A DNA stretch of 64,000 bases, from the NCBI GenBank assembly GCA_934772445.1, contig CAKVMJ010000001.1:6727-70726 (forward strand). The letters are read 5' to 3'. Origin of the DNA: an uncultured Clostridia bacterium. Lineage in GTDB: Bacteria > Bacillota > Clostridia > Christensenellales > UBA1242. The notes beneath the pieces were generated by a model. The model made no database searches. It saw nothing but the letters and a program-made list of their open reading frames with translations, and had not been told where the DNA came from. This document shows positions 1 to 64,000 of the stretch, piece after piece (the first letter of the stretch is position 1; each line of letters opens with the position of its first letter). Both the position numbers and the translations under genes were made by a program.

Positions 1-42
1 ATGTGGTAATATTCTTGCTTCGATTGGCTTATTTTTACTCAT
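1..42 (-). CDS. 5' end of a CDS running off the left edge of the window (product unknown)
   Basis: ATG at 42..40 on the minus strand, preceded by AAGAGGTAGGT (Shine-Dalgarno-like). Reads MSKNKPIEARILPH to the window edge. Only 14 codons are visible. Confidence 0.25.
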   Translation of the reverse strand, partial: MSKNKPIEARILPH

Positions 43-44
43 AC

Positions 45-386
45 CTACCTCTTATTTCTTTTGTTTTTATTGATTTTAACCACATTTCCATTTTCATTTT
101 CGCTATTTTTTGAAGAATTTTTAACCTTATTTAGAAGTTCCGCATCTTTTTCTTGCTGAATTCTTTTCTCTTCTTTCTTTCCTTCAATCTTAGTTACTAC
201 TAAGTCTAGCACAATTATGATACCAAGTGCAAGTACTACATCAATAAAAATTACCCAACCTGTTGATAAATCTTTCAATAAAAAGTTTACCGCCACCAAA
301 ATTGGCAAGCAAATAAGGCACATAATCCCATATTTTTTAAAACCACGCTTAATATATCTTTTATCGAAAAAATATCTATCTTGCAT
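45..386 (-). CDS. small membrane protein, function unknown
   Basis: 113-aa ORF with two hydrophobic helices (GIMCLICLPILVAVNFLL, WVIFIDVVLALGIIIVLDLVV) and a Lys/Asn-rich tail. It starts 4 nt after the upstream gene ends, which suggests an operon. Confidence 0.45.
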   Translation of the reverse strand: MQDRYFFDKRYIKRGFKKYGIMCLICLPILVAVNFLLKDLSTGWVIFIDVVLALGIIIVLDLVVTKIEGKKEEKRIQQEKDAELLNKVKNSSKNSENENGNVVKINKNKRNKR

Positions 387-389
387 TAT

Positions 390-1262
390 TTAATCCTTTT
401 TATCTTCGTTTTTATCTTCAAAATCTCCAGAACCAACTATAATTTTCTCTTCATCTGGATTAGTTTCTTTCTTTTTCATAGTAAATGCAATAATTATTAA
501 AACAACCGCTGTAAGAACGCTTACGCCAAGTGCAACCAAATACCAGCCTATACTTCTTGCTCTTAAACCATAAATTTCTAATGAATAATCTAAATCTTTA
601 CCTGTTAAATCCCAAACATATTGAGTTATACCATCTTTTGATACTTGTTTATCTGCATTTGAATAAACATATTGAAGATTTGTAAGGAAACTCTCTGTTA
701 TTTGAAGCCCATCTAAAGTGAAATCTTCCTCGTTAAAGTCCTCACCTGTGGCTAATTTATAATACTTACTATAAAAACTCTCAGATGATGTTTGTGAGAA
801 GTATTTTATAGCCCATAAAATAGATTCATCTTCGCAAGGTTGGAATTTATACAAAAACATTCCGTTTTCACTAGCCCAAATTCTATTTTTATTAACAATA
901 AATGCACCAAATGGACCTATATCTCTATTTCCATAAACATTTTTAACACCTTCATAACCAGTAAATTCCGTTGTTAAAACATATGTATATTCTTTTGGAA
1001 CTTCATATCCAACTCCGCAAACCCCAGATATTTCTCTAACTGCCACAACATAATCAGATAAATCCGTTTTTATTTGTCTATCCAAGCTAGTTAATACCGA
1101 TGTTGGCATCTGCTCCCTATCTAAAGAGATGGTTAAAACATCGGAAATTTTATCCGTTTCTGCATCATAAATCCTAGTAAAACTAATATCTGCACACCCA
1201 ATAAAAGTGAAACAGATTAAAACTAATGTTATTAACTTAATTAAAAATCTATTTTTTCGCAC
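390..1262 (-). CDS. putative lipoprotein with C-terminal TM anchor, function unknown
   Basis: N-terminus MRKNRFLIKLITLVLICFTFIGCAD has a signal peptide and lipobox (FIGC). C-terminal hydrophobic helix WYLVALGVSVLTAVVLIIIAF is followed by an acidic tail. Confidence 0.5.
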   Translation of the reverse strand: MRKNRFLIKLITLVLICFTFIGCADISFTRIYDAETDKISDVLTISLDREQMPTSVLTSLDRQIKTDLSDYVVAVREISGVCGVGYEVPKEYTYVLTTEFTGYEGVKNVYGNRDIGPFGAFIVNKNRIWASENGMFLYKFQPCEDESILWAIKYFSQTSSESFYSKYYKLATGEDFNEEDFTLDGLQITESFLTNLQYVYSNADKQVSKDGITQYVWDLTGKDLDYSLEIYGLRARSIGWYLVALGVSVLTAVVLIIIAFTMKKKETNPDEEKIIVGSGDFEDKNEDKKD

Positions 1263-1431
1263 ATTCGCCTCATTATATCTATAGAAGGATTATATAATAA
1301 TAAACTAAATATTTCAAACAAAAATGTTAAAAGAAATAAATTTTTTAGTGTTTAATTTTATTTTTTACAAAATTTCGCTTAATTTAGTTTTTTTGTTTTA
1401 CTTAAACTTAAATTTATTTTATAATACTGGT

Positions 1432-2142
1432 ATGATAGAACAAGGCGAAAGTAAAATGAGTTGGCTTGGTAGCAAATATTTGCTATCCGAACCTAAAAAA
1501 GAAAAAAATGATTTATTAAATTGTTATATTCTTAGGAGTTATTCAAAAACTTACAATGGAAAGGAAATCCAAGAAAAAGTTTATTATGATACTCCAGACC
1601 TTTTTTTCCACAAAAATGGTATTCATATCGGAACATCTGCTTATAAGGGTCAGAAAGAATATTCTTTGGTTGTGAGATACGATAGTGAAAAAGAGCGTAT
1701 TTCATATCTTTCTTATATGCCAGATACTTTTGAAATGAAAATCGATAGTTCCTCACCTATTAAAAATCACTTTTCATTCATTGCTAGAGCAATCTCGAAT
1801 ATGATTATCAATGGTTTGGAAGTTGATATTTTAGAAACATTACAAGGTATTAAACCTGTTATGAATGTAAAGAAAAAGCGTGAATGTTATAGAATTAACG
1901 GAATGAATTCTCTTAGAATGTTTTTCTATTTCGATGAATGTGAATATACCACCCCCCTAGCAAAAGGCAAAGAAAAGATGAATATGCTTGAGATTGTTTG
2001 TGAAAATGACCAAAAAGAATTCAAAGACCTTTTTGAAAAAACAACAAAAGATTTAATTATTGAAAATCCAACAATTGTTGAAACATCTCATAGCGATTTA
2101 CTAATTGGCTTAGATGCGTTAGTTTATTTTAATAAGATTTAA
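1432..2142 (+). CDS. hypothetical protein, divergent CYTH-like domain
   Basis: YYDTPDLFFHKNGI, IKPVMNVKKKRECYRI and MLEIVCE resemble CYTH strand motifs, but several charged residues look degenerate. The ORF-track start at 1324 translates AT-rich promoter DNA. ATG at 1432 or 1456 is more likely. Confidence 0.35.
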   Translation: MIEQGESKMSWLGSKYLLSEPKKEKNDLLNCYILRSYSKTYNGKEIQEKVYYDTPDLFFHKNGIHIGTSAYKGQKEYSLVVRYDSEKERISYLSYMPDTFEMKIDSSSPIKNHFSFIARAISNMIINGLEVDILETLQGIKPVMNVKKKRECYRINGMNSLRMFFYFDECEYTTPLAKGKEKMNMLEIVCENDQKEFKDLFEKTTKDLIIENPTIVETSHSDLLIGLDALVYFNKI

Positions 2143-2146
2143 AAAA

Positions 2147-2190
2147 TCCTATATGCTTACCTAATTTGGTTTGCATATAGGAATTTTTTT
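2147..2190. terminator. bidirectional rho-independent terminator between convergent genes
   Basis: Stem TCCTATATGC (2147-2156) pairs with GCATATAGGA (2173-2182). An A-run lies upstream and a T-run downstream. Confidence 0.7.
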
Positions 2191-2820
2191 TTACAAGATG
2201 TGTGAACAATCTCTTTCTTTATAATATAAATCTTTAATTTGACTATCTGTGTTTTCTAATGTTTCTTTAACATCTATGGTTTTGAATAAATCCTCTTTTG
2301 ATTTAACAAATTCAAAGCCATTTTTTCTATAAAAGTTTGCCACAATCGCACGCGGATATATATCATCTGGGAAAAACAAACCTCTAATCATTGGTTGATG
2401 TACTTCATTATAGAAAACATGGTTATTCTCATCGCAATATTTAGCAAAGAAATAATCTTGAAGATTTAAAAGTGCTGAACCGATACCTTTATTATTTTCT
2501 TCAGAATCAACTCTTATTAAAGATAAATATGAGTATGGTGAACCAACATAATCTAGTTCGTTTATCTTTTTAAGATCATAATCATAAGAACAAACATTTG
2601 TAAACTTATCTTGTATTCCAGAAAACGAATAACGAGGACTAAAGAACGAACTTAAATATCCCACACGCCTATATGGTCTAAAAACAGAATCTTTATTTTT
2701 GATATACGCTTCAATTACAAGTTGTAATTTTGAATGATCTTCATTTAAATATCTTTCTAAGATATGAGTTTTTATTTCCGCACCTTTATCTGTGTACATT
2801 ATTTGATTTTTCATTTTCAT
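2191..2820 (-). CDS. GNAT-like acetyltransferase-fold protein, paralog B of a tandem pair
   Basis: NKGIGSALLNLQDYFFAKY and FYRKNGFEFV match GNAT motif A and the beta-strand/helix pattern. GGGGGAAG Shine-Dalgarno lies before the start. Clearly similar to the neighbouring gene. Confidence 0.5.
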   Translation of the reverse strand: MKMKNQIMYTDKGAEIKTHILERYLNEDHSKLQLVIEAYIKNKDSVFRPYRRVGYLSSFFSPRYSFSGIQDKFTNVCSYDYDLKKINELDYVGSPYSYLSLIRVDSEENNKGIGSALLNLQDYFFAKYCDENNHVFYNEVHQPMIRGLFFPDDIYPRAIVANFYRKNGFEFVKSKEDLFKTIDVKETLENTDSQIKDLYYKERDCSHIL

Positions 2821-2840
2821 CTTCCCCCTTTAATAAAAAT

Positions 2841-3452
2841 TTAAAATTCTCTAACCTCTTCTATCTTCATTCCTTCATATCTTTCATTTTTAGGATTTGA
2901 TAGAACTTCGCTAGGTTTAATATCTTTAAATAAATCCAATCGGCTATCCACAAAATCATAGCCATTTTTTCTATAGAACTTTTCAGTAAGAAGCCTATTT
3001 TCATAAACAAACGGCATAAAAATTCCTCTTATAACAGAATCTTCATCGCCATATAGTTTATCCACATATTTAGCGAACAAATAATCTTGCATTTCAAGCA
3101 TTGTTGAGCCAATACCTTTTTGCTGTTCGTTATCACTCACTTCAACAAGCCCTAGATAAGAATACGGCACTTGCATATAATCCTCTTCATTGATTGGACG
3201 CAATTCAAAACCACGAGAATCAATATTTCTTGCCAAATATGCTTTATCTCTATTACCCATATAAGTTTTAGGATAGAAGAGCGATTCCAATCTTCCTGCA
3301 TATCTATAAGAACGGCAGAAAATAGATTTTCTATTCTTTATATAAGCATCAATAACCAATTTCTGAGTTGGACATTCTTTCTGTTTTCTTGTTTCTGTTA
3401 TATAGAATTTTAATTCTTCACCCCTATTGGTTTCAAATGTTGTATTCCTCAT
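2841..3452 (-). CDS. GNAT-like acetyltransferase-fold protein, paralog A of a tandem pair
   Basis: QKGIGSTMLEMQDYLFAKY and FYRKNGYDFV. GGGGGAAAA Shine-Dalgarno upstream of the ATG at 3452. Confidence 0.5.
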   Translation of the reverse strand: MRNTTFETNRGEELKFYITETRKQKECPTQKLVIDAYIKNRKSIFCRSYRYAGRLESLFYPKTYMGNRDKAYLARNIDSRGFELRPINEEDYMQVPYSYLGLVEVSDNEQQKGIGSTMLEMQDYLFAKYVDKLYGDEDSVIRGIFMPFVYENRLLTEKFYRKNGYDFVDSRLDLFKDIKPSEVLSNPKNERYEGMKIEEVREF

Positions 3453-3518
3453 ATATATTTTCCCCCAATCTTCTTATTATATATTTTATCATATAAAATA
3501 GCATATTTCAATACCCTT

Positions 3519-3546
3519 TAAAAAAAAGACTTGATTGCCAAGTCTT
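3519..3546 (-). terminator. rho-independent terminator after yraN
   Basis: AAGACTTG (3526-3533) pairs with CAAGTCTT (3539-3546). On the minus strand the hairpin is followed by a T-run (plus-strand A-run 3521-3527). Confidence 0.65.
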
Positions 3547-3548
3547 GC

Positions 3549-3905
3549 TTAAAAAGCATTTTCTATATATGATAGTTCCTCACCAACTATATCAATAACA
3601 TCAAACCGAACAGCGTTATCCATTCTTGATTTCATTTTTAAGTAGCCAAGAGCCACTTGTCTTATCTTATTCTGTTTATAGATATTAACTCTTTCACGAG
3701 GTAGCCCAAAGATTTTATTGCTTGAATATTTAACTTCAATAAAAACAATTGTCTTTTTATCTAAAGCAATAATATCAATTTCGCCAATAGGATTTTTGTA
3801 ATTTGTTTCTAAAATCTTAAATTTTAGATTGTGTTTTACATAATCTAAGGCTAGTGTTTCGCCAATATCACCAGAAACTTTATTAAAACTCTTATTTTTT
3901 AGCAT
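3549..3905 (-). CDS. yraN: YraN-family (UPF0102) predicted endonuclease
   Basis: GEIDIIALDKKTIVFIEVKY and RFDVIDI are typical of the family. Sits immediately downstream of rnhB, as in many Bacillota. Start is ATG 3905, or 3920 as in the ORF track. Confidence 0.7.
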   Translation of the reverse strand: MLKNKSFNKVSGDIGETLALDYVKHNLKFKILETNYKNPIGEIDIIALDKKTIVFIEVKYSSNKIFGLPRERVNIYKQNKIRQVALGYLKMKSRMDNAVRFDVIDIVGEELSYIENAF

Positions 3906-4506
3906 TGTTATCCCCAACAAAATGCCCTATAAAGCTATTTCTATGAATATCACACTTGCCATATTTTTTCAATGCTTCAATATGTTCTTTAGTTCCATAG
4001 CCTTTATGTTTCTTAAAGTTATATTCTGGATAAATCTCATCTAATTGAACCATTAATCTATCTCTCGCCACTTTAGCAAGAATTGAAGCACACGCTATAT
4101 TATAACTCTGTGCATCACCTTTAATAATGCCAACTGTTTTAACTTTTTCTTCAAGTTTTACAGCATCAATTAAAACTAAATCCGGAACTGGATTTAAAGC
4201 TTCGATACATTTCTTCATACCAAGTTTTGTTGCGTTTAAAATATTTATGCTATCTATAGTTTCCACATCAACGAACTCTATATGATAAGAAACTGCCTTT
4301 TCTATTATTCGATCGAACAGTTTTTCTCTCTTCTTTTCAGTTAATTTTTTAGAATCGTTTATTCCTTCAATAATATCTTTATCATCTAATGGCATTATAA
4401 CTCCAGCCACACTAACAGGCCCAGCCAATGGTCCTCTTCCCGCTTCATCAATACCCGCAATTATTTTTACATTTTCATCTAAAAATTGCTTATCAAAATT
4501 TACCAT
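3892..4506 (-). CDS. rnhB: ribonuclease HII
   Basis: IAGIDEAGRGPLAGPV, DSKKLTEKKRE and KGDAQSYNIACASILAKVARD motifs; 204 aa. Confidence 0.9.
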   Translation of the reverse strand: MVNFDKQFLDENVKIIAGIDEAGRGPLAGPVSVAGVIMPLDDKDIIEGINDSKKLTEKKREKLFDRIIEKAVSYHIEFVDVETIDSINILNATKLGMKKCIEALNPVPDLVLIDAVKLEEKVKTVGIIKGDAQSYNIACASILAKVARDRLMVQLDEIYPEYNFKKHKGYGTKEHIEALKKYGKCDIHRNSFIGHFVGDNNAKK

Positions 4507-4519
4507 TATCTTAAGTATC

Positions 4520-5401
4520 CTAATTTTTTCTATCTTTTATCTTTAGTTTTGGAATTTCGGAAACATTTTCCAAGGTTATTTTTCCAAGTTTGCCTTGTTT
4601 AAAATCATTAATAATAGCATAAGCACCTCTATCATAATCTAGCTCTGCCTTTTTCAACAAGAACCCTCTTGCAACGCAAATTTTTTCCAAAATTTCTAAT
4701 GGTTCATCTTCAGCTAGAACTTCAATACCATATCTATTTTCTAAGATTGTTTTATCTAGTTTTACGATTTCTCTAATAAAATCCAAGCTTAATTCGGCAA
4801 TATCTAAAACATCTTCGCTAATTGAACCAATATAAGCTAAGTGGTGAGCCACTAACTCATTATCAAATGCTGGCCATAAAGTTCCCGGTGTATCCAAAAT
4901 TTCAATTTGGTTTCCTAATCTTACCCATTGAGTGGTTCTTGTAACACCCGGCATATTTGCGGTTTTAGTTTTACCGCTTCCGCATAAATTATTTACAAGC
5001 GTACTTTTTCCAGAGTTTGGAACGCCAATAACCATTGCCCTAGTAATAAGTTTTATATTTTTATCTTGGAATTTTTTAACAGTACCTGAAGTTACTTTTT
5101 TTATAGCATTTTCAAGTTTTGAAGATGCACCACTAGCAGTACTATTTAAAGTTAGGCAAATATTTTTACCAGTGTTTAAATAATTAAACCATTCTTGAAT
5201 TTTCTTTTCATCACCCAAATCAGATTTATTTAAAACATAAATTATAGGCTTATCCCCTATAATTTGCGAAAATTTAGGATTTAAACAAGAAAAAGGAGCT
5301 CTGGAATCCAAAACATAAATAATTGCATCAACAATCTTTATATCTTTCTCCATAGTTTTTAGAGCCTTATTCATATGTCCCGGATACCATTGAATTATCA
5401 T
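4520..5401 (-). CDS. rbgA: ribosome biogenesis GTPase A (YlqF/RbgA)
   Basis: IQWYPGHMNKA N-terminus; circularly permuted GTPase motifs (NKSDL ... GVPNSGKST ... DTPG). Confidence 0.9.
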   Translation of the reverse strand: MIIQWYPGHMNKALKTMEKDIKIVDAIIYVLDSRAPFSCLNPKFSQIIGDKPIIYVLNKSDLGDEKKIQEWFNYLNTGKNICLTLNSTASGASSKLENAIKKVTSGTVKKFQDKNIKLITRAMVIGVPNSGKSTLVNNLCGSGKTKTANMPGVTRTTQWVRLGNQIEILDTPGTLWPAFDNELVAHHLAYIGSISEDVLDIAELSLDFIREIVKLDKTILENRYGIEVLAEDEPLEILEKICVARGFLLKKAELDYDRGAYAIINDFKQGKLGKITLENVSEIPKLKIKDRKN

Positions 5402-5402
5402 A

Positions 5403-6083
5403 TTAATCTCCTTTTTTCTGTAGTAAATCTGGTCTTAGTTTTTTAGTTTGCTCTATTTTTTGCGAATCTCGCCATTTTCTTATTTCTGCGTGGTTTCCAG
5501 ATAATAAAACATCTGGAACTTTCAAGCCTTTAAACTCTTGAGGTCTAGTATATTGAGGATATTCCAAATAGTTATCTGAAAAGCTCTCTTCATTTGTACT
5601 ATTAGAATTATGTAGTACATTTGGAATATATCTACAAACAGCATCAACTAAAGCCATTGCAGGTATTTCTCCACCAGTTAAAACAAAATCGCCAATGCTT
5701 ATTTGCTCATCAATACAAAGTTCTATAACTCTTTCATCAATGCCCTCGTAATGGCCACAAACCAAAATTAAATGCCTATAATTTTCCGCTAAACTTTTTA
5801 CTTTTGATTGAGTAAGCGTTTTTCCTTTTGGGCTTAGATAAACAACCCAAGAATCTTCCGTTTTAACGCTATTTATACAATCATACAATGGCTCTGGCAT
5901 CATAAGCATACCATCTCCACCGCCAAAAATATAATCATCAACTTTTCCGTGTTTATCTTTAGAAAAATCACGAATATTGATAATATTAATTTCAACTAAA
6001 TTCTTTTCCACTGCTTTGCCAATCAAACTAGTTTTCAAAGGCATAAACATTTCTGGAAACAGCGTTAAAATATCTATTTTCAT
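5403..6083 (-). CDS. trmD: tRNA (guanine37-N1)-methyltransferase
   Basis: MKIDILTLFPEMF, GGGDGMLM, VCGHYEGIDERV and SIGDFVLTGGE motifs. Confidence 0.92.
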   Translation of the reverse strand: MKIDILTLFPEMFMPLKTSLIGKAVEKNLVEINIINIRDFSKDKHGKVDDYIFGGGDGMLMMPEPLYDCINSVKTEDSWVVYLSPKGKTLTQSKVKSLAENYRHLILVCGHYEGIDERVIELCIDEQISIGDFVLTGGEIPAMALVDAVCRYIPNVLHNSNSTNEESFSDNYLEYPQYTRPQEFKGLKVPDVLLSGNHAEIRKWRDSQKIEQTKKLRPDLLQKKGD

Positions 6084-6592
6084 TAATTTTGCTCACTTTC
6101 TACAATTTCTTCAAATTTATTCTTATTTAATTTAAGAATTTTTCCGTTTATATCAAATTCTTTAACAAGTCCTTTAACAAAAGGAATTAATGTTTCTTTT
6201 CCATCTTTTTTAACAACGAAAATATCTGCTGAACCATAAGTTAGAATATTTTCAATCTTGCCTATTTCTTTCTCATCAACAGAAACATCAGAACCAACTA
6301 AATCTCTAATATAAAATTCATCTTTATCTAATGTTTTTCTAGCAGAAACTTCGGCAAAAATTGTTTTATTTCTCAAGTTTTCAGCATCATCAATATTTTC
6401 TATACCTTTAACCTTAAAAATCTCAAAGCCATCACGATGTGTAATTTTCTCAATTTCAAACTTATTACCATCTATAATCACTTCTTTAAGTTCGCTCAAC
6501 ATAGAAAAATTAGAGTAATTTATCCTTACTCTAAAATGTCCTTTTAAGCCTTGTGGTTTAGTAATAATTCCAACTTCACAAAGGTTATTCAT
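6083..6592 (-). CDS. rimM: 16S rRNA processing protein RimM
   Basis: GIITKPQGLKGHFRV N-terminus with a PRC-barrel-like C-terminus. Conserved position between the KH protein and trmD. Confidence 0.85.
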   Translation of the reverse strand: MNNLCEVGIITKPQGLKGHFRVRINYSNFSMLSELKEVIIDGNKFEIEKITHRDGFEIFKVKGIENIDDAENLRNKTIFAEVSARKTLDKDEFYIRDLVGSDVSVDEKEIGKIENILTYGSADIFVVKKDGKETLIPFVKGLVKEFDINGKILKLNKNKFEEIVESEQN

Positions 6593-6840
6593 TAATTATT
6601 TCCTTTTTCATTGATTTTTACAATATATCGTTTATTTAATCTATTTGATGCGGATTTAACAATGGTTCTAATTGCTGTTGCAACTTTACCATTCTTACCA
6701 ATAACCTTACCCATATCTTCATCAGCAACAGTTATTTTTAAAACTACAACTTTCTCACTTTCGTTTACAGTTTCCATTTCAACTTGGTCTTTATTTTCAA
6801 CTAGGTTTTCAACGATATATTTAACTAGTTCTTCTACCAT
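6592..6840 (-). CDS. KH-domain RNA-binding protein (YlqC/UPF0109 family)
   Basis: 82 aa with the GKVIGKNGKVATAIRT GXXG KH motif. Conserved position after rpsP. Confidence 0.8.
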   Translation of the reverse strand: MVEELVKYIVENLVENKDQVEMETVNESEKVVVLKITVADEDMGKVIGKNGKVATAIRTIVKSASNRLNKRYIVKINEKGNN

Positions 6841-6851
6841 TATTTAAACCC

Positions 6852-7145
6852 TTATTTCTTTTCTTTTTTCTTCTTATCAGTTTTAGGGGCTCTAGTGATA
6901 GGATCAAGAATACCAACATTTACAAGCAATGTTCTAGTAGTTTCAGTAGGTTTTGCACCATTTTTAATCCAATATACAACTCTTTCTTCATCAATTTTGA
7001 TTTCAGCTGGTTGCTTTAATGGATTGAATGTACCTAAATTTTCAATATATTCTCCATCTCTTGCTTTTCTTGAATCAGCAACTACAACTCTATAAAAAGG
7101 TGCTTTCTTATCTCCTAATCTTGTTAATCTAATTTTAACTGCCAT
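6852..7145 (-). CDS. rpsP: 30S ribosomal protein S16
   Basis: [31 protein letters not shown] is canonical S16. Has a Lys-rich C-terminal tail. Confidence 0.95.
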
Positions 7146-7211
7146 AATTTTTCTCCTCTATAATTTATATAATTTTATATATAAAACTTATTTAATCTCT
7201 TAAATAGTGTT

Positions 7212-8546
7212 TTATCTACCTCTTAGCATATTGGATATTGCAGACATACCGCCTAATCCCTTTCCGCCTTTCAATTTTTTCATAAGTTCTTTTGATTGAT
7301 TAAATTGCTTTAAAAGTGTGTTTACATCTTGAATAGATGTTCCGCTTCCCATTGCAATTCTCTTTTTCTGGCTTCCTTTAATTCCATCTGGATTAAGCCT
7401 TTCGGCTTTTGTCATACTAAGAATAATTGCCTTATTCTTTTCTAATTGTTTTTCATCTGCATCACTAACATTTAACTTGTTTGCTCCCGGAATCATCTTT
7501 AGAATATCCATCATTCCGCCCATTTTCTTCATTTGTTCAAACTGCATTAAATAATCATCTAATGTAAATGAATTTTCTCTAAACTTCTTTTCAATCTTTT
7601 TAGCTTGTTCTTCATCAAAGTTTTCTTGTGCTTTTTCAATTAATGTTAGAACATCACCCATATTTAAAATTCTGCTCGCCATTCTATCTGGGTGGAAGAT
7701 TTCAATATCATCCATCTTTTCGCCAATACCGCAGAATTTAATAGGTTTACCAGTAACAGCTTTAATGCTTAACGCTGCCCCACCTCTTGTATCACCATCA
7801 AGTTTGGTTAAAATAACACCGGTAATATCAAGTTCATCATTAAAAGTGGTGGCAACAGTAACAGCATCTTGACCTGTCATTGCATCAACTGTTAAAAGGA
7901 TTTCAGTTGGATTGGTTATTTTCTTGATTTGCTTTAATTCTTCCATCAATTCTTCATTGATATGAAGCCTACCAGCTGTATCTATAATAACAGTATCGTA
8001 TCCTTTTTTCAATGCATAATCAATTGCATTTGAAGCAATCTTTTCTGGTTTTGCTTTTCCTTCTTCAAAAACTTCCACACCAACACTTGAACCAACAACT
8101 TTTAATTGATTAATTGCTGCTGGTCTATAAATATCACAAGCCACAAGCATTGGTTTTTTGCCTTCTTTCTTAAGCATTTTAGCAAGTTTTCCGCACATTG
8201 TGGTTTTACCAGCACCTTGCAAACCGCACATTAATATAACGGTTGGCAATTTGCTGGAAACTTCCAATTTAGCATTTTTATTGCCCATTAAGTTTGTTAA
8301 TTCTTCGTGAACAATTTTAACAACTTGCTGACCCGGAGTTAGGCTTTTTAAAACCTTTTCCCCAATTGCTTTTTCAGAAACATTTTTAATGAAATCTTTA
8401 ACTACTAAAAAGTTGACATCAGCTTCAAGCAAAGCAACTCTAATTTCTCTCATTGCCTCCTTGATTTCAAGTTCTGTTAGTTTTCCTCTTTTAGTTAATT
8501 TATCAAATATGTGAGATAAACGCAAACTTAAATTACCAAATGCCAC
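7212..8546 (-). CDS. ffh: signal recognition particle protein Ffh
   Basis: GLQGAGKTT, DTAGR and TKLDGD GTPase motifs plus a Met-rich M domain (MKKMGGMMDILKMIPG). Confidence 0.95.
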   Translation of the reverse strand: MAFGNLSLRLSHIFDKLTKRGKLTELEIKEAMREIRVALLEADVNFLVVKDFIKNVSEKAIGEKVLKSLTPGQQVVKIVHEELTNLMGNKNAKLEVSSKLPTVILMCGLQGAGKTTMCGKLAKMLKKEGKKPMLVACDIYRPAAINQLKVVGSSVGVEVFEEGKAKPEKIASNAIDYALKKGYDTVIIDTAGRLHINEELMEELKQIKKITNPTEILLTVDAMTGQDAVTVATTFNDELDITGVILTKLDGDTRGGAALSIKAVTGKPIKFCGIGEKMDDIEIFHPDRMASRILNMGDVLTLIEKAQENFDEEQAKKIEKKFRENSFTLDDYLMQFEQMKKMGGMMDILKMIPGANKLNVSDADEKQLEKNKAIILSMTKAERLNPDGIKGSQKKRIAMGSGTSIQDVNTLLKQFNQSKELMKKLKGGKGLGGMSAISNMLRGR

Positions 8547-8560
8547 AAACCTCTCTCCTT

Positions 8561-8884
8561 TTATGCGCCAAGAATTTCTTCAATAATTTTTTGAACAATT
8601 TCTCTAGCTGGATCATCAACTGGTAAACTATCTCTAATTTTCTCAATTTTCATCATTTTTTCTAAGAAATGACCCTTGCTTTCAAATCTGTTCAAAGCAA
8701 TTTTACCTTGCTTTACAGCATCGGCAACAGCTTGTTTTGAAATATCTAAGTTTTCACCAGTTTCGGTTAAACCGATATCTTTGTACAAAACTTCCTTTAA
8801 AATAAGTCTTTGTGTTTTTGTTAGCATATCACCATATATATCATACAATCTTGCTAATCTCATTCTTTCTTCAAAATTTCTCAT
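8561..8884 (-). CDS. ylxM: YlxM/p13-family putative DNA-binding protein (UPF0122)
   Basis: RLARLYDIYGDMLTKTQRLILKEVLYKDIGLTETGENLDISKQAV HTH region. Sits upstream of ffh, as in Bacillus. The ATG at 8884 has a GAGG 9 nt upstream. Confidence 0.8.
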   Translation of the reverse strand: MRNFEERMRLARLYDIYGDMLTKTQRLILKEVLYKDIGLTETGENLDISKQAVADAVKQGKIALNRFESKGHFLEKMMKIEKIRDSLPVDDPAREIVQKIIEEILGA

Positions 8885-8923
8885 AATATAAAACCTCATC
8901 AAGTTATAAAACTTTACAAGGCT

Positions 8924-8952
8924 ATTATAACTGCTTAAAAACTAATTGTCAA
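8924..8952 (-). promoter_or_regulatory. sigma-A-type promoter for ylxM-ffh
   Basis: Minus strand reads TTGACA (8952..8947), a 17-nt spacer, then TATAAT (8929..8924). Both hexamers are perfect consensus. Confidence 0.7.
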
Positions 8953-9062
8953 GCGTATATCCACCTTGATTTAAAATTTTTTAAATTTTTTCAACTTTTT
9001 TAATAAAAAATGAAAAAGGAAGATGTTTTTTTCTTCCTTTTTACCATAATTTTCCAATTTTA

Positions 9063-9950
9063 TTAAATTATGCTTTCAACAAACTCTTTAGCATTAAACT
9101 TTTGCAAGTCATCAATTCCCTCACCAATTCCTATATATTTGATTGGAATTTGGTAATCTTTAACGATTGAAAATACAACGCCACCTTTAGCTGTTCCATC
9201 AAGTTTTGTTAGAATAATTCCATCTAATCCCACAATTTCATTAAACATTTCAACTTGAGATAACGCATTTTGACCAGTTGTTGCATCTAAAACTAGATAA
9301 TTTTTATGTTCGCCTTCCCATTCTCTTGTAATAATCTTATTAATCTTTTTTAATTCTTCCATAAGATTAACTTTATTATGAAGCCTACCAGCTGTATCCA
9401 CTAAAACAACATCATCTTTTTTAGCAATTGCAGATTTTATTCCATCAAACACAACTGCACCTGGGTCTGCTCCCTCATCATATCTAACTATTCTACATTT
9501 TGCGCGTTTGCTCCATTCCTCTAATTGATCAGAAGCAGCTGCTCTAAATGTATCTCCAGCAACCATTAAAACATCTTTTTTCTCACTTTTGAATAAATGG
9601 GCAAGTTTACCAATTGCTGTGGTTTTACCAACGCCATTCACACCAACAATTGTAAGAAGCAAAGGATATTCTTCTTCCTCTTCTTCAATTGTTAAAGTTT
9701 CAATCATAACTTGTCTTAGAAGTTTTTTAAATTCTTCCTCAGTTTTTATCTTCTGCTTTTTTGCTTGTTTCTTAAGCCCTGAAATAATTTCTTCCGTTGC
9801 TGAAACGCTTATATCTGAAGAAATTAAAACATATTCAAGATCCTCATAAAATTCATCATTAAGTTCTCCAACGAAAATTTGAGAAAGTTTTGATGCAATT
9901 TTATCTTTTGTTTTCTTTAAGCCATTAAATATTTTTGAAAAAAAGCCCAT
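9063..9950 (-). CDS. ftsY: SRP receptor FtsY
   Basis: GVNGVGKTT, DTAGR and TKLDGTAKGG motifs; 295 aa. Confidence 0.93.
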   Translation of the reverse strand: MGFFSKIFNGLKKTKDKIASKLSQIFVGELNDEFYEDLEYVLISSDISVSATEEIISGLKKQAKKQKIKTEEEFKKLLRQVMIETLTIEEEEEEYPLLLTIVGVNGVGKTTAIGKLAHLFKSEKKDVLMVAGDTFRAAASDQLEEWSKRAKCRIVRYDEGADPGAVVFDGIKSAIAKKDDVVLVDTAGRLHNKVNLMEELKKINKIITREWEGEHKNYLVLDATTGQNALSQVEMFNEIVGLDGIILTKLDGTAKGGVVFSIVKDYQIPIKYIGIGEGIDDLQKFNAKEFVESII

Positions 9951-12900
9951 TATTTTACCTCCGCCATTTTAACAGCATCACTTAATTTAACAGATACAAC
10001 TTTACTTACACCCTTTTCTTCCATTGTAATACCAAACAAACAATCTGAATTTTCCATTGTTGGCTTTTTATGGGTAATACAAATAAATTGAGTTTCGTGA
10101 GCATATCTTCTTAAATATTGAACAAATCTAAATACATTTGCTTCATCTAAAGGTGCTTCAATTTCATCTAGCAAGCAGAATGGCATTGGTTTTAATCTTA
10201 ATATTGCAAACAATATTGCAATTGCAACCAAGGCTTTCTCACCACCAGATAGCAACTGAGTATTCTTTAATTTTTTCTCTGGTGGTTCTGCATAAATTTC
10301 AACACCCGCTTCCAAAACATTATCTGAATCAACAAGCTCTAGCCTTGCATTTCCGCCACCAAACAATTCTTTAAATATTGAACCAAAGTTTGTATTTATC
10401 TTATTGAACTCATTAACAAATTGTGTTGTCATTTCATCAGATAAATCTTTGATAATTTTCTTTATATCTTCTTCTGCCTTAATTAAATCTTGCGCCTGTT
10501 CGTAAATACCACCGTGTCTTTCTTGTAATAGTTTATAATCTTCTATTGCATTAACATTTACATTACCAAGAGCTGAGATTTCTTTTTTAGTTTTAGTTAT
10601 ATCCTGCAAACCTAGTTTTAAATCAAAATCAGGTTTCTTATAATCTAAAGCAGTGGCATAAGTAAGTTCGTATTCACTCCAAACTCTTTCTTGCATAGCT
10701 TCAATATCTGTATCAACCTTAGTTAAATTCAAATCTTGAGCATACTTTTTATCTTGAAGCCCTGAAACTTCGCTTGTTAACATCAATCTTTCTTCATCAA
10801 GATTTTTTAAAGATGCTTGCAATTCACCTTTACTATCTTCCAACTTCTTAAGTTTCGCTTTTGTTTCGCTTAACTCGTTTGAGTTTTTAACAACGCTTTC
10901 TTCGTTATCAATCTCAGTAACCTTGCTTTGATGTTCTTTTAATAACGCATTGTTATTTTCATAAACTCTAACCAATTGCTCTAACTCTTGAGAATTCAAC
11001 TTACTTTCGTATTCAAGTCTTTCAATCTCTGTTAGAATATTTTGCATTTCATTAGATATTGATGCAATATTAACCTTTAATTCAGTGATTTCATTAGACA
11101 AACTCTCTTTTTTATCTTTCAAATCACCAAAGTTATCTGTATCAATCAAATCTGTGGCAACTTCGCCATTCTCTTCACCGTTTAAAACGCTTAATTCTTT
11201 ATTAATACTATCAAGAATTTGAGTTGCTTTTGCAATCTCACCTTCAAGTTTACTAAGTGTTGCTAAGTTATCATTCTTACTATCAACAATACTTACATAA
11301 ATCTCATTTTCTTTAGCACACGCAAGTTCGTATTCACGCAAGTTGCTTGTTTCTTGTTTCAACTCTTTACTTATAGCTTCATACTCGCTAAGACCAAATT
11401 TTAAATCCTCATCTTTCTTATTTCTCTCCCTTGTGGCCTCTTCGATTTCTTTGATTATAGCACCAATATCACTATCTTTAGATAATAAGCTTGTACCAAA
11501 AGATTTTTTACTACCACCTGTCATTGAACCAGTTGGTGCAATTATATCTCCATCTAATGTAACTATTCTAAATGAATAACTTGTTTTATTTGCTAATGTT
11601 ACCGCTTCGTTAATATCCGAAACCACAACAGTTGTTCCAAGCAAGCTAGAAATTACTGGCTCTAAATGAGAATTATATTTAATTAAGGTTTTAGCAACAC
11701 CAAAACAACCTGTTGAATTTAAAACTCTTTGATAAACTGGGTCTAAATTTCTTTGTTTTACCTTATTAATTGGTAAGCAAGTAATTCTTCCATATTGGTT
11801 TTCTTTTAAATATTTAATTAAATATTTAGCATCTTCTTCATTTTCAGTAACTATATTTTGAACTGCGTTACCAAGTGCCATTTCAATTGCAGTTTGATAT
11901 TTCTCAGGTACGGAAATTAAGTTTGCAACCACACCAACAATACGCTTTTTAAGTTCGTTCATTCTCTCGGCATCTTTTAATAATCTTCTAACACTACCAT
12001 TAAAGCCTTCAAACTCTTTTTGCATATCTTCCAAAAGTTTCTTCTTTTGATGTAAACTTACTATTGATGTATTTAAACTATTTATATCTAATTCAAGTTT
12101 TTTATTTTCTGCTAACTTTTCATTCTGCTTAGCAATTAAAATATCTATTTTCTTACTGCTTATTTCTTTATTAGATGTTTCAACTTTTAATATTCTCGCA
12201 CATTCTTTTTCTGCTGTTTCAAGTTCGTTTATCTTCGCAACAACAGCCATCTTATCTTCAAAATTTCTTTTTGTATTTTCTTCATAAGATGTTTTCTCAG
12301 CATTCAATGCAGAAATTTTTGCTTTTGTATCACCTAACTTATTCAACGATTCAAAAATTCTCTTTTGTTGAGTTTTTGCTTCATCTTCACCAAGTGCTAA
12401 TTCTTTAGTAACATTTTCATATTGCTCTTCTAAATCAGTAAGTTTTGCTCTATTTCTATTTAATTCTTCGCCAAACTTCTCTTTTCTAATTTGAGAATTC
12501 TTAAGGCGTTCTTCCATCTGCTCTTTTAATGAAGTCTTCTTAGAGATTTCATCACTAAGCCTTGCTTCATCACCCATCAAGCTTCTTATCTTTTCTTTTA
12601 AAAGAGAACTTAATCCCGCACTCTTTTCAAGACCGATTGTTAAATCTAAAATTTCAGCATTTAATGTTTTAATATTTTCATCTAAATGATTTAATTTATC
12701 AAAGGAAGAATTATAATCATCAATAACTTTTTCAAGTTTTTCTTGTTTTAAATTCAAATCCTCCATAATTTCATCTATTCTTGCTTGGATAACCGCTTTA
12801 TTATCGTTTGCAGAATCATATTGATAAATATAAGCATTAACTTCTAATAGTTTTAATTTTTCTTTTAACTCCAAATAAATCTTTGCAGTTTCGGATTGTT

Positions 12901-13519
12901 TTTGCAATGGTTTTAATTGCCTATCAATTTCGTTTAATACATTGGTTATATTATCCAAATTCTGCTGAGTTCTTTCCAAATTTCTTTCTGCTTCATCTTT
13001 TTTTGCTTTAAATCCAGCAATACCAGAAGCTTCTTCGAAAATAACTCTTCTTTCTAAAGGCTTACTATTTACAATTTTATCAACCATACCTTGAGATATA
13101 ATCGAATAACCGCTTTTACCAACTCCACTATTATAAAGCATTTCGGTAATATCTTTAAGCCTACAAGGATTACCATTAACAAGATATTCGCTAACGCCCG
13201 AACGATACAATTTTCTTGTGATTGTAATTTCTTCTAAAGGAGTATTGAATATCTTATTGCCATTATCAAACACCAAAGAAACCTCGCAAAAACTAGAGCC
13301 TTTGCGTTTTTCAGTACCTTTAAAGATAACATCTTGCATAGTTGTTCCTCTAAGGTTTTTAGAGCTTTGCTCACCCAAAACCCATTTAACAGCATCTGCA
13401 ACATTACTCTTTCCGCAACCATTTGGCCCAACGATTGCATTTATACCTTCTTCAAATTTAATTTTAGTTGGGTCTGCAAAAGATTTAAACCCAGAAATTT
13501 CTATTTGTTTGAAATTCAA
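9950..13519 (-). CDS. smc: chromosome segregation protein SMC
   Basis: 1189 aa with N-terminal Walker A (GPNGCGKSN), long coiled coils, a hinge, and C-terminal LSGGEKALVAIAILFAI plus Walker B (LLDEIEAPLD). TTG start at 13519 follows GGAGG by 5 nt. Confidence 0.95.
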   Translation of the reverse strand: MNFKQIEISGFKSFADPTKIKFEEGINAIVGPNGCGKSNVADAVKWVLGEQSSKNLRGTTMQDVIFKGTEKRKGSSFCEVSLVFDNGNKIFNTPLEEITITRKLYRSGVSEYLVNGNPCRLKDITEMLYNSGVGKSGYSIISQGMVDKIVNSKPLERRVIFEEASGIAGFKAKKDEAERNLERTQQNLDNITNVLNEIDRQLKPLQKQSETAKIYLELKEKLKLLEVNAYIYQYDSANDNKAVIQARIDEIMEDLNLKQEKLEKVIDDYNSSFDKLNHLDENIKTLNAEILDLTIGLEKSAGLSSLLKEKIRSLMGDEARLSDEISKKTSLKEQMEERLKNSQIRKEKFGEELNRNRAKLTDLEEQYENVTKELALGEDEAKTQQKRIFESLNKLGDTKAKISALNAEKTSYEENTKRNFEDKMAVVAKINELETAEKECARILKVETSNKEISSKKIDILIAKQNEKLAENKKLELDINSLNTSIVSLHQKKKLLEDMQKEFEGFNGSVRRLLKDAERMNELKKRIVGVVANLISVPEKYQTAIEMALGNAVQNIVTENEEDAKYLIKYLKENQYGRITCLPINKVKQRNLDPVYQRVLNSTGCFGVAKTLIKYNSHLEPVISSLLGTTVVVSDINEAVTLANKTSYSFRIVTLDGDIIAPTGSMTGGSKKSFGTSLLSKDSDIGAIIKEIEEATRERNKKDEDLKFGLSEYEAISKELKQETSNLREYELACAKENEIYVSIVDSKNDNLATLSKLEGEIAKATQILDSINKELSVLNGEENGEVATDLIDTDNFGDLKDKKESLSNEITELKVNIASISNEMQNILTEIERLEYESKLNSQELEQLVRVYENNNALLKEHQSKVTEIDNEESVVKNSNELSETKAKLKKLEDSKGELQASLKNLDEERLMLTSEVSGLQDKKYAQDLNLTKVDTDIEAMQERVWSEYELTYATALDYKKPDFDLKLGLQDITKTKKEISALGNVNVNAIEDYKLLQERHGGIYEQAQDLIKAEEDIKKIIKDLSDEMTTQFVNEFNKINTNFGSIFKELFGGGNARLELVDSDNVLEAGVEIYAEPPEKKLKNTQLLSGGEKALVAIAILFAILRLKPMPFCLLDEIEAPLDEANVFRFVQYLRRYAHETQFICITHKKPTMENSDCLFGITMEEKGVSKVVSVKLSDAVKMAEVK

Positions 13520-13629
13520 AATAGCCTCCGTTTTGAATACAAAAAAAAGTATTCATAAAGCATTTTACACTCTTACTTAAGTATAGCAAAATACTTTATA
13601 AATACCAAACAAAAATAGCCCTTTATTAA

Positions 13630-14319
13630 TTAGTTTTTATTGATTTGATTATAAACATTTTTCGCACACATTTGCTCAGCTTCCTTTATAGATTTTGCCT
13701 TACAAACTGAAGTAAGCTCATCATTAACAAATAATTGAACTATAAATGAATCTCCTCTACCACTACTTTTATAATCAAGCTTTAGATTTTTTGCCTGACA
13801 AAGTTCTTGCAAAGGTGTTTTATAATCAATAATTAAATTTTCAAAATCCTCAATATTCTTTTTATCTTTAACTAGAGTTTTTAAAACATAATTATAAGCA
13901 TTATCCAAATTTGAATCCAAATAGATAGCTCCAAGCAAACTCTCATAAACATCGCAAAGAATACTCTGCTTAATATCGTTTTTAAGGCTTCTACCAACTC
14001 TTACAAATTGAGAAATACCTAAATTAAGAACAATATCTGCTAAAGTTTTTTCTTGAACCATTTTGGCTCTGATTTTAGTTAAACTGCCTTCTTTTTCTGC
14101 TGGAAAATTCTTATAAATATAATCACTTACAATATATTCAAGCAAACTATCGCCTAAAAATTCTAATCTTTCATAATTTTTAACTTTATTTTCATTTGCA
14201 TACGAAGAATGAGTTAGTGCCATATTTAATAAGGATTTATCTTTAAAGGTATAGCCAATAATTGTTTCTAAATTATTCACCCTCAACCTCGCAATCATAT
14301 TTTTGAACATTTTCGGCAA
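13630..14319 (-). CDS. rnc: ribonuclease III
   Basis: ERLEFLGDSLLEY signature and a C-terminal dsRBD. The exact start is uncertain; several Met codons overlap the plsX 3' end. Confidence 0.9.
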   Translation of the reverse strand: MPKMFKNMIARLRVNNLETIIGYTFKDKSLLNMALTHSSYANENKVKNYERLEFLGDSLLEYIVSDYIYKNFPAEKEGSLTKIRAKMVQEKTLADIVLNLGISQFVRVGRSLKNDIKQSILCDVYESLLGAIYLDSNLDNAYNYVLKTLVKDKKNIEDFENLIIDYKTPLQELCQAKNLKLDYKSSGRGDSFIVQLFVNDELTSVCKAKSIKEAEQMCAKNVYNQINKN

Positions 14320-15301
14320 TTAAATCCACAAGTTTTGCTTCATACATCTGAACAACTTGTTCAATACTAGCACAAATACTCTCAGCCTTACTACTACCGT
14401 GGGATTTAACGATAATTTTCTTACAGCCTAAAAGAACTGCTCCACCTTGATGGCTATAATCTAGTTTACTCTTCAAACTCTTAAATGCATTTCTCATAAG
14501 CAATGCACCAAGTTTTCTCCAAACACCATTATCTATTTCTTGTTTCATCATTTTTAACAATGAAATCATAGCACCTTCACTGCTTTTTAGCAAAACATTA
14601 CCAGCGAAACCATCAGTTACAACTAAATCATAATCTCCGCTTAAAAGTTCTCTTGCTTCCATATTACCAACAAAGTTTATTCCCTCAAGATTGCTTAACA
14701 TCTCAAAAGTTTCCTTTGAAAGTTCATTACCCTTATGTTCTTCAACGCCAACATTCAAAAGAGCAACTCTAGGATTTGCAACGCCATAGATAGATTTCAA
14801 ATATGCAGTACCCATTAAAGCAAAGTGAACTAAATTTATAGGCTTTGCATCCATATTAGCACCACAATCCACAATAGCCACAGGAGTACCTTTAATTGTT
14901 GGAAGAATTGGACATAACGCTGGTCTTGAAACTCCGCTCAATCTTCCAAGTTTTAAAAACGCACCAGTAAGCACAGCACCAGTTGAACCAGCACCAACAA
15001 ATCCTGCCACCTCATCATTTGTTCTAAGCTCATCAAAAGCCTTAACTAAAGAACTATCTTTTTTAGTTCTTATAGCAACGGTTGGCGACTCGTTATTTTC
15101 TATAATTTCTTTAGCATCAATTATCTCAATTCTATCTAAAAAAGCACATTTCTCACTTTCTAGAATTTCTTCAATTCTTTCTTTATCACCTGTAAAAATA
15201 ATAAATAGTTCATCATTTTTACTTAGAGCATCAATACCGCCCTTAATTATCTCAACTGGAGCATTATCTCCACCAAAAGCATCAACTACAACTTTAATCA
15301 T
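14273..15301 (-). CDS. plsX: phosphate acyltransferase PlsX
   Basis: MIKVVVDAFGGDNAP N-terminus and GFAGNVLLKSSEG motif; 342 aa. Confidence 0.92.
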   Translation of the reverse strand: MIKVVVDAFGGDNAPVEIIKGGIDALSKNDELFIIFTGDKERIEEILESEKCAFLDRIEIIDAKEIIENNESPTVAIRTKKDSSLVKAFDELRTNDEVAGFVGAGSTGAVLTGAFLKLGRLSGVSRPALCPILPTIKGTPVAIVDCGANMDAKPINLVHFALMGTAYLKSIYGVANPRVALLNVGVEEHKGNELSKETFEMLSNLEGINFVGNMEARELLSGDYDLVVTDGFAGNVLLKSSEGAMISLLKMMKQEIDNGVWRKLGALLMRNAFKSLKSKLDYSHQGGAVLLGCKKIIVKSHGSSKAESICASIEQVVQMYEAKLVDLIAENVQKYDCEVEGE

Positions 15302-15401
15302 AAATTTCTCCTAATAATTAAACTTTACAATAATTATTAAAAAAAGTCAATAAAATGCAAATAAAAAAAGCCAACCATTTAATGATTGACTTTATTATTT
15401 G

Positions 15402-16292
15402 TTATTTTTTTTCTTTTTTATTTGTTTTACCAGCATTTAAAGTTTCTGCCATAGTGGTTGCCAATGTGGCAACATTTTGCAAATCACTAGGAACAATAAT
15501 CTTTGTGCTTTGGCCATCTGCTAAATACTTCAAAGCTTCAAATCCTTGCAATGTTAGATAAGCAGAATCTGGTTTTGCTTGCATAATTTTCTTTATTGCT
15601 TCAGCAGTACCTTCGGCTTCAGAAATTAAAGAGATTTTTTTAGCTTCTGCTCTTAAAATTGCAGATTCTTTTTCACCTTCAGCAACTAAGATACTACTCT
15701 TCTTTTCGCCTTCGGCTCTCAAGATTGCTTCTCTTCTTTCTCTTTCTGCTCTCATTTGTTTTTCCATCGCATCTCTAATATCTTTTGGAGGAAGAATATT
15801 TTTTAATTCAACACGATGAATTTTTATTCCCCAAGGATCGGTTGCTTCATCAAGAATAGAACGCATTTTGGTATTAACAATATCTCTTGATGTTAGAGTT
15901 TCATCAAGTTCCATTTCACCAACAATATTTCTAAGAGTGGTTGCAGTTAGATTTTCAATAGCAGCAAGAGGTCTATCCACGCCATAGCAGAATAATTTTG
16001 GATCTGTTACTTGGTAATATACCACTGTATCTATTTGCATAGTTACATTATCTTTTGTAATAACAGGTTGAGGTGGAAAATCCGCAATTCTTTCTTTTAA
16101 ATTTAGTGGAGTTCCTGCAACTCTATCAAAGAAAGGTAAAATCATATGAATACCAGTTTCCAATGTTTTATGGTATTTACCCAACCTTTCAATAACTAAA
16201 GCAGTTGATTGTTTTACAATCTTAACCGATGCTATTAAGATTAAAAACGCAACAACAGCTAAAACAATTAAAATTATAGCAAATGTACTCAT
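15402..16292 (-). CDS. SPFH/Band-7 (stomatin-like) membrane protein
   Basis: N-terminal TM helix, an SPFH core (VKQSTALVIERLGKYHKTLETGIHMILPFFDRV) and a C-terminal AEGEK repeat helix. Translationally coupled to nfeD (4-nt overlap). Confidence 0.85.
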   Translation of the reverse strand: MSTFAIILIVLAVVAFLILIASVKIVKQSTALVIERLGKYHKTLETGIHMILPFFDRVAGTPLNLKERIADFPPQPVITKDNVTMQIDTVVYYQVTDPKLFCYGVDRPLAAIENLTATTLRNIVGEMELDETLTSRDIVNTKMRSILDEATDPWGIKIHRVELKNILPPKDIRDAMEKQMRAERERREAILRAEGEKKSSILVAEGEKESAILRAEAKKISLISEAEGTAEAIKKIMQAKPDSAYLTLQGFEALKYLADGQSTKIIVPSDLQNVATLATTMAETLNAGKTNKKEKK

Positions 16293-16729
16293 TCTTTATC
16301 TCCTTTCTCAACGATATATTTATTACCGCTAATTTTTAATACTCTAACCAACTCACCTTTTTGAATTGGTTTATTATCCACTGAAACAACATTCCAAACA
16401 ACTCCATTAATCTTGATTGTTCCCATATTATCCTCAGTGATATCTGTTAACAATTTATATGTTTCGCCAAAAGCACTCTCGGCATTTGTTTTTGTGTTAT
16501 CTTTCTTTAATAAAAACTTTAAAGCAATTTTTCTTAAAGCTAGCAACAAAACTAAAGACAAAACTATAAAAACAACAAGTTGAATTTCCCATCTAACGCC
16601 TACGCTTGCAAGTATCATACAAACAATACCTCCAGCCACAAACCAGATAGAAGCCATTTCCATTGTAATAAATTCTATAATTAAGCTAAGAGCCGTAACA
16701 CCTAACCAAACCCAAATCATCCAATCCAT
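16289..16729 (-). CDS. NfeD-family membrane protein
   Basis: Three N-terminal TM helices plus a C-terminal OB-like domain (GTIKINGVVWNVVS...GELVRVLKISGNKYIVE). Shows the classic NfeD-SPFH operon pairing. Confidence 0.8.
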   Translation of the reverse strand: MDWMIWVWLGVTALSLIIEFITMEMASIWFVAGGIVCMILASVGVRWEIQLVVFIVLSLVLLLALRKIALKFLLKKDNTKTNAESAFGETYKLLTDITEDNMGTIKINGVVWNVVSVDNKPIQKGELVRVLKISGNKYIVEKGDKE

Positions 16730-16761
16730 AGTTTCTCCTTTTAAAAAATCAATAAATAGTT

Positions 16762-16789
16762 TTCCAAACCCTCCACCTAGGGTTTGGAA
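16762..16789 (-). terminator. terminator-like hairpin downstream of the giant gene
   Basis: TTCCAAACCCT (16762-16772) pairs with AGGGTTTGGAA (16779-16789): 11-bp perfect stem, 6-nt loop. On the minus strand it is followed by T-rich sequence, though the T-run is not immediately adjacent. Confidence 0.55.
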
Positions 16790-16848
16790 CTATTTTATTA
16801 ATATATATTATAATATTTTTTTATTAATTCAAAATGAATCGAATAATA

Positions 16849-19800
16849 TTAAGTTGGAACATGATAATAGTAGGCACTTTGCCAACGAGATGCACTTAAT
16901 GCATCAGTTTTGATACTTCTATTAGAATTCATCAATGATGACTCATCATAATAGTATAACACACCATTTTCTACATGGTCAAATATAACTACATGTTGAC
17001 CATTATAATGTACTATATCACCTTTCTTTATATTTGAATTAACTTTTCCACCAACTATAAAACTACCATTATAATTACCATAACCACTTGACTTTGCAAA
17101 GGCTAAATATCCTGCACTACCATTTTGCTTACCTAGATAACCATATAGTAATCTAACAAATCCCCAGCAATCTGTATAGATTAAACCAGAATTATTTTTT
17201 ATCATATTTATAGGAGCTGATAAATTATATTTAGTTACACCATCACCGCCATTATTTGTGTTGGCGCGTTTATCGCATTGCTTTGTGTAACTATCACTAT
17301 AATAGTGGATTGCATAATCGTATGACCATTCTACACCTTCTTGTGCGATAAAGTAATTAATAGCATTTATAACCCCCGGTACTTCCCCAGCTGGAGTATT
17401 ATCACCTCCACCCGGAGATGGATCCGGATCGGTTGGGTTCGTTGGATCTGTAGGATCAGTTGGATCTGTGCCTGAACCACCGCCCGGATTATATCCCGGA
17501 TTTAAACTTGGATTAGTTCCGTTTGCTTGGTCCTTACCTGGAAGAAGTTCTCCACCAGAATAAGCAAGTGACCAACCGAAATCGCAACTAGCAACTTTTC
17601 CGATAACTTTATCATATAGAGAATTACCAGAAGCAGTATAAGCTCTAACATCATAACTCAATTCATCATAAGTCATTGTGCCTTCTTTTAAAGCTCTAGT
17701 AGTGATTAAGTTATATAAATTTGGATGCCAATTATGATTTGAAGCTTTTAATTGAGAAACTGTATCAAAATCAATTTCCAATGTGATAGTTTCACCATTA
17801 TTGATAGTTTTTCTATCAGAAGCTTTAACCAAATTTGGATTTGAGAATAAACTTTTCAAATTGTAATCAATTGTTACGCTTTGATTTGCGTTAATAGCTT
17901 GTTGCCTTGCATACTCACGCCTTTTATCATCATATTCTGAACCTAAATATTGTGTTGTTTCTTGTCCATAAGATTTACTACCACCTGAAATTGTCCAGTT
18001 TTGGGTTCTTCTAGGAGGACCGCAATATTCTGCATTGCCTTTTGGTTCTGCATTATATGTTGCAGTTATTTTTGAATGTTCATAAACATAACTAATAAAT
18101 TCATAGTTATAATATAAACCATTAGACAACTCAACATTTAATTCGCAAAGCACTACTGGAATTAATCTTACATAACCTTGAACTGTTAATGTTCCGATTT
18201 CAATGGTTTCTGTTTTTGTACTGAAACTATAATTATCTGTACCCCAGCAATTATCCGGATCATCTACATAGTCATCAACCCAAATTGTTACTGGTACTGA
18301 AATCTCTCTTCTTGATATAATATTACCATTTTCATCATAAGTATATTCATACTCAGTTTCATTTTTAATTTCTTGGTGTCGTCCAACCCACTTTTTCATA
18401 TATTCAGTTCTAGTTGAATATCCAGAAGTACTACTGATTTGATAAGTGATATTTTGTTTTACATGTTGAGTTCCAGCAATACCAACATCAATAGTTGAAT
18501 ACCTACTTGATTGTTTTAAACTACCACCAGATGATGGAAGATATGTAAATGTATATGTTGCAGTTACATCTGGACTATTGAAGTCTGTTTGACCTTTTGT
18601 TGAGATGATGACCTGACCTGTGGCATCAATCAATTCAACCGTTCTATCAAGATGGCTTATCTTATATGGATCAGTTCCGCTATAACGCATACTTGTATTT
18701 GAATAAGTATCGCAATTTGGATCTGTATAACCAAGAGTTAAGTTATTACCAAGAATTTTACCAATATAATTGAATGTGTTATCTGTATTGTGGAAGTCTT
18801 GACCTGCTACAACAACTCTTGTTTTATTTTGAGTGAAGCCCGGAGTATCAAAACCAAGCCTATCAAACACACCAGATGAAGATAAAGATTTTGGCAAGTT
18901 TGCTTTTCGTTTAGTTGTGCAATTCGCACCCCTGCTTACACCATTACAAACCCAATAATCTCCATTTAATGTTAGCTTTCTACCATAATTTGTACAAGTA
19001 GATTTTTCACAATAATAACTAGAGATTATTTCATTAATCTTATATTTACCTTCTTCATAGCCATCGTTTCTATCGGTATATAATGTTGAAGTACTTTCAG
19101 TACTTGAAGAGATTTGCATTGTAACATCTCTAACAACTATATTTTTACTCTCTGTTAAAGATGAAGTACCAGCTGAATATCCAGCCAAACCTCCAACATA
19201 CATAGAACCCATTACAAAGCTTGAAACTCTTTGATTTGATGTATTATTTAATGAAAATCCTTCAACTCTTAAGTTTGTTGAACTACCCTTATTTCCAGCA
19301 TCTGTATCTATATATCCGAATAGTCCACCAACATAAGCACCACCAGATACTGTTCCGCCATCATCAAAATAAATTTTGCAATCTCCAATAATAGCTGAAG
19401 AATTTGCTAATGGGTCTGAATGGTAACTACCACAGATACCACCAACATAATCTCCTTGAGCTACAATTGAAGCTCCATTGTTAGAAACAGAGCCCAATTT
19501 AACATTTTGGCTTCCTCTAGTTGTACAATGGATTAATTCACCAACTATACCACCAACATACGAACCAGAAGCTGTAACTGAAGCACTATTGCTTGCACGC
19601 GTAACCGATGGAGATTTACATTCATCAGGTTTGATATTATTTTGACTATCATAAGCATACTCAATATCGCCCTTACCAAGAATACCCCCAACATAGTTTA
19701 CACCAGAAATTGGAACTGTGTTTGATGTGTTTGTATTTGTATCATTATCTCCTGTGATATAACAATCACCGATAGCATAACCACAGATACCACCAACATA

Positions 19801-22800
19801 CGAACCAGAAGCAGTTAAGCTATCATAAGTGTTATCTCCATTAATTCTATCTAATCTAGCAAAGCTATAGATTGAACCACCTTTAGAGTAACCTACAACG
19901 CCACCAACATAGTTAGTTCCGCCAACTCTTATTCCTCTATAAGAACCAGAGTAGCAAACTCCATGTAGATATCCTACGAATCCGCCAGTGTAATCTCCAC
20001 TAGCTGTAACTAAGATATTTAATCCGTTTTCATCTTTATTTGTTTTTAGTACCGCTTCAGCAGTTTCCATAGTAACAGCTTCTCCAGCAACACCACCTGT
20101 TTTAGTTCCGCCATTAACAGCTATATTTTCAATATTTCCGTTAACTTCTGCGTAACCAACATATCCGAAGGCACCACCAACATTACTATTACCATTGATT
20201 GAAGCAACACCATTTTGGATATCAACTCCACCACCAGTATAGCCAGATGTTGCACCAGAAACATATTTAGCATCTTGGTTAGCTCCATCAACTAATGGAT
20301 AATGATAAGCATAACTATTATTTGTTTTGTTAAAATCGTTATTTCTATCGTTTTGACCAAAGATTTCTTCATTGCCTGTTGATGGTTTTTTAACTGTATC
20401 AAATCCACCAGCAACATAACCAGCAACACCACCAATATATGCATTACCAGAAATGCTATATGTGGAATCACTAAATAATACTTGAATTCTTTCAACATCA
20501 ATACTTTCACAAACATAACCAGCAACACCACCAACATACGAGCCTGTGGAACTATCGCCAACAACTGTTACATTTGAAACTACAATAGATGTGTGAAGAT
20601 TTGTATTATTATTGAATGATGATTTCTTCTTTTTAAGAATACTACCATCAATATAACCTACAACACCGCCAACATAACTTGAACCAGTTATCTTCTGGTT
20701 TTCATTACCTTTTAATGAGAATTGACCAAGGATATCTCCTTCTTCAACCTTACCAGCAAATCCACCAACATAGGATAAACCATTGATTATAACTGAATCT
20801 GTGGTAACTGCTGCACCATTATATATATCTGCATAACAAGAATATCCAATAAATCCACCAACACAATCACTATTTGAAGAGATTGCTGAATTTTTAATAT
20901 CAATTCCACCGCTACCATATAGTGCAACTATAAATTCTCTTGGTTTATTATCTTTAGTTAAGTCAACGCCATATTTTAATAATACAGCACCAAATCCGCC
21001 ACCAACGCTTCTACCATTAGCAGTAAGATTTAAGTTATTTATCTCAAATCTATTCTTTTGATCGGCATCATCTCTTCTTAACGCACCAGAACCGCCACCT
21101 GCAAATGCATAAGTATTATTTCCATCGCCTGTTCCTGATGGTTTAATTCCTTCATATAAATACCAAGTTAGAGTTTTGCCTTGAACTTTATAATATTGAG
21201 AGAAATATGCATTAACTTCATCTTCGCTCAATGCTTTACCTGTTGCGTTAACTGTTGCATTATTTAACACAGTACTTGCAACATCGCCATAACCTACAAC
21301 GCCACCGACTGCATAAACACCTTCAACATTAGCATTATTCAATACAATTCTGCCAATGAAATTATCGCTATAACCAACTGCACCACCAACCATTGCATTA
21401 CCTTTAACAGTGATGTTTGCATTATTAGTTACTAGGTCAACACCTGCAACGATATTACCTTCACCAACAAGTCCGCCAACCCTATTTTGATTTGCTGATA
21501 CTTTAATAGTACCTGCAACCCAAACTAGGTTATCTTTTGTACTAGAAAGAGTATTACTACCCATTCCACCAACTAATCCACCAACTTTAACAGATTCAGC
21601 ATCTATAAATTCTTCAAGCCAACTTAAATAACGAGAATCTGAAGATTGTAATTCTTTTTGTTGACCATTTTCTGTAATCATCTTGCTTGGAAGAACAGCA
21701 ATATATGTGGAATTAACCATAATATTACTAAATGCTTCTAAGCCTCTAATATTATTATCAGCATTACCAACAAGTCCGCCAACGGATTTACCATTAGATG
21801 TTACATTAACACCGCTATCAGATATTAATGCGCCAACTTTATTTAATCTTAAACCAGCATAACCAATTGCGCCACCAGTGTTTGCACCTTTAGTTTGACC
21901 TCTATCATCAATTCTTGTTGAATTAACGAGTGTTATATTTCCAACATCAATATTATTATCTCCGTTGAAAATGAAATCTCCGCCAGATGCATCTTTATAT
22001 ATATCAGTGCTACCAATTGCACCACCAACATTATCACCATTTGCATTTAATGTTATGTTATAAGCCAAGATTCTGCGTTTTGCTCTATAGTATGGTTTTC
22101 CATCAACATCAGTTTCTGGAATTAATCCAACCTTTTCTTCATCAAAGTTTTTACTTATAAAGCTGCCGTTTGCATTTTTCTCATACGATAAGATTGTTTG
22201 ATTTACATGAGCTGAAAGCCTCATATAATCAGCAATCTTTCCGCCTGAAACTTTATATAACATAAAGCCTTCGAATGCACCAACTACGCCACCTATATTA
22301 TCGCCCATTGAAGAACTTAATGTTAGGTTTCTAACAGTTATTGTTCCACGCTCGCTTCCGCAATATGAATAATAACTTCCGCCATAAATATATGAACCGC
22401 CTGTGTTTGAAGTGGTTTTTGTGTAGTGTCCTAAATCCAAGGTTGATTTACCGAACGCACCACCAACATAATCACCTTGAGCATTAATTGTAACGGCATC
22501 AGCCATATTAATTCCGCCTACGGTAATTGTTCCATAAATTCCAACTTTTTGGTTTGCAAATTGCTTATCTGTACTGAAATTATCAACGAAATTATTTGTT
22601 GTAATCAATCCAGCAACACCACCAACAAAGCCTTCATTTGCATCTGTTTGGTCTTCTGCAAGCCTACCGCCTGTTAATTGCAATGCCTTAACACTAATAA
22701 CACCTGTAATTCCACCACGAATATATCCAGCAATACCGCCAACATATTTACCAGTTGTGGAAATTACCACATTATTAACATTCAACACTGCTGATAGTTT

Positions 22801-25800
22801 GCAATCTCTATTTGCACTAGAAACATTATCATCTCCAGCTTCTTTTGATTTATTATTTCTCCAAATGCTATTATCTCCAATACTTCCACTCATACCGCCA
22901 ACATAATCCATTGTTGAAGCAACATTTGTGTCTTGAACGAAAATTGTACCATCTAAAGCACCGCTAAATCCAGCAAGTCCGCCAACAAACGAACCTTGTG
23001 CTGTTACAGTTGTTTTATTAACAAATGTATTTGTTTCGTTTGAACCAGAAATTGAAGCATTTGAAATTTCCCTATAAACCTGACCTTGATCTTGAGTTTT
23101 ACCAACAAGATAAAGATTTAATTCACCAGCAATACCAAATCCACCACCAACAAACGCACCATCTAATAAAGTATGATTTTCTTTATGTACGCTTGCATTA
23201 AATGAACTTGTAACTGCATTACTTGTGTTTTTATCAACATCTAATTGAACATTTGATGCCATACCAGTTAATTGTCCTGCGATACCACCTAGGAATACGC
23301 CATTTGTTGTTGCGTTTATATCCTTAGCAATAACATCATAAAGCATACTAACCGAACCTGCAACACCACCAACATAAGAATAATTTTTCTTATAATTTCT
23401 AACCGCACTTGAGAATTTAGATTTTAAGTTATCCTTAATCTCTTCAAGTTCTCTGATTATATCTAGAACTTCATCTCTATTTTCAATCGCATCTTTCAAT
23501 GTTTCATTGAATTTAGTTTTATAACCATCGGCTTGTTTTTTCAATGTTTCTAATTCGTTTAACTCATTCTTCAAATCGCTTGATTTCTCAATTGCAGAGA
23601 TTAACTTATCTCCTTGAGATTGCAATGTTTGAATTTGTTTTGTTAAACTATTTATTTCTTCTTGAGCATATTTGCAAACTATATCAATAGCACTCTTTTC
23701 TAATGCTTTATATCTACTTACAAATTGACTCTTAGAATAACGGCGAATTTCCACATTGCCCTCACTATCTGTAATTCTTTGAGGAGTGATTAATTCGTTA
23801 TAATCTTTCTTTAATTTAGAAAGTTCGCTTTCAAGTTTTGATTTATTTGAACTTGATAGAAGAGGTTTGAACCCTGCAATTTTTCCAGTTGAGCCAAAGT
23901 AGTTAGAACTTAAAGCCGAACTTGAAACGCTACCAGATGCATATCTTGAGTAAACACTCTCAGCATCGTTTGCAACATAAACATAATTGCCTGCTTTATT
24001 TTTGAAGGTATGCATTGAATTTTCAACTTTAGCAGATTTTTCAGCAAGCTTATCTATCTCGGCCGAAATATTATCATAAGCTGTTGAATCACCTTCTTGA
24101 AGTTTTTGTTGTAGTTCCTTCTTTTTATTGCTTATATATTTATTAATTGCATTAATTATCTTATTAACTTGATTAATTATATTACTATTGATTTCATCTA
24201 TAAAGTCATTAAATAATTCTGCATCATTAGCAATTTCTAATAAGCCAATATAATAATCTCTTTCTTCTTTATTCAAATCTTGTTTATCAAAGTATTGCTC
24301 TTTATTTTTCATTAGAGTGATTAACTCTTCCAAACTTTGTTCAACTTGAGGCTTTAATGTGTTTGACAACATTGAATAATCAATTAAATCAATATTACTA
24401 AATTCTTCAGCATTCCTATAAGGTTCTACCATCGCATTTAATGATTCACAATCATTAATTGTTTTTTCAATTTGGTCTAGCAATTTTTCAAATGCTTTTC
24501 TAAGTCTTGAATCTAAGCTATCACCAACACTCTCTATTTGAGATGTTACATCTGCTTTTGTGATATTTGATTGTTCGATGTCTGATGCCATACCAGCCAT
24601 ACCACCAACATATCTTCCTTTAGCAGATACATTTATATCTTCAGCATTAACATTATCTAGTAATTCGCCAAGACCTGCAATACCGCCAACATAATCTGCT
24701 TTACCAGATGTTGAAACTCTAATAGTTAGAGCATTACTTTCTGTGATTGATGCACTACTATAACCAGCAACACCACCTATAAAGCCCATACCTTGATCGT
24801 TTGCCATAGATGAAACAGATAATTCTTTAACATTGATAGTTTGAATATCGCTACCAGCATAACCTGCAACACCACCAACGAAGTTTCCGCCTTCAACTGA
24901 ATCATCTCTAGTTGTACCAGCAGTAACACTTACATTTTTCATATCATAAATCAATGCTGTTTGTGCGCTATATTCACTATAGATTAAGCCATAAGCATAA
25001 CCTGCAACACCGCCAACATAATTACCTAAGCCTTTAATTGTGATAGCACCATTGCCACTACTTGATGGAGCAACTCTAAATCTATAAATTGTTCCATAAA
25101 CTTTACCAACAACGCCACCAACATAATCGCTATTACCAGAAACTGAAACTGAGCCATTACCAGCAACAACATAAGGTTTTGTAATATCTAAGCTAGCATA
25201 TCCTGCGATACCACCAACATAATCTGCTCTATTCTTTTCATCTTGATAACCAACATTTGAATCAATTAAGCAAACAGATTCCAATGTTCCTTCTGCAGAA
25301 CCAACCACACCACCAATGTAATCTCCATTTCCTGTGATTGTGGAGTTTGCAACAAATGTATGAGAAATTAGATATGTTTCTTCTTGACCAATTGTACCAG
25401 ATTGAACATAACCAATCATACCACCAGTCATCTCGCCTGAGTTTGTGATTGTACAACCAATTACGCAAGCAGATTGAATACTTGAAGATGATGAACCAGC
25501 AATACCACCAACCAAGCTTGAACTTTCATCAATACCTGTGATATTAGATTTATAAATAGCAACACCGCTTGAGATTGAACCATTATTAACACCAACCATT
25601 CCGCCGATATTCATAATGCCAGAGATATTAACTCCGCTTTCCATTGCAGAACCAACCATAACAGCACCATAGCCTCCGCCAATTGTACCGCTATTAACAC
25701 CTGCAATAGCACCTGCATTACTACCATAGTTATTATTAAATGCACCAATTGTTGAATTTGTAACTTTTACATTTCCGATTGTTCCAAAGTTTTTAGAAGC

Positions 25801-28800
25801 AATAATACCAATATTATTTTTTCTTGATTGGATTGTACAACCACCAGCGAAAATCCAATTCAATGAACCTTCATTTTCACCAACCACAATTGCAACATCT
25901 TTATCATAATCTAATTGTTCATCAGTTAAACTTAAAGACTTGAATGTGATACCAGCGATTGTTCCGCTATTAACATCAAATAATGGTCCTTTAAGTTCGA
26001 AACCTGTTAATGTGATTCTAAATCCAATAAATTCTTCTGTTATATCTTTGAAATTGATAGGCTCTTCAGCAACTGTTCCTAAATTATAAACCTTTGCTTG
26101 AGTGCTATCATTTAAGATATAAACTGGGTAATCAATTCTATCTTGCAATCTTAAATCTTTATATCCATAAATATCTGAAGTTAATAAATATCTTGCAAAA
26201 TCTCTTTCACTCTTAATAATATATGAATTTGATTTTTGTTGGAATAGATTATATGTACTACCCTCTAAAACAGAATTTGGTTTTGATGGGAATATATTTT
26301 CAATATCGCCATCTTTTGCTTGTCCGTTTGGATAATTTATTGTACCCTCTTCTGCATTTACATAAATCTCATTTGAATCATTATCAACATTATAAACAAG
26401 TTTTGCTTCAATACCTGTTGGAATAACAACACCTTGTCTTGAATTATATAAATAATAGTTTGTATCTCTATAAGATTTATCCCAAATATTATTTCCTTCA
26501 TCATCAATATTAATGAAATATGAAATATTCTTATCTAGCAAGTCATCTGTTTTTGCATTATTGAATGTGTTAGTTCCGGTATCTGAAGTTCTATAAGTTT
26601 GGACCTCAGCATTTTTATCAATAGTTATTTCAATACCAACTAAGTCAACTTTATAATCAATAAATTCCATAGCGTGGAAACTTTGAGAGATTCCGCTATA
26701 ACTTCTAGTTCTATTGATATAAGCTAATCCCACTGCAACTAATGAATCTTTTCTTTCACCTGTTGGAATTTGGTCATCATTTGTTGCATCGGTAATAGTG
26801 ATATCATAATTCTTAACATCACCATTATAAGTTGTGTGATATTTTGCAACCCAATCAGTATTAGCAGTTGAATAACAATCTTTAATAATACCAGCATTTT
26901 CATAAACAAATCCGCTAACAACTAAATCTTGTTTTACTATATCTTTTTGAGTTTGAATATCTTTTTCTCTATATACATTACCAATAATCATACCAGTATA
27001 AGTTACAACCGCACCACTTCTATAAATATCTGAATTATTATTCTTTAAGAAGCTTGAAACGATTGTTGGATTATCATAGTTTCCAGAACCATTTATGTCA
27101 CTTGTAACTTCACCGAATGTTACACAGTTAAATACTCTACCATTGTTTGTTCCGATGAAGCTATATTCACTTGCATCTTCCATAACTTTAATAGCAAATC
27201 CAGAGATTATACCTGTGCTTTCTAAAGTATCAATCTTACAAGAAGATAAGATTGGATAATCCTTACCTCTATTTGCTGAAATTAGAGGTGTGTTTTCTTG
27301 AGAATTTGTTAAATCTTTATTTCTACCAACCATAACGCCTGCAAATTCTTGAGGAACAGTTACATCAGCATCATCTATTAGGATATAATAACCTTCTGGT
27401 GCTAGAGTTGGATTTCCTAAAACGATTTCTGGATTTAATTTAGTACCAGTTTTGAAATCAAATTTTCCTAATTCAACTGGATTTAACATTGTAGCCAAAC
27501 AATTTACTTGTGAGAAGTTTCCGTTTGTACCCATTTGGATAGAAACAAATTCATCTCCTTCAAGTTTGTTTCCACTAAGTTCGATGAAATCTGCATAGCC
27601 AATTGCTATAGTACCATTTTTAGAATTATCTAAATCTGTATATGAATCATAATCATAAGCTTTAGATAATATTTCTGTACTCATAGCCACATCTGCATAT
27701 TTAGCATAGAATTCTGCTACGAAATATACTTCGCTTGTGTTATCTGAATTACAAATTGAAGCAATTGTATTTAGGTTTGCATTATATGTTACCTCAACAT
27801 TAACATTATTTAAACCATCTTTATCATTTTCACAAACAAATCTTGCAATAGAATAACCTTTTCTAAGCTCAATAGTTGTTAAACTTGCAGAACCAATAAT
27901 ACCACCGATATTATTATAGAAATCACTTCTTGAATAGTAATAAATATCACCATACATAACAAAGTTTGTAATTTGAACAACTTTAGCAAAACCGATAAGT
28001 CCGCCAATATTCATTTCAACTAAGTTACTTTCAACTGCTTGAACATCACCTGCGTTGTAAACAAATGAATAAGTACCATTATCTGAATAACCTACAAGTC
28101 CGCCAAGGTTTATGATACCAACAGAATCAAGAATATCTCCATTTACGGCTTTAACCTTTGATGTTGAAACATTACCAAGGTTAAACATATTAGTTACCAC
28201 ATTTCCGCTTGCTTTATTGTAACCAATCAAGCCTCCGATATATGCGTTATCTTTCACACCCTCTAAGATGCTTACATCAATATCTGAATAGTTTCCATAT
28301 TCATTTTCTGTTTGTTTATTTCCAGAAATTGAACAATTATCTTGAACATAACCTACAAGTCCGCCAACATAATTATAGAAATAATGAGCATTAACTTTAA
28401 TCTTTGAAATATTTAATCTACCAGCTTTTGCATTTACAACATTGGTATATAACATACTTCCAGATATTCCACCAACATAGATTGAATATGTTGAAGCTTT
28501 TGAAACTTCCTCAACACCATCTCTTTGAAGGTTTATATCTATTCCATAATTATTTGAAACATTTGTGATAGTTGAATAACTTGTGGAAGCAACGATACCA
28601 CCAAAATACATATCAAAGTAAACGCCATATCTTCTCATATTATAAGTATAATTTGAGTTAATATCATAATCAGCATTAATATTAATATTTTTTAATTCAA
28701 CATTACTAATAGAGTTTGAATTAGATTTTGCAACAACACCTGCAAAATTCAAATCTATCTTATTATCAATAATCCTTCCATAATTAACTAAAGCATTAAA

Positions 28801-31800
28801 TACAAGCTTATTAGCTTTTGCTTCAACTATTATATTATATAAACTTGAACTTTGAGCAAGACCGATTAATCCACCAATTGTGGAAGCAGTACCTGTTCTC
28901 ACTTCAATAGCTTCAATGTTATTATCAAATATCAACTTAATATTGCCATTTTCTTTACCAACGATATTACTTGCTGTAACTTCACCAAAGATTACACCAA
29001 AGTTTTGAATATTATTAAAGCCTTCCTCAATTTCGTTATAAGCTAATTCAAATTTTAAATTTCCATTTGATTTAATTGTGAATGTACATTCCTCAATTGT
29101 AGATAAATTAACTCTTGTTGCAATTATACCGAAGTTGCCATTTTCAGAGCCATAAATCTTACCTACATTTCGGCTATTATCAATTTCTATTTCGAAATCA
29201 ATATCTTTTAATACTGCACCATTAAGTTCGTTTAACAATGCATAAACGCTATAATATTCATCATCAACAATTTGACCTGTTTTTAGAACTACTATAGGTT
29301 TTCTACCATCTTCATCAACTAAGCCATTTAATACGCCTCTAAATACAGTATTAAATCTTGCATAGTTTGAACGATTTGAGATTTGAGTTAAGTCGATAAT
29401 ATATTTACCATCATAACTTGCATCTGCATAAACATCTGTGCTAACAGTTTCCATAGTATAGAATCTAGCATTATCTGGTTTAGATAAAGCATCAATCAAT
29501 TCTTGACTATTTGTGATTGTTGCAAAGTTTGAATATCCTGCAAGTTTATATTTAGCTAAATATTCATCACTAGCTTTCATCCAAACATAATTTTCTCTTG
29601 CAGTAAGATTCTCAGGATTTACTAATGTTGCATTAATCTTATAATCAACTTCCCTTTGTCCGTTTCCATCAATTGCATAAGAGCCATCAGCATTATATTT
29701 ATAAATTGTATAAACATTTGTAAATAAGTTTACTGAACTCATCTTATCAATTGTTTCATTGGTTGAACCAGAAGGAAGAGTATCAACATTCTCATAGAAG
29801 CCTGTAATATTTTGAAGATATTGTTGAGTGCTGGTTGGTTTACCATTCTCAACCATTATGCTTGTGTATTTATAATCACCAAATACTTCGCCGATAGATT
29901 TATTATCTATCTTCTCAGCTTTAGTTACACCATTTGAAAATAACTCTGCATTAGCCAAATTATAAGTGGTTGTTCTTGATGTTGATGGCAATGTTTGATT
30001 TATAACACCATAAATCATACTTAAATTTTCATCATCAGCATTACCACTAGTGGTTAATGTGGCATAAGTTGTTGAAACAACTCCATTGAAGTATGAACCA
30101 AATTCATTACCAGTTAAATCACCAGTTTTATCTTGCTTAATGAAACCATATCTATCAATTACAGAATTTTCACTATAATTTATAAATGCACCTGTGGTTG
30201 TGTTTGTGATGATATTATTATCAACCATAACACTACCAATCAATGAACCAACATAAGTAAATGAACTTGAATTATTCTTATAACTTAAGTTTGCATTTTC
30301 AACTGCATCCATATTGTAATAAGTATATTCATTTTCTTTACCAGCCACTTGTTGTCTGCCAATTCTTGAATAAGATGTGATTTGTTGGTTACCAATTTCA
30401 GCCATTCTTAATGTGAATTTATAATCAACATTTGCATCTGTGAATAAATGAGAAACATTATTTTCAAGAGCAGTTCTAACCTTTCCGCCCCATTTATTTA
30501 AGCTTATAATATGTTCAAGATATAGAGCATAATTTAAGTTGAATGTTGAATGAGTTTCATCATCTTCATCAATAGCACCAACATAATAATAACCAACTGT
30601 ACCACCAACAATCTCATTTGCATAAACAGAAGATGTGGTATAAGAATATCCAATTAATGTAAAGTTTTCAGCATAACCGATTAATCCACCAGCAATTAAA
30701 GCATAATCACTTGTGATTGGAACTTTAACCATTGAATCATAAATTGTACCGCCATTATTATAACCAGCAATACCACCAATAGAAATAATCTTACCTCTAT
30801 AGTTTTCTGTATCAACAGTAAATAAACCACTTGTTTCAACAGATTCATTAACTTTTCCTAAGTTATTCCAATTATTTATTTCAGCATCAAATACAGTTTG
30901 AGTTTCGTTTTCATATAAAACTTGAGCTTTTTCAATAACACCCTTATTTTCTGCAACGATACCGCCACCATAGTTCTTTGCTTTAATTCCAATTTTCTTC
31001 TCATTATTTGGAGAATAAATTGCAACATTTGAAATCTTTGAATTACTACCTAAGTAACCAAATAATCCACCTGCATTTTCTGCGAATATATCAAATTCAC
31101 CTTTAACTGATACATCAGAGATTGTTGCTTTAGTTGCAGTGTAAACACCTTCATTAAAGCCATCATTCTTGATTGAATTTTCAATTCTCTCGCTTTCGTT
31201 TGAATCAATATTGCTATCTATATAAACAAGACCTGCAACTGAACCTGCATAAGAAAGTGAGCCAATCTTATTACTAATATAACTATTTAAAGAAGTATCA
31301 TTCTTATTTTCAATATCAACCAACGCATAAGATTTAATAACAGTGTGATCCATTTGAGTGGTTGCAAATTTCTTATATGTACCATAAGGGTTTGTATAAG
31401 CACTTGTATAGATTAAATCTTCATAAGTTGAACGAACTTTCAAATCTTTAACTTCAATATCATAGATATTAGTTCTATCTGCATTTAGTTCAACTGTATC
31501 ATCAATAATTAATCCTGCAATACCACCTACTAAGTTTTTACCTTTAACAACTGCGGATTCATTATTAGATGAAGTTAGGTTTACATTTATAATTGTACTA
31601 TTATAAATACTACCTGCTAATATACCTGCTTTATCTGGAGTGGTTTGTACACCTAGATATGCAACTAAATCAATATTTAAGTTTTTAATAACAGCACCAG
31701 CATAAGAATCTGTGATACCTAATTTATTTCTATTATCAACATTCAAACCAATTTGATTAAATAAACCAAAGTTATGAGAATTTATATTTGCTTCTGTTTC

Positions 31801-34800
31801 GTTTTTGAATGTTAAATTCAAGTTGTTAATACTTAGTCCGTTTCCTTCTAAGTTGCCTAGGAATACAACTTCTCTTAGAAGTACACCGCTCTTAGGTGTG
31901 TTCCAAATATTAACTTCATTTTCAATAGCAAAATCTAAATCGTTGATTTGTCTAATATAATTAATAGTTTTGAATGTGTCGGTATCTTGCTCTTCAGCAG
32001 TTTTACCAAAAATTCTTACTGTTCTATTATCATTACCTGTATAAGTTTTAGAATTTTCAATTATGAAATTAACAAATTGTTCTGCTGTGCTTACAAGCAA
32101 AGGATTTTGTCTTGTACCATACTCGTAATTATCTGCGTATTTATAATTATAAGTATATTGTGCACGCTCAATCAATGTTAATTCACTAAAGTCTAGTTCT
32201 GAATCAACGCCAGCATCTTTATCATAGATAACTTCGCCAGTTTCTTCGTTTATCATACCAGAAAGTATTCTATGAGAGAATGTTTCAACTAAGCTTGTAT
32301 TGCAAAGTTTTGGGCCAAGTTCAGTCATAGTCCATACTGAATTTTCTTCATCATCTAAGAAGATAAATCCAATAAAGAAGTTTGATTGTTCAAATTCTGG
32401 AGTGTTTCCAGTTTTCTTATTTTTCACGCCTGAAATGCCAACTGCTTTTTCATAAGGAAGTTCGCTTTCGCCTTCGCCAACTAGATAATAACAATCAATA
32501 AATTCGGCAGTGTTACCCCCTTCTTCATCTAGCCATCTATTAAATGCACCGTGAGCAAGAGAACCGCTATTACCTGCTTTTATTGCGGTGTTATAACTTG
32601 TTGTATAAGCATTCTTAATCGAACCTGTATTATCATAAACAAATCCGCTTGAATTTGAAGAATGAGTTTTTAGCGCAACTGCACTATAAGCATTTTCAAT
32701 AGAACCAGTATTTGAATAAACAAATCCGCTTACATTATTTTCACTTGAAACTGCATAGTCTTGAGTTGTTCTATATTTATCTGAATTTTGATTAAATTCA
32801 TAACCTTCAACAAATGAATTTAAAATCTTACCTGTGTTTTCAACAACGAATGCACCAGTTTCGTTATAATCAACACCTTTATAAGCATTTTCAATTCCAA
32901 CTGCTTTCGCAAATGTGGAAGAAATAATATTTGTATTTTGAACTGCTATTCCAGCAATTCTACCAGAACCTGCTAATTTAAATGGATTTACGGTTAATGT
33001 AGCTGATTCACCTTCACCATTTATATTTCTAACACCTTCTTCAGAAATTTTATTTTTCCAAATTGAAATCTCATTATTTATTTGAAGATTATTGTTTTCA
33101 TCAGTAGTTAAAATATTATTAATACCAACGAATGAATTTGTAATTGCACCATTATTAATAGCTGTGATACCACCAAATGATAATTTAGTGTTTACGCCAT
33201 CAATAATACCACTTGTTAGGATATGAATATTAACATCTTTCATATCACCTTTACCTGTTGAAATAACTTTGATATTTGTTACGCTACCATTATTAACACC
33301 AGCTAACACACCAAAATTTACTTCTTTATTAAATGCTAAGTCTAATTTATGGCTTGAAACTGTGTTGTTATAAGTACCAAGATTTTCAGCGATATCAGCA
33401 CTTGTTACAAAGTTATTTATATACTTATAAACAAGGTTTGTATCATCAGTTGTATATTTCTTAATATCTTCATCACTAGTTAATAACGAACCAATATCAA
33501 TTATCATATTTTTAACGATTGGTGTGCCTGTTTTACCTGTTGAAACATCTGTATATAATTCAACAATTTCACTAAACAAACCAACATTAACTGTTTCCAA
33601 ACCTCTTGATTCTCTTAAATCAAAGCTATCGATTTTTAAGATATATCCATTACCATCTAATGATGCCATATTACCAACTCTTGGAATATAATTTTCCAAA
33701 GTGATATCATTCATCATTATATAATGTTGACCTTCAAGCATTTTCTCAAAATCATCTTGAGAATAGATTGGATTTGGATGATCATAAGTTGTATTTTCTT
33801 TAACAACTAAGTCAAATTCATATTCAATAGAATATAGATTATATTTACAATCTAATTTCTTATCATAAATTCTTGATCTATAGCCATCGTTTTCATAAAC
33901 ATAATTATCATCATTCATTTCATCATCATTGATAACATAAGATCTAATTTCACCATCTGCATCGTAGAAGTAATCAAATCTAACAACAATTGTTCCAACA
34001 TTACCAACATTTATAGCTTTTAATGAATAATAATAGAAATTATATTTTGTACCATTGATAACTTTTGTTTTTGTTTCGGCTTTAAAGATATAGCCTCCAC
34101 AATTCATACCATCAACTAATTTAATTTCGCTTACTTCACCATCGTTATTTAGAACTTTATAATAGAAGTTTGCCTTAGAACCTGTAACGAATGTTTTTGT
34201 TCCATCTTCTTCAATATAAATTCCACTAATAGCAAATTGTGCTTTTTCTTTATTAGAGAAATCCATCATTGAATATCTATTTGTAATATCAATAAATTGA
34301 CCATATAAGTTTACAAAGTCAGCATCGTTTTGACTTGCATCAAATCTATATAATTTATATTCATTAATATTATATATTCTATTCTTATATAAAACTATAG
34401 AGCAAACTTGTTTTTCATAACCATTACCATTCTCGCCTAGAATTTCTTTAATTTCTTCCAAGTTATAGAATCTTTCAACCGGTACTGCAACTCTGAAGTA
34501 TTCATATTTAGTATAATTACTTTCTGCTTCACCTATTGTTAGATTTAAATGGTTTTGGCTATTAAATTTCCAGTAGATTTCCTTTTCTCCACCTTTGAAT
34601 AATCCACCATTTTCAATCATATATTTTAAGCTATAATATCTTTGCTCATTTGCATAGTAATATTGAATATAATCAAGATAAGATTCACCTAAAATATTTT
34701 CAGCACTAAATGTTACACCATTAATTTCAAATTTGAAATCTAATTCTGCAAAATCATTTAGAGTTAGAGGATCACCATTAGTTTGACCCGGAATAATATC

Positions 34801-37800
34801 CAAAACATTTAATAGATAATATCCATTATTTAATAAGAAATATTGTCCGCCACTAATCATTTCTTTTAGATTGATATAGTTTTTAGAAATTGGTTCATAT
34901 AAGTAAACATTATCATCAACTTCAGTTAGATTTAATAATGGATGATTATATTCATCAAATCTATCTAAAATTTCAGTTCTCTTATAGTAACCTGTGATTG
35001 TAGCGAATTTATCAACCGCTTTACTCTTTTCAATTTCATCATCTAAAGCAACATAATTACCATTAAAGATAATATATTTACCATTTTGGTTATCTTCTTT
35101 AAATCCATAAATTTGTCTGAAGATATTTGTATCATCAGATGAATCCTCAGATGGATTTATTAACATTTGTAAACCATTTGAAGTACCATTTAACACTTCT
35201 AATGTGTTTTTCTCTCCATTAGTGGTTGAACCTGCTAATGCAACCTCTTTAATTTCCAATGGAACAACTTGAACTGAAACAGATGCAGATGTTGGATTAA
35301 TTACGCCAACTTTAGAAACTGTTGCAGTGATTTCAATCATTGTTACATTTTCAAATTTATCAAGATTTAGAATATTATTTGCTTCAAAGAAACTATTTAG
35401 GCAAACAAGATAATAATTTTTACCTTCTTCAAATATACCATTAAATCCATTATCACCATCATCAATATAATTACCATTATTCTTTTTAAATGAATTTAAA
35501 CCATTTTCATCAACAATCAATAATGTTTGATTATAATTTTCATTTGCATATCTAACAGAAACTTCAACAATACTATCGAAATTCTTAGCACTCCAGAAGA
35601 TTTGTTTGAAATCACCTGGTTGAATTTCTGTTTTATTATAGAATGATGAGCTATTATTGATATAAACATCAATTTCTGGCAATGGTTTAACTGTTAAAGG
35701 TTTAATCAAAGTTGAACCAACTTGAGTACCTTTACTATTATAAGCTTTAATTACAAGCTTAATTTCTCTCTCTGGATTTTCTAACTTATAATTTTCATCT
35801 AAGCTAAATCTTAAGAAGAATATATCATCAAATACAATCTTTTTATTAATCTCATATTCACTTGATGTTTTTTCTAGTTTTACAACTCCATTTTCATCAA
35901 TTGTAGTTAAGATTGGATAATATTCAATTGTATGATATAAATCCTCAACTGGGTCTTTTTGTAATTTAGCTCGAACCTGAGTTATATTCAAATATTTATA
36001 TAAATCTTTAGAAGTTTCATCTAATTCAACAGTTAAATAACTGCAGTTACTAAATTTCTCTGAAACCTGTACTTTTAATAATCCAGTATAGCCCGGAGAT
36101 AATGTAGTACCTGGATTCTCCGCAAACTTATCATCGCTATTTTCATTTTGAGAATAGAATGTTGCAGTAATCTTTTCAGGGTCTGCTGCTGCAATAACGA
36201 AATCATAAGTATCGTTAGCTAGAGGATTACTTTCAGCATAGAATTTAACTAAATATTTTAATTCATCAAGATTAAAACTTGTTGCATTCTCTTTATATCT
36301 ATCTTTATTAAATCTAAATGTTACATTATAATGAATGATAAATTCAGAACTTCCCTCAATCTTAGTAACAAATGCTTGGTTTTGTTCAATAACAACCAAA
36401 GATTTGTTTTCAATATTTTTATATCTTTCATCAAATGGAGCATTCTCTAAACTAACTAGAGAATCAACTTTTGTATATGTTTTATTAGTTGTATCGTAAT
36501 ACAAGAAATCAATGAATATTTTTTCATTAAGAATAGCTAAAGAATTAACATCTTCTGTACCATCAGCATTATAAACTTTAATTCCAGTTACGCCATCTTC
36601 TTTATCTATAATTGCAACATTTGCAGTTCTAACTTTAATATTAACTTCATCACTACCGCTTGGTTGAATTTGAGCATCTTCATTTTCAATTACAACTTGC
36701 TTAGCTTTAGCATCAACACTAAATGCATATTCTTTAGCAAGAGCATCAATTGTTTTAATATTCTTTCCGTTTGCAAGTTCGGATTTAATATTAATTTCTG
36801 TATCATCAGTTTTAATATATTTTGCATCAAAACTTGTGATACCACTAATATTTTCAAGGCTCAATACTGGAGTTATTTTCAAATAAACTTTGCCAGTTTT
36901 AGTTCCTTTAAATATTAAAGAAGATAAATTATTAATACAATCTATATATACAATGGAACCAATATTTAAGTCTGTTAGGATTTCGCCAGAATGAATTATT
37001 TGAATTTGACCATTTGTATAGCCATCACCTAATGTTTCTGCATCTAATATTTCTATAATAGCACCAATATTTTGGTTTGCTTTATATATAATTTCACCAG
37101 AAACACCAGCATTAAAGATATTTTCAGATTCTAACAAATAATTAGCTTCTTCATCAACATAAATTTGTTCGAAATTCTCAACACCAACAGACACTGCTGA
37201 AACTTCTTGTTTTTCAATATTAGTATTATATAATTTAACATTGCTTAAACCATCAACAACAACCAAATGAACCACTGTTCTAATTTCTGGATTAAATGTG
37301 TGATAGAAAGTTAAATCAACAACACCTGTTCCTAAAGTTTCAATTAAATTGCCTTTAATTTTTAAAATTTTATTATCAACATCTGAAGATTTGATTGAAA
37401 TTTCACCATTTAATAGCAATTCAACATAATTTGTTTTAATAGAACTTACACTGCCACCAAGATTGATATTAATTAATCTTGAGTAGTTATAATTTGTGGC
37501 ATTACTAAATATGCCATCAACGCCAATCAAATATTTATTATTAACAACATTTGTTAAACCATTATCATTACTATTATAGAAGATAACAATGTTTTTCTCT
37601 GTATCTAAACTATTAGATAATTCTATATATGCCCTATTATTAAATCTTAGATTATATAATGAAGCATAAAGATTTTCTGGCAAATAATCATACAATGGTA
37701 TCAATTTACCATTAAGTAATTTCAATATAATAGGTTGACCATCGTTTGCCTTCTCATTAACAAACCAATCACCAGCATTAACTGTTCCATCAGTAATATT

Positions 37801-40800
37801 AAATCCTGAGAAATCAAAATCTGCAACTTTTGGAATTGTACTTGTAACTGTATTTACTAATTCACTATTTGATAATGTGAAGAATTTATTTCCATTGATT
37901 ACAGCATAGAAATTCTTGGTAACTGCAACAGCATTAATATTTGCGATTTCATCATCGGTTTTATTAACAGTATCTAAACCACTAACTAAGCCATATTCTG
38001 AAGAAATATTTGCTTTTACATAAGAATTTTCAACCGAATATCTATTATTTACAGTTTCAGTTTTGATTGAGCCATCTTGATTATAGCTTTGCAATTCAAC
38101 AACATCTTTCCAAACACCAACCAAACCTGAAACTTTAGGCATATTTGCGTTTGTATAAATGCTTCCATCGAAATAAGTTTTTGAAAGATTCAAAGTTGTT
38201 TCAGCATAACCAATTAAACCACCAATTGCGATTTCTTCATCGTTCCAGCCTTCAAAATTCTTTCCATAGATATTACCAAAGAAGTTTACACCATCTAAAT
38301 TAGATGTATTAAATCCCCTAACATAAGTTGCATTAATAACAACCATATTAATAGAACTATTAACTCCTGTGGCATAACCAATCAAACCACCAACATTTTG
38401 ATTAGCGACAATAGCTGAAGCATCAATACCATTTGTGTCTATTTCAGAAATTAAATAAACTTTTGAATCATTTAATTTTAAATATCCGCGAACCGCACCA
38501 ACTATACCACCAACATTTTTCTTTGCTCTTAGATTTGGATATGAAACCAAATTTTCAAATACCATAGAACCATCGGCATAACCAACAATTCCACCAACAT
38601 TTGCATAGTTAAATTCACCATCTTCATCAACTACAACAATATTTGCACTTGAAGCTAAATCATATAATGAATTTGAAACTGATGACCTATAATCAGCATA
38701 GCCAACAATTCCGCCTACATTTATAGATTTTGTAACAACACCACTTTGTTTATTTGCTTGAATAAATATAGCAACATCGCTATTTACAGATGTGGTTGTA
38801 ATATTTGAAGTCTGTTCTGGTCTGCCACTAATAATAGCATTAACTACTGCATTTCCATTATTAATATCTGTTGAAATAGCCTTACCAACCATTCCACCAA
38901 TATTAATTTGTTTATAGTTATAATTTTCGTTTCCCCCAACAAAGTTATCTGACCAATTATTTGCATCAATATTTATAACGCCTTCAACTCTACAGTTTGT
39001 AATACTTGTTGAAGTTAAGCCTGCAATTCCGCCAATATTTAATGATTTAAAATCAATTTTACTTGCTAAAACAGAATTATCATTTTCATCAGCAATTTGT
39101 GTTACAATTTTTGGCAATTTAATATTTATATTCATATTAACGCTTAAATTTTTAACAATTGCATTTGTACTATCAATAAATGGCAATACAGCGATATTTA
39201 AGTTTTTACTATAAGATTCACCATTTATCAAATTAGATAATTGGTTATTCTTTATAGTATCAGCCATTTCCTTTTCGTTAATATCCCAAGCAACATTTAA
39301 TGTGCTATATCTGCTATATGAAGTACCATTATATACATAATCTAATTTACCATTCAATGAGAATGTTGATAAATCATTACCTTCATTATCTTTTGCAAAC
39401 ACACCACTAATCTCATTCCAATCAAGTCCGTTATTTTCAGAAAGAGTTAGGTTGTTTTTCAAAACATAATAATAGTTAGTTTTTGAAGCCAAATCCAAAT
39501 ACATTTGTTTTAAATCGTTTATCTTTGAAATTTCAAATGCAGTTTCTTCAGATTTACCATCAGCCACTTTAACTCTTAAAACAATTTTAGTTGAAGCATC
39601 AACAGTGTTTCCAATTTGATACATACTATTTTCTGTTTGAATAGTTAAATAAGCAACACCAGCATTTTTAGGAACTATCTTAATTCTATTTGCATCAATG
39701 CTTCCATCTTCATTAACACCCTCAACTTCAAATACTTCGTTATCAAAGTTGCTAAGAATTATTCTATCTTTAAATACAACAACTGGTTCTGTTCTAAATT
39801 CAAGCTCGAATGAACTTGCAAAATTATCTCTCTTTTCGATATAAACGCCTGTTTCATCAACATTAGATAAGATAATATTTTCAATCTTATTTGCTCTTTC
39901 AATCTTTAAATTAACAAATTCAGCACCAACTAGTAATCCAAATTGTTCAACTGAAACTCTAAATTTAATATTTAAAGCGTTTGGATAAATCCAGTTATTT
40001 AATATTTCTTCAACATCTAAAGCAGTTAATTTATAATCTGTTAAATGGTTAATGCTTAGCCATTTATTAGCTATCATTTTTAATCCACTAACACCCTCTT
40101 CACTACCATCATAGCCGATTAATGAATAGAAATCCACTAAACGAACAGTTAATGAATTTTCATCAAATGTTGCAATATCCGAAAGCTTAACTCTTAAAAC
40201 ATTATTGTTCGAGAATTTAATTTCTCTTACAACAAGATTATTGAAGTAATCAACTCCATAATCGCTTTCAAATAAATACTTAAATTCAACACCAAGTTTT
40301 GATGAGGTTCTTAAACCACCCATTTCTGCAATTGATGGTTCAACACTATATTTTAATTGGTAGGTTGAATATTCATCAGCCTTATTTAAACCAACAGAAT
40401 TATAATCATAAATAACTGGTTCAACTTGGCTATTTATTGTAAATTTACTTAAAGGTTTGAAGCACCAAACTCTAACACTTTGTGAGTACTTTACAAGCTC
40501 ATACTTACCTTCTTCTTCATTCCATCTATAGCCAGAATAAGAGAAAGTTATAATAGCTGGTTCTGTAACGCTTGTAACAGCACCCGTGGTTACTATCTCA
40601 CCATTTTCCCAACTTAAATATTCAGAACCATGAATAGAAACTGAGCAATAATCAGTTATATCTAATCTTCTAGCCACTCTATTACCTAGAGCATCAACTG
40701 TTAGTATGTAATTATATAGTTTTAATCCAATTCTTGTTGGAGTTGATGAATTTTTATCATTAACTCTAACAACTAAATTTGAAATAGTTGAATATGAAAT

Positions 40801-43005
40801 ATCTGACCAAATTTCGTTAATATTTTCACTATTTCTCTTTACTGGATTATATAGAATTTGAGAATTCAATCTACTATCTGCATATATATCCCCATTTCTA
40901 AATACAGAATTATTATCAATTAAATCCATTACAAATGGATAATTTTGACCATCATTATTTGCAAAGAAAATTGGAATAAATAAGTTACAAATTGATTGAA
41001 TACTAACTGTGTTATAACCAGAAACCGCACTATTTAAAGCATATATCTTAATAGGAGTTACACCAACATTATTATTTGCATTTGGAACAACATAAAGTTT
41101 TGTACCATCAGCTCTTAATGTTAATAAATCTTTATTATATTCAGCGTTTTTAATATCAAAATATTCAGCAACTTTAACATTTTGTTCGCTCAAGTCTATC
41201 AACAATCGATCATCTAAATTTTGATATGTGATATCTATATTCAATTTATCAACGGCTAAATCTTTCAAAACTTCTTGGCTTAAAGATTTAACAATGTTTA
41301 ATCTTATAACTTTAACAAGAGAAGTTTCAATCTGTTTAAATGTACCATCAAATTCTCTCTCACCTGTTGAAATACTGAAATTAAATGCAATTCTCAAAGA
41401 ATATTCATCAACTAAAGCATCAACTTCTTCATTAGTTAGATTATGTTTGATATAGAATAAGCTTCCGCTCTTTCCGCCACTAACATTATTACCATTAACA
41501 TCAATAAATCTAATTGGAGAGTTGTTTACATTAAATTCTTCCCCATTTTTCAATAAAGATAATGAATATCTTCCTGAATATAAAGGTTCTGCAACAACCT
41601 TAATTTTCGTACCTTGAATACCATAATAATCTTTAAAAACGCTAACATTTTTCAATGTTGAATCATCGTTTACAAATATTTCTCTTGGCATATTTGAAAC
41701 AGAAACTCTTACTTTAACTTCTTTAGTAAATTGACCTGGGTAATCTTTATAATCAATAACGAAAGTTATTAAAGCAGAATCAGATGTGTTAGCAATATCA
41801 GAAGATAATTTATAACTAGCACATTTAACTAAATTACCTAAATCTCCGCCCATTCCATCGAAATAACTACTATCAAAATTAGAAACTTCAGCAACAACAT
41901 ATTTTGATGGAGCAGAAACAACTTGTCCTGAACCTGTTTTTCTTATAATTTTATTATCAGCATCTTTGATTGAAACAATATAATTTTCATCATCACTTCC
42001 ACCAAGTTGTCCAATCTTAAATGTTAAAATTCTATTAATTAAATAATCATAATTTTGTTTTTCTTCTTCAGTTAAACCTTCTTGCAAAATATTCAAATTT
42101 GCCATTCCGATTTCATATTCGCCTTTAGCATTTTTTGAAACAGCAAATATTCCATTTCCATCAGAACTATTTGAATAAACAAACATATTATTATCTGAGA
42201 TTATATCAACAACCTCAATTGCCTTTGTTGCAACAATTGGTTCAATACCCTCTTTATCAACAGTATCAAGTGCTGTAACTTTAATAGGAACGCAAACTTT
42301 TCCTGCAGAAGTTATTCTATTTGGATTAAATAAAACATCATCTTTATTTATGCCACTTTTAACTCTTAAAACACTATTTACTATTTCAAAGTTATCAGTT
42401 AACCATTTAAGCCTACCAACATTACTTGGATCACTCAATGAATTTGTGCCAACTAGATAATCTTTATCAAATTCAACTAGCACATTTTTTCTACTAATAT
42501 CATTAGGAACGAAAGTTAAAACATTATCACCAGTTGGTGAAAAATCTAAGCCTTTACCATTTACATCTAAAGCTCTATTATTCACAGATAAAGAAGTAAT
42601 ACCTTTTTCGATATTAACTTTAATAATCTTCTTTACTCCGCCTTCTTTAGTTAAAACAGTTATGATAGATTCACCATCTAAGCGTGGAGTTATCTTAACA
42701 TAGTTTTTATTATCTCTAAATTCTTTGGTATAGGAAACTTTTTCATCTGTTTGAATATTAATTTCCTTACTAACCTCATCTTTACCAACAACTGTTATCA
42801 CAATTGTTTTCTCTTCAGCATTAGTTACCAAAACACCATCTTCAATTCTTGAAGAAATAGCTAGAGTGATGGTATCTTCTTCAGATATAATATTACCATC
42901 AACCTCCACATTTATTTTTAAGCCCTCATAAGGATTTCCGCAAGCAAACAAAAAACCTAATGAACAAATAAATGTCATTACAATTACTAGCAATCTTTTT
43001 TTCAT
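16849..43005 (-). CDS. giant surface lipoprotein (~8,718 aa from the best start) with Ig-like modules, six GLUG-repeat arrays, a coiled-coil insert and a C-terminal NlpC/P60/CHAP-like peptidase domain
   Basis: Single uninterrupted ORF (track: 16849..43065, 8738 aa). The best start is ATG 43005, which has GGATGGAA 9 nt upstream and gives MKKRLLVIVMTFICSLGFLFAC (signal peptide plus lipobox). The alternative ATG at 43014 and the TTG at 43065 lack a well-placed SD. Domain evidence is listed in the sub-features. Confidence 0.9.
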   Translation of the reverse strand: MKKRLLVIVMTFICSLGFLFACGNPYEGLKINVEVDGNIISEEDTITLAISSRIEDGVLVTNAEEKTIVITVVGKDEVSKEINIQTDEKVSYTKEFRDNKNYVKITPRLDGESIITVLTKEGGVKKIIKVNIEKGITSLSVNNRALDVNGKGLDFSPTGDNVLTFVPNDISRKNVLVEFDKDYLVGTNSLSDPSNVGRLKWLTDNFEIVNSVLRVKSGINKDDVLFNPNRITSAGKVCVPIKVTALDTVDKEGIEPIVATKAIEVVDIISDNNMFVYSNSSDGNGIFAVSKNAKGEYEIGMANLNILQEGLTEEEKQNYDYLINRILTFKIGQLGGSDDENYIVSIKDADNKIIRKTGSGQVVSAPSKYVVAEVSNFDSSYFDGMGGDLGNLVKCASYKLSSDIANTSDSALITFVIDYKDYPGQFTKEVKVRVSVSNMPREIFVNDDSTLKNVSVFKDYYGIQGTKIKVVAEPLYSGRYSLSLLKNGEEFNVNNSPIRFIDVNGNNVSGGKSGSLFYIKHNLTNEEVDALVDEYSLRIAFNFSISTGEREFDGTFKQIETSLVKVIRLNIVKSLSQEVLKDLAVDKLNIDITYQNLDDRLLIDLSEQNVKVAEYFDIKNAEYNKDLLTLRADGTKLYVVPNANNNVGVTPIKIYALNSAVSGYNTVSIQSICNLFIPIFFANNDGQNYPFVMDLIDNNSVFRNGDIYADSRLNSQILYNPVKRNSENINEIWSDISYSTISNLVVRVNDKNSSTPTRIGLKLYNYILTVDALGNRVARRLDITDYCSVSIHGSEYLSWENGEIVTTGAVTSVTEPAIITFSYSGYRWNEEEGKYELVKYSQSVRVWCFKPLSKFTINSQVEPVIYDYNSVGLNKADEYSTYQLKYSVEPSIAEMGGLRTSSKLGVEFKYLFESDYGVDYFNNLVVREIKFSNNNVLRVKLSDIATFDENSLTVRLVDFYSLIGYDGSEEGVSGLKMIANKWLSINHLTDYKLTALDVEEILNNWIYPNALNIKFRVSVEQFGLLVGAEFVNLKIERANKIENIILSNVDETGVYIEKRDNFASSFELEFRTEPVVVFKDRIILSNFDNEVFEVEGVNEDGSIDANRIKIVPKNAGVAYLTIQTENSMYQIGNTVDASTKIVLRVKVADGKSEETAFEISKINDLKQMYLDLASKTNYYYVLKNNLTLSENNGLDWNEISGVFAKDNEGNDLSTFSLNGKLDYVYNGTSYSRYSTLNVAWDINEKEMADTIKNNQLSNLINGESYSKNLNIAVLPFIDSTNAIVKNLSVNMNINIKLPKIVTQIADENDNSVLASKIDFKSLNIGGIAGLTSTSITNCRVEGVINIDANNWSDNFVGGNENYNYKQINIGGMVGKAISTDINNGNAVVNAIISGRPEQTSNITTTSVNSDVAIFIQANKQSGVVTKSINVGGIVGYADYRSSVSNSLYDLASSANIVVVDEDGEFNYANVGGIVGYADGSMVFENLVSYPNLRAKKNVGGIVGAVRGYLKLNDSKVYLISEIDTNGIDASAIVANQNVGGLIGYATGVNSSINMVVINATYVRGFNTSNLDGVNFFGNIYGKNFEGWNDEEIAIGGLIGYAETTLNLSKTYFDGSIYTNANMPKVSGLVGVWKDVVELQSYNQDGSIKTETVNNRYSVENSYVKANISSEYGLVSGLDTVNKTDDEIANINAVAVTKNFYAVINGNKFFTLSNSELVNTVTSTIPKVADFDFSGFNITDGTVNAGDWFVNEKANDGQPIILKLLNGKLIPLYDYLPENLYASLYNLRFNNRAYIELSNSLDTEKNIVIFYNSNDNGLTNVVNNKYLIGVDGIFSNATNYNYSRLININLGGSVSSIKTNYVELLLNGEISIKSSDVDNKILKIKGNLIETLGTGVVDLTFYHTFNPEIRTVVHLVVVDGLSNVKLYNTNIEKQEVSAVSVGVENFEQIYVDEEANYLLESENIFNAGVSGEIIYKANQNIGAIIEILDAETLGDGYTNGQIQIIHSGEILTDLNIGSIVYIDCINNLSSLIFKGTKTGKVYLKITPVLSLENISGITSFDAKYIKTDDTEINIKSELANGKNIKTIDALAKEYAFSVDAKAKQVVIENEDAQIQPSGSDEVNIKVRTANVAIIDKEDGVTGIKVYNADGTEDVNSLAILNEKIFIDFLYYDTTNKTYTKVDSLVSLENAPFDERYKNIENKSLVVIEQNQAFVTKIEGSSEFIIHYNVTFRFNKDRYKENATSFNLDELKYLVKFYAESNPLANDTYDFVIAAADPEKITATFYSQNENSDDKFAENPGTTLSPGYTGLLKVQVSEKFSNCSYLTVELDETSKDLYKYLNITQVRAKLQKDPVEDLYHTIEYYPILTTIDENGVVKLEKTSSEYEINKKIVFDDIFFLRFSLDENYKLENPEREIKLVIKAYNSKGTQVGSTLIKPLTVKPLPEIDVYINNSSSFYNKTEIQPGDFKQIFWSAKNFDSIVEVSVRYANENYNQTLLIVDENGLNSFKKNNGNYIDDGDNGFNGIFEEGKNYYLVCLNSFFEANNILNLDKFENVTMIEITATVSKVGVINPTSASVSVQVVPLEIKEVALAGSTTNGEKNTLEVLNGTSNGLQMLINPSEDSSDDTNIFRQIYGFKEDNQNGKYIIFNGNYVALDDEIEKSKAVDKFATITGYYKRTEILDRFDEYNHPLLNLTEVDDNVYLYEPISKNYINLKEMISGGQYFLLNNGYYLLNVLDIIPGQTNGDPLTLNDFAELDFKFEINGVTFSAENILGESYLDYIQYYYANEQRYYSLKYMIENGGLFKGGEKEIYWKFNSQNHLNLTIGEAESNYTKYEYFRVAVPVERFYNLEEIKEILGENGNGYEKQVCSIVLYKNRIYNINEYKLYRFDASQNDADFVNLYGQFIDITNRYSMMDFSNKEKAQFAISGIYIEEDGTKTFVTGSKANFYYKVLNNDGEVSEIKLVDGMNCGGYIFKAETKTKVINGTKYNFYYYSLKAINVGNVGTIVVRFDYFYDADGEIRSYVINDDEMNDDNYVYENDGYRSRIYDKKLDCKYNLYSIEYEFDLVVKENTTYDHPNPIYSQDDFEKMLEGQHYIMMNDITLENYIPRVGNMASLDGNGYILKIDSFDLRESRGLETVNVGLFSEIVELYTDVSTGKTGTPIVKNMIIDIGSLLTSDEDIKKYTTDDTNLVYKYINNFVTSADIAENLGTYNNTVSSHKLDLAFNKEVNFGVLAGVNNGSVTNIKVISTGKGDMKDVNIHILTSGIIDGVNTKLSFGGITAINNGAITNSFVGINNILTTDENNNLQINNEISIWKNKISEEGVRNINGEGESATLTVNPFKLAGSGRIAGIAVQNTNIISSTFAKAVGIENAYKGVDYNETGAFVVENTGKILNSFVEGYEFNQNSDKYRTTQDYAVSSENNVSGFVYSNTGSIENAYSAVALKTHSSNSSGFVYDNTGSIKNAYTTSYNTAIKAGNSGSLAHGAFNRWLDEEGGNTAEFIDCYYLVGEGESELPYEKAVGISGVKNKKTGNTPEFEQSNFFIGFIFLDDEENSVWTMTELGPKLCNTSLVETFSHRILSGMINEETGEVIYDKDAGVDSELDFSELTLIERAQYTYNYKYADNYEYGTRQNPLLVSTAEQFVNFIIENSKTYTGNDNRTVRIFGKTAEEQDTDTFKTINYIRQINDLDFAIENEVNIWNTPKSGVLLREVVFLGNLEGNGLSINNLNLTFKNETEANINSHNFGLFNQIGLNVDNRNKLGITDSYAGAVIKNLNIDLVAYLGVQTTPDKAGILAGSIYNSTIINVNLTSSNNESAVVKGKNLVGGIAGLIIDDTVELNADRTNIYDIEVKDLKVRSTYEDLIYTSAYTNPYGTYKKFATTQMDHTVIKSYALVDIENKNDTSLNSYISNKIGSLSYAGSVAGLVYIDSNIDSNESERIENSIKNDGFNEGVYTATKATISDVSVKGEFDIFAENAGGLFGYLGSNSKISNVAIYSPNNEKKIGIKAKNYGGGIVAENKGVIEKAQVLYENETQTVFDAEINNWNNLGKVNESVETSGLFTVDTENYRGKIISIGGIAGYNNGGTIYDSMVKVPITSDYALIAGGLIGYAENFTLIGYSYTTSSVYANEIVGGTVGYYYVGAIDEDDETHSTFNLNYALYLEHIISLNKWGGKVRTALENNVSHLFTDANVDYKFTLRMAEIGNQQITSYSRIGRQQVAGKENEYTYYNMDAVENANLSYKNNSSSFTYVGSLIGSVMVDNNIITNTTTGAFINYSENSVIDRYGFIKQDKTGDLTGNEFGSYFNGVVSTTYATLTTSGNADDENLSMIYGVINQTLPSTSRTTTYNLANAELFSNGVTKAEKIDNKSIGEVFGDYKYTSIMVENGKPTSTQQYLQNITGFYENVDTLPSGSTNETIDKMSSVNLFTNVYTIYKYNADGSYAIDGNGQREVDYKINATLVNPENLTARENYVWMKASDEYLAKYKLAGYSNFATITNSQELIDALSKPDNARFYTMETVSTDVYADASYDGKYIIDLTQISNRSNYARFNTVFRGVLNGLVDEDGRKPIVVLKTGQIVDDEYYSVYALLNELNGAVLKDIDFEIEIDNSRNVGKIYGSENGNFGIIATRVNLSTIEECTFTIKSNGNLKFELAYNEIEEGFNNIQNFGVIFGEVTASNIVGKENGNIKLIFDNNIEAIEVRTGTASTIGGLIGLAQSSSLYNIIVEAKANKLVFNALVNYGRIIDNKIDLNFAGVVAKSNSNSISNVELKNININADYDINSNYTYNMRRYGVYFDMYFGGIVASTSYSTITNVSNNYGIDINLQRDGVEEVSKASTYSIYVGGISGSMLYTNVVNAKAGRLNISKIKVNAHYFYNYVGGLVGYVQDNCSISGNKQTENEYGNYSDIDVSILEGVKDNAYIGGLIGYNKASGNVVTNMFNLGNVSTSKVKAVNGDILDSVGIINLGGLVGYSDNGTYSFVYNAGDVQAVESNLVEMNIGGLIGFAKVVQITNFVMYGDIYYYSRSDFYNNIGGIIGSASLTTIELRKGYSIARFVCENDKDGLNNVNVEVTYNANLNTIASICNSDNTSEVYFVAEFYAKYADVAMSTEILSKAYDYDSYTDLDNSKNGTIAIGYADFIELSGNKLEGDEFVSIQMGTNGNFSQVNCLATMLNPVELGKFDFKTGTKLNPEIVLGNPTLAPEGYYILIDDADVTVPQEFAGVMVGRNKDLTNSQENTPLISANRGKDYPILSSCKIDTLESTGIISGFAIKVMEDASEYSFIGTNNGRVFNCVTFGEVTSDINGSGNYDNPTIVSSFLKNNNSDIYRSGAVVTYTGMIIGNVYREKDIQTQKDIVKQDLVVSGFVYENAGIIKDCYSTANTDWVAKYHTTYNGDVKNYDITITDATNDDQIPTGERKDSLVAVGLAYINRTRSYSGISQSFHAMEFIDYKVDLVGIEITIDKNAEVQTYRTSDTGTNTFNNAKTDDLLDKNISYFINIDDEGNNIWDKSYRDTNYYLYNSRQGVVIPTGIEAKLVYNVDNDSNEIYVNAEEGTINYPNGQAKDGDIENIFPSKPNSVLEGSTYNLFQQKSNSYIIKSERDFARYLLTSDIYGYKDLRLQDRIDYPVYILNDSTQAKVYNLGTVAEEPINFKDITEEFIGFRITLTGFELKGPLFDVNSGTIAGITFKSLSLTDEQLDYDKDVAIVVGENEGSLNWIFAGGCTIQSRKNNIGIIASKNFGTIGNVKVTNSTIGAFNNNYGSNAGAIAGVNSGTIGGGYGAVMVGSAMESGVNISGIMNIGGMVGVNNGSISSGVAIYKSNITGIDESSSLVGGIAGSSSSSIQSACVIGCTITNSGEMTGGMIGYVQSGTIGQEETYLISHTFVANSTITGNGDYIGGVVGSAEGTLESVCLIDSNVGYQDEKNRADYVGGIAGYASLDITKPYVVAGNGSVSVSGNSDYVGGVVGKVYGTIYRFRVAPSSSGNGAITIKGLGNYVGGVAGYAYGLIYSEYSAQTALIYDMKNVSVTAGTTRDDSVEGGNFVGGVAGYAGSDIQTINVKELSVSSMANDQGMGFIGGVAGYSSASITESNALTIRVSTSGKADYVGGIAGLGELLDNVNAEDINVSAKGRYVGGMAGMASDIEQSNITKADVTSQIESVGDSLDSRLRKAFEKLLDQIEKTINDCESLNAMVEPYRNAEEFSNIDLIDYSMLSNTLKPQVEQSLEELITLMKNKEQYFDKQDLNKEERDYYIGLLEIANDAELFNDFIDEINSNIINQVNKIINAINKYISNKKKELQQKLQEGDSTAYDNISAEIDKLAEKSAKVENSMHTFKNKAGNYVYVANDAESVYSRYASGSVSSSALSSNYFGSTGKIAGFKPLLSSSNKSKLESELSKLKKDYNELITPQRITDSEGNVEIRRYSKSQFVSRYKALEKSAIDIVCKYAQEEINSLTKQIQTLQSQGDKLISAIEKSSDLKNELNELETLKKQADGYKTKFNETLKDAIENRDEVLDIIRELEEIKDNLKSKFSSAVRNYKKNYSYVGGVAGSVSMLYDVIAKDINATTNGVFLGGIAGQLTGMASNVQLDVDKNTSNAVTSSFNASVHKENHTLLDGAFVGGGFGIAGELNLYLVGKTQDQGQVYREISNASISGSNETNTFVNKTTVTAQGSFVGGLAGFSGALDGTIFVQDTNVASTMDYVGGMSGSIGDNSIWRNNKSKEAGDDNVSSANRDCKLSAVLNVNNVVISTTGKYVGGIAGYIRGGITGVISVKALQLTGGRLAEDQTDANEGFVGGVAGLITTNNFVDNFSTDKQFANQKVGIYGTITVGGINMADAVTINAQGDYVGGAFGKSTLDLGHYTKTTSNTGGSYIYGGSYYSYCGSERGTITVRNLTLSSSMGDNIGGVVGAFEGFMLYKVSGGKIADYMRLSAHVNQTILSYEKNANGSFISKNFDEEKVGLIPETDVDGKPYYRAKRRILAYNITLNANGDNVGGAIGSTDIYKDASGGDFIFNGDNNIDVGNITLVNSTRIDDRGQTKGANTGGAIGYAGLRLNKVGALISDSGVNVTSNGKSVGGLVGNADNNIRGLEAFSNIMVNSTYIAVLPSKMITENGQQKELQSSDSRYLSWLEEFIDAESVKVGGLVGGMGSNTLSSTKDNLVWVAGTIKVSANQNRVGGLVGEGNIVAGVDLVTNNANITVKGNAMVGGAVGYSDNFIGRIVLNNANVEGVYAVGGVVGYGDVASTVLNNATVNATGKALSEDEVNAYFSQYYKVQGKTLTWYLYEGIKPSGTGDGNNTYAFAGGGSGALRRDDADQKNRFEINNLNLTANGRSVGGGFGAVLLKYGVDLTKDNKPREFIVALYGSGGIDIKNSAISSNSDCVGGFIGYSCYADIYNGAAVTTDSVIINGLSYVGGFAGKVEEGDILGQFSLKGNENQKITGSSYVGGVVGYIDGSILKKKKSSFNNNTNLHTSIVVSNVTVVGDSSTGSYVGGVAGYVCESIDVERIQVLFSDSTYSISGNAYIGGVAGYVAGGFDTVKKPSTGNEEIFGQNDRNNDFNKTNNSYAYHYPLVDGANQDAKYVSGATSGYTGGGVDIQNGVASINGNSNVGGAFGYVGYAEVNGNIENIAVNGGTKTGGVAGEAVTMETAEAVLKTNKDENGLNILVTASGDYTGGFVGYLHGVCYSGSYRGIRVGGTNYVGGVVGYSKGGSIYSFARLDRINGDNTYDSLTASGSYVGGICGYAIGDCYITGDNDTNTNTSNTVPISGVNYVGGILGKGDIEYAYDSQNNIKPDECKSPSVTRASNSASVTASGSYVGGIVGELIHCTTRGSQNVKLGSVSNNGASIVAQGDYVGGICGSYHSDPLANSSAIIGDCKIYFDDGGTVSGGAYVGGLFGYIDTDAGNKGSSTNLRVEGFSLNNTSNQRVSSFVMGSMYVGGLAGYSAGTSSLTESKNIVVRDVTMQISSSTESTSTLYTDRNDGYEEGKYKINEIISSYYCEKSTCTNYGRKLTLNGDYWVCNGVSRGANCTTKRKANLPKSLSSSGVFDRLGFDTPGFTQNKTRVVVAGQDFHNTDNTFNYIGKILGNNLTLGYTDPNCDTYSNTSMRYSGTDPYKISHLDRTVELIDATGQVIISTKGQTDFNSPDVTATYTFTYLPSSGGSLKQSSRYSTIDVGIAGTQHVKQNITYQISSTSGYSTRTEYMKKWVGRHQEIKNETEYEYTYDENGNIISRREISVPVTIWVDDYVDDPDNCWGTDNYSFSTKTETIEIGTLTVQGYVRLIPVVLCELNVELSNGLYYNYEFISYVYEHSKITATYNAEPKGNAEYCGPPRRTQNWTISGGSKSYGQETTQYLGSEYDDKRREYARQQAINANQSVTIDYNLKSLFSNPNLVKASDRKTINNGETITLEIDFDTVSQLKASNHNWHPNLYNLITTRALKEGTMTYDELSYDVRAYTASGNSLYDKVIGKVASCDFGWSLAYSGGELLPGKDQANGTNPSLNPGYNPGGGSGTDPTDPTDPTNPTDPDPSPGGGDNTPAGEVPGVINAINYFIAQEGVEWSYDYAIHYYSDSYTKQCDKRANTNNGGDGVTKYNLSAPINMIKNNSGLIYTDCWGFVRLLYGYLGKQNGSAGYLAFAKSSGYGNYNGSFIVGGKVNSNIKKGDIVHYNGQHVVIFDHVENGVLYYYDESSLMNSNRSIKTDALSASRWQSAYYYHVPT
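16852..17384 (-). other. C-terminal NlpC/P60/CHAP-like papain-fold cysteine peptidase/amidase domain of the giant protein
   Basis: IYTDCWGFVRLLYG (candidate nucleophile Cys, codon 17167-17169) and KKGDIVHYNGQHVVIFDH (candidate His) occur in the order and spacing typical of NlpC/P60 and CHAP enzymes. Confidence 0.6.
17385..17515 (-). repeat. Pro/Thr/Asp-rich low-complexity linker (TDP tripeptide repeats), locally GC-rich
   Basis: Encodes NPGYNPGGGSGTDPTDPTDPTNPTDPDPSPGGGDNTPAG. The DNA is visibly more GC-rich than the surrounding sequence. Confidence 0.85.
18919..19011 (-). other. four-cysteine cluster (C-x4-C-x16-C-x8-C) in the giant protein
   Basis: Encodes YYCEKSTCTNYGRKLTLNGDYWVCNGVSRGANCTTKRK, just after the last GLUG array. 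Confidence 0.5.
19130..23385 (-). repeat. GLUG-type repeat array 6 (about 32 copies)
   Basis: Recurrent x-[YFN]-[VI]-G-G-[IVLMAF]-[AVIFCS]-G-[YSKE] cores roughly every 40-80 aa, for example SYVGGVAGY, NYVGGVVGY, DYVGGICGS and MYVGGLAGY. Confidence 0.75.
23400..24545 (-). other. ~380-aa alpha-helical / coiled-coil insert between GLUG arrays 5 and 6
   Basis: Lys/Glu/Leu-rich heptad-like sequence (SRLRKAFEKLLDQIEKTINDCESL ... LTKQIQTLQSQGDKLISAIEKSSDLKNELNELETLKKQADGYKTKFNETLKDAIENRDEVLDIIRELEEIKDNLKSKF). It is interrupted by a Ser-rich segment. Confidence 0.7.
24575..25830 (-). repeat. GLUG-type repeat array 5 (about 13 copies)
   Basis: Examples: MNIGGMVGVNNGSISSG, DYIGGVVGSAEG, DYVGGIAGYASL, NYVGGVAGYAYG and RYVGGMAGMASD. 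Confidence 0.75.
27870..28895 (-). repeat. GLUG-type repeat array 4 (about 9 copies)
   Basis: Examples: STIGGLIGLAQSS, IYVGGISGSMLY, NYVGGLVGYVQDN, AYIGGLIGYNKASGNVVTN and NNIGGIIGSASL. Confidence 0.75.
30575..31640 (-). repeat. GLUG-type repeat array 3 (about 8 copies)
   Basis: Examples: AGILAGSIYNSTIINVNL, LVGGIAGLIIDD, NAGGLFGYLGSN, ISIGGIAGYNNGGTIYDSMV and NEIVGGTVGYYYVG. Confidence 0.7.
32540..33320 (-). repeat. degenerate GLUG-like array 2 (about 6 copies)
   Basis: Examples: FGVLAGVNNGSVTNIKV, FGGITAINNGAITNSFVG, VSGFVYSNTGSIENAYSA and SSGFVYDNTGSIKNAYTT. Confidence 0.6.
38105..39045 (-). repeat. GLUG-type repeat array 1 (about 8 copies)
   Basis: Examples: LNIGGIAGLTSTSITNCRVEG, INIGGMVGKAIS, INVGGIVGYADYRS, QNVGGLIGYATG and VSGLVGVW. 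Confidence 0.75.
42940..43005 (-). other. lipoprotein signal peptide and lipobox of the giant protein
   Basis: MKKRLLVIVMTFICSLGFLFAC-GN has a positive n-region, a hydrophobic core and an L-F-A-C lipobox. The Cys codon is at 42942..42940. Confidence 0.7.
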
Positions 43006-43110
43006 AACTTTCATTCCATCCATAAACTTATTATTTGTAATTTTATTTTTATAATAACAAATCAAACAAAAATATTTAAGATTTATTATTACTTATTAAT
43101 TACTATTAAT

Positions 43111-43139
43111 AGTATATCTATTTTGTCGAAACTTGTCAA
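43111..43139 (-). promoter_or_regulatory. sigma-A-type promoter of the giant gene
   Basis: Minus strand reads TTGACA (43139..43134), a 17-nt spacer, then TATACT (43116..43111). The predicted leader is about 100 nt to the ATG at 43005. Confidence 0.6.
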
Positions 43140-43140
43140 A
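43124..43140 (+). promoter_or_regulatory. tandem Spo0A-box-like sites (TGTCGAA-act-TGTCAAA)
   Basis: A perfect 0A-box heptamer TGTCGAA lies at 43124-43130. After a 3-bp spacer comes TGTCAAA at 43134-43140 (6/7). The sites overlap the -35 and spacer of the giant-gene promoter. Confidence 0.4.
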
Positions 43141-43351
43141 GAAATTAAAGTGTTTTTCAAAACTTTTTCAATTATTTTATTTTTCAATTTTATTACTTTA
43201 TAAAGCCATTATTTAAAAGTTTGTATAATATTATGCAAAGTAAAAATTTTAAAGAAATTATGATTTTGAAAAGATTAAAAAAATTTACAAAAAAATCTTT
43301 AATTTTTTAAATATTTATGCTAAAATATTTCAGTTTTAAAAGGAAAAAATT

Positions 43352-44092
43352 ATGCAAAAAATACTAAGTTTAATGCGCCACGCAATAGATAAATACTCAA
43401 TGATAAAAGAAAATGATAGAATAGCTGTGGGTATTTCTGGAGGAAAAGATAGCCTACTTCTTGCTAAAGCCCTTCAACAATATTCTAAGTTTTCACCTAT
43501 TAAATTTTCAGTTGTTGGAATAACAATTGATATGTTTAACGATAACAATTTTAAAGAAATTGAAGAGTTTTGTAAAGAGAACGAAATTGAATACCATATA
43601 GTGCCATCAAATATTTATGAAACAGTTTTTGAGATTAGAAAAGAAAAAAATCCCTGCTCATTATGTAGTAAATTAAGAAGAGGAATGCTTGTTTCCACTG
43701 CAAAATCTCTAGGTTGCAACAAATTAGCATTAGGTCACACAAAAGATGATATTATTCACACATTCTTTTTAAGTATGATTTACGAGGGCAGATTAAATAG
43801 TTTTGCACCAGTTTCATATTTAGATAGAACAGATATGTATGTTATCCGACCTTTCATATTACTTGATGAAAAATTGATTATCAAGAAAATTCCAACCTTA
43901 CCTGTAAAGAAAAGTAAATGCCCAATGGACAAAACTTCAAAGAGAGAATATGTAAAAACTCTTATAAATAATTTAGAAACAGAAATTCCAATTTCAAAGG
44001 ATAGAATATTTAGAGCAATCATAACACCTGAGAGCTACAACTTATTTGATAAATTTGAAAAACAAATTAAAGATGATTTTGATAAAAAATAA
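43352..44092 (+). CDS. ttcA: tRNA 2-thiocytidine biosynthesis protein TtcA (PP-loop ATPase)
   Basis: Has the PP-loop GISGGKDS, NPCSLCSKLRRGML and LALGHTKDDIIHTFFLSMIYEGRL. These closely resemble the TtcA CSLCSRLRRG and GHHRDD regions. Confidence 0.75.
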   Translation: MQKILSLMRHAIDKYSMIKENDRIAVGISGGKDSLLLAKALQQYSKFSPIKFSVVGITIDMFNDNNFKEIEEFCKENEIEYHIVPSNIYETVFEIRKEKNPCSLCSKLRRGMLVSTAKSLGCNKLALGHTKDDIIHTFFLSMIYEGRLNSFAPVSYLDRTDMYVIRPFILLDEKLIIKKIPTLPVKKSKCPMDKTSKREYVKTLINNLETEIPISKDRIFRAIITPESYNLFDKFEKQIKDDFDKK

Positions 44093-44142
44093 AAATACCT
44101 GTATAAAGAACCTTTAAAAGTTCTTTAACTACAGGATTTTTT
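44091..44142. terminator. bidirectional terminator between ttcA and spoIIID
   Basis: CCTGTA (44098-44103) pairs with TACAGG (44130-44135). This encloses an inner AAAGAAC/GTTCTTT hairpin. A-run upstream and T-run downstream. Overlaps the last codons of spoIIID. Confidence 0.65.
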
Positions 44143-44376
44143 ATTCTCCAAATAAGCAAGCCTTGTTGCTTCCCCACCCCGAATATGTTTTTCATTAAAA
44201 TTTTTAATGAGAATTTTTTGTACTTTTTTATATAGCTTTTTATTTATAAACTGAAGTTTGTTTGAAACATCGTTATGAACCGTACTTTTACTAACATTAA
44301 AAAACTTTGCAGTTTTTCTTATAGTTGATTGAGTTTTTATTATATATTTTGCAAAAATTTCCGCCCTTTGAAACAT
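44125..44376 (-). CDS. spoIIID: sporulation transcriptional regulator SpoIIID
   Basis: VSKSTVHNDV HTH and HIRGGEATRLAY match B. subtilis SpoIIID (VSKSTVHKDL, HLRGGEATKLKY). ATG 44376 follows GGAGG by 5 nt. The track start at 44388 is a TTG extension. Confidence 0.85.
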   Translation of the reverse strand: MFQRAEIFAKYIIKTQSTIRKTAKFFNVSKSTVHNDVSNKLQFINKKLYKKVQKILIKNFNEKHIRGGEATRLAYLENKKSCS

Positions 44377-44406
44377 AAACACCTCCAAGCGTTTTTAAGA
44401 TATTTA

Positions 44407-44423
44407 TGTCGAAAATTGCGAAA
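44407..44423 (+). promoter_or_regulatory. Spo0A-box-like site upstream of spoIIID
   Basis: A perfect TGTCGAA heptamer lies at 44407-44413. A degenerate TTGCGAA (5/7) starts 10 bp later. The site is about 30 bp upstream of the spoIIID start codon. Confidence 0.3.
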
Positions 44424-44479
44424 ATAGAACAAAAAATACGACAATCTGCCGTATTTTTCTATTAAACTTATTTATTTTC

Positions 44480-44731
44480 TTATTTATCTTCTTTTTTATC
44501 TTCTTTTTTATCCTTGCCAACAATATTAATAATATCATCAACGGTTTTGATTTTAACAGCTTCTTCATCAGAAACAGTTACTCCAAATTCATCTTCCAAT
44601 GTCATCAATAATTCAACCACATCAAGAGAATCTGCACCTAAATCATCAACGATTCTACTTTCTCTCTTAATTAATTCTGGTTTTAAGTTTAATTGTAAAG
44701 ACAATAATTCTCTAATTTTTTCAAAATCCAT
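44480..44731 (-). CDS. acpP: acyl carrier protein
   Basis: LGADSLDVVELLMTLEDEFG contains the phosphopantetheine-attachment DSL motif. ATG 44731 follows GGAGGA. Has a Lys/Glu/Asp-rich C-terminal tail. Confidence 0.9.
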   Translation of the reverse strand: MDFEKIRELLSLQLNLKPELIKRESRIVDDLGADSLDVVELLMTLEDEFGVTVSDEEAVKIKTVDDIINIVGKDKKEDKKEDK

Positions 44732-44818
44732 TTTAATCCTCCACAAAATTTACTTGTCGTTATGGATAGTATAATAAATATTATCTTTTTTGTAAAGCAA
44801 TTTTTTAAAATTATAAAT

Positions 44819-45412
44819 TTATTTTGAAGATAAAGTTAAATATGCATTAGGGTCAATCTTTTTACCATTCTCATCTAAGGTTGCAAAATGAAGATATGAG
44901 CCAATACCACATTCCCTATAAGCAGATTCAGAAGCAACGCCAATAATATCACCTTTAGAAACTGAATCACCAATCTTCACTTTAACATTATCACCTAAAG
45001 AACCATAACTAGTTTTTAAACCATTAGCGTGTTGGATTACAACAACATTGCCTTCAAGATAGTTACTATAAACATCAGCAACCACACCATCTAAAACAGC
45101 ATAAACATTCATATTAGAAGATGCTAAGAAATCAATAGCCTTATGCGCTTCAAATTGTTTTAATGTTTCATTATAAACAAGTTCGCTTCCATTATAATCT
45201 TTATAAATTGAAGCATCAAGCATAGGCAAGCAGAATGTGATTTGACTATTAACTTGTTCTTGTTTTCCCCCTTGTGGTTTATTACTTGGTTTTAATGTTG
45301 CACTTAAAATTATAACTAATGTTAAAAGTGCCAATCCTGATAGAATTGCAATTAAGTAACCATATCTACTAAAAAATTCTTTCATCTTTTGTTTTGTTGA
45401 ATAATTTTGCAT
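44819..45412 (-). CDS. membrane-anchored M23/LytM-domain protein (SpoIIQ-like candidate)
   Basis: N-terminal TM helix (YGYLIAILSGLALLTLVIILSATL) and an M23 core (AHKAIDF ... VVVIQHANGLKTSYGSL ... SYLHFA). ATG 45412 follows GGGAGGAG by 7 nt. The track start at 45472 is an extension. Confidence 0.7.
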   Translation of the reverse strand: MQNYSTKQKMKEFFSRYGYLIAILSGLALLTLVIILSATLKPSNKPQGGKQEQVNSQITFCLPMLDASIYKDYNGSELVYNETLKQFEAHKAIDFLASSNMNVYAVLDGVVADVYSNYLEGNVVVIQHANGLKTSYGSLGDNVKVKIGDSVSKGDIIGVASESAYRECGIGSYLHFATLDENGKKIDPNAYLTLSSK

Positions 45413-45484
45413 TTTAAAACTCCTCCCTTTCAAGTTTTCAAAATCATTTCCAATAAAAATTTTTTTAAACATATTTTTTTAAAA

Positions 45485-45946
45485 TTAATAAGATGACATA
45501 ATGCAAGGATAACCTAACACAACCTTATTTTCAGATACAACAATTTGAATATTAAATTTCCCCTTATCTGTATTTAGTATTTTAGATAATTTAAAATCAT
45601 ATAAATAATATAAAGTTAAATTTTCAACTCTTTCCATAAATACAATTTTTTTATCACTTAAAAAATTTTTTATATTAAAACAACTCTTTTGAAAATAAAA
45701 ATTTTCACTTAACCTATCTTCATTTTTTATTAATTCAAGTTCATCAATATCTTTAATTTTTACCATATTAAAATTGCCACATTTTTGAGTGTTTAAATTA
45801 TCATAATCTTGATATGTAAAAACAATTATTTGAGAACAATTTTCTTTTTCAAATTCAATTAATCTATCAATGAAAACCGTTCCACCACTACCAGCAAATA
45901 TAACTATTAAAATTAAAAATAATATCAAAAAAATCTTTTTCATCAT
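45485..45946 (-). CDS. hypothetical secreted or membrane-anchored protein
   Basis: MMKKIFLILFLILIVIFAGSGG is a signal-like N-terminus. No recognisable domain. The start is uncertain and no good SD is visible. Confidence 0.4.
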   Translation of the reverse strand: MMKKIFLILFLILIVIFAGSGGTVFIDRLIEFEKENCSQIIVFTYQDYDNLNTQKCGNFNMVKIKDIDELELIKNEDRLSENFYFQKSCFNIKNFLSDKKIVFMERVENLTLYYLYDFKLSKILNTDKGKFNIQIVVSENKVVLGYPCIMSSY

Positions 45947-45997
45947 TAAAATATTGCCATTTTTTAATAAAAAATACATTCTATTATTAAATTGGAT

Positions 45998-46072
45998 TAT
46001 TGTCAGCATTATATTGAGAAATTGTCATAAATTAATAAATAATTGTCATATAATTATTAATAAATGACAATT
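45998..46072. promoter_or_regulatory. phased ATTGTCAT motif array (3 direct copies plus 1 inverted) in the divergent region upstream of yabP
   Basis: TGTCA cores at 46001, 46023 and 46044, and an inverted TGACA at 46065. Spacing is 22/21/21 bp. Includes CATAAATTA and CATATAAT, which resemble mother-cell sigma-factor -10 elements. Confidence 0.4.
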
Positions 46073-46090
46073 AATAGGAGTTTTAATAAT

Positions 46091-46378
46091 ATGGAAAAAA
46101 CTATTATTTTAAATAAAAACGAGCAAGTTCCACATAATTCAAATATAATTTTAAACAATAGAAAAACCTTAAACTTAACAGGTGTTGATGAAGTGATAAG
46201 CAGTAATGAAAATAATATTTACCTAAAAGTTTCTGGAGTTAAATTGCAAATTTTAGGCTCTAATATAACCATTACAAAATTAGATACAGACAACCATATT
46301 TTAGAGGCCACTGGAATGTTTGATTCATTAAAATTTATGCAACCAAATGAAAGATTTTTTAAAAGGATTTTCAAATGA
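46091..46378 (+). CDS. yabP: sporulation protein YabP
   Basis: NRKTLNLTGVDEVISS and C-terminal FFKRIFK match B. subtilis YabP (RRHLDITGVNHVESF ... FFSKLFK). ATG 46091 lies after TAGGAG. Confidence 0.8.
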   Translation: MEKTIILNKNEQVPHNSNIILNNRKTLNLTGVDEVISSNENNIYLKVSGVKLQILGSNITITKLDTDNHILEATGMFDSLKFMQPNERFFKRIFK

Positions 46379-46743
46379 CAATAATTGAATTTTCTCAATT
46401 TTCTCAGTTTATTTATTTCTTACTTGCAGGTATTTTAGCAAGCTTAATTTTAGTTACCAGCCATCAATTATTAGGTTTTATTTTTAGTAGGAAATATATT
46501 TTTTTAGTATTAGATATAATTGTACTTTTGCTATTTACAGCCTATTATATCTACCTTGTAAATATTGTTTTTTATGGAGAAATTAGAATATATTCCCTAC
46601 TTGCATTTATATTAGGCATAACAATTGAGCTTATAACTTTTAGAAAATTGTTTGGCTTTTTACTTAAAAGAGGTTATAATATATTTAGAAATTTAAAAGA
46701 AAAATTTAAAGATAATAGATTTTTTAAATTCATTTCTAAATAG
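46375..46743 (+). CDS. yabQ: spore cortex biosynthesis protein YabQ-like membrane protein
   Basis: Four predicted TM helices and a 4-nt overlap with yabP. Shows the conserved yabP-yabQ-divIC synteny. Confidence 0.6.
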   Translation: MTIIEFSQFSQFIYFLLAGILASLILVTSHQLLGFIFSRKYIFLVLDIIVLLLFTAYYIYLVNIVFYGEIRIYSLLAFILGITIELITFRKLFGFLLKRGYNIFRNLKEKFKDNRFFKFISK

Positions 46744-46755
46744 GAGATTTAAGTT

Positions 46756-47028
46756 TTGGAAAATAAGAAAACAACGAAAATAATTGTTATAATTTCAATA
46801 TGTTTAGTATTTGTACTAGCAATTATTTTAACTTGTCAATTTGTTAAAATTAATAATTTGAAATCTACTAGAACAAGATTAGAAACAACTTATTCCGAGC
46901 TTCAAACTAAAATAACAGATAAAGCAAACCAAAACGAATTACTTTCAAACGATTCGGCCTTAGAAGATTACGCACACGGTGCTTTGAACTATGGAAAAGA
47001 TGATGAATTGTGGTTTTCCGGAAAATAA
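46756..47028 (+). CDS. divIC: septum formation initiator (DivIC/FtsB family)
   Basis: 90 aa with an N-terminal TM helix and then a coiled coil. TTG start lies 9 nt after AGGAG. Conserved position after yabQ. Confidence 0.6.
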   Translation: MENKKTTKIIVIISICLVFVLAIILTCQFVKINNLKSTRTRLETTYSELQTKITDKANQNELLSNDSALEDYAHGALNYGKDDELWFSGK

Positions 47029-47089
47029 AAAATAGGTAACAATATTTCTATCAAAGGTTTATTAGTTACCTATTTTTTTATTTTGATTA
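47027..47089 (+). terminator. rho-independent terminator after divIC
   Basis: ATAGGTAAC (47032-47040) pairs with GTTACCTAT (47075-47083), followed by a T-run. The loop is long (34 nt). Confidence 0.55.
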
Positions 47090-47338
47090 ATGTTAATAAA
47101 AACATAATTAAATTATTTTATTAGATTATAATTTAGACTTTCTATTATAAAGATAGAAAAATATTTAAACATAATTTCATAAAGATAAATACTTTATATT
47201 TTTTTATTAAAAATATAACATTAAATCTAAAAAATTAAAAGTTAATGAATATAAATGAATTTATTAAAACACAGTTAAAATAAAAAAATTGATATAGCTT
47301 AAACTATACCAACTTCCCCCTTTTATAATCTATCATTA

Positions 47339-47596
47339 TTAGAACAAATCTCTTCCGCCGAATCTATCATAGAAATCTCTTGAAGAACGAACAGAGAAAT
47401 CATCTTCATAATCATTGTTTCTTTGAGCTTCAATCTTACTTGATGAATTATCTTCTCTAACTGGTTCTTCCCCCCTACTAAGAATATCTATTCTAGCTTT
47501 TAATTCTTCTTCAGCTTTGATCTCACGCACATTTTCTTTATAGCGTGCCTTTGTCCAGCTTAATAATTTTGAAAAGAATTTATTTTCTTCTCCCAT
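47339..47596 (-). CDS. small acidic hypothetical protein (85 aa)
   Basis: GGGGGT Shine-Dalgarno before the ATG. A TTGACA-N16-TATACT promoter lies upstream. Charged, low-complexity sequence. Confidence 0.5.
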   Translation of the reverse strand: MGEENKFFSKLLSWTKARYKENVREIKAEEELKARIDILSRGEEPVREDNSSSKIEAQRNNDYEDDFSVRSSRDFYDRFGGRDLF

Positions 47597-47627
47597 TAAT
47601 CTCTACCCCCTGTTTTTAGATTATGGT

Positions 47628-47655
47628 AGTATATCAAAAAAAAATTATTTGTCAA
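47628..47655 (-). promoter_or_regulatory. sigma-A-type promoter for the 85-aa ORF
   Basis: Minus strand reads TTGACA (47655..47650), a 16-nt spacer, then TATACT (47633..47628). Confidence 0.55.
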
Positions 47656-47846
47656 TACTTTTTTTTAAATTTTTTAAAAAATTTTTAATTTTTTTTATTT
47701 ACCTAAAATCACCTATTATTTTTCGATTTTTTTATCCAATTTTCTCCAAATTTTTCAAAATCAAATTAAGCTATTTTTAAATTAAAACCACCAAATCTTG
47801 TTTATAAAATGTTTATAACTCTTGCAATCAAAATTCAATAACAAAC

Positions 47847-47881
47847 AAAAAAACTGGTAAGAAATTTCCTTCTAAACCAGT
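47847..47881 (-). terminator. terminator after tRNA-Met
   Basis: ACTGGT (47853-47858) pairs with ACCAGT (47876-47881), with additional inner pairing. A T-run follows on the minus strand (plus-strand A-run 47847-47853). Confidence 0.6.
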
Positions 47882-47889
47882 TTATAATT

Positions 47890-47966
<77 letters not shown>

Positions 47967-47984
47967 ATATCAATTAACATATCA

Positions 47985-48013
47985 ATAATACATCATTTTT
48001 TTATGTTTGTCAA
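47985..48013 (-). promoter_or_regulatory. sigma-A-type promoter for tRNA-Met
   Basis: Minus strand reads TTGACA (48013..48008), a 17-nt spacer, then TATTAT (47990..47985). The tRNA 5' end lies about 19 nt downstream of the -10. Confidence 0.6.
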
Positions 48014-48121
48014 TAGTTTTAAGCGATAATATTAAAAATATGTTAATCATTCATTAATTAATGTTCCACCAAATAAGTAATGATATATTATATTAATCTA
48101 ATGTAAAAATTATTACACAAA

Positions 48122-48295
48122 TTAATTCATTTTAAAATCTTCTTGATTTTTTTCCATATCAGTTTCAGTTTCAGCAGAAACACCATCTTGTCTCAATCTC
48201 ATTCTATAATCATTAATTTCAACATTAATTGCATAGAATAAAATTCCAAATACCAATAATCCAATTATAAAATAAATAAACCTTTTCGCACTCAT
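48122..48295 (-). CDS. small single-TM membrane protein (57 aa)
   Basis: MSAKRFIYFIIGLLVFGILFYAINV. ATG 48295 follows GGAGGA by 8 nt. A perfect consensus promoter lies upstream. Confidence 0.5.
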   Translation of the reverse strand: MSAKRFIYFIIGLLVFGILFYAINVEINDYRMRLRQDGVSAETETDMEKNQEDFKMN

Positions 48296-48321
48296 TTCCT
48301 TATCCTCCATCAAGTTTTTTA

Positions 48322-48350
48322 ATTATACCAAGTTTTTAAATTTTTGTCAA
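48322..48350 (-). promoter_or_regulatory. sigma-A-type promoter for the 57-aa ORF
   Basis: Minus strand reads TTGACA (48350..48345), a 17-nt spacer, then TATAAT (48327..48322). Confidence 0.65.
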
Positions 48351-48419
48351 TACCTTAATTTTTCATATTTTATAAACAAATAATTATATTTTTATTTACC
48401 TTAACCATAATTAAATAAT

Positions 48420-48448
48420 TTGACAATAACTTGGAATAATCATACAAT
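48420..48448 (+). promoter_or_regulatory. sigma-A-type promoter for pepF-tmk
   Basis: TTGACA (48420-48425), a 17-nt spacer, then TACAAT (48443-48448). AAAGGAG Shine-Dalgarno lies before the ATG at 48474. Confidence 0.65.
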
Positions 48449-48473
48449 ATTAGTATATTAAAAGGAGCATAAA

Positions 48474-50249
48474 ATGGTTGCAAGAAAAGACATAGATAAC
48501 AAGTATAAATGGAATTTATCACCTATATTCAAATCCGATGAAGAAGTTTATAAAAGCTTAGAAAATTTAAAACCTTCACTTCAGGTTCTTAAAAATTTCA
48601 AAGGAAAACTTGGAAATAAAAAAGATTTTTTAGACTTTTTAGAATTAGAAAACAAAATCAGTTTAGAATTCGAAAGAATTGGAGTTTACGCGTTTCTAAA
48701 ACATTCTGAGAATTTAGAAGAAACAAAATATGTTGAAATGAACAATATCATTGATGCTGTTGCACACAAATTTGAGGTTGAAACATCTTTTGTTGAGCCA
48801 GAACTTTCAAATCTTGATGAAAACATATTAAATTCTTACTTAAACGATGCTAATTTTAAAGATTACCACCTATCAATTAAAGAAATTATTAGAAACAAAC
48901 CTCATATTTTAAGCGAGCAAGAAGAAACTTTAATTTCATCTGTTAGTAAGTTCGCAGGTGAATTTTCTGAGATTTTTGATATGTTTGATTGTGTTGATAT
49001 AAAATTTAATGATGCTATAAATTCCAACAATGAGAAAACACCACTAACCAGTGCAAATTTCTCCCTACTTCTTGAAAATAAAGATAGAAATTTAAGAGAA
49101 AGCACTTTCAAAAATTATTACAAATCATTTATAGATATGAGCAATACCATTGCAACGAACTATATTGCAAATGTTAAAAAAGATGTTGTTTTCACAAAAC
49201 TTTACAAGCACAACTCCACTTTAGAACAAAGTTTATTTGGCGGAAATATTGATAAGAAAGTTTATAACAACCTAATTAAGAATGTGGAATTAAATACCCC
49301 TCTTCTTCATAAATATTATGAATTAAAAAAGAAAATTTTAAAATTAGATAAGTTTGAATACTATGATTCTTATGTTTCTATATCAGATTTTGAAAAGAAC
49401 TATTCTTTTGAAGAAAGTGTTGAAACTGTAAAACAAGCTTTGAAACCAATGAGCGAAAATTATGTTCAATTAGTGGATAAAGCATTAAAGGAAAATTGGA
49501 TTGATGTTTTCCCAACAAAAGGAAAAGAAACTGGCGCTTATTCCATTGGACTATACGGCGTACATCCTTATGTTCTTTTAAATGATGTTGGAAACCTAAA
49601 TAGCGTATTTACGCTTATTCACGAGCTTGGCCACGCTTTCCATTCTTACTATTCAGATTCTTCGCAACCATACGAATTATCCAACTACCCTATCTTTTTA
49701 GCCGAAATAGCCAGCACTACAAATGAAGTTTTCTTAATTAAATATTTATATAAAAATGCAAAGTCCACAAATGAAAAGATTTACTACTTGGATAAATATT
49801 TATCAATGTTTAAAAGCACAATATTTAGGCAAACAATGTTTAGTGAGTTTGAAGATTATGCTCATAACCTAATCGAAAATGATGAAGCCATATCCAAAGA
49901 AAAACTTAATAAATACTATGGCGAACTAAATAAAAGGTATCACGGCAACTCAATAGAACATTGCAATGAAATAGAATATGAATGGCTTAGAATTCCACAT
50001 TTTTACAACAGTTATTATGTATATAAATATGCCACTGGCCTAGTTTCAGCTATAAACATTGCAAATAGCATTTTAAATAACGAACCTTCAGCGTTAGATA
50101 ACTATATGAAGTTTTTAAAATCTGGTGGCAGTGACTACCCTACCAACATCTTGGAAAATAGCGGTGTTGATTTGAAAACAGATAAACCTTATGAAGTTGC
50201 ATTTAACGAAATGAAATGGGCTTTAAACGAATTGGAAAAATTAATTTAA
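48474..50249 (+). CDS. pepF: oligoendopeptidase F (M3B family)
   Basis: 591 aa with the HEXXH zinc site in FTLIHELGHAFHSYY, downstream LAEIASTTNE, and family-typical N-terminal KWNLSPIF. Confidence 0.85.
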   Translation: MVARKDIDNKYKWNLSPIFKSDEEVYKSLENLKPSLQVLKNFKGKLGNKKDFLDFLELENKISLEFERIGVYAFLKHSENLEETKYVEMNNIIDAVAHKFEVETSFVEPELSNLDENILNSYLNDANFKDYHLSIKEIIRNKPHILSEQEETLISSVSKFAGEFSEIFDMFDCVDIKFNDAINSNNEKTPLTSANFSLLLENKDRNLRESTFKNYYKSFIDMSNTIATNYIANVKKDVVFTKLYKHNSTLEQSLFGGNIDKKVYNNLIKNVELNTPLLHKYYELKKKILKLDKFEYYDSYVSISDFEKNYSFEESVETVKQALKPMSENYVQLVDKALKENWIDVFPTKGKETGAYSIGLYGVHPYVLLNDVGNLNSVFTLIHELGHAFHSYYSDSSQPYELSNYPIFLAEIASTTNEVFLIKYLYKNAKSTNEKIYYLDKYLSMFKSTIFRQTMFSEFEDYAHNLIENDEAISKEKLNKYYGELNKRYHGNSIEHCNEIEYEWLRIPHFYNSYYVYKYATGLVSAINIANSILNNEPSALDNYMKFLKSGGSDYPTNILENSGVDLKTDKPYEVAFNEMKWALNELEKLI

Positions 50250-50264
50250 TTGGAGTTTTAAAAG

Positions 50265-50936
50265 ATGAATAAGATTATTACAATAGAAGGAACTGATTGT
50301 TCAGGAAAACAAACGCAAAGTGATTTGCTTTTAGAAAGATTAAGAAAAGATGGATATAAGCTATTTAAAACATCTTTTCCTCAATACGAAACACCAACAG
50401 GAAGAATTATTGGAGAATGTTTGTTAGGCAAAGGTAGAGAACACTCCTACTTCCCTGAAAATATTACAACAGTAAATCCTAAAGTGGTTGGCTTATACTA
50501 TGCAGCAGATAGATTATATAACATAGATAAAATAAATGAAGCATTAAAAGATTCAAATGTTATATTAGATAGATATGTGGATAGCAATTTAGCACACCAA
50601 GGTGGAAAAATAAAAGACAAAGAAAAAAGAGAAGAGATTTACAAATTCTTTGAAACTCTTGAACACGAATTTTTAAAACTACCTAAACCAGATATTAAAA
50701 TATTATTATTTATGCCTCACGAATATAGTTTAATTTTAAGGAAAAATCGTTCGGAAGCATTAGATGAAGTGGAAAGGAATGAGGAACATTTAAAATCCTC
50801 CGAAATTGCCTACTTAGAGATTGCTCAAAGACATAATTATAAGATTATAAACTGCGTGGAAAACGGAAATATTAGAACCATTGAAGATATAAATAACGAA
50901 CTTTATAACTATGTCAAATCTCAATTAGAAAAATAA
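50265..50936 (+). CDS. tmk: dTMP (thymidylate) kinase
   Basis: P-loop ITIEGTDCSGKQTQ and a DRY-like motif (LDRYVDSNLAHQG); 223 aa. Confidence 0.8.
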   Translation: MNKIITIEGTDCSGKQTQSDLLLERLRKDGYKLFKTSFPQYETPTGRIIGECLLGKGREHSYFPENITTVNPKVVGLYYAADRLYNIDKINEALKDSNVILDRYVDSNLAHQGGKIKDKEKREEIYKFFETLEHEFLKLPKPDIKILLFMPHEYSLILRKNRSEALDEVERNEEHLKSSEIAYLEIAQRHNYKIINCVENGNIRTIEDINNELYNYVKSQLEK

Positions 50937-50970
50937 TAAATAAACTAAATTGTTAAATTATATAACAAAC

Positions 50971-51004
50971 AAAAAAGCAAGCAGAATTATCTGCTTGCTT
51001 TTTC
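50971..51004. terminator. bidirectional terminator between tmk and the GLUG lipoprotein gene
   Basis: AGCAAGCAG (50976-50984) pairs with CTGCTTGCT (50991-50999). A-run upstream and T-run downstream. Confidence 0.7.
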
Positions 51005-51062
51005 TATAAACTAAATTATAAACTATTTATCAACTAATTTTTAGAAGTTGTTGCCGATCTAA

Positions 51063-53519
51063 TTATAATATAACTGTAACCCTATAAAATCCGCCATCTT
51101 TAATAGTTCTAATTAATGTACTTTTTAATTCTGTATCAACGCTATAAAATAATGAAATATAGCCATCGTTATTTCCAACAACTCCAGTTTCTGGTTTCTC
51201 AAAATTCTTTTGAATTTCAAGTTTACCACCTGCTTTTTCTAGTATTACACTAATCATAACTATTTCCATATCAGATAAACCAAATGTGTTTGTAAACACA
51301 TCTTTACTTGATACTTCCTCACCGCTATGATCCTGAAGTTCCCATTGTGCTTTAGTGTAGATATAATATGTTTGAGTTTCTTCCTCGCCACCACTAACAT
51401 AGAACACCAATGAATCTATTTCTTTTTGAAGTTTGTGAGTAAAGGCATCTGTATCATCAATGCTTGCTTCATCTTCAACCTTTTCTAATCTTGATGTATC
51501 TAGAATAAATGTTAGTTCATTATAATTCTTTGCATATCTAATAACACTTTTTAATTCTTCAAAGCGTTCAGGTTTGAAATTAAATTTACCATCATCATTA
51601 TTATTAACCGATTGGTCTAAACTTTCATAGAAAGACCCTTTTTGAGAGTTACCATTATAGAAATGTAAATCATAAAAATCTGTAACATTTTCATCTCTTG
51701 TATTAATTTCAGTATCTAATAAACCATAGTTCTTCTTTAAATCATTCTTCAAATCTATTACTCTATTAGCTAACCAAGATTTACTTGCGTTATTCAAGAA
51801 GAATGAAGCTAAATTAGATTTATCTGAATTATTTATTTTTAGTGTTGAACCATTACAGTTTGATTCTTTAAATAATTTAGGTTGCAAATTTCTATTTGTA
51901 TCACCTTTCTTTATCCACCACCAAAAACCACCATAGTTTATTGTTTGGTCTGTAGCGCCAAGGTCACCTTCAAACCCTGCAGTTTGTATTGTAAATTTCT
52001 CTTTAATTATATTTTTCAATAAACCCGGAACATTTTGAGGTGAAACGCTTTCAATTCCACCTTCAGCTTTATCTAAACCTGTATCAGACTTAAAATCTTC
52101 TTCACCTTCTAATTTTAAAAAGTTATTAGCATTGAAGAATAATAATCCAAGGTTTGCTGAATTTCTATTTTCAATTTCACCATCAGATTGGTAATTTAAT
52201 TTTAAGTCTATTTTACTTAAAGATATATTCGATTCTAAAATTCCACCATAAGCACTTCCAACAAATCCTGCTGAATATAAGTTTGCAACTGTTTGAATTG
52301 AAATATTAACTTTTGAAATATTTCTTAAGATATATGAATCTCTCTCTGTTCCAACCATTCCACCAACGGATAGAGTTTCAACTCCTTCAACACTTATGTT
52401 ACCAGTGGTTTCATTATAGAACAACGAACCCATACTTGCTCCACACAAGCCACCAATTGAAACTTTTCCGTTATAAATCTGACCAGAAGATTTGGTGTTT
52501 GAAGCAAAATCTATATCTGCTATGCAATTCTTAATTTCTGCCCTTGTTAAGGCTTTTCCAGCAAGTGAACCAATATATGAGTTTTCACTTGAAGTTGAAC
52601 TATATCCAAATTTTAATTTTGATGTACAATCCTCAATAAAGCCATTCGCTTCTCCAACTATTGCACCAATCGTTAAACTAGCAATACCTTCATTGTTTAT
52701 ACCTAAATCAACATTTGTATTTTTTATGCTTGAACCATAATTTAGCTTTGGCATAATTCCACCAACTACAATATTACAAGATGTTTCGCCTGCCAATTCT
52801 TTTTCATTAAAGTTTATTCCACCTAAAATTGAACAATTTGTAATCTTTGAAATAATTGTACTTGAGTTTTCTTCGCTATTTAAAGTTAAAAAGCCAATAT
52901 TTAAAACATCGCCTCTAATATCAAATACACTAATTTCATATTTACCTTTCATTCTAATATTATCTAATTCTGAAACATCTTGAGTTAAAGCGAAATTACG
53001 CATATTTCCTTTTTGGTCATTACTAATCTCACCCATCAAAACATTCAAATCATAGATACCTTTAGCGTTTTTAAACAGAATATGATTTATATTACTTGAA
53101 TAACTGCCATCATTATCTATTTGGTTAGAAATTCTAAAATTTGAAATTTGCTTACCATTACCAAATAAGTAACCACCCTTTAAATCAAACGCACTTTCAA
53201 AATCTTTTTCATCTCTAAAATCTAGATCAGATGTTAAAACATAATTTTCAGGTTGTGCACCTTCTTGAAGGTCATATTTCCCAATAAGTTTAAAATCATC
53301 AATTGTGTTTATAGTAATAGCATCTTTTAAAGCTGTATGCTTAACCTCTAATGGTGTTTCAAATGGTGCTTCCCAATAATCCACAATTCCATTTGCATTG
53401 GTATCATAAATTCGTATATATCTCTCTTCTTCCGTTTCTTTTGGTTTATCATTACAACCAACCAAAACTAATGCAAAAAATGCTAAAAAGCAAATTAAAA
53501 TTTTTGTAAATTTTTTCAT
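51063..53519 (-). CDS. 818-aa lipoprotein with GLUG-type repeats (smaller relative of the giant protein)
   Basis: MKKFTKILICFLAFFALVLVGC lipobox. Six GLUG-like cores: VVGGIMP, LTIGAIVGEANG, SYIGSLAGKA, VSIGGLCGASMG, LSVGGMVGTERD and LYSAGFVGSAYG. Also an EF-hand/dockerin-like loop, DTNANGIVDYWE. Confidence 0.8.
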   Translation of the reverse strand: MKKFTKILICFLAFFALVLVGCNDKPKETEEERYIRIYDTNANGIVDYWEAPFETPLEVKHTALKDAITINTIDDFKLIGKYDLQEGAQPENYVLTSDLDFRDEKDFESAFDLKGGYLFGNGKQISNFRISNQIDNDGSYSSNINHILFKNAKGIYDLNVLMGEISNDQKGNMRNFALTQDVSELDNIRMKGKYEISVFDIRGDVLNIGFLTLNSEENSSTIISKITNCSILGGINFNEKELAGETSCNIVVGGIMPKLNYGSSIKNTNVDLGINNEGIASLTIGAIVGEANGFIEDCTSKLKFGYSSTSSENSYIGSLAGKALTRAEIKNCIADIDFASNTKSSGQIYNGKVSIGGLCGASMGSLFYNETTGNISVEGVETLSVGGMVGTERDSYILRNISKVNISIQTVANLYSAGFVGSAYGGILESNISLSKIDLKLNYQSDGEIENRNSANLGLLFFNANNFLKLEGEEDFKSDTGLDKAEGGIESVSPQNVPGLLKNIIKEKFTIQTAGFEGDLGATDQTINYGGFWWWIKKGDTNRNLQPKLFKESNCNGSTLKINNSDKSNLASFFLNNASKSWLANRVIDLKNDLKKNYGLLDTEINTRDENVTDFYDLHFYNGNSQKGSFYESLDQSVNNNDDGKFNFKPERFEELKSVIRYAKNYNELTFILDTSRLEKVEDEASIDDTDAFTHKLQKEIDSLVFYVSGGEEETQTYYIYTKAQWELQDHSGEEVSSKDVFTNTFGLSDMEIVMISVILEKAGGKLEIQKNFEKPETGVVGNNDGYISLFYSVDTELKSTLIRTIKDGGFYRVTVIL

Positions 53520-53555
53520 TTTCCATTCCTTAAAAACTTTTCGTATTTCAATAGA

Positions 53556-53584
53556 ATTTTATCAAATACAATTTCAATTGTCAA
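53556..53584 (-). promoter_or_regulatory. sigma-A-type promoter for the 818-aa lipoprotein gene
   Basis: Minus strand reads TTGACA (53584..53579), a 17-nt spacer, then TAAAAT (53561..53556). Confidence 0.6.
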
Positions 53585-53641
53585 ATTAATAATAAATACA
53601 TATTTATTATTTGTAAAATACTAGATTTTATCGAATTCACT

Positions 53642-53670
53642 TTGGATAAACTTAACTTTCGTGGTATCAT
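53642..53670 (+). promoter_or_regulatory. candidate promoter for dtd
   Basis: TTGGAT (53642-53647), a 17-nt spacer, then TATCAT (53665-53670). Confidence 0.4.
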
Positions 53671-53688
53671 AAACTTGGAAGGAATGTT

Positions 53689-54153
53689 ATGAAATTAGTT
53701 GTACAAAAAGTTCACAAGTGTAAATTGTATGTGGAAAACGAAAAAATTAGCGAAATCAATGATGGTTTGCTTGTTTTTGTTGGAGTTCATAAGAATGATG
53801 ATTCATCTTGCGTGGAATATCTAGCAAGAAAAATTTCACAAATGAGATTATTTAAAGATGAAAACGATAAATTAAACAAATCCGTTTTGGATATTAACGG
53901 AGATATTTTAGTGGTTAGTAATTTTACTCTTATGGCTGAAATCGCAAGCGGAACAAGACCTAGTTTTTCTAATGGTGCAGACTTTGAAAAAGCAAATGCA
54001 CTTTATTTAAGCCTTGCTGATGAGTTTAGAAAAAACGGCACTAAAAATGTTCAAATAGGAAAATTTAGAAGCCATATGCACCTAGAAACTACCCTAGATG
54101 GACCTTTTACTATCGTTATAGAAAGGAATGGTAAAAATGAGCAAAATAGATAA
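53689..54153 (+). CDS. dtd: D-aminoacyl-tRNA deacylase
   Basis: MKLVVQKV, LLVFVGV, VVSNFTL, GTRPSF and DGPFT motifs; 154 aa. Confidence 0.88.
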   Translation: MKLVVQKVHKCKLYVENEKISEINDGLLVFVGVHKNDDSSCVEYLARKISQMRLFKDENDKLNKSVLDINGDILVVSNFTLMAEIASGTRPSFSNGADFEKANALYLSLADEFRKNGTKNVQIGKFRSHMHLETTLDGPFTIVIERNGKNEQNR

Positions 54154-54502
54154 TTATTACAACGCTCTTTGCAGGCTTAAAACTGCACAAGAAGATGTGA
54201 AAATAATAAATATGGTTTTAGATGCTATAAATAATTTTGAAAGGTATTACTCCATAAATATTCTAAGCAATGTTTTAGTAACATATAGAAAACAAATAGA
54301 TACAATTAGCAATCTAATTGGCAACGAGAATATTACTATTGAAAAGAAAGAACCAATTGAAAGATATAACGATGAATGTGTTTCAGATGAGAAAGTTTTA
54401 AGCGACCTTGACTATGTTTATAATTGCTTAATTTTAATATTTGCCGTGGAAAACGGAATGGCAAAAAATTTGAAAGAAGCTGTTGAATATGTTAATAGTT
54501 AA
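54137..54502 (+). CDS. hypothetical protein
   Basis: ~121-aa ORF overlapping the dtd 3' end. No recognisable motif. Confidence 0.4.
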   Translation: MSKIDNYYNALCRLKTAQEDVKIINMVLDAINNFERYYSINILSNVLVTYRKQIDTISNLIGNENITIEKKEPIERYNDECVSDEKVLSDLDYVYNCLILIFAVENGMAKNLKEAVEYVNS

Positions 54503-54515
54503 ATATATTTTTAGG

Positions 54516-54551
54516 AAAAAGAGGTAAATTTTTTAGAATTACCTCTTTTTT
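54516..54551. terminator. bidirectional terminator
   Basis: GAGGTAA (54521-54527) pairs with TTACCTC (54539-54545). Flanked by an A-run and a T-run. Confidence 0.7.
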
Positions 54552-54558
54552 AATTTTA

Positions 54559-56025
54559 TTAATTTTTCATTACAAATTTTTTTATTAATGGCATAGCAAC
54601 AGCAAATACCAATACTGCAAACAATGCTACTAATAAAAACAATACTACATCTGGCATATACAAACTCTGGCTTGTTCTAATTAGAATTGTTTCAACTTCG
54701 CTCTCAATCAAAGAACCATCTTTTGCCTTTACTACACTTTTAAAAGATACTGAGTATTGTCCACCTCTTGTAAGTTTTAATATGTCGCCATTTATCCATT
54801 CTTCTTCATTACTAATCCTATAACAAATACTTGCATTATCGTCTATTGTAAAGAATTTAATAATATCCTTAGCCCCCACTTGTTTTGAGTTGTCAAAGTC
54901 TTTCATTTCTCCATCAACTTCAATTTTGCAAGTTGGTTTTGCTGGCAATATAGAAAATTCGAAAGGCTTTAACATTGAATAATTAACATTATCTTTATCG
55001 TAAACATTCTCTTTTGTAACATTATCAATTGAATAATAAGCCGTGAAATAACCAACACCTAACAAATCCGCCAAATTTATGCCATTTTCAACATCGGAAT
55101 CTTTCAATACAATAGGTAGCATATCCGAGTTTTTGAAACCAAACACAATTAATAAATTTTCAATTCCTGTTTTGTAATAATAAGCAGAATTGCTAGTTGT
55201 AAATTTATTTTCTGCAAACTTACTATTTTGAAATCCAAGGATTAGATTTATATTATTTGATGTAAATTCTGGCATAGTTAAATAATTAGATAACAAATTT
55301 ACATTCATTTTGTTTACTAATTCGTTATCATTTGGAAATTGTATATCCGACCATTCTGAGATATAGTTACAACCTAAATAGATATTTAATTCGCCTTCCT
55401 CAGTTGGTTTCAACATAGACAAATTGATACTATTTAATTGGTTATTGTTAATTCTTAGTTCTCTTAACTTGAGCATACTTGTTGGCAATGTTAGAGAACT
55501 TAATTTATTGTTTGTGATGCTTAAAATTTCCAAGTTTGGTGCAACTCTAAATAATGGATTTTCACCACTTGATGTTTCTATTACTTCAATATTATTGTAA
55601 TCCAATTTAAGTTCCGTTAGCGAACTATTAAAATATAACCAACTAAATGCTGTTAAAGATTTAATATTCTGGTTACTCAAATTAAGCGTGGTTATTTCTA
55701 AATCTGTGAATAAATGCGTGGAAAGAGATGTTACATAATTGATTGTGTTTGGTTCATAACCTTTTTCTTTGTTATATATCTCTATCAATGCACGATATAA
55801 ATTCTCATCCATTCCAGATTTTTCTAAGGATATTAATTCCCCACCCTCACCTATTAGGTTTGAATCAGAAGTGTTTGTTTTTAATTCTGGAATAATAGCT
55901 TCATCCTTAGCCGAAACTAAAGATATTGAAAAGCTTGAAAACAAACATATTCCAAGCATAAGAATAACACTTATTAAAAATAATAAATATATGAATTTAA
56001 CATAATTTTTTCTTGTATTTTCCAT
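54559..56025 (-). CDS. leucine-rich-repeat surface protein with N-terminal signal/TM and C-terminal TM anchor
   Basis: LRR units (LTELKLDYNNIEVIE, LEILSITNNKLSSLTL, LRELRINNNQLNSINL). N-terminal hydrophobic segment and a C-terminal helix VVLFLLVALFAVLVFAVAMPLI. Confidence 0.75.
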   Translation of the reverse strand: MENTRKNYVKFIYLLFLISVILMLGICLFSSFSISLVSAKDEAIIPELKTNTSDSNLIGEGGELISLEKSGMDENLYRALIEIYNKEKGYEPNTINYVTSLSTHLFTDLEITTLNLSNQNIKSLTAFSWLYFNSSLTELKLDYNNIEVIETSSGENPLFRVAPNLEILSITNNKLSSLTLPTSMLKLRELRINNNQLNSINLSMLKPTEEGELNIYLGCNYISEWSDIQFPNDNELVNKMNVNLLSNYLTMPEFTSNNINLILGFQNSKFAENKFTTSNSAYYYKTGIENLLIVFGFKNSDMLPIVLKDSDVENGINLADLLGVGYFTAYYSIDNVTKENVYDKDNVNYSMLKPFEFSILPAKPTCKIEVDGEMKDFDNSKQVGAKDIIKFFTIDDNASICYRISNEEEWINGDILKLTRGGQYSVSFKSVVKAKDGSLIESEVETILIRTSQSLYMPDVVLFLLVALFAVLVFAVAMPLIKKFVMKN

Positions 56026-56046
56026 TAAAATTTACCTACTATTAGT

Positions 56047-56075
56047 ATGATACAAAAATATTGAAAATTTGTAAA
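56047..56075 (-). promoter_or_regulatory. candidate promoter for the LRR gene
   Basis: Minus strand reads TTTACA (56075..56070), a 17-nt spacer, then TATCAT (56052..56047). Confidence 0.45.
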
Positions 56076-56195
56076 GTAAATACATAAAATGTAAGAAATT
56101 ATAATATTTTTGCTTATTTTTTATGAAAATATTTAAAATACAATGCAAATTACAAAGGCTAACGCTAAAAAATCCATAATAATTAAATAAATCTG

Positions 56196-56224
56196 TTGAC
56201 TTATTAGAAGTATTTTGTTAAAAT
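56196..56224 (+). promoter_or_regulatory. sigma-A-type promoter for tRNA-Ser
   Basis: TTGACT (56196-56201), a 17-nt spacer, then TAAAAT (56219-56224), with a TG at the extended -10 position. Confidence 0.6.
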
Positions 56225-56248
56225 ATATTCGTTTTCCATAGAAAACAC

Positions 56249-56339
56249 GGAGAGTTACTCAAGAGGCTCAAGAGGGCACCCTGCTAAGGTGTTAGTGCGG
56301 GCAACTGCAGCCCGGGTTCGAATCCCGGACTCTCCGCCA
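56249..56339 (+). tRNA. tRNA-Ser(GCU), class II with long variable arm
   Basis: Acceptor GGAGAGT/ACTCTCC, anticodon loop CTGCTAA, long variable arm, T arm CCGGG-TTCGAAT-CCCGG and an encoded CCA. Confidence 0.9.
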
Positions 56340-56345
56340 TTAGGG

Positions 56346-56381
56346 AGTAATCCGAACTTCTTAGGTTCGGATTACTTTTTT
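56346..56381 (+). terminator. rho-independent terminator after tRNA-Ser
   Basis: 12-bp perfect stem: AGTAATCCGAAC (56346-56357) pairs with GTTCGGATTACT (56365-56376). A T-run follows. Confidence 0.85.
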
Positions 56382-56442
56382 ATTAAAAAACTATTTGAAT
56401 TACTATTGACTATGCTATAATATTCTAAAAGGAGCAATACCT

Positions 56443-57054
56443 ATGATTAGACAATTAAGAATAGATGATACACAACAATTCTGCGATTTAATTATTGATA
56501 TGTATTCTCACCTAGAAAATCTAGAATGGTTCTCTCCAATGCCTTACGATTTTGAAAATGTAAAATCGATAATTGAAAATAAAAGGTTTTTTATTATAGG
56601 ATACTTTATTGATAATACTTTATGTGGTGTTAGTTCATTTGATTATAAATGCGGAAAATTAATAGGTAAAATTAATTTTCCAACAGATTGCAATACTGAT
56701 AAACTTGTTGAAATTGGATTTACAATGGTTCATTCCCTATATAAAGGAAATGGAATTATGAAAAAAATGGTCGCCTACCTATTAAATAAAGCTAAAGCCG
56801 ATGGATTTGAATGGGTTTTCGGCAAAGTCAATAAAGATAATTTTGCGAGTTCAAAATCATTAATATATAACGGTTTCGAAAGATTTTCGAATTATAACAA
56901 AACTATTAATATTAACGATTTTAAATATTTATCTAGCCAACCATTTTTTTCAAAATGTGGCAAAGAAAATGCTAAAACAACATTAAGCAAATTAGAAAAT
57001 GATGCTACAGAAATATTTGTAAATTATGAAATTATTATTAAAAAATTAATTTGA
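56443..57054 (+). CDS. GNAT-family N-acetyltransferase
   Basis: VHSLYKGNGIMKKMVAYLLNKAKADGFEWVFGKV and SLIYNGFE match GNAT motif A and the C-terminal pattern. Confidence 0.7.
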   Translation: MIRQLRIDDTQQFCDLIIDMYSHLENLEWFSPMPYDFENVKSIIENKRFFIIGYFIDNTLCGVSSFDYKCGKLIGKINFPTDCNTDKLVEIGFTMVHSLYKGNGIMKKMVAYLLNKAKADGFEWVFGKVNKDNFASSKSLIYNGFERFSNYNKTININDFKYLSSQPFFSKCGKENAKTTLSKLENDATEIFVNYEIIIKKLI

Positions 57055-57117
57055 AAATCTATTTATGAGAATTATATTTTTTTAACATTTCAACTTTTAG
57101 CATATTGGAGGTTTAAT

Positions 57118-57630
57118 TTGAAGATTAGATTAGCTAACAAAGCAGATTTAGAAACACTAAAACAAATGTTTTTATCTATTGTGGAAAATATGTACAAAAA
57201 TGGTATTTTTATTTGGAACGAATACTACCCTTTTGAAGAATTTGAGAAAGATATAGATAGCAAACAATTATATGTATTAATTGAAAACAATACTATCGTT
57301 TCAGCATTTTGCCTATTAAACAACATACAAGGAGAAAGCAATTTTAATTGGCAAGAAAAACAAGCGAAATCTATTTATATTGCAAGATTAGGCGTTAATA
57401 CAGACTACACGCGAAAAGGTATCGCAACTAAAACATTGGAATACGCAAAGCAATTATGTAAACAATTAAAAGCAAAATTCCTACGCTTAACCGTTGTTGA
57501 AGAAAATATTCCTGCTATAAATTTATACTTAAAAAATGGCTTTACTAAAGTGGAAGGAATATATCAAGAATATTCAGAATGTTTAAACAAAACAATCAAT
57601 GAAATTGGATTTGAAATTAAACTATCATAA
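57118..57630 (+). CDS. GNAT-family N-acetyltransferase
   Basis: LGVNTDYTRKGIATKTLEYAKQ and INLYLKNGFTKV. TTG start lies 6 nt after GGAGG. Confidence 0.75.
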   Translation: MKIRLANKADLETLKQMFLSIVENMYKNGIFIWNEYYPFEEFEKDIDSKQLYVLIENNTIVSAFCLLNNIQGESNFNWQEKQAKSIYIARLGVNTDYTRKGIATKTLEYAKQLCKQLKAKFLRLTVVEENIPAINLYLKNGFTKVEGIYQEYSECLNKTINEIGFEIKLS

Positions 57631-57643
57631 ATTTTAGATACAG

Positions 57644-57672
57644 AAAATCCCCACACAGGTGGGGACTTTTTT
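57644..57672. terminator. terminator hairpin between convergent genes
   Basis: TCCCCAC (57648-57654) pairs with GTGGGGA (57659-57665). A T-run follows at 57667-57672. Confidence 0.7.
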
Positions 57673-57693
57673 ATTATTAAATATTTTTAATAA

Positions 57694-59157
57694 TCAATCT
57701 AATTTCTGCTCAGTTTCAGATTCTAAAGCAGTTTTTTTATTAGCAACAATCTTATCCTTTATCTTATAAATCAATTGAATACCAAAGAACAACAACACAC
57801 AAATACCCAAGAACACGCAATAGATTATTAACTGAATAATTGGATAAAGAACTACCCTACCAATATTCACTGGTGTAAACAATGCAAGTATCCAATCTCC
57901 TAAAAGGTCGGCAGCTTTATTACCATTAAACATAAACAAATAATTTGCATACCAAAAGTTATTTTCTGTAACTGTGGCAATGAAATTAAACATCGTTCCT
58001 AAGAATAACACACAAACAAAATAAATTGTAAATCCTAGCAGGCAATCGAATAGTGCTTTTTTATCTAATCGTGGGAAAACTCCAAATGATAACGCTAAAA
58101 CAGGAATTATTAACACATTTGTGTGTTCAAAAATGAAGTGCATATTATATAAATAGAACAATCCATCACCCAAGAAATCTGGCTTTGCAATTGCAATAAT
58201 AACGCCAACCACATTTATTATAACTGTAAAATTAAATAGTTTTCTATTTTTTGTGATTAATGAAATTAGGATAAAGAATGCACCTAAATTACAAAGTTGG
58301 AATGGCAATCTCTCTATATTAATACTAATTGCTGAAAACATTTCCAAATATTGCATAATTAAGGATAAAGACAAAATGAATAGCAGAACCATTTTTGTAT
58401 CCAAACTCTGTTTTCTAAACAAGAAATAAAGGATTATAAGTTCGCAAACAACTAAGAATATCCAGCCAAAGTGAGTTAGTGAATACGCATATAACAATAT
58501 TGATGAATAACCAAACAAATGTTGTGGTACATAAATTGGAATTGAAGAAAGTATTAAAAATGGTAATGAAATAAAGAAATACATATATTCTTTTCCATTT
58601 TTAAAATTGAAAATGTGCTTATCGTTTACAGCTAACACAACTGGTATCAAAATCTGCAAACAAATAACTAATCCAAAACATATTGAACGGAATATTGGAT
58701 TTATTAAAAATTCTTTAAAACCCTGTGAAATAACTGGAATTGAATTTAATCCCCTACCAGCCATAGATGTAAAATCTTGCAAATATTGAGAATAATAATA
58801 AATCTGAACTATGCTTATTGCAACACCAAAATATATAGCAACATTACGAATAGTACGATTGTTATAAAATACTGCAACTGGCAATGTAATAAAACTCACA
58901 ATACAAAACCATCGAGTTAGTTCATAGCCAATAGGATAAGTTTCATTAGCTAATTTTTCTTGTGAAAAAGATAATTTAAAAGCATCCGGCAACAATACTG
59001 CTAGCAACATCATCACTGCATAAATAACCACGGCAACTTTTAATATTTTATTTGTAATTTGCTTAAATTTCTCATTGTTTTTAAAAACACAATAATTCAA
59101 CACACAATAAAGTGTGATAACTAAAGCTATAACGATAGATGTAATTATGTAGAACAT
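57694..59157 (-). CDS. polytopic membrane protein, C-terminal half YwaF/TIGR02206-like
   Basis: 487 aa with at least 12 hydrophobic helices. ERLPFQLCNLGAFFILISL resembles the family's LPLxLC motif. Overlaps the upstream paralog by 13 nt. Confidence 0.45.
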   Translation of the reverse strand: MFYIITSIVIALVITLYCVLNYCVFKNNEKFKQITNKILKVAVVIYAVMMLLAVLLPDAFKLSFSQEKLANETYPIGYELTRWFCIVSFITLPVAVFYNNRTIRNVAIYFGVAISIVQIYYYSQYLQDFTSMAGRGLNSIPVISQGFKEFLINPIFRSICFGLVICLQILIPVVLAVNDKHIFNFKNGKEYMYFFISLPFLILSSIPIYVPQHLFGYSSILLYAYSLTHFGWIFLVVCELIILYFLFRKQSLDTKMVLLFILSLSLIMQYLEMFSAISINIERLPFQLCNLGAFFILISLITKNRKLFNFTVIINVVGVIIAIAKPDFLGDGLFYLYNMHFIFEHTNVLIIPVLALSFGVFPRLDKKALFDCLLGFTIYFVCVLFLGTMFNFIATVTENNFWYANYLFMFNGNKAADLLGDWILALFTPVNIGRVVLYPIIQLIIYCVFLGICVLLFFGIQLIYKIKDKIVANKKTALESETEQKLD

Positions 59158-59930
59158 ATTTCTTTCCTCTTTTTTATAATATTTTTATTAATCTCAATTT
59201 GAGAATTGTATAAATCAACAACTTTATAATTTTTGAAACACAATGCCACCAAATAAAATATGAGAGCAAATAATGGCAACAGAGGAATTAAGTAAACAAA
59301 TGGAATTGGGATTAATTTATATAATGGTTCTAATAGCATAATTCCGCCGGGGTTCATTGTATATGAATGGTTATGTGCACCCGTAATCTGCCAACCATTT
59401 AACCCAAGGTTTGCTATAAAACAAACTCCGAAATATATAAAAATGCATAAGCAAACCCAAGGAATATATTTTTTCTGAGGTTTAAACCAGCGAGCTGAAA
59501 GCATAAGCAATGAAACAAGAACAACGAGCAAATGGTCCAACCAAAAATTTAATGTTATAATAGAATACCACATAGAATTTTCAACATCCGAAACATACGA
59601 AACAAATGTGGATAATGCACAAGGCATTGAGAAATAAAATAAATATTGCCTACCAAGTTCATTCTTTTTTATTAAGCAAAGTGGAAGTAAAATAAAATTA
59701 AAATTACAAACTTGAAACATTTGAATAAAGAAGTTCTCAAAATCTAGTTGCGTACCATAATGCGTTAAATGCAAAAATAAAATTCCAAACATACATAGAA
59801 AAACCGAAGAGTAGATTATAACACACTGAGCTTTATAACTAACTCTTGAAACAACTATCATTAACGCAACAACTATAAGAACTGACACCAAAACCATAAC
59901 AATATGTGCAGTTCCACCTATGGTCATCAT
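59145..59930 (-). CDS. YwaF/TIGR02206-like integral membrane protein
   Basis: 261 aa, polytopic. FQVCNFNFILLPLCLIKKN and SMPCALSTFV resemble the family pattern. Confidence 0.45.
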   Translation of the reverse strand: MMTIGGTAHIVMVLVSVLIVVALMIVVSRVSYKAQCVIIYSSVFLCMFGILFLHLTHYGTQLDFENFFIQMFQVCNFNFILLPLCLIKKNELGRQYLFYFSMPCALSTFVSYVSDVENSMWYSIITLNFWLDHLLVVLVSLLMLSARWFKPQKKYIPWVCLCIFIYFGVCFIANLGLNGWQITGAHNHSYTMNPGGIMLLEPLYKLIPIPFVYLIPLLPLFALIFYLVALCFKNYKVVDLYNSQIEINKNIIKKRKEICST

Positions 59931-59993
59931 ATTTTATCCTCTAAAATCACTATAAATTTTGGGCAATTAAAATCACAAATTTAATCTAAAATA

Positions 59994-60029
59994 AGTATAA
60001 CAGAATAATCTGAGTATAACAGAACAATC
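59994..60029. repeat. tandem 17-nt direct repeat with 19-bp period (AGTATAACAGAAyAATC x2)
   Basis: Copy 1 at 59994-60010 and copy 2 at 60013-60029, identical at 16/17 positions. Copy 2 contains the predicted -10 of the minus-strand promoter. Confidence 0.8.
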
Positions 60030-60041
60030 AAGGATTGTCAA
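60013..60041 (-). promoter_or_regulatory. sigma-A-type promoter for the YwaF-like two-gene operon
   Basis: Minus strand reads TTGACA (60041..60036), a 17-nt spacer, then TATACT (60018..60013). Confidence 0.55.
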
Positions 60042-60089
60042 AAACATTTAATATTAAAACTTGTTTATATAAAATAATCTATAATAATT

Positions 60090-60118
60090 TTGACATATCT
60101 ATCTCAAGATGATATATT
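60090..60118 (+). promoter_or_regulatory. candidate promoter for traX (would give a near-leaderless mRNA)
   Basis: TTGACA (60090-60095), a 17-nt spacer, then TATATT (60113-60118). The ATG at 60128 is only 9 nt after the -10, and no SD is present. Confidence 0.45.
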
Positions 60119-60127
60119 CAAATTAAT

Positions 60128-60829
60128 ATGAGATGTTTAAATAAAAACCATTTAAAATTAATAGCTTTAATTTCAATGACAATAGACCATATTGGATTAA
60201 TACTCTTCCCTAATATTTTAATACTCAGAATATTAGGCAGACTCGCATTTCCAATATTTGCTTTCTGTATTGCCGATGGACTTAAACATACAAGAAATGT
60301 AAAAAAATATATTTTACTTCTTTTTATATTTGCGTTAATTTCTCAAATCCCCTACCACTTTATATTTGCACCGAAAATTAATTTAAATATTTTATTTACA
60401 TTTTTAATTAGCATAGCATTTATCTTTTGCATTAATAAAATTAAAAATAGCGATAATATTTCAGATAAGATTTTACCAACAATTCTTATCATATTAATTT
60501 CAGGTTTTTGCCTAATAGATTTATATTTAGAAATGATTGATTATTCAATTTTTGGCATACTACTTGTCTTAATTTTCTATTACTTTGACTATAATAAAAT
60601 TCCATTTTATATTCTATCTGGAACATTAATAATACTTGCAACTTTATACTACTATATCATATCAAATTTCTATATCAAAAATCATATATTTATCTATGCA
60701 ATTTTAGCTCTTCCAATTATCTATTTATACAATAATGAGAAAGGAAAAATTAATTTAAAATATTTATTTTACATTTTCTATCCATTGCATTTATCTTTAA
60801 TATTCTTAATAAAATTAATATGTTTTTAA
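60128..60829 (+). CDS. TraX-family membrane protein
   Basis: LKLIALISMTIDHIG N-terminal signature of the TraX family; polytopic; 233 aa. Confidence 0.7.
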   Translation: MRCLNKNHLKLIALISMTIDHIGLILFPNILILRILGRLAFPIFAFCIADGLKHTRNVKKYILLLFIFALISQIPYHFIFAPKINLNILFTFLISIAFIFCINKIKNSDNISDKILPTILIILISGFCLIDLYLEMIDYSIFGILLVLIFYYFDYNKIPFYILSGTLIILATLYYYIISNFYIKNHIFIYAILALPIIYLYNNEKGKINLKYLFYIFYPLHLSLIFLIKLICF

Positions 60830-60860
60830 TAAACATATTTTTTTATATTCTTAATTGAGT

Positions 60861-60934
60861 TATAGTCATAAATTACTATATTATTGTCATTATATAGTAT
60901 ATAATTGTCACAAATTTACACATTTATGACAATA
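60861..60934. promoter_or_regulatory. second copy of the phased ATTGTCAT array (3 direct copies plus 1 inverted)
   Basis: Cores AGTCA at 60864, TGTCA at 60885, TGTCA at 60906, and an inverted TGACA at 60927, spaced exactly 21 bp apart. A 38-nt stretch starting at ATTGAG is 31/38 identical to 46014-46051. Confidence 0.4.
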
Positions 60935-61347
60935 TACCTACAAAATAGTAAATTTTAAAAAATAATCAAAAAATACATTTTTACCATATTTTATTATTAA
61001 AAATCATTTGCATAGTAGTTTAAATTTTTTATATTCTTAAAAACAAAGCAAACTAAAGAAGAGAAATATCTTAAAAATTTTATGAAATTTCAAACATAAA
61101 AATCAGACTAAAAATATATAAAAATTTAACTATAATTTTCTAACAATTTACCCACCTTTTCTAGATGTAAAATTAGAGATTATTAATTAAGATTTATATA
61201 ATATTTATGAAATTATTTTAGATTGATTTTATAATATGATTTTACTTTTTTATTTAGATTTAAATCAATTAATCTACACAAATTTGTATTACTAATTTAA
61301 GCTTCAAAATTCATAAAATAAAATTTAAAATCAATTAAAAAAAATTA

Positions 61348-61376
61348 TTGAATTAATAATTTTATTGTGATATAAT
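61348..61376 (+). promoter_or_regulatory. sigma-A-type promoter for mscL (extended -10)
   Basis: TTGAAT (61348-61353), a 17-nt spacer, then TGaTATAAT (61368-61376). AAGGAG lies before the ATG at 61410. Confidence 0.6.
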
Positions 61377-61409
61377 AACCATACTTTAAAAATAAAAGAA
61401 GGAGATAAT

Positions 61410-62048
61410 ATGAAAAAGTTTTTTAGTGATTTTAAGAAATTTATAAGTCGTGGAAACATTGTTGATATGGCTGTCGGCGTTATTATTGGTAGTGCTTTCA
61501 GTGCAATCGTTACAGCATTTACTAATAAAATCATAATGCCTTTTATTAATTTACTTCTATCTATTGGCGGTACAAATGGTCTTGAAACTGCATACACAAT
61601 TTTAAAACCAGTTTACACAGAAGGCAGTTTAGATCTAACAAAATCTATCTATATTGATTGGGGTGCATTCATTACAGCTATTATTAATTTCTTCATTATA
61701 GCATTTACATTATTCTTAATTCTAAAAATTGCAATGAAGAGTTCTGAAATGTTTAAGAAAGGTGTTGACGATCTTCAAAATTCAAGAATTACAAGAAGTG
61801 AGAAAAAACAACTTGCAGCTAATGGTGTTGATTTAAAAGACCATCGTGCAGTAAAAACTGCTGTTGTTAAATTAAGAGCTGAAAATGCAAGACTTGCAAA
61901 AGAAAAGAAAGAAAAAGAAGATTTGGAATTTAAACTTGCTCACCCAACTCAAGAAGATTTATTAAAAGAGATTAGAGATTTGCTTAAAGAAAATAATAAA
62001 TCTCAAAACGAAACAAAAAACGAAGAAAAATCTGAAGAAGAAAAATAA
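61410..62048 (+). CDS. mscL: large-conductance mechanosensitive channel MscL with extended charged C-terminal region
   Basis: FKKFISRGNIVDMAVGVIIGSAFSAIV is a canonical MscL TM1. C-terminal EDLLKEIRDLLKE helix. 212 aa. Confidence 0.88.
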   Translation: MKKFFSDFKKFISRGNIVDMAVGVIIGSAFSAIVTAFTNKIIMPFINLLLSIGGTNGLETAYTILKPVYTEGSLDLTKSIYIDWGAFITAIINFFIIAFTLFLILKIAMKSSEMFKKGVDDLQNSRITRSEKKQLAANGVDLKDHRAVKTAVVKLRAENARLAKEKKEKEDLEFKLAHPTQEDLLKEIRDLLKENNKSQNETKNEEKSEEEK

Positions 62049-62058
62049 ATCATAAAAA

Positions 62059-62086
62059 AGCTCACATAAAAAATGTGAGTTTTTTA
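62059..62086 (+). terminator. rho-independent terminator after mscL
   Basis: CTCACAT (62061-62067) pairs with ATGTGAG (62073-62079). A T-run follows. Confidence 0.7.
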
Positions 62087-62163
62087 AATTTTTATTGAAG
62101 TTTAATTTTGGATATAATATAATTTAACTGTGTGATAAACTATTGTTATTCATTAAAAAATCT

Positions 62164-62208
62164 TCTATATTATTTATATTTATATAGAAGATTTTTTTAT
62201 TTATTAAA
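62164..62208. terminator. bidirectional terminator hairpin
   Basis: ATCTTCTATAT (62170-62180) pairs with ATATAGAAGAT (62192-62202). A-run upstream and T-run downstream. Confidence 0.7.
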
Positions 62209-62284
62209 TTCAAAAAAATACCATATATTTTGAAGCGAATTAATTAAAGTTTTAATCCACTTCATCAAATATGGTTTTTTATTT

Positions 62285-63811
62285 TTATAACACTGGCCAA
62301 ATAAACTTTAATGCCCTACCATAAAATTTGGTAAAGAATCCAGTTTGAGATAAATCTTTAATTGTAACCAAATGACTATTTGTAATTAAAGTATCTGCAA
62401 CACTTTTTAGCTTTTCATTTGTTTCTAAATCATTAACTAGTAAACAACCCATTTCGAAATTGTTATTTAGGTTTCTGAAATCTAAGTTTCCCCCACCAAT
62501 TAACGCAACACCATCATCAATCAATACAAATTGTTTTGCTAATATATTGTTTTCATATTGATAAACTCTAATTCTATCTTTAACCAAATTTTCAATATTG
62601 GCTAAGCTTATTGCTCTTTGCCATTGCTTTTCTGTTTTATCAGAAATAATTAGTTTAATTTCAATTCCATTTTTACTACATAATTTTAATGCATTTATAA
62701 CTTCATCATCTATAGCCAAATATGGAGTTATAATTAATATTGAACTTTTTGCTGAGTAAATTGTGTTTAACAAATTAGTTTTAACTAATTTATCTTTATA
62801 GAATGGCGCTGTGCCATACGCTTGTACATAAGATTTATTTTTTGTTTTAGCAGACAATTCTTTTTTATAATCATCTAACTTATATGTTTCTTTTGTGAAT
62901 AATTGCATATATGTGAAGAATAGTACAACCAAACTCCATACACAATCACCTGTAATTTTTACACCATCACCATTTTTTGCTTTTGGTAAATCATTACTAA
63001 TAAATTCATCTTTAAATTGAACTGTGGACATATATGCTATCTCACTATCAATTATAACTAAATTCTTTTTATCTCTACAATAATTAAATGAACTTGCAAA
63101 CAATTTTAATTTATTGAATTTTACTGTTTTAATTCCGTGATTGGCAAGTTTTCTAAATACTTTTTTATCCTTAAAACCACTCAAACAACCTTTTTCATCA
63201 TAAAGCAAAGTTATTTGGACGCCCTTCATTGCTTTTTGTTTTAAAGCCTCAAATAAGTTTCTCCAAGCCTCACCATCTTTAATGCTATCAACTTCTATCA
63301 AGATCGATGATTTTGCATTTTTAATATCTCTTGAAATACTATTTAATAAGATTTCAGAATTATCAAAATATTCACAATTACTTTTTGAATACAACGGCAT
63401 ATTAGTTGTTGCAACTAAATATTTACTCAATTTAACTGCTTCTGGATTAACTTTTCCCATCTCTTCAATTGTTTTAACAGTTGGTTCAAATCTATCAGCG
63501 TTTTCGTGATTTATCTTACGCCATTTCATTCTAAATGATTTAGAACCTCGTTTTGCTTTAGTAAAACCATATTCAGCGTAAGCCACCAGTGGCAAAAATA
63601 AGAATATTAATGATAAAACCAATTTATAATTTGATGTTGCCAAATTATCGTTAGCAAACAACAAAAACAATATTGTTGCAATTAAACATACACCAATATA
63701 GATATATATGTTCAGAAAAATAGCACTCAAAACAATTGCCGAAATATTTACTAATAACGAACATAATAATATTAATTTTCTAGAATATATAAAACTTATA
63801 AATTTTTTCAT
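62285..63811 (-). CDS. cardiolipin synthase-like PLD-superfamily membrane protein (HKD motifs apparently degenerate)
   Basis: N-terminal TM helices and two PLD-like modules (NYCRDKKNLVIIDSEIAYMS and LAKQFVLIDDGVALIGGGNLDFRNLNNNFE). The likely start is ATG 63811 (MKKFISF); the track start at 63901 is an extension. Confidence 0.65.
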   Translation of the reverse strand: MKKFISFIYSRKLILLCSLLVNISAIVLSAIFLNIYIYIGVCLIATILFLLFANDNLATSNYKLVLSLIFLFLPLVAYAEYGFTKAKRGSKSFRMKWRKINHENADRFEPTVKTIEEMGKVNPEAVKLSKYLVATTNMPLYSKSNCEYFDNSEILLNSISRDIKNAKSSILIEVDSIKDGEAWRNLFEALKQKAMKGVQITLLYDEKGCLSGFKDKKVFRKLANHGIKTVKFNKLKLFASSFNYCRDKKNLVIIDSEIAYMSTVQFKDEFISNDLPKAKNGDGVKITGDCVWSLVVLFFTYMQLFTKETYKLDDYKKELSAKTKNKSYVQAYGTAPFYKDKLVKTNLLNTIYSAKSSILIITPYLAIDDEVINALKLCSKNGIEIKLIISDKTEKQWQRAISLANIENLVKDRIRVYQYENNILAKQFVLIDDGVALIGGGNLDFRNLNNNFEMGCLLVNDLETNEKLKSVADTLITNSHLVTIKDLSQTGFFTKFYGRALKFIWPVL

Positions 63812-63925
63812 TTTTAAACCTAAATAGATGATAACACAATTGATATATTTTTTCAATACTAATTGCAAAATTATTTTGTCTTTTCCACTTTTCAACCACA
63901 CATTATTTAGGTTTAAAAACTTAAT

Positions 63926-64000
63926 CTATTGCTGAATAAACCTTTGCTTCGTGTTGAGTAACACCCGCACCAATTCTTCTTTTCTTATAAAATTCGGAAT
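63926..64000 (-). CDS. 3' end of a CDS entering from the right edge (product unknown)
   Basis: The minus-strand frame reads ...IPNFIRKEELVRVLLNTKQRFIQQ, then a TAG stop at 63928..63926. Only 24 codons are visible. Confidence 0.25.
   Translation of the reverse strand: MPNFIRKEELVRVLLNTKQRFIQQ

Follow-up and report, generated by a model that had tools for sequence, protein, structure and literature searches.

Firmicutes, Fusobacteria, Bacteroidota and gut archaea have large surface or membrane proteins that bear the GLUG motif (PF07581), some IgA1 proteases among them, and to our knowledge the GLUG motif itself has no established function. Ebh and Embp are giant surface adhesins of staphylococci; WapA, CdiA and Rhs are polymorphic toxins with swappable C-terminal toxin domains; and the NlpC/P60 peptidoglycan DL-endopeptidases (PF00877) include CwlO and LytE of B. 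subtilis and MepS of E. coli. GLUG-related repeats are reported to form solenoids (PDB 3N6Z), and GLUG to occur in some immunoglobulin A1 protease classes (PMC4021314), and GLUG membrane proteins of a gut archaeon have been proposed to be adhesin-like (PMC9723798). Proteins of 10,000-30,000 aa have already been reported from gut Clostridia (West-Roberts et al. 2023, bioRxiv 10.1101/2023.11.21.568195). The gene described here is one uninterrupted reading frame at 16849..43065 of the minus strand, 8,738 codons when counted from the first TTG and 41% of the 64,000-nt stretch of DNA that was analysed (the window). Translation from the ATG at 43005 yields 8,718 aa, the only stop being the terminal one, and public gene callers choose the ATG at 43023, which gives 8,724 aa (MDGMKVMKKR...); the calculated mass of 953 kDa (pI 4.7) agrees with the figure of nearly 1 MDa in the initial annotation. 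That annotation had also described a promoter and hairpin of the gene's own and a monocistronic arrangement, and both elements were recovered (Table 1), though the T-tract of the terminator-like hairpin is imperfect (AACTATTTAT). The gene is intact and probably transcribed independently of its neighbours. The lipoprotein signal likewise held up: it is the sole hydrophobic segment of the whole protein, which contains no LPxTG motif, and it is kept in a divergent contig (L014) whose first 327 aa are 86% identical.

Table 1. Parts of the giant gene and its flanking signals, with positions in the window.
Feature	Residues (aa)	Position	Strand	Basis
Sigma-70-type promoter TTGACA-N17-TATACT		43111..43139	-	11/12 positions match; best site of region
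Alternative starts (ATG 43023, ATG 43005) and lipoprotein signal peptide MKKRLLVIVMTFICSLGFLFAC		42940..43023	-	Lipobox L-F-A-C, Cys22
N-terminal non-repeat region	23-1300	39106..42939	-	No family match, no internal repeats
GLUG array 1, 7 units	~1301-1640	38086..39105	-	PF07581 24.1 bits vs 20.5, 5 stretches; motif/profile maps
Unique spacer, ~1,560 aa	1641-3200	33406..38085	-	No family/PDB match
Degenerate GLUG-like stretch	~3201-3480	32566..33405	-	Read from sequence; missed by profiles
Spacer	3481-3800	31606..32565	-	Cap-like motif FLGNLEGNGLSINNLNL at aa ~3720
GLUG array, 4 strong units	~3801-4140	30586..31605	-	Motif/profile maps
Unique spacer	4141-4690	28936..30585	-	81% identity to ortholog
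GLUG array, 7 units	~4691-5060	27826..28935	-	PF07581 23.7 bits vs 20.5, 4 stretches; maps
Unique spacer	5061-5780	25666..27825	-	Degenerate GLUG-like patch at aa ~5260-5400
GLUG array, 11 units	~5781-6150	24556..25665	-	Motif and self-derived profiles
Alpha-helical (coiled-coil-like) insert, ~390 aa	~6150-6541	23386..24555	-	Single-sequence AF2, composition
Long GLUG array region, ~32 units	~6541-7960	19126..23385	-	Consensus ..GDYVGG[VI]AGY..
Conserved C-terminal non-repeat domain	7961-8500	17506..19125	-	No relatives beyond own 50% identity cluster
4-Cys cluster C7999, C8004, C8020, C8029		18919..19011	-	4/4 Cys invariant in sister-species ortholog
Low-complexity G/T/D/P linker TDPTDPTDPTNPTDPDPSP	~8501-8545	17371..17505	-	Read from sequence
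Candidate NlpC/P60-like papain-fold domain	~8546-8718	16852..17370	-	Sub-threshold PF00877 and CwlO matches, motifs
Terminator-like hairpin		16762..16789	-	11-bp stem, 6-nt loop; 60 nt past stop codon

Approximately 61 GLUG-type units, at a median spacing of 36 aa, make up five dense and two degenerate arrays, separated by long non-repeat spacers as had been read from the sequence at the outset. PF07581 exceeds its cut-off of 20.5 in two arrays only. The Pfam score of the dense C-terminal arrays is suppressed by HMMER bias correction; self-derived profiles show these to be the same repeat type as the N-terminal ones, and separate profiles of the N-terminal and C-terminal arrays each recognise the other. 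In its short Gly-rich repeat of ~30-36 aa (..VGG[IV][AV]G..), its surface or membrane location signal and its gut habitat, the protein is like described GLUG-motif proteins, from which it differs in its far larger size (its units fall into 5-7 arrays), in the ~5,000 aa of unique, unmatched sequence interleaved with the arrays, in its lipobox anchor, in its 390-aa helical insert, and in the absence of metalloprotease, G5 and LPxTG elements. With Ebh/Embp and the West-Roberts proteins it shares the character of a megadalton extracellular Firmicute protein that is probably fibre-like and probably contacts other surfaces, and with the latter a mammalian-gut origin as well. Recognisable domains in many copies (FIVAR/GA, RCC1, Listeria-Bacteroides repeats, dockerin, LRR) account for most of the length of those proteins, which have a C-terminal membrane or LPxTG anchor, or none, whereas the anchor here is an N-terminal lipobox, the repeats are GLUG, and over half of the sequence lacks both repeats and a database match.

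The extent of this sequence lacking any homolog or family match (~5,000 aa) means that enzymatic or other functions could hide there. Pfam detected no adhesin-type binding domains (Ig-like, LRR, lectin, MucBP and similar), and the Big_2-like modules that had been assigned to the N-terminal region gave no Pfam match even at E<=10. The longest spacer ends in a cap-like motif (...SLDGNGYILKI, aa ~3117) and shows no paralogy with other spacers. The spacer at aa 4141-4690, for which a two-species profile gave no PDB match, is part of aa 3345-4700, where the measured constraint was strongest (dN/dS 0.14). Least conserved is the helical insert, with ~40% identity at aa 6201-6400 and a dN/dS of 0.33 over aa 6151-6540; annotated originally as a coiled coil, it is predicted by single-sequence AF2 to form long helices throughout aa 6150-6541 (pLDDT up to 74), has a fraction of helix-favouring residues (E, K, L, Q, A, R) of 0.41, and matches coiled-coil families weakly. 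The cysteine cluster and the T/D/P linker stand as annotated, and the C-terminal non-repeat domain also has a single YD-like motif (aa ~8217-8233). As mean pLDDT in single-sequence AF2 reached only 30.6 for this domain and 39.3 for the tile with the helical insert, solenoid rods and globular spacers are features that we infer rather than see.

A sister species, whose housekeeping proteins are 92-97% identical, has kept an ortholog that is colinear over at least 5,155 aa, with 66% identity and few indels; identity is 60-69% in the long GLUG array region and 72-78% in the spacer at aa 3481-3800. Compared at equal dS (~0.9), dN/dS is 0.28 for this gene (0.14-0.37 by region) versus 0.02-0.06 for the neighbouring smc, plsX, ffh and ftsY, and the gene is therefore functional yet fast-evolving. 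When 1.84 billion representative proteins were searched exhaustively with HMMER, the C-terminal 759 aa serving as query, the sister-species ortholog (P0021) was the sole match, and sequence searches of Pfam, NCBIfam, PHROGs and PDB returned no family above threshold except GLUG. The protein thus has almost no detectable relatives, and no described family fits it, as the initial annotation had supposed. Its further description as a new cell-surface system was overstated: the gene stands alone among housekeeping genes, and the neighbourhood offers no secretion, sortase, glycosylation or immunity genes dedicated to it. SpoIIID, YabP, YabQ, DivIC and an M23 peptidase are encoded nearby, which suggests a walled, monoderm-type Clostridia cell.

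The C-terminal ~170 aa represent the one part of the protein with a resemblance to an enzyme, NlpC/P60 being the sole enzyme family matched in Pfam and PDB alike. The PF00877 match (E=0.0048) spans nearly the entire profile (positions 14-101 of 105), and the best and only PDB match is the DL-endopeptidase CwlO; at 17.3 bits versus a cut-off of 23, and at E=0.38, respectively, these fall below curated and statistical thresholds alike. In the order expected, a DC(W)GF Cys motif is followed by a GD..H...QHV..F His motif, providing a putative catalytic Cys8613 (17167-17169) and His8671 (16993-16995), and the DCWGF and QHVVIF motifs are kept in both strain alleles. The annotated NlpC/P60 assignment is a plausible candidate with a sub-threshold score; the CHAP-like alternative found no match. 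In contrast to known NlpC/P60 enzymes, no third catalytic residue is assigned, Trp stands in place of the Ser that usually follows the catalytic Cys, there are no cell-wall-binding modules (LysM, SH3b), and the domain forms the end of an 8,500-aa protein, from which it can be lost. In the sister species the tip domain is deleted and the rest of the gene retained, so the peptidase-like module is dispensable and not integral to the protein. Strains diverge in its last 83 codons (16852-17100), an allelic cassette with a nucleotide identity of 84% versus 98-100% elsewhere, a pS of 0.27, a pN of 0.16 and a 4-codon indel.

We favor, with moderate confidence, the explanation that the product is a surface fibre or resembles an adhesin, is anchored by lipid and bears an optional wall-peptidase tip. 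The N-terminal signal peptide would direct Sec export, and acylation of the lipobox Cys22 would hold the N-terminus in the outer leaflet of the cytoplasmic membrane, leaving the other ~8,700 residues to fold outside it as a long modular fibre. In this fibre the five to seven GLUG-type arrays would probably form beta-solenoid rods that alternate with unique, non-repetitive globular modules, with the ~390-aa helical insert breaking up the arrays. Extending through and past the cell wall, the fibre may make surface contacts, for example adhesion to host mucus, glycans or other cells, and we propose that this exposure is why the gene evolves ~6x faster than neighbouring housekeeping genes with purifying selection kept. 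Its free C-terminal end would bear the conserved Cys-cluster domain, to which in this species a flexible linker would join an NlpC/P60-like cysteine peptidase module that may cut peptidoglycan peptide stems. The tip would be an accessory, in line with its loss from the sister species.

A rather unlikely alternative, drawn by analogy to polymorphic toxins and CDI proteins (WapA, Rhs/YD, CdiA), is contact-dependent antagonism, in which the fibre would be a delivery stalk and the tip a tethered toxin cleaving the peptidoglycan of neighbouring Gram-positive cells. The likeness lies in a very long, extracellular, filament-like protein with an enzyme-like domain at its free C-terminal end, behind a flexible linker; this extreme C-terminus is the only strain-polymorphic part, resembles a recombined cassette and is missing from the sister species, and the YD-like motif stands upstream of it. 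However, just half of the tip domain varies, with the catalytic Cys and His kept, and the NlpC/P60 assignment is itself sub-threshold. There is no immunity-gene candidate downstream, where a 119-nt gap holds the terminator only and is followed by a conserved NfeD/Band_7 pair that is 100% identical between allele types. Nor did we recognise a pre-toxin or trafficking domain or demarcation motif, a Rhs/YD shell beyond that one weak motif, a T5SS, T6SS, T7SS or LXG context, or orphan toxin cassettes in the window. We also regard as improbable a role in self-directed wall remodelling, whereby a membrane-tethered autolysin or scaffold, its repeats acting as spacer or regulator, would use the DL-endopeptidase-like tip to open the producer's own peptidoglycan for passage of the fibre or for growth, cell separation or sporulation. 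A ~1-MDa protein must traverse a thick wall, the gene sits amid division and sporulation genes, and the closest structure, CwlO, is a growth-related enzyme; against this, the sister species deleted the peptidase-like domain yet kept at least 5,155 intact codons, which argues against the enzyme as core function, known autolysins have tethers far shorter than 8,500 aa, and evolution at a dN/dS of 0.28 is atypically rapid for housekeeping wall enzymes. By analogy to streptococcal IgA1 proteases, in which GLUG arrays occur, the protein might instead be a protease, or another enzyme, that is bound to the surface and aimed at host proteins, as the organism's human-gut habitat and a papain-like domain that could cut proteins rather than peptidoglycan would allow; with no HExxH or other metalloprotease motif in all 8,718 aa, no G5 or LPxTG features, and the weak NlpC/P60 match as the only peptidase family, we consider this highly improbable.

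The reading frame itself withstands the possibility of repeat-driven misassembly that the initial annotation had raised. Direct repeats inside the gene span just 30-57 nt at an identity of 60-80%, and the one tandem repeat is trivial; misassembly through repeats is unlikely because the gene has no long internal DNA repeats. Independent assemblies match window positions 33352-54092 at 99.6-100% (loci L008-L013 and L015-L017) and 12942-22376 at 95-100% (L001-L006), and the gene itself is matched at 99-100% by assemblies of over 10 gut samples. A split of the gene in L001, considered as a frameshift, was rejected, the break being a scaffold N-gap. The N-terminal 2,966 codons contain no stops in 10/10 loci tested, with amino-acid identities of 98.9-100%. 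In Logan contigs from SRR29133749 and SRR12199318 the gene is called complete, at exactly 8,724 aa, and further Logan contigs give 8,509, 8,071, 7,505 and 6,150 aa, each ended by the contig end. Although the data all come from short-read metagenome assemblies and many contigs end within the gene, an artefact or a non-functional, decaying remnant is largely refuted, with a negligible chance remaining, by this agreement, by an ortholog uninterrupted across 15.5 kb in a second species and by a dN/dS well under 1 in every region.

In summary, the annotated 26.2-kb reading frame is a real gene that encodes a functional ~0.95-MDa protein, and its host is an uncultured, sporulation-gene-bearing human-gut Clostridia species; many samples contain the gene, and contigs that name their source are Hadza human-gut metagenomes. 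Giant surface proteins of gut bacteria are a kind already known.

The evidence assembled here leads us to lean, though not strongly, towards a model in which the giant gene encodes a lipid-anchored, megadalton, modular surface fibre, its GLUG arrays forming putative solenoid rods. The gene itself is one intact minus-strand ORF, as the initial annotation had it, and read from the ATG at 43005 it encodes 8,718 aa with a single, terminal stop. Public gene callers choose an ATG 18 nt further upstream (43023), which yields 8,724 aa (MDGMKVMKKR...), and the signal peptide is valid with both start choices. The calculated mass of 953 kDa (pI 4.7) agrees with the earlier estimate of close to 1 MDa, and the promoter and 11-bp terminator hairpin proposed for the gene were both located. 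A monocistronic gene had also been proposed, which is likely, if short of proven, since nfeD has its own ribosome-binding site about 120 nt past the giant-gene stop, across a 119-nt gap that holds the terminator. Repeat-driven misassembly, a danger raised at the outset, was not what we found. Long or near-identical repeats are absent within the gene, the GLUG units being 60-80% identical over 30-57 nt, and Tandem Repeats Finder returned a single trivial 21-nt repeat. Independent metagenome assemblies match window positions 33352-54092 at 99.6-100% (loci L008-L013 and L015-L017) and positions 12942-22376 at 95-100%, while an apparent split of the gene in another matching locus, L001, is a scaffold N-gap. 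Across ten loci the first 2,966 codons are stop-free and 98.9-100% identical. The complete 8,724-aa gene is called on two Logan contigs (SRR29133749 and SRR12199318), further Logan contigs hold 8,509, 8,071, 7,505 and 6,150 aa of it, each ended by the contig end, and public copies of the protein differ from the window version by ~1%. Absent long repeats, agreeing assemblies and stop-free codons led us to reject a misassembly or pseudogene and make the reading of the ORF as an artefact barely conceivable.

Features of the giant gene, its product and neighbouring ORFs (nucleotide positions refer to the window; residue positions, marked aa, are counted from the ATG at 43005)
Feature	Position	Strand	Description
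Giant ORF	16849-43065	-	8,738 codons counted from the first TTG
Promoter	43139-43111	-	TTGACA-N17-TATACT, 11/12 matches
Terminator-like hairpin	16789-16762	-	11-bp stem, 6-nt loop, imperfect T-tract
Dense GLUG arrays	aa ~1301-1640, 3801-4140, 4691-5060, 5781-6150, 6541-7960		
Degenerate GLUG patches	aa ~3201-3480, ~5260-5400		
Cap-like motifs	aa ~3117, ~3720		...[LF]xGx[LF][DE]GNGxxI
Helical insert	aa ~6151-6540		
4-Cys cluster	C7999, C8004, C8020, C8029		
YD-repeat-like motif	18307-18357 (aa ~8217-8233)	-	TEYEYTYDENGNIISRRE
G/T/D/P linker	aa ~8501-8545		
Terminal domain (tip)	aa ~8546-8718		plausibly NlpC/P60-like
Variable last ~83 codons	16852-17100	-	
818-aa lipoprotein	51063-53519	-	lipobox LVLVGC
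290-aa ORF	390-1262	-	lipobox FTFIGC
488-aa protein	54559-56025	-	probable surface protein
Neighbouring ~205-aa ORFs	2191-2820, 2841-3452	-	tandem duplication

Anchoring to the membrane is predicted from the N-terminal signal, MKKRLLVIVMTFICSLGFLFAC followed by G, which by inspection fits the lipobox pattern (PROSITE PS51257-type; a positive n-region, a hydrophobic h-region and [LVI][ASTVIF][GAS]C in the first ~35 residues). This signal, recognized already in the initial annotation, is the sole hydrophobic segment of the protein and is kept in a more divergent contig (L014), where the N-terminal 327 aa are 86% identical to the giant protein. A sortase substrate was considered and rejected, as the protein has neither an LPxTG/NPxTG motif nor a C-terminal hydrophobic segment. 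Two further ORFs of the window bear lipoboxes. The 818-aa lipoprotein pairs a cap-like motif (LFGNGKQISNFRI) with a GLUG-like array sharing 24% identity with array 1 of the giant protein. It has no Pfam hit on record, falls in a 90% identity cluster of 11 and looks like a relative of the giant protein that consists of one module. The 290-aa ORF, which also has a C-terminal transmembrane segment, is the third with a lipobox, so lipoprotein anchoring is clearly used by this organism. Near both GLUG lipoproteins is encoded a 488-aa protein that is hydrophobic near its N terminus, contains sequence resembling leucine-rich repeats (LxLxxNxIxxL) and ends in a transmembrane tail; it is probably another surface protein.

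The repeat content of the giant protein is largely invisible to standard annotation. Scanned against Pfam as two halves of ~4,400 aa it returned zero families, and tiling was needed before the GLUG family (PF07581, gathering cut-off 20.5 bits) was detected, at 24.1 bits in five stretches of aa 863-1822 and at 23.7 bits in four stretches of aa 4311-5270. The scan of the halves and the densest, C-terminal arrays gave no Pfam GLUG match because the bias correction of HMMER (131-290 bits) cancels the summed score. A self-derived profile, by comparison, detects 61 units, spaced by a median of 36 aa and with NISAGGDYVGGIAGYADGSI... as their consensus, and profiles built from the N-terminal and the C-terminal arrays find each other (23 units in the C-terminal arrays, 13 in the reverse direction), indicating that all arrays are of one repeat type. 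In place of the six arrays described initially we distinguish five dense arrays and two degenerate patches; the Pfam cut-off is passed in two tiles only. GLUG proteins are a known, though uncharacterized, class. Our GLUG profile had no match among solved structures; in the literature, GLUG-like repeats have been linked to the solenoid 3N6Z (PMC4021314) and GLUG membrane proteins to adhesion (PMC9723798).

Between the arrays lie spacers of 320-1,560 aa that are mutually non-paralogous and without a match in Pfam, NCBIfam, PHROGs or the PDB; sequence searches against the last three gave chance-level coiled-coil or TCR matches only. A cap-like motif precedes two of the arrays, and a similar one occurs in the 818-aa lipoprotein, which suggests that the giant protein may have been strung together from modules of the type 'cap + GLUG array'. 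The N-terminal region of ~1,280 aa is likewise without a family match. Big_2-like modules had been read into these ~1,300 residues, a claim that did not survive, as Big_2 (PF02368) gave no match at E<=10 and internal tandem repeats are not detectable in aa 23-1300. The proposed coiled-coil insert of ~380 aa fared better, since the corresponding segment is helical by composition (helix-favouring residue fraction 0.41) and by AF2, with long helices of pLDDT up to 74. Mean pLDDT was low in both single-sequence models, at 30.6 for the C-terminal part and 39.3 for aa 6001-6700, where the GLUG parts fell below 50. Pfam does not see the densest arrays, a word-indexed search missed near-identical public fragments of the protein, and comparable giant repeat proteins are likely under-annotated systematically.

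Past the last array the order is a 4-Cys cluster, a ~500-aa non-repeat domain, a linker and a ~170-aa terminal domain, and the 4-Cys cluster and TDP-type linker reported earlier are thus both present. One YD-repeat-like motif in this part matches TIGR01643 weakly (E=0.061) and keeps its YD..G core in the ortholog; a single motif does not equate to an Rhs shell. The terminal domain had been called NlpC/P60/CHAP-like. The C-terminal tile yielded nothing for CHAP (PF05257) at E<=10, while Pfam NLPC_P60 (PF00877) aligned over profile positions 14-101 of 105 at 17.3 bits (E=0.0048), below its cut-off of 23. The exhaustive HMMER search returned no NlpC/P60 relative at E<=0.001, and a PDB search with the single tip sequence returned nothing. 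A two-allele tip profile matched one PDB protein, the Bacillus subtilis DL-endopeptidase CwlO (E=0.38), with KKGDLVHY..QHVVIF in the tip aligned to KRGDLVFF..GHVGIY in the His region of CwlO. Both strain alleles keep the putative catalytic residues Cys8613 (in YTDCWGFVRLL) and His8671 (in KKGD..HY..QHVVIF), and the low-confidence C-terminal AF2 model places a helix directly after Cys8613, then strands. Because two independent libraries agree and the motif order is right, an NlpC/P60 assignment is plausible from sequence, and because the curated threshold was missed we name the tip NlpC/P60-like.

Comparison with relatives defines how this gene evolves. The initial annotation had called the combination of parts unfamiliar, and no described family fits it: an exhaustive HMMER search with the C-terminal 759 aa against 1.84 billion cluster representatives found one protein, a 1,417-aa fragment (P0021) that is 57% identical. 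A sister-species locus (L007) was found by a genome scan with a two-species alignment, where a single 5,000-aa query had found none; its ORF, which continues beyond the 10-kb flank, is colinear with the giant protein over aa 3344-8496 (5,155 aa, 66% identity, few indels). Between the two organisms, housekeeping proteins share 92-97% identity, with rnc at 70% and rimM at 83%. At equal dS (~0.9), dN/dS is 0.28 for the giant gene versus 0.02-0.06 for smc, plsX, ffh and ftsY, meaning that the gene is under purifying selection yet changes in amino-acid sequence ~6 times faster than its neighbours. Along the gene, dN/dS ranges from 0.14 in the unannotated aa 3345-4700, the most constrained part, to 0.37 in the long array. 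Such fast amino-acid change is usual for proteins exposed at the cell surface. No relative turned up in JGI metagenomes or among viral contigs, and on these searches the giant protein appears to be, effectively, an orphan confined to one genus-level lineage. Among GTDB representatives the single genome match is a Hadza human-gut MAG ('uncultured Clostridia bacterium', CAKVHY010000003.1), which carries the ortholog. Everything else comes from metagenome assemblies or read archives, where the only other contig with a named source is likewise from Hadza gut.

The locus is chromosomal (~29% GC) and carries housekeeping genes typical of Firmicutes (rimM, trmD, ffh, ftsY, smc, rnc and plsX) together with genes for SpoIIID, YabP, YabQ, DivIC, an M23 peptidase and acyl carrier protein. 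The giant gene lies between nfeD-band7, on its own strand, and an oppositely oriented PP-loop ATPase gene, and no secretion, sortase, glycosylation or immunity gene adjoins it. Over window positions 18000-26000, where Gly-rich GLUG arrays lie, GC rises to 0.34-0.35, compared with 0.27-0.30 for the half of the gene that encodes the N-terminal part and 0.22-0.33 for the remainder of the window; the raised values probably reflect abundant Gly and Ala codons and not foreign origin. A horizontal island was rejected because the same locus occurs in the sister species and GC fits the genome except in the Gly-rich arrays, and a prophage or tail-fibre origin because there was no PHROG and no viral match. 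Elsewhere in the window, the two neighbouring ~205-aa ORFs are alike by eye.

The tip is both polymorphic and dispensable. Strains of the window species share 98-100% nucleotide identity over the giant gene outside its last ~83 codons, which against four loci (L001, L002, L004 and L005) show 84% identity, pS of 0.27, pN of 0.16 and a 4-codon indel, whereas the DNA immediately downstream is 100% identical. These codons look like a recombined allelic cassette in the C-terminal half of the tip domain. In the sister species the ORF ends at the equivalent of aa 8496; linker-like remnants come next, and beyond them what is left of band7, its 3' end. Compared with the window, where the corresponding stretch is 15621-17568, a deletion of ~1.95 kb at L007 15400-15640 has taken nfeD, two-thirds of band7 and, from the giant gene, the linker and the NlpC/P60-like domain. 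It joins what remains of the giant gene to the 3' end of band7 and, through the loss of nfeD and most of band7, also inactivates the nfeD-band7 pair in that species. The same C-terminal end is encoded on two further ENA contigs (proteins P0021 and P0022), so the deletion is probably real. In the best-supported model the tip is dispensable, the conserved core function of the fibre having no need of a peptidase-like tip.

A polymorphic and losable tip is also what might be expected of a tethered peptidoglycan-hydrolase toxin in contact-dependent antagonism, which we nevertheless regard as unlikely, as neither an immunity gene nor pre-toxin features are present. Polymorphic toxin systems place a cognate immunity gene directly downstream; here the variable tip is followed by the terminator-bearing gap and then by NfeD (PF01957) and Band_7 (PF01145), which are identical between strains with different tip alleles, and both alleles are of one domain type, with no swap to another toxin fold. 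Self-directed wall remodelling is quite unlikely in our view, given that the sister species has lost the tip and that the gene evolves fast. We are very doubtful of a bolder proposal, a new contact-dependent weapon or attachment device of monoderm gut bacteria in which a ~100-nm lipid-anchored fibre of orphan modules would show a recombining, swappable peptidoglycan-peptidase tip to neighbours, without T7SS/LXG, WapA/Rhs or an immunity gene and with several new folds in its ~5,000 unmatched aa. An IgA1-metalloprotease-like enzyme aimed at the host is highly improbable, as the protein has no HExxH motif.

The preferred reading remains that of a lipid-anchored fibre, and its novelty should be kept in proportion. 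Giant extracellular proteins of 10,000-30,000 aa are documented in gut Clostridia and generally read as adhesion-related (bioRxiv 10.1101/2023.11.21.568195). The initial annotation saw here a candidate new cell-surface system; the architecture does lie outside described families, but giant surface proteins of gut Firmicutes are a known kind, and this one does not overturn current understanding. The gene nonetheless amounts to much more than a routine gap in annotation, given its size, its amount of 'dark' sequence and its testable tip biology. More than half of the protein (~5,000 aa) lacks a detectable relative, whether among 1.84 billion representative proteins or among solved structures, and is a concentrated source of possibly new folds, making it a test case for the annotation of 'dark' giant proteins, and the dispensable, recombining NlpC/P60-like tip offers a testable handle on whether the fibre serves wall remodelling, antagonism or adhesion. 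If our reading is right, this would be among the largest lipoproteins yet predicted and a prominent, fast-evolving surface structure of an uncultured Clostridia lineage that recurs in metagenomes from the human gut, some of them from Hadza hunter-gatherers.

Follow-up and report, generated by a model that had tools for sequence, protein, structure and literature searches.

Proteins built on GLUG repeats are the closest described relatives of the giant protein treated here. Homologues of its repeats, such as the giant of Fibrobacter sp. UWR2 (P0005) and the lipoproteins P0001-P0003, carry x-Y-V-G-G-[LIV]-x-G-Y units with a period of about 30–35 aa, tens of them to a protein (27–74 cores), together with N-terminal signal or lipoprotein sequences. 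The protein BACOVA_03286 (PDB 3N6Z), annotated as “putative immunoglobulin A1 protease”, is a solenoid whose repeats are distantly related to GLUG (PMC4021314), and proteins of the IgA1-protease type (streptococcal Zmp, peptidase M26) have an M26 domain. Giant extracellular proteins of 3,000–8,000 aa are described from Firmicutes as well; in Giant1-4 of Apilactobacillus kunkeei the part that binds is a beta-solenoid, carried by a long rod (PMC12863079). Three Clostridia MAG proteins (P0010-P0012), which are colinear with part of the protein described below, are far shorter (1,300–1,600 aa, P0010 being partial); they are uncharacterised and thus add no functional information.

In the window, that is, the whole stretch of 64,000 nt that was analysed, all six coordinate blocks in which the initial annotation had placed GLUG-type repeats fall within a single open reading frame (Table 1). 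The explanation which fits best, and to which we assign as a whole a probability of roughly 0.6, is that this frame encodes a giant GLUG surface lipoprotein with beta-helix blocks on a long fibre and with ancient arrays; part of that explanation is that the host would be an uncultured spore-forming gut Clostridia bacterium and the protein would reside on its cell surface. The true start is likely the ATG at 43005 (MKKRLL...). A length of 8,724 aa has been called for the gene on two other independent gut-metagenome contigs, and length is the same in three assemblies, which include strains differing by 1.7% at the C-terminus.

Table 1. Features of the giant gene and its surroundings (window positions; aa, residues of the giant protein; last column, units found here versus units in the initial annotation).
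Feature	Position	Strand	Description	Units, here vs initial
Promoter-like site	43111..43139	-	TTGACA-17-TATACT, 11/12 consensus positions	
Giant ORF	16849..43065	-	26.2 kb, intact; 8,738 codons counted from first TTG	
Putative signal peptide and lipobox	42940..43005	-	MKKRLLVIVMTFICSLGFLFA directly before C; aa 21-42; read from sequence	
Array 1	38146..39039	-	GG-core GLUG units, aa 1343-1640	7 vs ~8
Array 2	32540..33320	-	~6 degenerate units S-G-F-V-Y-x-N-x-G-x-I-x-N-A-Y, no GG core, aa ~3249-3509	0 GG-core vs ~6
Array 3	30616..31533	-	Sparse GG-core units, aa 3845-4150; spacings 152, 98, 29 aa	4 + 1 weak vs ~8
Array 4	27826..28881	-	GG-core units, aa 4729-5080	7 vs ~9
Mini-cluster	26860..27186	-	Two array-2-type units, aa 5294-5402; absent from initial annotation	
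Array 5	24526..25611	-	Regular units [DN]-Y-V-G-G-[VI]-[AV]-G-Y, aa 5819-6180	11 vs ~13
Segment between arrays 5 and 6	23401..24525	-	Glu/Lys/Leu/Asn-rich, aa 6181-6555, about 375-390 aa	
Array 6	19111..23376	-	GG-core units in about 5 sub-blocks, insertions of 85-149 aa between, aa 6564-7985	30 vs ~32
C-terminal region with few homologues	17506..19110	-	aa 7986-8520; Cys-rich stretch near aa 8010-8050	
Linker and NlpC/P60-like domain	16852..17505	-	Pro/Thr/Asp-rich linker, then domain; Pfam match aa 8631-8733 = nt 16867-17175	
Intrinsic-terminator-like hairpin	16762..16789	-	11-bp stem, 60 nt past stop codon	

A lipoprotein signal can be recognised by eye at the N-terminus, where MKKR is followed by a hydrophobic stretch and by L-F-A-C (aa 39-42), which we take to agree with the PROSITE PS51257-type pattern; lipoprotein signals are found likewise at the N-termini of P0001-P0003. 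An LPXTG sorting signal, a hydrophobic tail (the translation ends ...YYYHVPT) and Ser-rich tracts are all absent from the protein, and a serine-rich repeat or LPXTG-anchored adhesin was therefore rejected as a candidate. The promoter-like site upstream is a consensus match only, as the number of such sites in the region is not above the expectation from shuffled sequence; terminator-like sites number three versus 0.3 expected from shuffles, two of the three being the palindromic hairpin downstream of the gene read on both strands. Near the giant gene lies a gene for an M23 peptidase, which is itself located beside the sporulation genes yabP and yabQ; these sporulation genes suggest that the host is a single-membraned Firmicute.

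The repeats themselves are well beyond chance. Units with the core G-G-[IVLM]-x-G number 59 in the protein, where less than one is expected, and fall into five arrays (1, 3, 4, 5 and 6); about eight further units, namely those of array 2 and the mini-cluster, are devoid of the GG core. The strict core as originally defined occurs 20 times versus 0.004 in 500 shuffles, a relaxed form (x-[VI..]-G-G-[IVLMFA]-x-G) 57 times versus 0.84 (maximum 5); an HMM built from the units recovers 58–60 of them in the protein and yields no match of at least 3 bits when run on the reversed sequence and on 10 shuffled ones. Thus the existence of the repeats stands while their total, initially put at about 75, was approximately 15% too high. 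The block layout holds as well, except that one of the six arrays lacks the GG core (array 2, whose own motif is enriched over chance and whose units are colinear with GGFV..N.G.I.N.Y units of P0010) and that a seventh cluster, the mini-cluster, which is kept in the orthologue of the sister species (L005), had been missed. The tail motif N-x-G-x-I-x-N-[SCA]-[YF], said to follow the core often, is in fact rare, with six matches (0.45 by chance), four in array 2 and two at aa 5294-5402. Copy density and regularity had been proposed to rise towards the C-terminus; array 6 does have the most copies, but it is broken by its long gaps (median spacing 37 aa), and both density and regularity are highest in array 5, with a median spacing of 32.5 aa (range 27–46).

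Whether the units belong to GLUG was addressed with the Pfam model PF07581 (gathering cut-off 20.5 bits). Array 1 scores 40.5 bits (E 2.4e-10, five stretches), array 4 scores 33.8 bits (E 3.4e-8) and array 3 exactly the cut-off, 20.5 bits; array 5 gives no match as an array, the thirds of array 6 give none, 8.9 and 16.0 bits, all sub-threshold, and array 2 gives no match as an array either. The assignment as originally made is therefore borne out by the Pfam scan for arrays 1, 3 and 4, and is not for arrays 2, 5 and 6 as arrays, which hold about 70% of the copies claimed. When units were scanned one by one PF07581 was the sole recurring family, found in 11 of 18 units of arrays 1/3/4 and in 9 of 41 of arrays 5/6 (E <= 1, best 2.9e-4), and in none of the eight array-2-type units including the mini-cluster (E <= 10). 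Arrays 5 and 6 are nevertheless tied to GLUG because an HMM trained on them picks up 16 of the 18 units of arrays 1/3/4, while one trained on the latter picks up 25 of 42 units of arrays 5/6 above the shuffle maximum; because hhalign aligns the two unit profiles over a 14-column core (probability 90.9%, E 1.2e-6); and because all eight of their database homologues, which display x-Y-V-G-G-L-x-G-Y units too, carry PF07581, one from Fibrobacter being named “GLUG motif-containing protein”. By their sequence, then, the GG-core units are GLUG-type repeats. Two other repeat-bearing candidates were rejected. No M26 zinc-metalloprotease domain is present anywhere in the protein by Pfam or NCBIfam, nor was any protease domain of the IgA1-protease type found; and neither the Pmp repeat of Chlamydial GGA[ILV] beta-helix proteins nor an autotransporter beta-barrel domain is matched by Pfam, in the arrays (E <= 10) or elsewhere.

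A solenoid fold had been anticipated, in particular for array 6. The AlphaFold model of aa 5600-6185, in which the first ~210 residues are unreliable, shows the array 5 part (pLDDT 70–90) as all-beta with short strands recurring every ~30 residues, and all of the best 50 PDB matches found with Foldseek are right-handed beta-helix proteins, 3N6Z being the first; these matches are weak (best E 0.044, none <= 0.001, TM-scores 0.1–0.34, identity 7–14%). The array 6 model is poor (mean pLDDT 44, pTM 0.48), with meaningless Foldseek matches at E >= 3.9. The array 5 model is compatible, at moderate confidence, with the repetitive fold anticipated, and the array 6 model is too poor to be used. Comparison of the array profiles with PDB sequences gave nothing significant, IgA1 protease appearing at E ~0.3 only. 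Each GG-core unit would most likely make up a single turn of a right-handed parallel beta-helix, a solenoid of the GLUG kind; array 6 may likewise be a beta-helix, the argument for this being its homology to array 5 (BLASTP down to E 1.8e-10).

From these elements the following picture of the giant GLUG lipoprotein may be drawn. The N-terminal lipid would anchor the protein in the membrane, and at least five beta-helix blocks, plus two degenerate ones, would be set apart by regions without Pfam matches and by a helical segment of ~390 aa, so that blocks and linkers together would form a long, mostly stiff fibre projecting from the cell. None of the spacers between the arrays has a Pfam match, and about 5,000 aa of the protein are without one. 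The segment between arrays 5 and 6, which shows weak matches only, to helical-bundle and SMC/Rad50-like families, and which is the fastest-evolving part of the protein (45.6% identical to L005), is probably helical or coiled-coil-like and not a globular spacer such as the initial annotation had proposed. The faces of the beta-helices would be presented for binding, probably of glycans or other cells, and the protein would thus act as a surface fibre and adhesin. At the far end of the fibre, in this species, would sit a small NlpC/P60-like domain, a putative cysteine peptidase.

It is possible to read the beta-helix blocks as enzymes instead, each with a pectate-lyase fold and acting as a polysaccharide lyase, a glycosidase or a depolymerase, so that the fibre would degrade glycans at several catalytic modules. 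Most of what Foldseek matches to the array 5 model are beta-helix enzymes active on carbohydrates and tailspike depolymerases of phages, and the gut habitat of the organism would suit such a function; however, this likeness is at the level of the fold only, and no catalytic family (pectate lyase, Beta_helix, NosD, GH28, PL) is matched anywhere by Pfam or NCBIfam at E <= 1 to 10. To our knowledge, no catalytic role has been assigned to the GLUG regions known so far, and we consider an enzymatic fibre unlikely.

Of similarly low probability is a long-reach weapon or wall tool, in which the fibre would hold the peptidase tens of nanometres out to cut the peptidoglycan of neighbours, with an exchangeable tip as in polymorphic toxins. 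The C-terminal match to NlpC/P60 (PF00877, E 3.9e-4), the DCWGF and QHVVIF motifs and the Pro/Thr-rich linker preceding the domain speak for it, as do the presence of the tip here and its absence from the sister species, the M23 peptidase gene nearby and the finding that in other phyla giant genes have been connected with attack on cell walls (bioRxiv 10.1101/2023.11.21.568195). But the match remains under the Pfam cut-off (20.8 vs 23 bits), the domain has no PDB sequence match, and no database representative found with a 738-aa C-terminal query covers it; neither an immunity gene nor the layout of a toxin cassette was observed, the M23 gene may be unrelated given its place beside yabP and yabQ, and self-directed remodelling of the wall is equally possible. 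The core role of the fibre cannot depend on the tip, which the sister species lacks. For the region preceding the linker (aa 7986-8520), a search of 1.84 billion representatives gives a single homologous cluster (P0009) and a word-indexed search gives no homologue; the region is 57% identical in L005.

The adhesin-like fibre thus remains the preferred reading, and with it goes the view that the arrays are ancient and their positions held by selection. The initial annotation had suggested stepwise internal expansion; as a recent process, with arrays still growing towards the C-terminus, this is very improbable. TRF detects no tandem repeat of unit length at the DNA level, likeness in DNA among units is confined to a core of ~36 nt (64–80%), and paralogous units are 20–26% identical, 8–13% outside the core. 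In the sister species, 39 of 39 cores of arrays 5/6 are kept in place, with gapped positions numbering 2 in array 5 and 16 in array 6, and the constant length of the gene in three assemblies likewise argues against ongoing growth. While PlsX is 92% identical between the two species, arrays 5/6 are only 63–67% identical, and the nearest relative of a unit is its ortholog and not any paralog in 41 of 42 cases. That arrays 2 and 3 are colinear with a protein as distant as P0010 also points to age and stability. What does fit duplication, of several units at some remote time, is the mutual likeness of arrays 5 and 6, which are more alike than any other array pair (BLASTP 25–36% identity over 100–300 aa). 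The comparison with the ortholog reveals purifying selection on the giant gene (dN/dS ~0.3–0.36, with 0.36 for arrays 5 and 6); between strains, dN/dS at the C-terminus is 0.24. It is hardly credible that the repeats are an artefact, be it a Gly-rich pattern due to chance, a stretch of non-coding DNA or a chimera made in assembly: the source sequence is of metagenome type and repeats can mislead assemblers, but the shuffle and reversal controls, the uninterrupted 26-kb frame, the gene on independent contigs and the selected ortholog all oppose it, and these repeats are too diverged in DNA to be a likely source of mis-assembly.

Compared with the known systems, the giant protein shares features with several and the architecture of none of them. 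The block of arrays 2 and 3 is colinear with P0010-P0012 (24–26% identity) in an alignment that covers the GGFV..N.G.I.N.Y units as well as the sequences with which blocks begin (P-x-P-I..., SLDGN..I), and these proteins, too, have no precomputed Pfam domains. For the profile of arrays 1/3/4, chains of streptococcal IgA1 protease, which has a beta-helical region (6XJA, 6XJB, 7JGJ), are the only biologically sensible PDB matches, at the weak E-value given above. The SRRP of L. reuteri (PDB 5NXK) is among the Foldseek matches of array 5; in SRRPs and in A. kunkeei Giant1-4, however, one N-terminal solenoid is followed by alpha-helical or serine-rich rods and attachment is by C-terminal domains, whereas the giant protein would be held by a lipid, with several putative solenoid blocks distributed over the chain. 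Closest are the GLUG homologues (E 1e-9 to 1e-21 and 26–31% identity to arrays 5/6), which share unit, period and N-terminal signals; of these, P0001-P0003 and P0006 have Flg_new repeats (PF09479), which the giant protein does not. The repeats are therefore of an already known, ordinary kind, and what is unusual is the size of their host protein, most of which is unannotated: where the GLUG homologues have a single continuous array (1,700–3,300 aa), the giant protein spreads five to seven blocks over 8,700 aa and adds the long stretches without Pfam matches, the putative helical segment and the NlpC/P60-like tip.

The six blocks of GLUG-type repeats (arrays 1–6, numbered from the N- to the C-terminus) recognized in the initial annotation are all held by one giant open reading frame, which is accompanied by a promoter-like site and a terminator hairpin (see the table of features). 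Read from its most plausible start codon, the N-terminus is MKKRLLVIVMTFICSLGFLFA followed by CG, a lipoprotein signal in which the lipobox cysteine is residue 42. On one flank lie the chromosomal housekeeping genes nfeD, SPFH, plsX, rnc, smc, ftsY, and ffh, on the other a PP-loop ATPase gene, an M23 peptidase gene, yabP, yabQ, pepF, and tmk; the G+C content is ~29%. Both this PlsX and the giant gene (there called at 8,724 aa) recur on further independent gut-metagenome contigs, and the closest genome representatives come from uncultured gut Clostridia, as MAGs labelled Christensenella-like or Christensenellales. Housekeeping neighbours and recurrence on independent contigs together show that the gene is real, chromosomal, and reproducibly assembled. 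The precomputed Pfam record of the 8,724-aa product (related loci L002 and L003) is empty and the protein itself was absent from the results of a search of 5.8 billion sequences; standard pipelines thus leave it unannotated, which illustrates how large a part of a giant gene can escape annotation in a gut lineage that is common but uncultured.

As to the wider surroundings, the M23 peptidase gene and a small reading frame adjoin the sporulation genes yabP and yabQ, which marks the organism as a spore-former with a cell wall. Two further products encoded in the window, one of them with leucine-rich repeats, are possibly also surface proteins.

Features of the giant gene and its surroundings (window coordinates; aa, residues of the giant protein)
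Feature	Position (nt)	Strand	Remarks
Giant open reading frame	16849-43065	-	8,738 codons counted from the first TTG
Most plausible start codon	43005	-	ATG
Promoter-like site			TTGACA-17-TATACT, near-consensus; ~100 nt upstream of the start
Terminator hairpin			11-bp stem, after the stop codon
Seventh repeat cluster	26860-27186	-	aa 5294-5402, between arrays 4 and 5; array-2-type units EYSFIGTNNGRVFNCV and SGFVYENAGIIKDCY
Putative helical segment	23401-24525	-	aa ~6181-6555, between arrays 5 and 6
C-terminal region	17506-19110	-	aa 7986-8520; Cys-rich stretch near aa 8010-8050
Pro/Thr-rich linker and NlpC/P60-like domain	16852-17505	-	218 aa
M23 peptidase gene and 174-aa ORF	44819-46743		ORF without Pfam match
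818-aa ORF	51063-53519	-	No Pfam match
488-aa protein	54559-56025	-	Leucine-rich repeats

The arrangement in discrete arrays is borne out, and the coordinates given for the blocks are off by no more than a few tens of bases. The strict core originally proposed occurs 20 times (0.004 expected) and a relaxed core 57 times (0.84 expected, and never more than 5 in any of 500 shuffles); an HMM trained on the units recovered 58–60 of them and found nothing of at least 3 bits when run on the reversed protein or on ten shuffled versions. With a false hit and a unit counted twice removed, 59 units carry a G-G-[IVLM]-x-G core; arrays 1, 3, 4, 5, and 6 contribute 7, 4, 7, 11, and 30 of these, respectively. 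Array 2 is devoid of this core and consists of S-G-F-V-Y-x-N-x-G-x-I-x-N-A-Y-type units, and the earlier total of about 75 repeats was roughly 15% too high. Nor does the N-x-G-x-I tail motif "often" follow the core: the whole protein has only six copies (0.45 by chance), four in array 2 and two in a seventh cluster, which had been overlooked and is kept in the sister species. Copy density and regularity had been said to rise towards the C-terminus; array 6 does have the most copies, but gaps of 85–149 aa cut it into about five sub-blocks, and the most regular is array 5 (median spacing 32.5 aa, range 27–46). Overall, the initial observation was largely right, and its interpretation as GLUG solenoids is supported in part.

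Membership of the repeats in the GLUG family (PF07581) differs between the arrays. Scanned each as its own protein, with array 6 in thirds, arrays 1 (40.5 bits) and 4 (33.8 bits) exceed the Pfam cut-off and array 3 (20.5 bits) equals it exactly, whereas arrays 2 and 5 gave no match and the thirds of array 6 stayed below it (none, 8.9, and 16.0 bits). When single units were scanned at E ≤ 1, GLUG was the sole recurring family and was found in 11 of 18 units of arrays 1, 3, and 4, and in 9 of 41 of arrays 5 and 6. An HMM trained on arrays 5 and 6 alone recovered 16 of the 18 units of arrays 1, 3, and 4; in the reverse direction 25 of 42 units beat the best shuffle score. The two unit profiles aligned in hhalign with a probability of 90.9% (E 1.2e-6), over a 14-column core only. 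The only database homologues of residues 5700–8738 are eight proteins of 26–31% identity, one of them a Fibrobacter "GLUG motif-containing protein"; all eight contain PF07581, and their units, x-Y-V-G-G-L-x-G-Y, resemble those of arrays 5 and 6. On three independent lines (the cross-trained HMMs, the profile alignment, and the presence of PF07581 in every homologue) arrays 5 and 6 are to be classed as a divergent GLUG subtype under-called by the Pfam model; with its signature x-Y-V-G-G-[VI]-[AV]-G-Y it offers a worked example useful for improving that model. For units of the array 2 type, GLUG was found in none of eight even at E ≤ 10. This array is colinear with P0010, a distant Clostridia MAG protein without Pfam annotation whose units read G-G-F-V-x-N-x-G-x-I-x-N-C-Y, and its link to GLUG is an indirect one, through that alignment only.

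Structure prediction relied on shallow alignments, made of sub-sequences of the eight homologues and the giant protein's own arrays. In the model of residues 5600–6185 array 5 reaches pLDDT 70–90 with short strands every ~30 residues, and the preceding ~210 residues are unreliable (mean pLDDT 59, pTM 0.65). The top 50 Foldseek matches of this model in the PDB are all right-handed parallel beta-helix proteins; the first is 3N6Z, a Bacteroides "putative IgA1 protease", described as a solenoid with repeats distantly related to GLUG (PMC4021314; literature searches on GLUG turned up almost nothing else). As the best E-value is 0.044 and the TM-scores are 0.1–0.3, the model is consistent with a beta-helix but short of proof. 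For array 6 the model was poor (pLDDT 44) and its matches meaningless. Sequence and profile searches of the PDB with arrays 1 and 5, the C-terminus, both unit profiles, and a region profile combining the array 5 region with homologue and array 6 segments returned nothing significant. Beta-helices also occur in catalytic, glycan-degrading proteins, and the blocks might, though this is unlikely, be such enzymes; beyond this resemblance in fold class nothing positive speaks for it.

Stepwise internal expansion finds no support as a recent process, since none of the traces of recent duplication that it predicts are present. Tandem Repeats Finder reported no array whose period approximates one unit, and direct DNA repeats are confined to a ~36-nt core of 64–80% identity. 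Paralogous units are 20–26% identical (8–13% outside the core), those within an array barely more so than those of different arrays; BLAST of the uncut protein against itself gave no match, and in windows it gave only array 5 against array 6 and within-array similarities. The strongest test comes from the ortholog of a sister species (locus L005, a Hadza gut MAG; PlsX 92% identical), which is 66.7% identical in array 5 and 63.2% in array 6, with only 2 and 16 gapped positions, respectively; every core of both arrays is at its aligned position, and 41 of 42 units are closer to their counterpart in the ortholog than to any paralog. Long solenoid arrays can evidently stay unit for unit across species despite drift to ~63% identity. 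Three assemblies, among them strains with differences at 17 of 483 C-terminal codons, agree in the length of the gene, and dN/dS relative to the sister species (~0.36 in both arrays) points to a surface protein that evolves fast but under purifying selection. Arrays 2 and 3 as a pair are colinear with P0010 (26% identity), which makes at least some of the multi-block layout older than this lineage; it is also for this reason that a conserved block start can be claimed for these two arrays only. A "head" shared by every array was considered and rejected: a MAFFT alignment of five upstream regions was unconvincing, an HMM from the Fibrobacter heads performed no better than shuffles, and one built on the heads of arrays 2 and 3 together with P0010 recovered nothing but the sequences it was trained on. 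Of the related loci around plsX, only L005, L006, and L010 have a gene with at least five cores. The last (CALVLZ010000012, PlsX 65% identical) has ten GG cores in one reading frame; no listed ORF of at least 250 aa accounts for them, and the frame probably extends past the edge of the locus.

Roughly three quarters of the giant protein is without family match; Pfam matched no spacer at E ≤ 1, and NCBIfam gave only noise, on the segment between arrays 5 and 6. This segment (~375–390 aa) is rich in Glu, Lys, Leu, and Asn, matches weakly only helical-bundle, syntaxin, and SMC/Rad50-type families, and is the fastest-evolving part of the region compared (45.6% identical to the ortholog); it is probably a long helical or coiled-coil segment rather than one of the globular spacers envisaged earlier. 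For the C-terminal region (residues 8001–8516), exhaustive search of 1.84 billion representatives yielded one homologous cluster (P0009, 56% identity); for the C-terminal 738–758 aa, a genome scan with peptide patterns and a word-indexed search found nothing. A PTDPTDPTNPTDPDPSP linker precedes the last ~200 residues, which have DCWGF and QHVVIF motifs and a score of 20.8 bits for NlpC/P60 (cut-off 23; E 3.9e-4). Linker and domain are absent in the sister-species ortholog (L005 9400-10000), and its locus also lacks nfeD and SPFH, which lie between the giant gene and plsX in the window. That the protein is a stalk-mounted cell-wall hydrolase would fit this sub-threshold match, but nothing else positive points to it, and it is improbable to about the same degree as glycan-degrading helices. 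Still more doubtful is a new type of modular fibre, a lipid-anchored chain of several independent beta-helix blocks and a long coiled coil, attacking or remodelling neighbours' walls at a distance with an exchangeable enzymatic tip, here the NlpC/P60-like peptidase missing in the sister species; if true, it would be the monoderm equivalent of contact-dependent toxin fibres.

Most likely, the product is a lipid-anchored giant surface fibre, to which several GLUG beta-helix blocks and their linkers would lend length and stiffness. A beta-helix rises ~0.48 nm per turn, and 59 turns would amount to roughly 28 nm, ~14 nm of it in array 6. The faces of the helices would serve in binding, as do the solenoid domains of other giant Firmicute surface proteins (PMC12863079); should its ligands be glycans of the host or of microbes, the fibre would be a candidate for a colonisation factor of the group. 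The current understanding of GLUG repeats and of giant surface proteins is left unchanged: this is another, though very large and poorly annotated, GLUG-repeat surface protein. Nor is it alone in having very long GLUG arrays: in two lipoproteins of 3,000–3,300 aa (P0001 and P0002), Flg_new repeats are followed by an uninterrupted array of 72–74 GG cores. Across the homologous GLUG proteins 27–74 cores form a single array, so the number of units here is unexceptional; it is their division into separate blocks that is unusual.

Follow-up and report, generated by a model that had tools for sequence, protein, structure and literature searches.

The giant protein encoded on the reverse strand of the window (the whole 64,000-nucleotide stretch of DNA that was analysed, from an uncultured Clostridia bacterium) most likely ends in a domain of the NlpC/P60 papain-like superfamily that is highly divergent and not circularly permuted. 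The predicted domain spans 177 residues (V8562-T8738; positions 16852 to 17382, reverse strand). We consider it somewhat probable that this non-permuted NlpC/P60 tip carries a Cys-His-Asp centre and serves as an active wall hydrolase borne at the far end of a giant fibre; the catalysis, the peptidoglycan substrate, the extended geometry and the action in trans are all parts of this reading that we infer.

Assignment of the C-terminal domain

According to Pfam, NLPC_P60 (PF00877, clan Peptidase_CA) is the sole family that matches the domain, with 20.3–21.3 bits (E-value 2.8e-4 to 5.4e-4), which falls below the gathering threshold of 23 bits for PF00877. In the HMMER check proposed in the first-pass annotation, PF00877 did match, albeit below threshold, and PF05257 and PF01841 did not. 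NCBIfam had no match for the domain or for the giant protein, and PHROGs returned only noise. With hhalign, the window domain together with its family aligned to 12 NlpC/P60 domains (4 E. coli domains and 8 phage tail lysins) with 95.8% probability (P 8e-9). Against the same 12-sequence profile, the window domain alone reached 92% (P 6e-7), the relatives without the window domain 90%, and the reversed control 0.2% (P 0.28); 87–89% was obtained against the 4 E. coli paralogs only. When a 5-sequence family profile was compared with the PDB, the top 11 matches, all of them weak, were NlpC/P60 proteins (CwlO, RipA-type proteins and MepS). No PDB match was found by HMMER for a 64-sequence full-length family profile, or by phmmer for the domain. 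The AF2 model built from the 64-sequence alignment is of medium confidence (pLDDT 68.5, pTM 0.69), and the one built from the single sequence is unusable (pLDDT 42). The best Foldseek matches of the former, MepS and RipB, are non-significant (E-value 0.033, TM 0.21–0.25).

As judged by these comparisons of sequences, the resemblance of the domain to NlpC/P60 exceeds chance. A domain that is not papain-like at all, with a coincidental Cys...His pattern, would fit the sub-threshold Pfam score, the non-significant Foldseek result and the 64-sequence HMM that found nothing in the PDB, but it is extremely improbable given the two profile–profile P values, with the catalytic residues in register and a reversed control that fails. 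It is also opposed by an independent relative (P0001) that scores 26.5 bits against NLPC_P60, above the 23-bit gathering score, and by one family member that has lost the Cys and the His together.

Both motifs quoted in the first-pass annotation are present at the C-terminus. The candidate catalytic Cys8633 (domain Cys72; 17167..17169, reverse strand) lies in the motif IYTDCWGFV, is placed opposite the Cys of the MepS motif DCSGFV in the alignments, and starts a predicted helix (72–86 in the AF2 model); the motif has the D-C-x-G-[FL]-V form of NlpC/P60 with the Cys at the helix N-terminus. The candidate catalytic His8691 (domain His130; 16993..16995, reverse strand) lies in GQHVVIF, pairs with the His of the MepS motif HVGIY and opens a predicted strand (130–138, AF2). 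NlpC/P60 domains have an H-V-x-I-[YF] strand about 50–60 residues past the Cys, and QHVVIF takes this form with a spacing of 58. Cys72 and His130 are each kept in 63 of the 64 family members, the sole exception being P0063, which lacks both. The candidate third residue of the triad, Asp8707 (domain Asp146; 16945..16947, reverse strand), is kept in all 64 and sits just past the predicted strand 141–145, the strand after that of the His (AF2). The third His of MepS aligns 1–2 positions off Asp146, and the third triad residue is probably an Asp rather than a His. Profile–profile homology, the conserved Cys, His and Asp, and their placement on the predicted secondary structure all support the earlier proposal of a papain-like, NlpC/P60-type Cys...His domain at the end of the giant protein.

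Other identities found no support. A CHAP-like domain was rejected, as PF05257 had no profile match in the domain (E-value ≤10) or in the 64 relatives (E-value ≤0.1). A transglutaminase, which had been offered as a third possible role (iii), was rejected as well: PF01841 had no match, and hhalign gave 0.06% for the family against one PF01841-bearing protein from L012, a weak, single-sequence comparison. Lipid-targeting NlpC/P60 members of the LRAT and Tox-Act1 type have a circularly permuted core (PMC11996579), and such a permuted form was rejected from the order of the residues, Cys72 and then His130, not His first.

These results bear on whether the domain could be a papain-like enzyme with another substrate, for instance as a protease of surface proteins of the host or of other bacteria, as a peptidase that releases the protein itself, as an acyltransferase or lipase, or as a cross-linker of the transglutaminase type. 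We regard this as quite unlikely. In its favour, the clade is strongly divergent and has no characterised member, its DC[FW]GF motif departs from the canonical DCSGF, the Cys-His-Asp triad that is likely here also occurs in transglutaminases, and lipid-acting NlpC/P60 domains are known (PMC11996579); but no match to Transglut_core, CHAP, LRAT or any other papain-like Pfam family was found for the domain at E-value ≤10, the hhalign score against the transglutaminase-core protein is negligible, the lipid-targeting members are permuted and the window domain is not, and the proteins nearest to it in sequence and in fold are without exception peptidoglycan endopeptidases.

Among characterised enzymes, the NlpC/P60 DL-endopeptidases (MepS/Spr, MepH and NlpC of E. 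coli, CwlO of B. subtilis, and RipA/RipB of M. tuberculosis) share with the window domain the order of Cys and His, and the D-C-x-G-F-V and H-V-x-I-[YF] motifs in register. These enzymes are extracytoplasmic and several of them (MepS, NlpC) are lipoproteins. They differ from the window domain in sequence (about 20% identity), in the Ser after the Cys (Trp or Phe in the window clade), in lacking its additional N-terminal elaboration of about 65 residues, and in being proteins of 150–500 aa, whereas the window domain tips a protein of 8.7 kaa.

The giant lipoprotein and its linker

The giant ORF (16849..43065, reverse strand) has 8,738 codons when counted from the first TTG; its true start is probably the ATG at 43003-43005 (Met21) or at 43021-43023 (Met15), and its stop codon is at 16849-16851 (reverse strand). 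The C-terminus of the protein reads ...GGGSGTDPTDPTDPTNPTDPDPSPGGGDNTPAGEVPGV...IYTDCWGFVRLLYG...KKGDIVHYNGQHVVIFDH...HVPT, followed by the stop. At the other end, a putative lipoprotein signal peptide (MKKRLLVIVMTFICSLGFLFAC; 42940..43005, reverse strand) was read directly from the sequence, by eye, with the lipobox L-F-A-C; its Cys, the residue to be lipidated, is residue 42 and is followed by Gly. The protein has the features of a bacterial lipoprotein (a positive n-region, a hydrophobic core and an [LVI][ASTVI][GAS]C lipobox), and the N-terminal lipid anchor that had been assumed earlier is thus present. This stretch is the sole hydrophobic 19-mer across the 8,738 aa, no LPXTG motif was found in the protein, and it has no second anchor and a single linker segment.

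Scanned as two halves, the body of the giant protein had no match in Pfam, NCBIfam or the PDB sequences; when it was cut into 874-aa pieces, GLUG motifs were the sole matches above cut-off. Motifs of the form G[GA][LIVF][LIVA]G occur 46 times (0.9 expected). The protein is predicted to be Sec-exported and lipid-anchored, with about 8,500 residues, including GLUG-motif repeat arrays, before the tip. An extended shape of this giant fibre is an assumption.

Giant surface proteins of the Firmicutes, such as Ebh of S. aureus, are likewise repeat-rich, many thousands of residues long and located on the cell surface of Gram-positive gut bacteria, and are thought to bind surfaces of host or prey. The giant Clostridia proteins described from mammalian gut metagenomes carry known repeats such as RCC1, Listeria-Bacteroides repeats, dockerin and LRR (bioRxiv 10.1101/2023.11.21.568195), whereas the body of the window protein matches GLUG motifs only and its end is a predicted enzyme domain.

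Between body and domain lies a Pro/Thr/Asp/Gly-rich linker of 45 residues (TNPSLNPGYNPGGGSGTDPTDPTDPTNPTDPDPSPGGGDNTPAGE; residues 8517-8561; 17383..17517, reverse strand), the sole Pro-rich segment among the 8,738 aa, in agreement with the tether that had been described ahead of the domain. The reported GC-enriched patch is real: the GC content of 17385-17515 is 51.9%, the maximum of the window, compared to a window mean of 29.2%, and is reached by 7 out of 6,387 sliding windows of 131 nt. The ten GC-richest 131-nt windows all belong to either the linker patch or tRNA-Ser, and the patch also includes a tandem repeat with a 9-bp unit (2.9 copies). The feature that the first-pass annotation placed at 16849-17515 stands with new boundaries, since those 667 nt hold no whole number of codons; the domain, the linker and the stop codon take the positions given above.

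Relatives, gene neighbourhood and strain variation

Using phmmer against 1.84 billion representative proteins, we found one relative of the domain, P0001. The search did not recover even a same-species copy of the giant protein, though one was called on contig L002, so that the absence of other giants with such a tip cannot be concluded from it. Iterated searching extended the family to about 65 unannotated, membrane-anchored proteins of about 290 aa (P0001-P0064) from uncultured Clostridia and gut metagenomes. They share 23–31% identity with the window domain over its whole length and have the invariant residues in common with it, including His26, Tyr28 and Tyr52 in the extra N-terminal part of about 65 residues; the family motif is DC[FW]GF, as compared to the canonical DCSGF. 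An N-terminal hydrophobic anchor was seen in 62 of the 64. Unlike the window protein, these closest relatives are small and stand-alone: a TM anchor at the N-terminus is followed by a short spacer, none among P0001-P0064 is fused to a large protein, and no conserved gene neighbourhood was found around their genes. Proteins of about 290 aa stay close to the membrane that anchors them, as would suit enzymes working on the wall of the cell that makes them.

None of these relatives carries a precomputed Pfam domain, and the clade thus escapes the curated models (0 of about 65 annotated); when the 64 were searched, NLPC_P60 was the family matched most often (12 members). No further relatives were found by a direct word-indexed homolog search with the domain, by scans of GTDB genomes with the last 700 aa and of JGI metagenomes with the last 483 aa, or by a scan of viral contigs with the family alignment. 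By homology, then, the window domain is assigned to a previously unannotated clade of anchored proteins of about 290 aa from uncultured gut Clostridia.

The giant gene is flanked by a PP-loop ATPase gene on one side and by nfeD-SPFH-plsX-rnc-smc-ftsY-ylxM-ffh on the other. Its stop codon is followed by a 119-nt spacer with a terminator-like hairpin (16762..16789, reverse strand; 11-bp stem and then a T-rich tail, z-score -4.05), and then by nfeD (PF01957) and an SPFH/Band7 gene (PF01145). These gene neighbours, and the synteny of plsX-rnc-smc in a sister genome (L014), led us to reject an origin from a phage or mobile element. From its gene content (yabP, yabQ and an M23 peptidase gene lie within the window and are taken as support), the host is predicted to be a walled spore-former.

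The sister genome, the closest one available, lacks, on contig CAKVHY010000003.1, a block corresponding to 15621..17517 (reverse strand) of the window. The block comprises the linker and the hydrolase domain, together with nfeD and the SPFH/Band7 gene except for its 3' quarter. Its ortholog ends exactly where the linker would begin, with the giant body still open, and we read the comparison as a loss of the linker, the domain and two downstream genes by deletion. Within the species, contigs L003, L004 and L006 carry a mosaic allele in which one half of the domain (residues 86-177; 16852..17127, reverse strand) differs, with dS 0.30 and dN 0.175, and residues 1–85 show zero differences. This allele has a 4-aa insertion before the His and keeps the triad. 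No replacement of the domain by unrelated toxin cassettes was seen among the strains and the sister genome compared. The pattern suggests that the C-terminal module is a dispensable, variable, outward-facing accessory.

Polymorphic toxins with a Tox-NlpC/P60 domain are large, filamentous or repeat-rich exported proteins whose C-terminal domain is predicted to degrade the walls of target cells (Zhang et al. 2012, PMC3482391). The window protein shares this layout and may also resemble them in that its C-terminal module is variable among strains and lost in the sister genome. It differs from them in having no RHS, LXG, filamentous haemagglutinin or PAAR (Pfam and NCBIfam scans), in having the nfeD-SPFH pair downstream instead of an adjacent immunity gene, and in varying as a mosaic within one domain type rather than by cassette replacement. 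With a terminator and housekeeping genes after the stop codon, a classic pairing of toxin and immunity genes was rejected. In phage tail lysins (of the type of gp12.1 of Bacillus phage SPO1, annotated as 'tail protein with lysin activity'), a wall-cutting NlpC/P60 domain also ends a large structural protein and meets the target wall from outside; these are virion parts of about 700–800 aa, whereas the window protein is a chromosomal lipoprotein among housekeeping genes.

Possible roles of the tip domain

In the mechanism that we favour, the NlpC/P60-type domain, with Cys8633, His8691 and Asp8707 as its catalytic centre, would be joined through the 45-residue linker to the C-terminus of the lipid-anchored giant, and would act as a peptidoglycan stem-peptide peptidase or amidase on a flexible leash. 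Carried at the end of a very long surface fibre that points away from the membrane, the hydrolase would cut wall material within the reach of the fibre, whether on neighbouring cells, on sister cells or in fragments of shed wall. As the domain has no characterised homolog, this reading of substrate and activity leans on the usual chemistry of NlpC/P60.

The first-pass annotation had listed an outward catalytic role (i) beside a passive anchor (ii), and we favour the former only by inference, because the triad is conserved, the domain is lost in the sister genome and the strains show mosaicism. A non-catalytic module that grips the producer's own peptidoglycan, making the protein a tether from membrane to wall, is very unlikely. 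Such a role would draw on the ability of NlpC/P60 folds to bind stem peptides and on the lack of another wall-anchoring signal in the giant protein; yet Cys, His and Asp are kept in both alleles and in 63–64 of the 64 relatives, although a descendant that only binds could lose them (as P0063 did), and the sister genome does without the module.

Unlikely, to a lesser degree, is wall remodelling in cis. Here the C-terminus is the last part to exit the Sec channel, and local cuts that the hydrolase makes on its tether in the producer's own peptidoglycan would let the enormous folded protein through or allow it to settle in the wall. Conjugation, flagellar and secretion machines use dedicated hydrolases for such local cutting. 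Consistent with a role of this kind, the N-terminus is predicted to be lipid-anchored, the organism appears to be a walled spore-former, and the other members of the clade are all short, membrane-anchored and able to reach only their own wall. Against it, the giant ORF of the sister genome stays open with the domain gone, so that the domain would not be needed for deployment unless a substitute enzyme exists, and strain-level mosaic variation is unexpected in a housekeeping, self-directed enzyme.

A stronger version of the outward role, in which the giant lipoprotein is a contact-dependent weapon or feeding device whose fibre, hundreds of nm long and built on an otherwise unrecognisable scaffold, presents a strain-variable, exchangeable and losable tip from a new NlpC/P60 clade that cuts the exposed walls of Gram-positive neighbours, is rather unlikely. 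If true, it would be a Sec- and lipoprotein-based analogue of polymorphic toxins without a dedicated secretion system or linked immunity gene.

NlpC/P60 hydrolases are ordinary; it is the placement on a giant protein that is unusual. Natural controls exist in the form of the sister genome without the module and of two alleles for which all differences fall in the half bearing the His and the Asp. The domain is the sole recognisable catalytic element of an otherwise unrecognisable 8.7-kaa surface protein from an uncultured human-gut Clostridia bacterium, and therefore offers an experimental handle on the role of such giants. Should other cells be its target, the enzyme would represent a simple form of interbacterial antagonism in the gut that is independent of secretion systems; if the producer's own wall is the target, it would show how monoderms move megadalton proteins through peptidoglycan.

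The giant protein, its linker and its stalk

The giant ORF occupies 16849..43065 on the minus strand (8,738 codons), in a window that is AT-rich (29% GC). The final 260 residues of its product match exactly the C-terminus read in the first-pass annotation. Directly after ...SCDFGWSLAYSGGELLPGKDQANG comes a linker of 45 residues rich in Pro, Thr, Asp and Gly (TNPSLNPGYNPGGGSGTDPTDPTDPTNPTDPDPSPGGGDNTPAGE; 17383-17517, minus strand), which is followed by a C-terminal domain of 177 residues (16852-17382, minus strand) with the motif IYTDCWGFVRLLYG and, 58 residues further on, KKGDIVHYNGQHVVIFDH. Two features that had been pointed out in the linker, a GC-enriched patch and TDP repeats, are both there: 17385-17515 has 51.9% GC as compared to a mean of 29.2% (sd 5.6%), a value reached in just 7 out of 6,387 sliding windows, and the repeats are encoded by a 9-bp repeat (2.9 copies) inside this patch. 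All ten of the GC-richest sliding windows are the linker patch or the tRNA-Ser gene. Nowhere else in the giant protein is there a Pro-rich segment, and the N-terminal signal peptide is its only hydrophobic segment. This N-terminus (MKKRLLVIVMTFICSLGFLFAC, followed by G) is a textbook lipoprotein signal with the lipobox L-F-A-C, and therefore the N-terminal lipid anchor assumed earlier holds at the sequence level; no LPXTG-type sorting signal was found in the giant protein. The giant protein is exported and lipid-anchorable, and contains a single flexible linker.

The body of the protein (the stalk) had no sequence match in Pfam, NCBIfam or PDB when scanned as two halves. Using pieces of 874 residues, GLUG motifs (PF07581) alone were above the cut-off (25.0 and 23.4 bits; gathering score 20.5). 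The GLUG-like pattern G[GA][LIVF][LIVA]G was observed 46 times in the giant protein (0.9 expected), with clusters at residues 1345-7958 in which the motifs are often about 30-45 residues apart, and the weak internal repeats of the body coincide with it; the pattern suggests solenoid-like repeat arrays. Apart from the tip and the GLUG motifs, several thousand residues are unrecognisable to profile scans. Asn, Gly, Ser, Ile, Val and Thr are abundant in the protein, a composition suggesting that the stalk may be a beta-rich repetitive fibre. The giant Clostridia surface proteins reported from gut metagenomes carry recognisable repeats (bioRxiv 10.1101/2023.11.21.568195), whereas the body here has GLUG motifs only. 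We note that the giant gene is not uniform in GC, with 0.34-0.35 in its 3' third (18001-26000) and 0.27-0.30 in its 5' two thirds (26001-43065). The change falls roughly together with the region densest in GLUG repeats, and may stem from amino-acid composition or from a different origin of this part.

The terminal domain and its relatives

NLPC_P60 is the sole Pfam family matched by the domain (20.3-21.3 bits, E 2.8e-4 to 5.4e-4, profile positions 13/14-101 of 105). The match lies just under the gathering score of 23 bits, leaving the domain outside formal Pfam membership by the curated cut-off, and the direct Pfam evidence is borderline. Searches of NCBIfam, PHROGs and the PDB (phmmer) with the domain gave nothing useful. 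By sequence searching the domain is nearly an orphan: a word-indexed search of 5.8 billion proteins returned no relative, and phmmer, run exhaustively against 1.84 billion cluster representatives, returned one (P0001, E 3e-4), which carries the similar motifs IYTDCFGYVRL and GKHVAIY and by itself exceeds the NLPC_P60 gathering score (26.5 bits). Iterated searches with small alignments raised the number of relatives to about 65. These proteins are ~290 aa long, come from MAGs and metagenomes of the gut and other sources, and lack any precomputed Pfam domain. All relatives found are short stand-alone proteins, 62 of the 64 examined have an N-terminal hydrophobic anchor, and none was found in IMG/VR viral contigs. 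The Pfam family they touch most is NLPC_P60 (12/64), and these proteins (P0001-P0064) probably represent a divergent NlpC/P60 clade overlooked by curated models. The same-species giant protein was returned by neither large protein search, though gene calling on one same-species metagenome contig (L002) yields a partial product of 7,150 aa. Such libraries seem to be short of giant or truncated proteins, and therefore negatives on other giant proteins with this tip are weak.

For profile-profile comparison, we used four annotated E. coli K-12 NlpC/P60 proteins (mepS, nlpC, mepH, yafL), and a 12-sequence set of these four plus eight diverse phage tail-lysin NlpC/P60 domains (tblastn with a CwlO fragment). 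The family had an hhalign probability of 87-89% (P 2-4e-6) against the E. coli set and 95.8% (P 8e-9) against the 12-sequence set; the window domain alone reached 92% (P 6e-7) against the latter, the family without the window sequence 90% (P 1.6e-6), and the reversed control 0.2%. All alignments place D71-C72 opposite the D-C of DCSGFV, His130 opposite the His of HVGIY, and Tyr52 opposite the Tyr of the pYrwGG motif. The top 11 PDB matches of a 5-sequence HMM are CwlO, RipA-type proteins and MepS, at E values of only 0.08-1; a 64-sequence full-length HMM had no PDB matches. Homology to the NlpC/P60 superfamily is thus well supported at the profile level and very probable, the fold first assigned was essentially right, and next to these alignments a chance resemblance is scarcely credible. 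The CHAP-like reading and the transglutaminase role also put forward found no support: neither CHAP nor Transglut_core matched the domain in Pfam at E<=10 or was touched by any of the 64 relatives, and a transglutaminase-core protein adjoining a family member (locus L012) gave an hhalign probability of 0.06% against the family.

Cys72 and His130 are each kept in 63 of 64 aligned sequences and Asp146 in all 64; His26, Tyr28, Tyr52, Tyr69, Asp71, Gly74, Arg77 and Leu78 are also invariant. The sole exception, P0063, has Cys -> Asn together with His -> Tyr, a joint loss that would be expected of a catalytic pair. As judged from the alignment, the domain is an NlpC/P60 homolog with an intact, conserved Cys/His/Asp set; it is likely to be catalytically competent, and a passive anchor bearing such a set is very unlikely.

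AF2 modelled the domain with a pLDDT of 42 without an alignment, and of 68.5 (pTM 0.69) with the 64-sequence alignment. The latter model has, from residue 51, a short strand with Tyr52, the Cys helix (72-86, opened by Cys72), a second helix and an antiparallel strand run; His130 opens strand 130-138, and Asp146 comes after the next strand (141-145). We take this order of elements to resemble MepS-type structures. Foldseek ranked MepS (8xud_L) and RipB (3pbi) top in the PDB at non-significant scores (E 0.033, TM 0.21-0.25), with no match in BFVD.

Genomic setting, probable loss and allelic variation of the tip

The giant gene is chromosomal, and belongs to neither a phage nor a plasmid. Downstream on the same strand are nfeD, an SPFH/Band7 gene, plsX, rnc, smc, ftsY, ylxM and ffh; upstream are a divergent PP-loop ATPase gene, an M23 peptidase gene, yabP and yabQ (the M23 gene adjoins these two sporulation genes at 44819-46743). 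The sporulation genes and M23 peptidase indicate a walled, spore-forming Firmicute (Clostridia) host. A strong terminator-like hairpin (16762-16789, z-score -4.05) lies between the giant gene stop codon and nfeD, so the giant gene probably closes its own transcription unit. Also in the window are an 818-aa ORF without Pfam match at E<=1e-4 (51063-53519, minus strand) and a 488-aa leucine-rich-repeat protein (54559-56025, minus strand), which may be further surface proteins.

The same locus is found on several ENA metagenome contigs (98.5-99.4% nucleotide identity). Of the GTDB species representatives, the closest (SMC 94% identical) is L014, a MAG from the Hadza gut that bears the title 'uncultured Clostridia bacterium'. 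The ortholog in L014 is open over at least 2,600 codons and terminates with ...SCDFGWSLAKTSGTVIPGKEQTNG and a stop codon, exactly where the window protein enters the linker; nucleotide alignment picks up again only at window position 15620, which lies within the SPFH gene. The missing stretch (about 1.9 kb, window 15621-17517) contains the linker, the domain, nfeD and the SPFH gene for three quarters of its length, and its place is taken (L014 7768-7906) by a short remnant that codes for Gly/Ser/Thr and is interrupted by in-frame stops. Because the truncated 3' end of the SPFH gene persists after this remnant, deletion in the sister lineage is the simplest reading; a MAG assembly artefact is possible. 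With either, the giant body can exist without the enzyme tip. A cis-acting domain that opens the producer's own wall for the huge protein would agree with the membrane-proximal architecture of all relatives; the natural deletion variant weakens this main rival, which we consider unlikely.

Two alleles of the domain exist within the species: three of six contigs (L003, L004, L006) carry one that differs from the window's, in contrast to L002, L005 and L007. The alleles are identical over residues 1-85 and almost identical in the flanks. Over residues 86-177 (window 16852-17127) the second allele has four extra residues (QYSK) immediately ahead of the His and >20 substitutions (dS 0.30, dN 0.175; background difference about 1%); Cys, His and Asp are retained in both. 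The variable half is a patch of recombination, with the catalytic domain at its centre. The C-terminal module is dispensable and variable. The giant body, with 67-73% nucleotide identity to the sister versus 83% for housekeeping neighbours, evolves faster than these neighbours. Gene calling splits the giant gene of L004 into two overlapping ORFs (3-5571; 846 and 1,020 aa), and two more local clusters of differences lie inside the gene, in window bins at about 19750 and 21500 (19 and 15 per 250 nt); these could reflect a frameshift variant, further mosaic patches or assembly error.

Predicted role and known systems

Because non-permuted NlpC/P60 domains mostly hydrolyse peptidoglycan stem peptides, we infer that the domain would be an active hydrolase of this kind. 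The fibre would reach far past the producer's own wall, and its tip enzyme would thereby encounter the walls of other cells, whether neighbours or sisters, or pieces of wall that have been shed. With peptidoglycan as substrate and an outward-facing role included, we favour this full statement by a modest degree. The predicted mode of action is that of the MepS, CwlO and RipA endopeptidases, but the domain belongs to a distinct, unannotated clade. The domain keeps the Cys-then-His order canonical for peptidases and amidases, unlike lipid-targeting NlpC/P60 toxins, which feature a circularly permuted core (PMC11996579), and a different substrate is improbable.

In architecture, the two closest known arrangements are phage tail lysins, with an NlpC/P60 domain at the end of a structural protein, and Tox-NlpC/P60 polymorphic toxins, for which degradation of target cell walls is predicted (PMC3482391). 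Neither the trafficking domains nor the linked immunity gene by which polymorphic toxin systems are defined are present in the giant protein or its locus. What is new here is the divergent clade and its unusual fusion to a giant protein.
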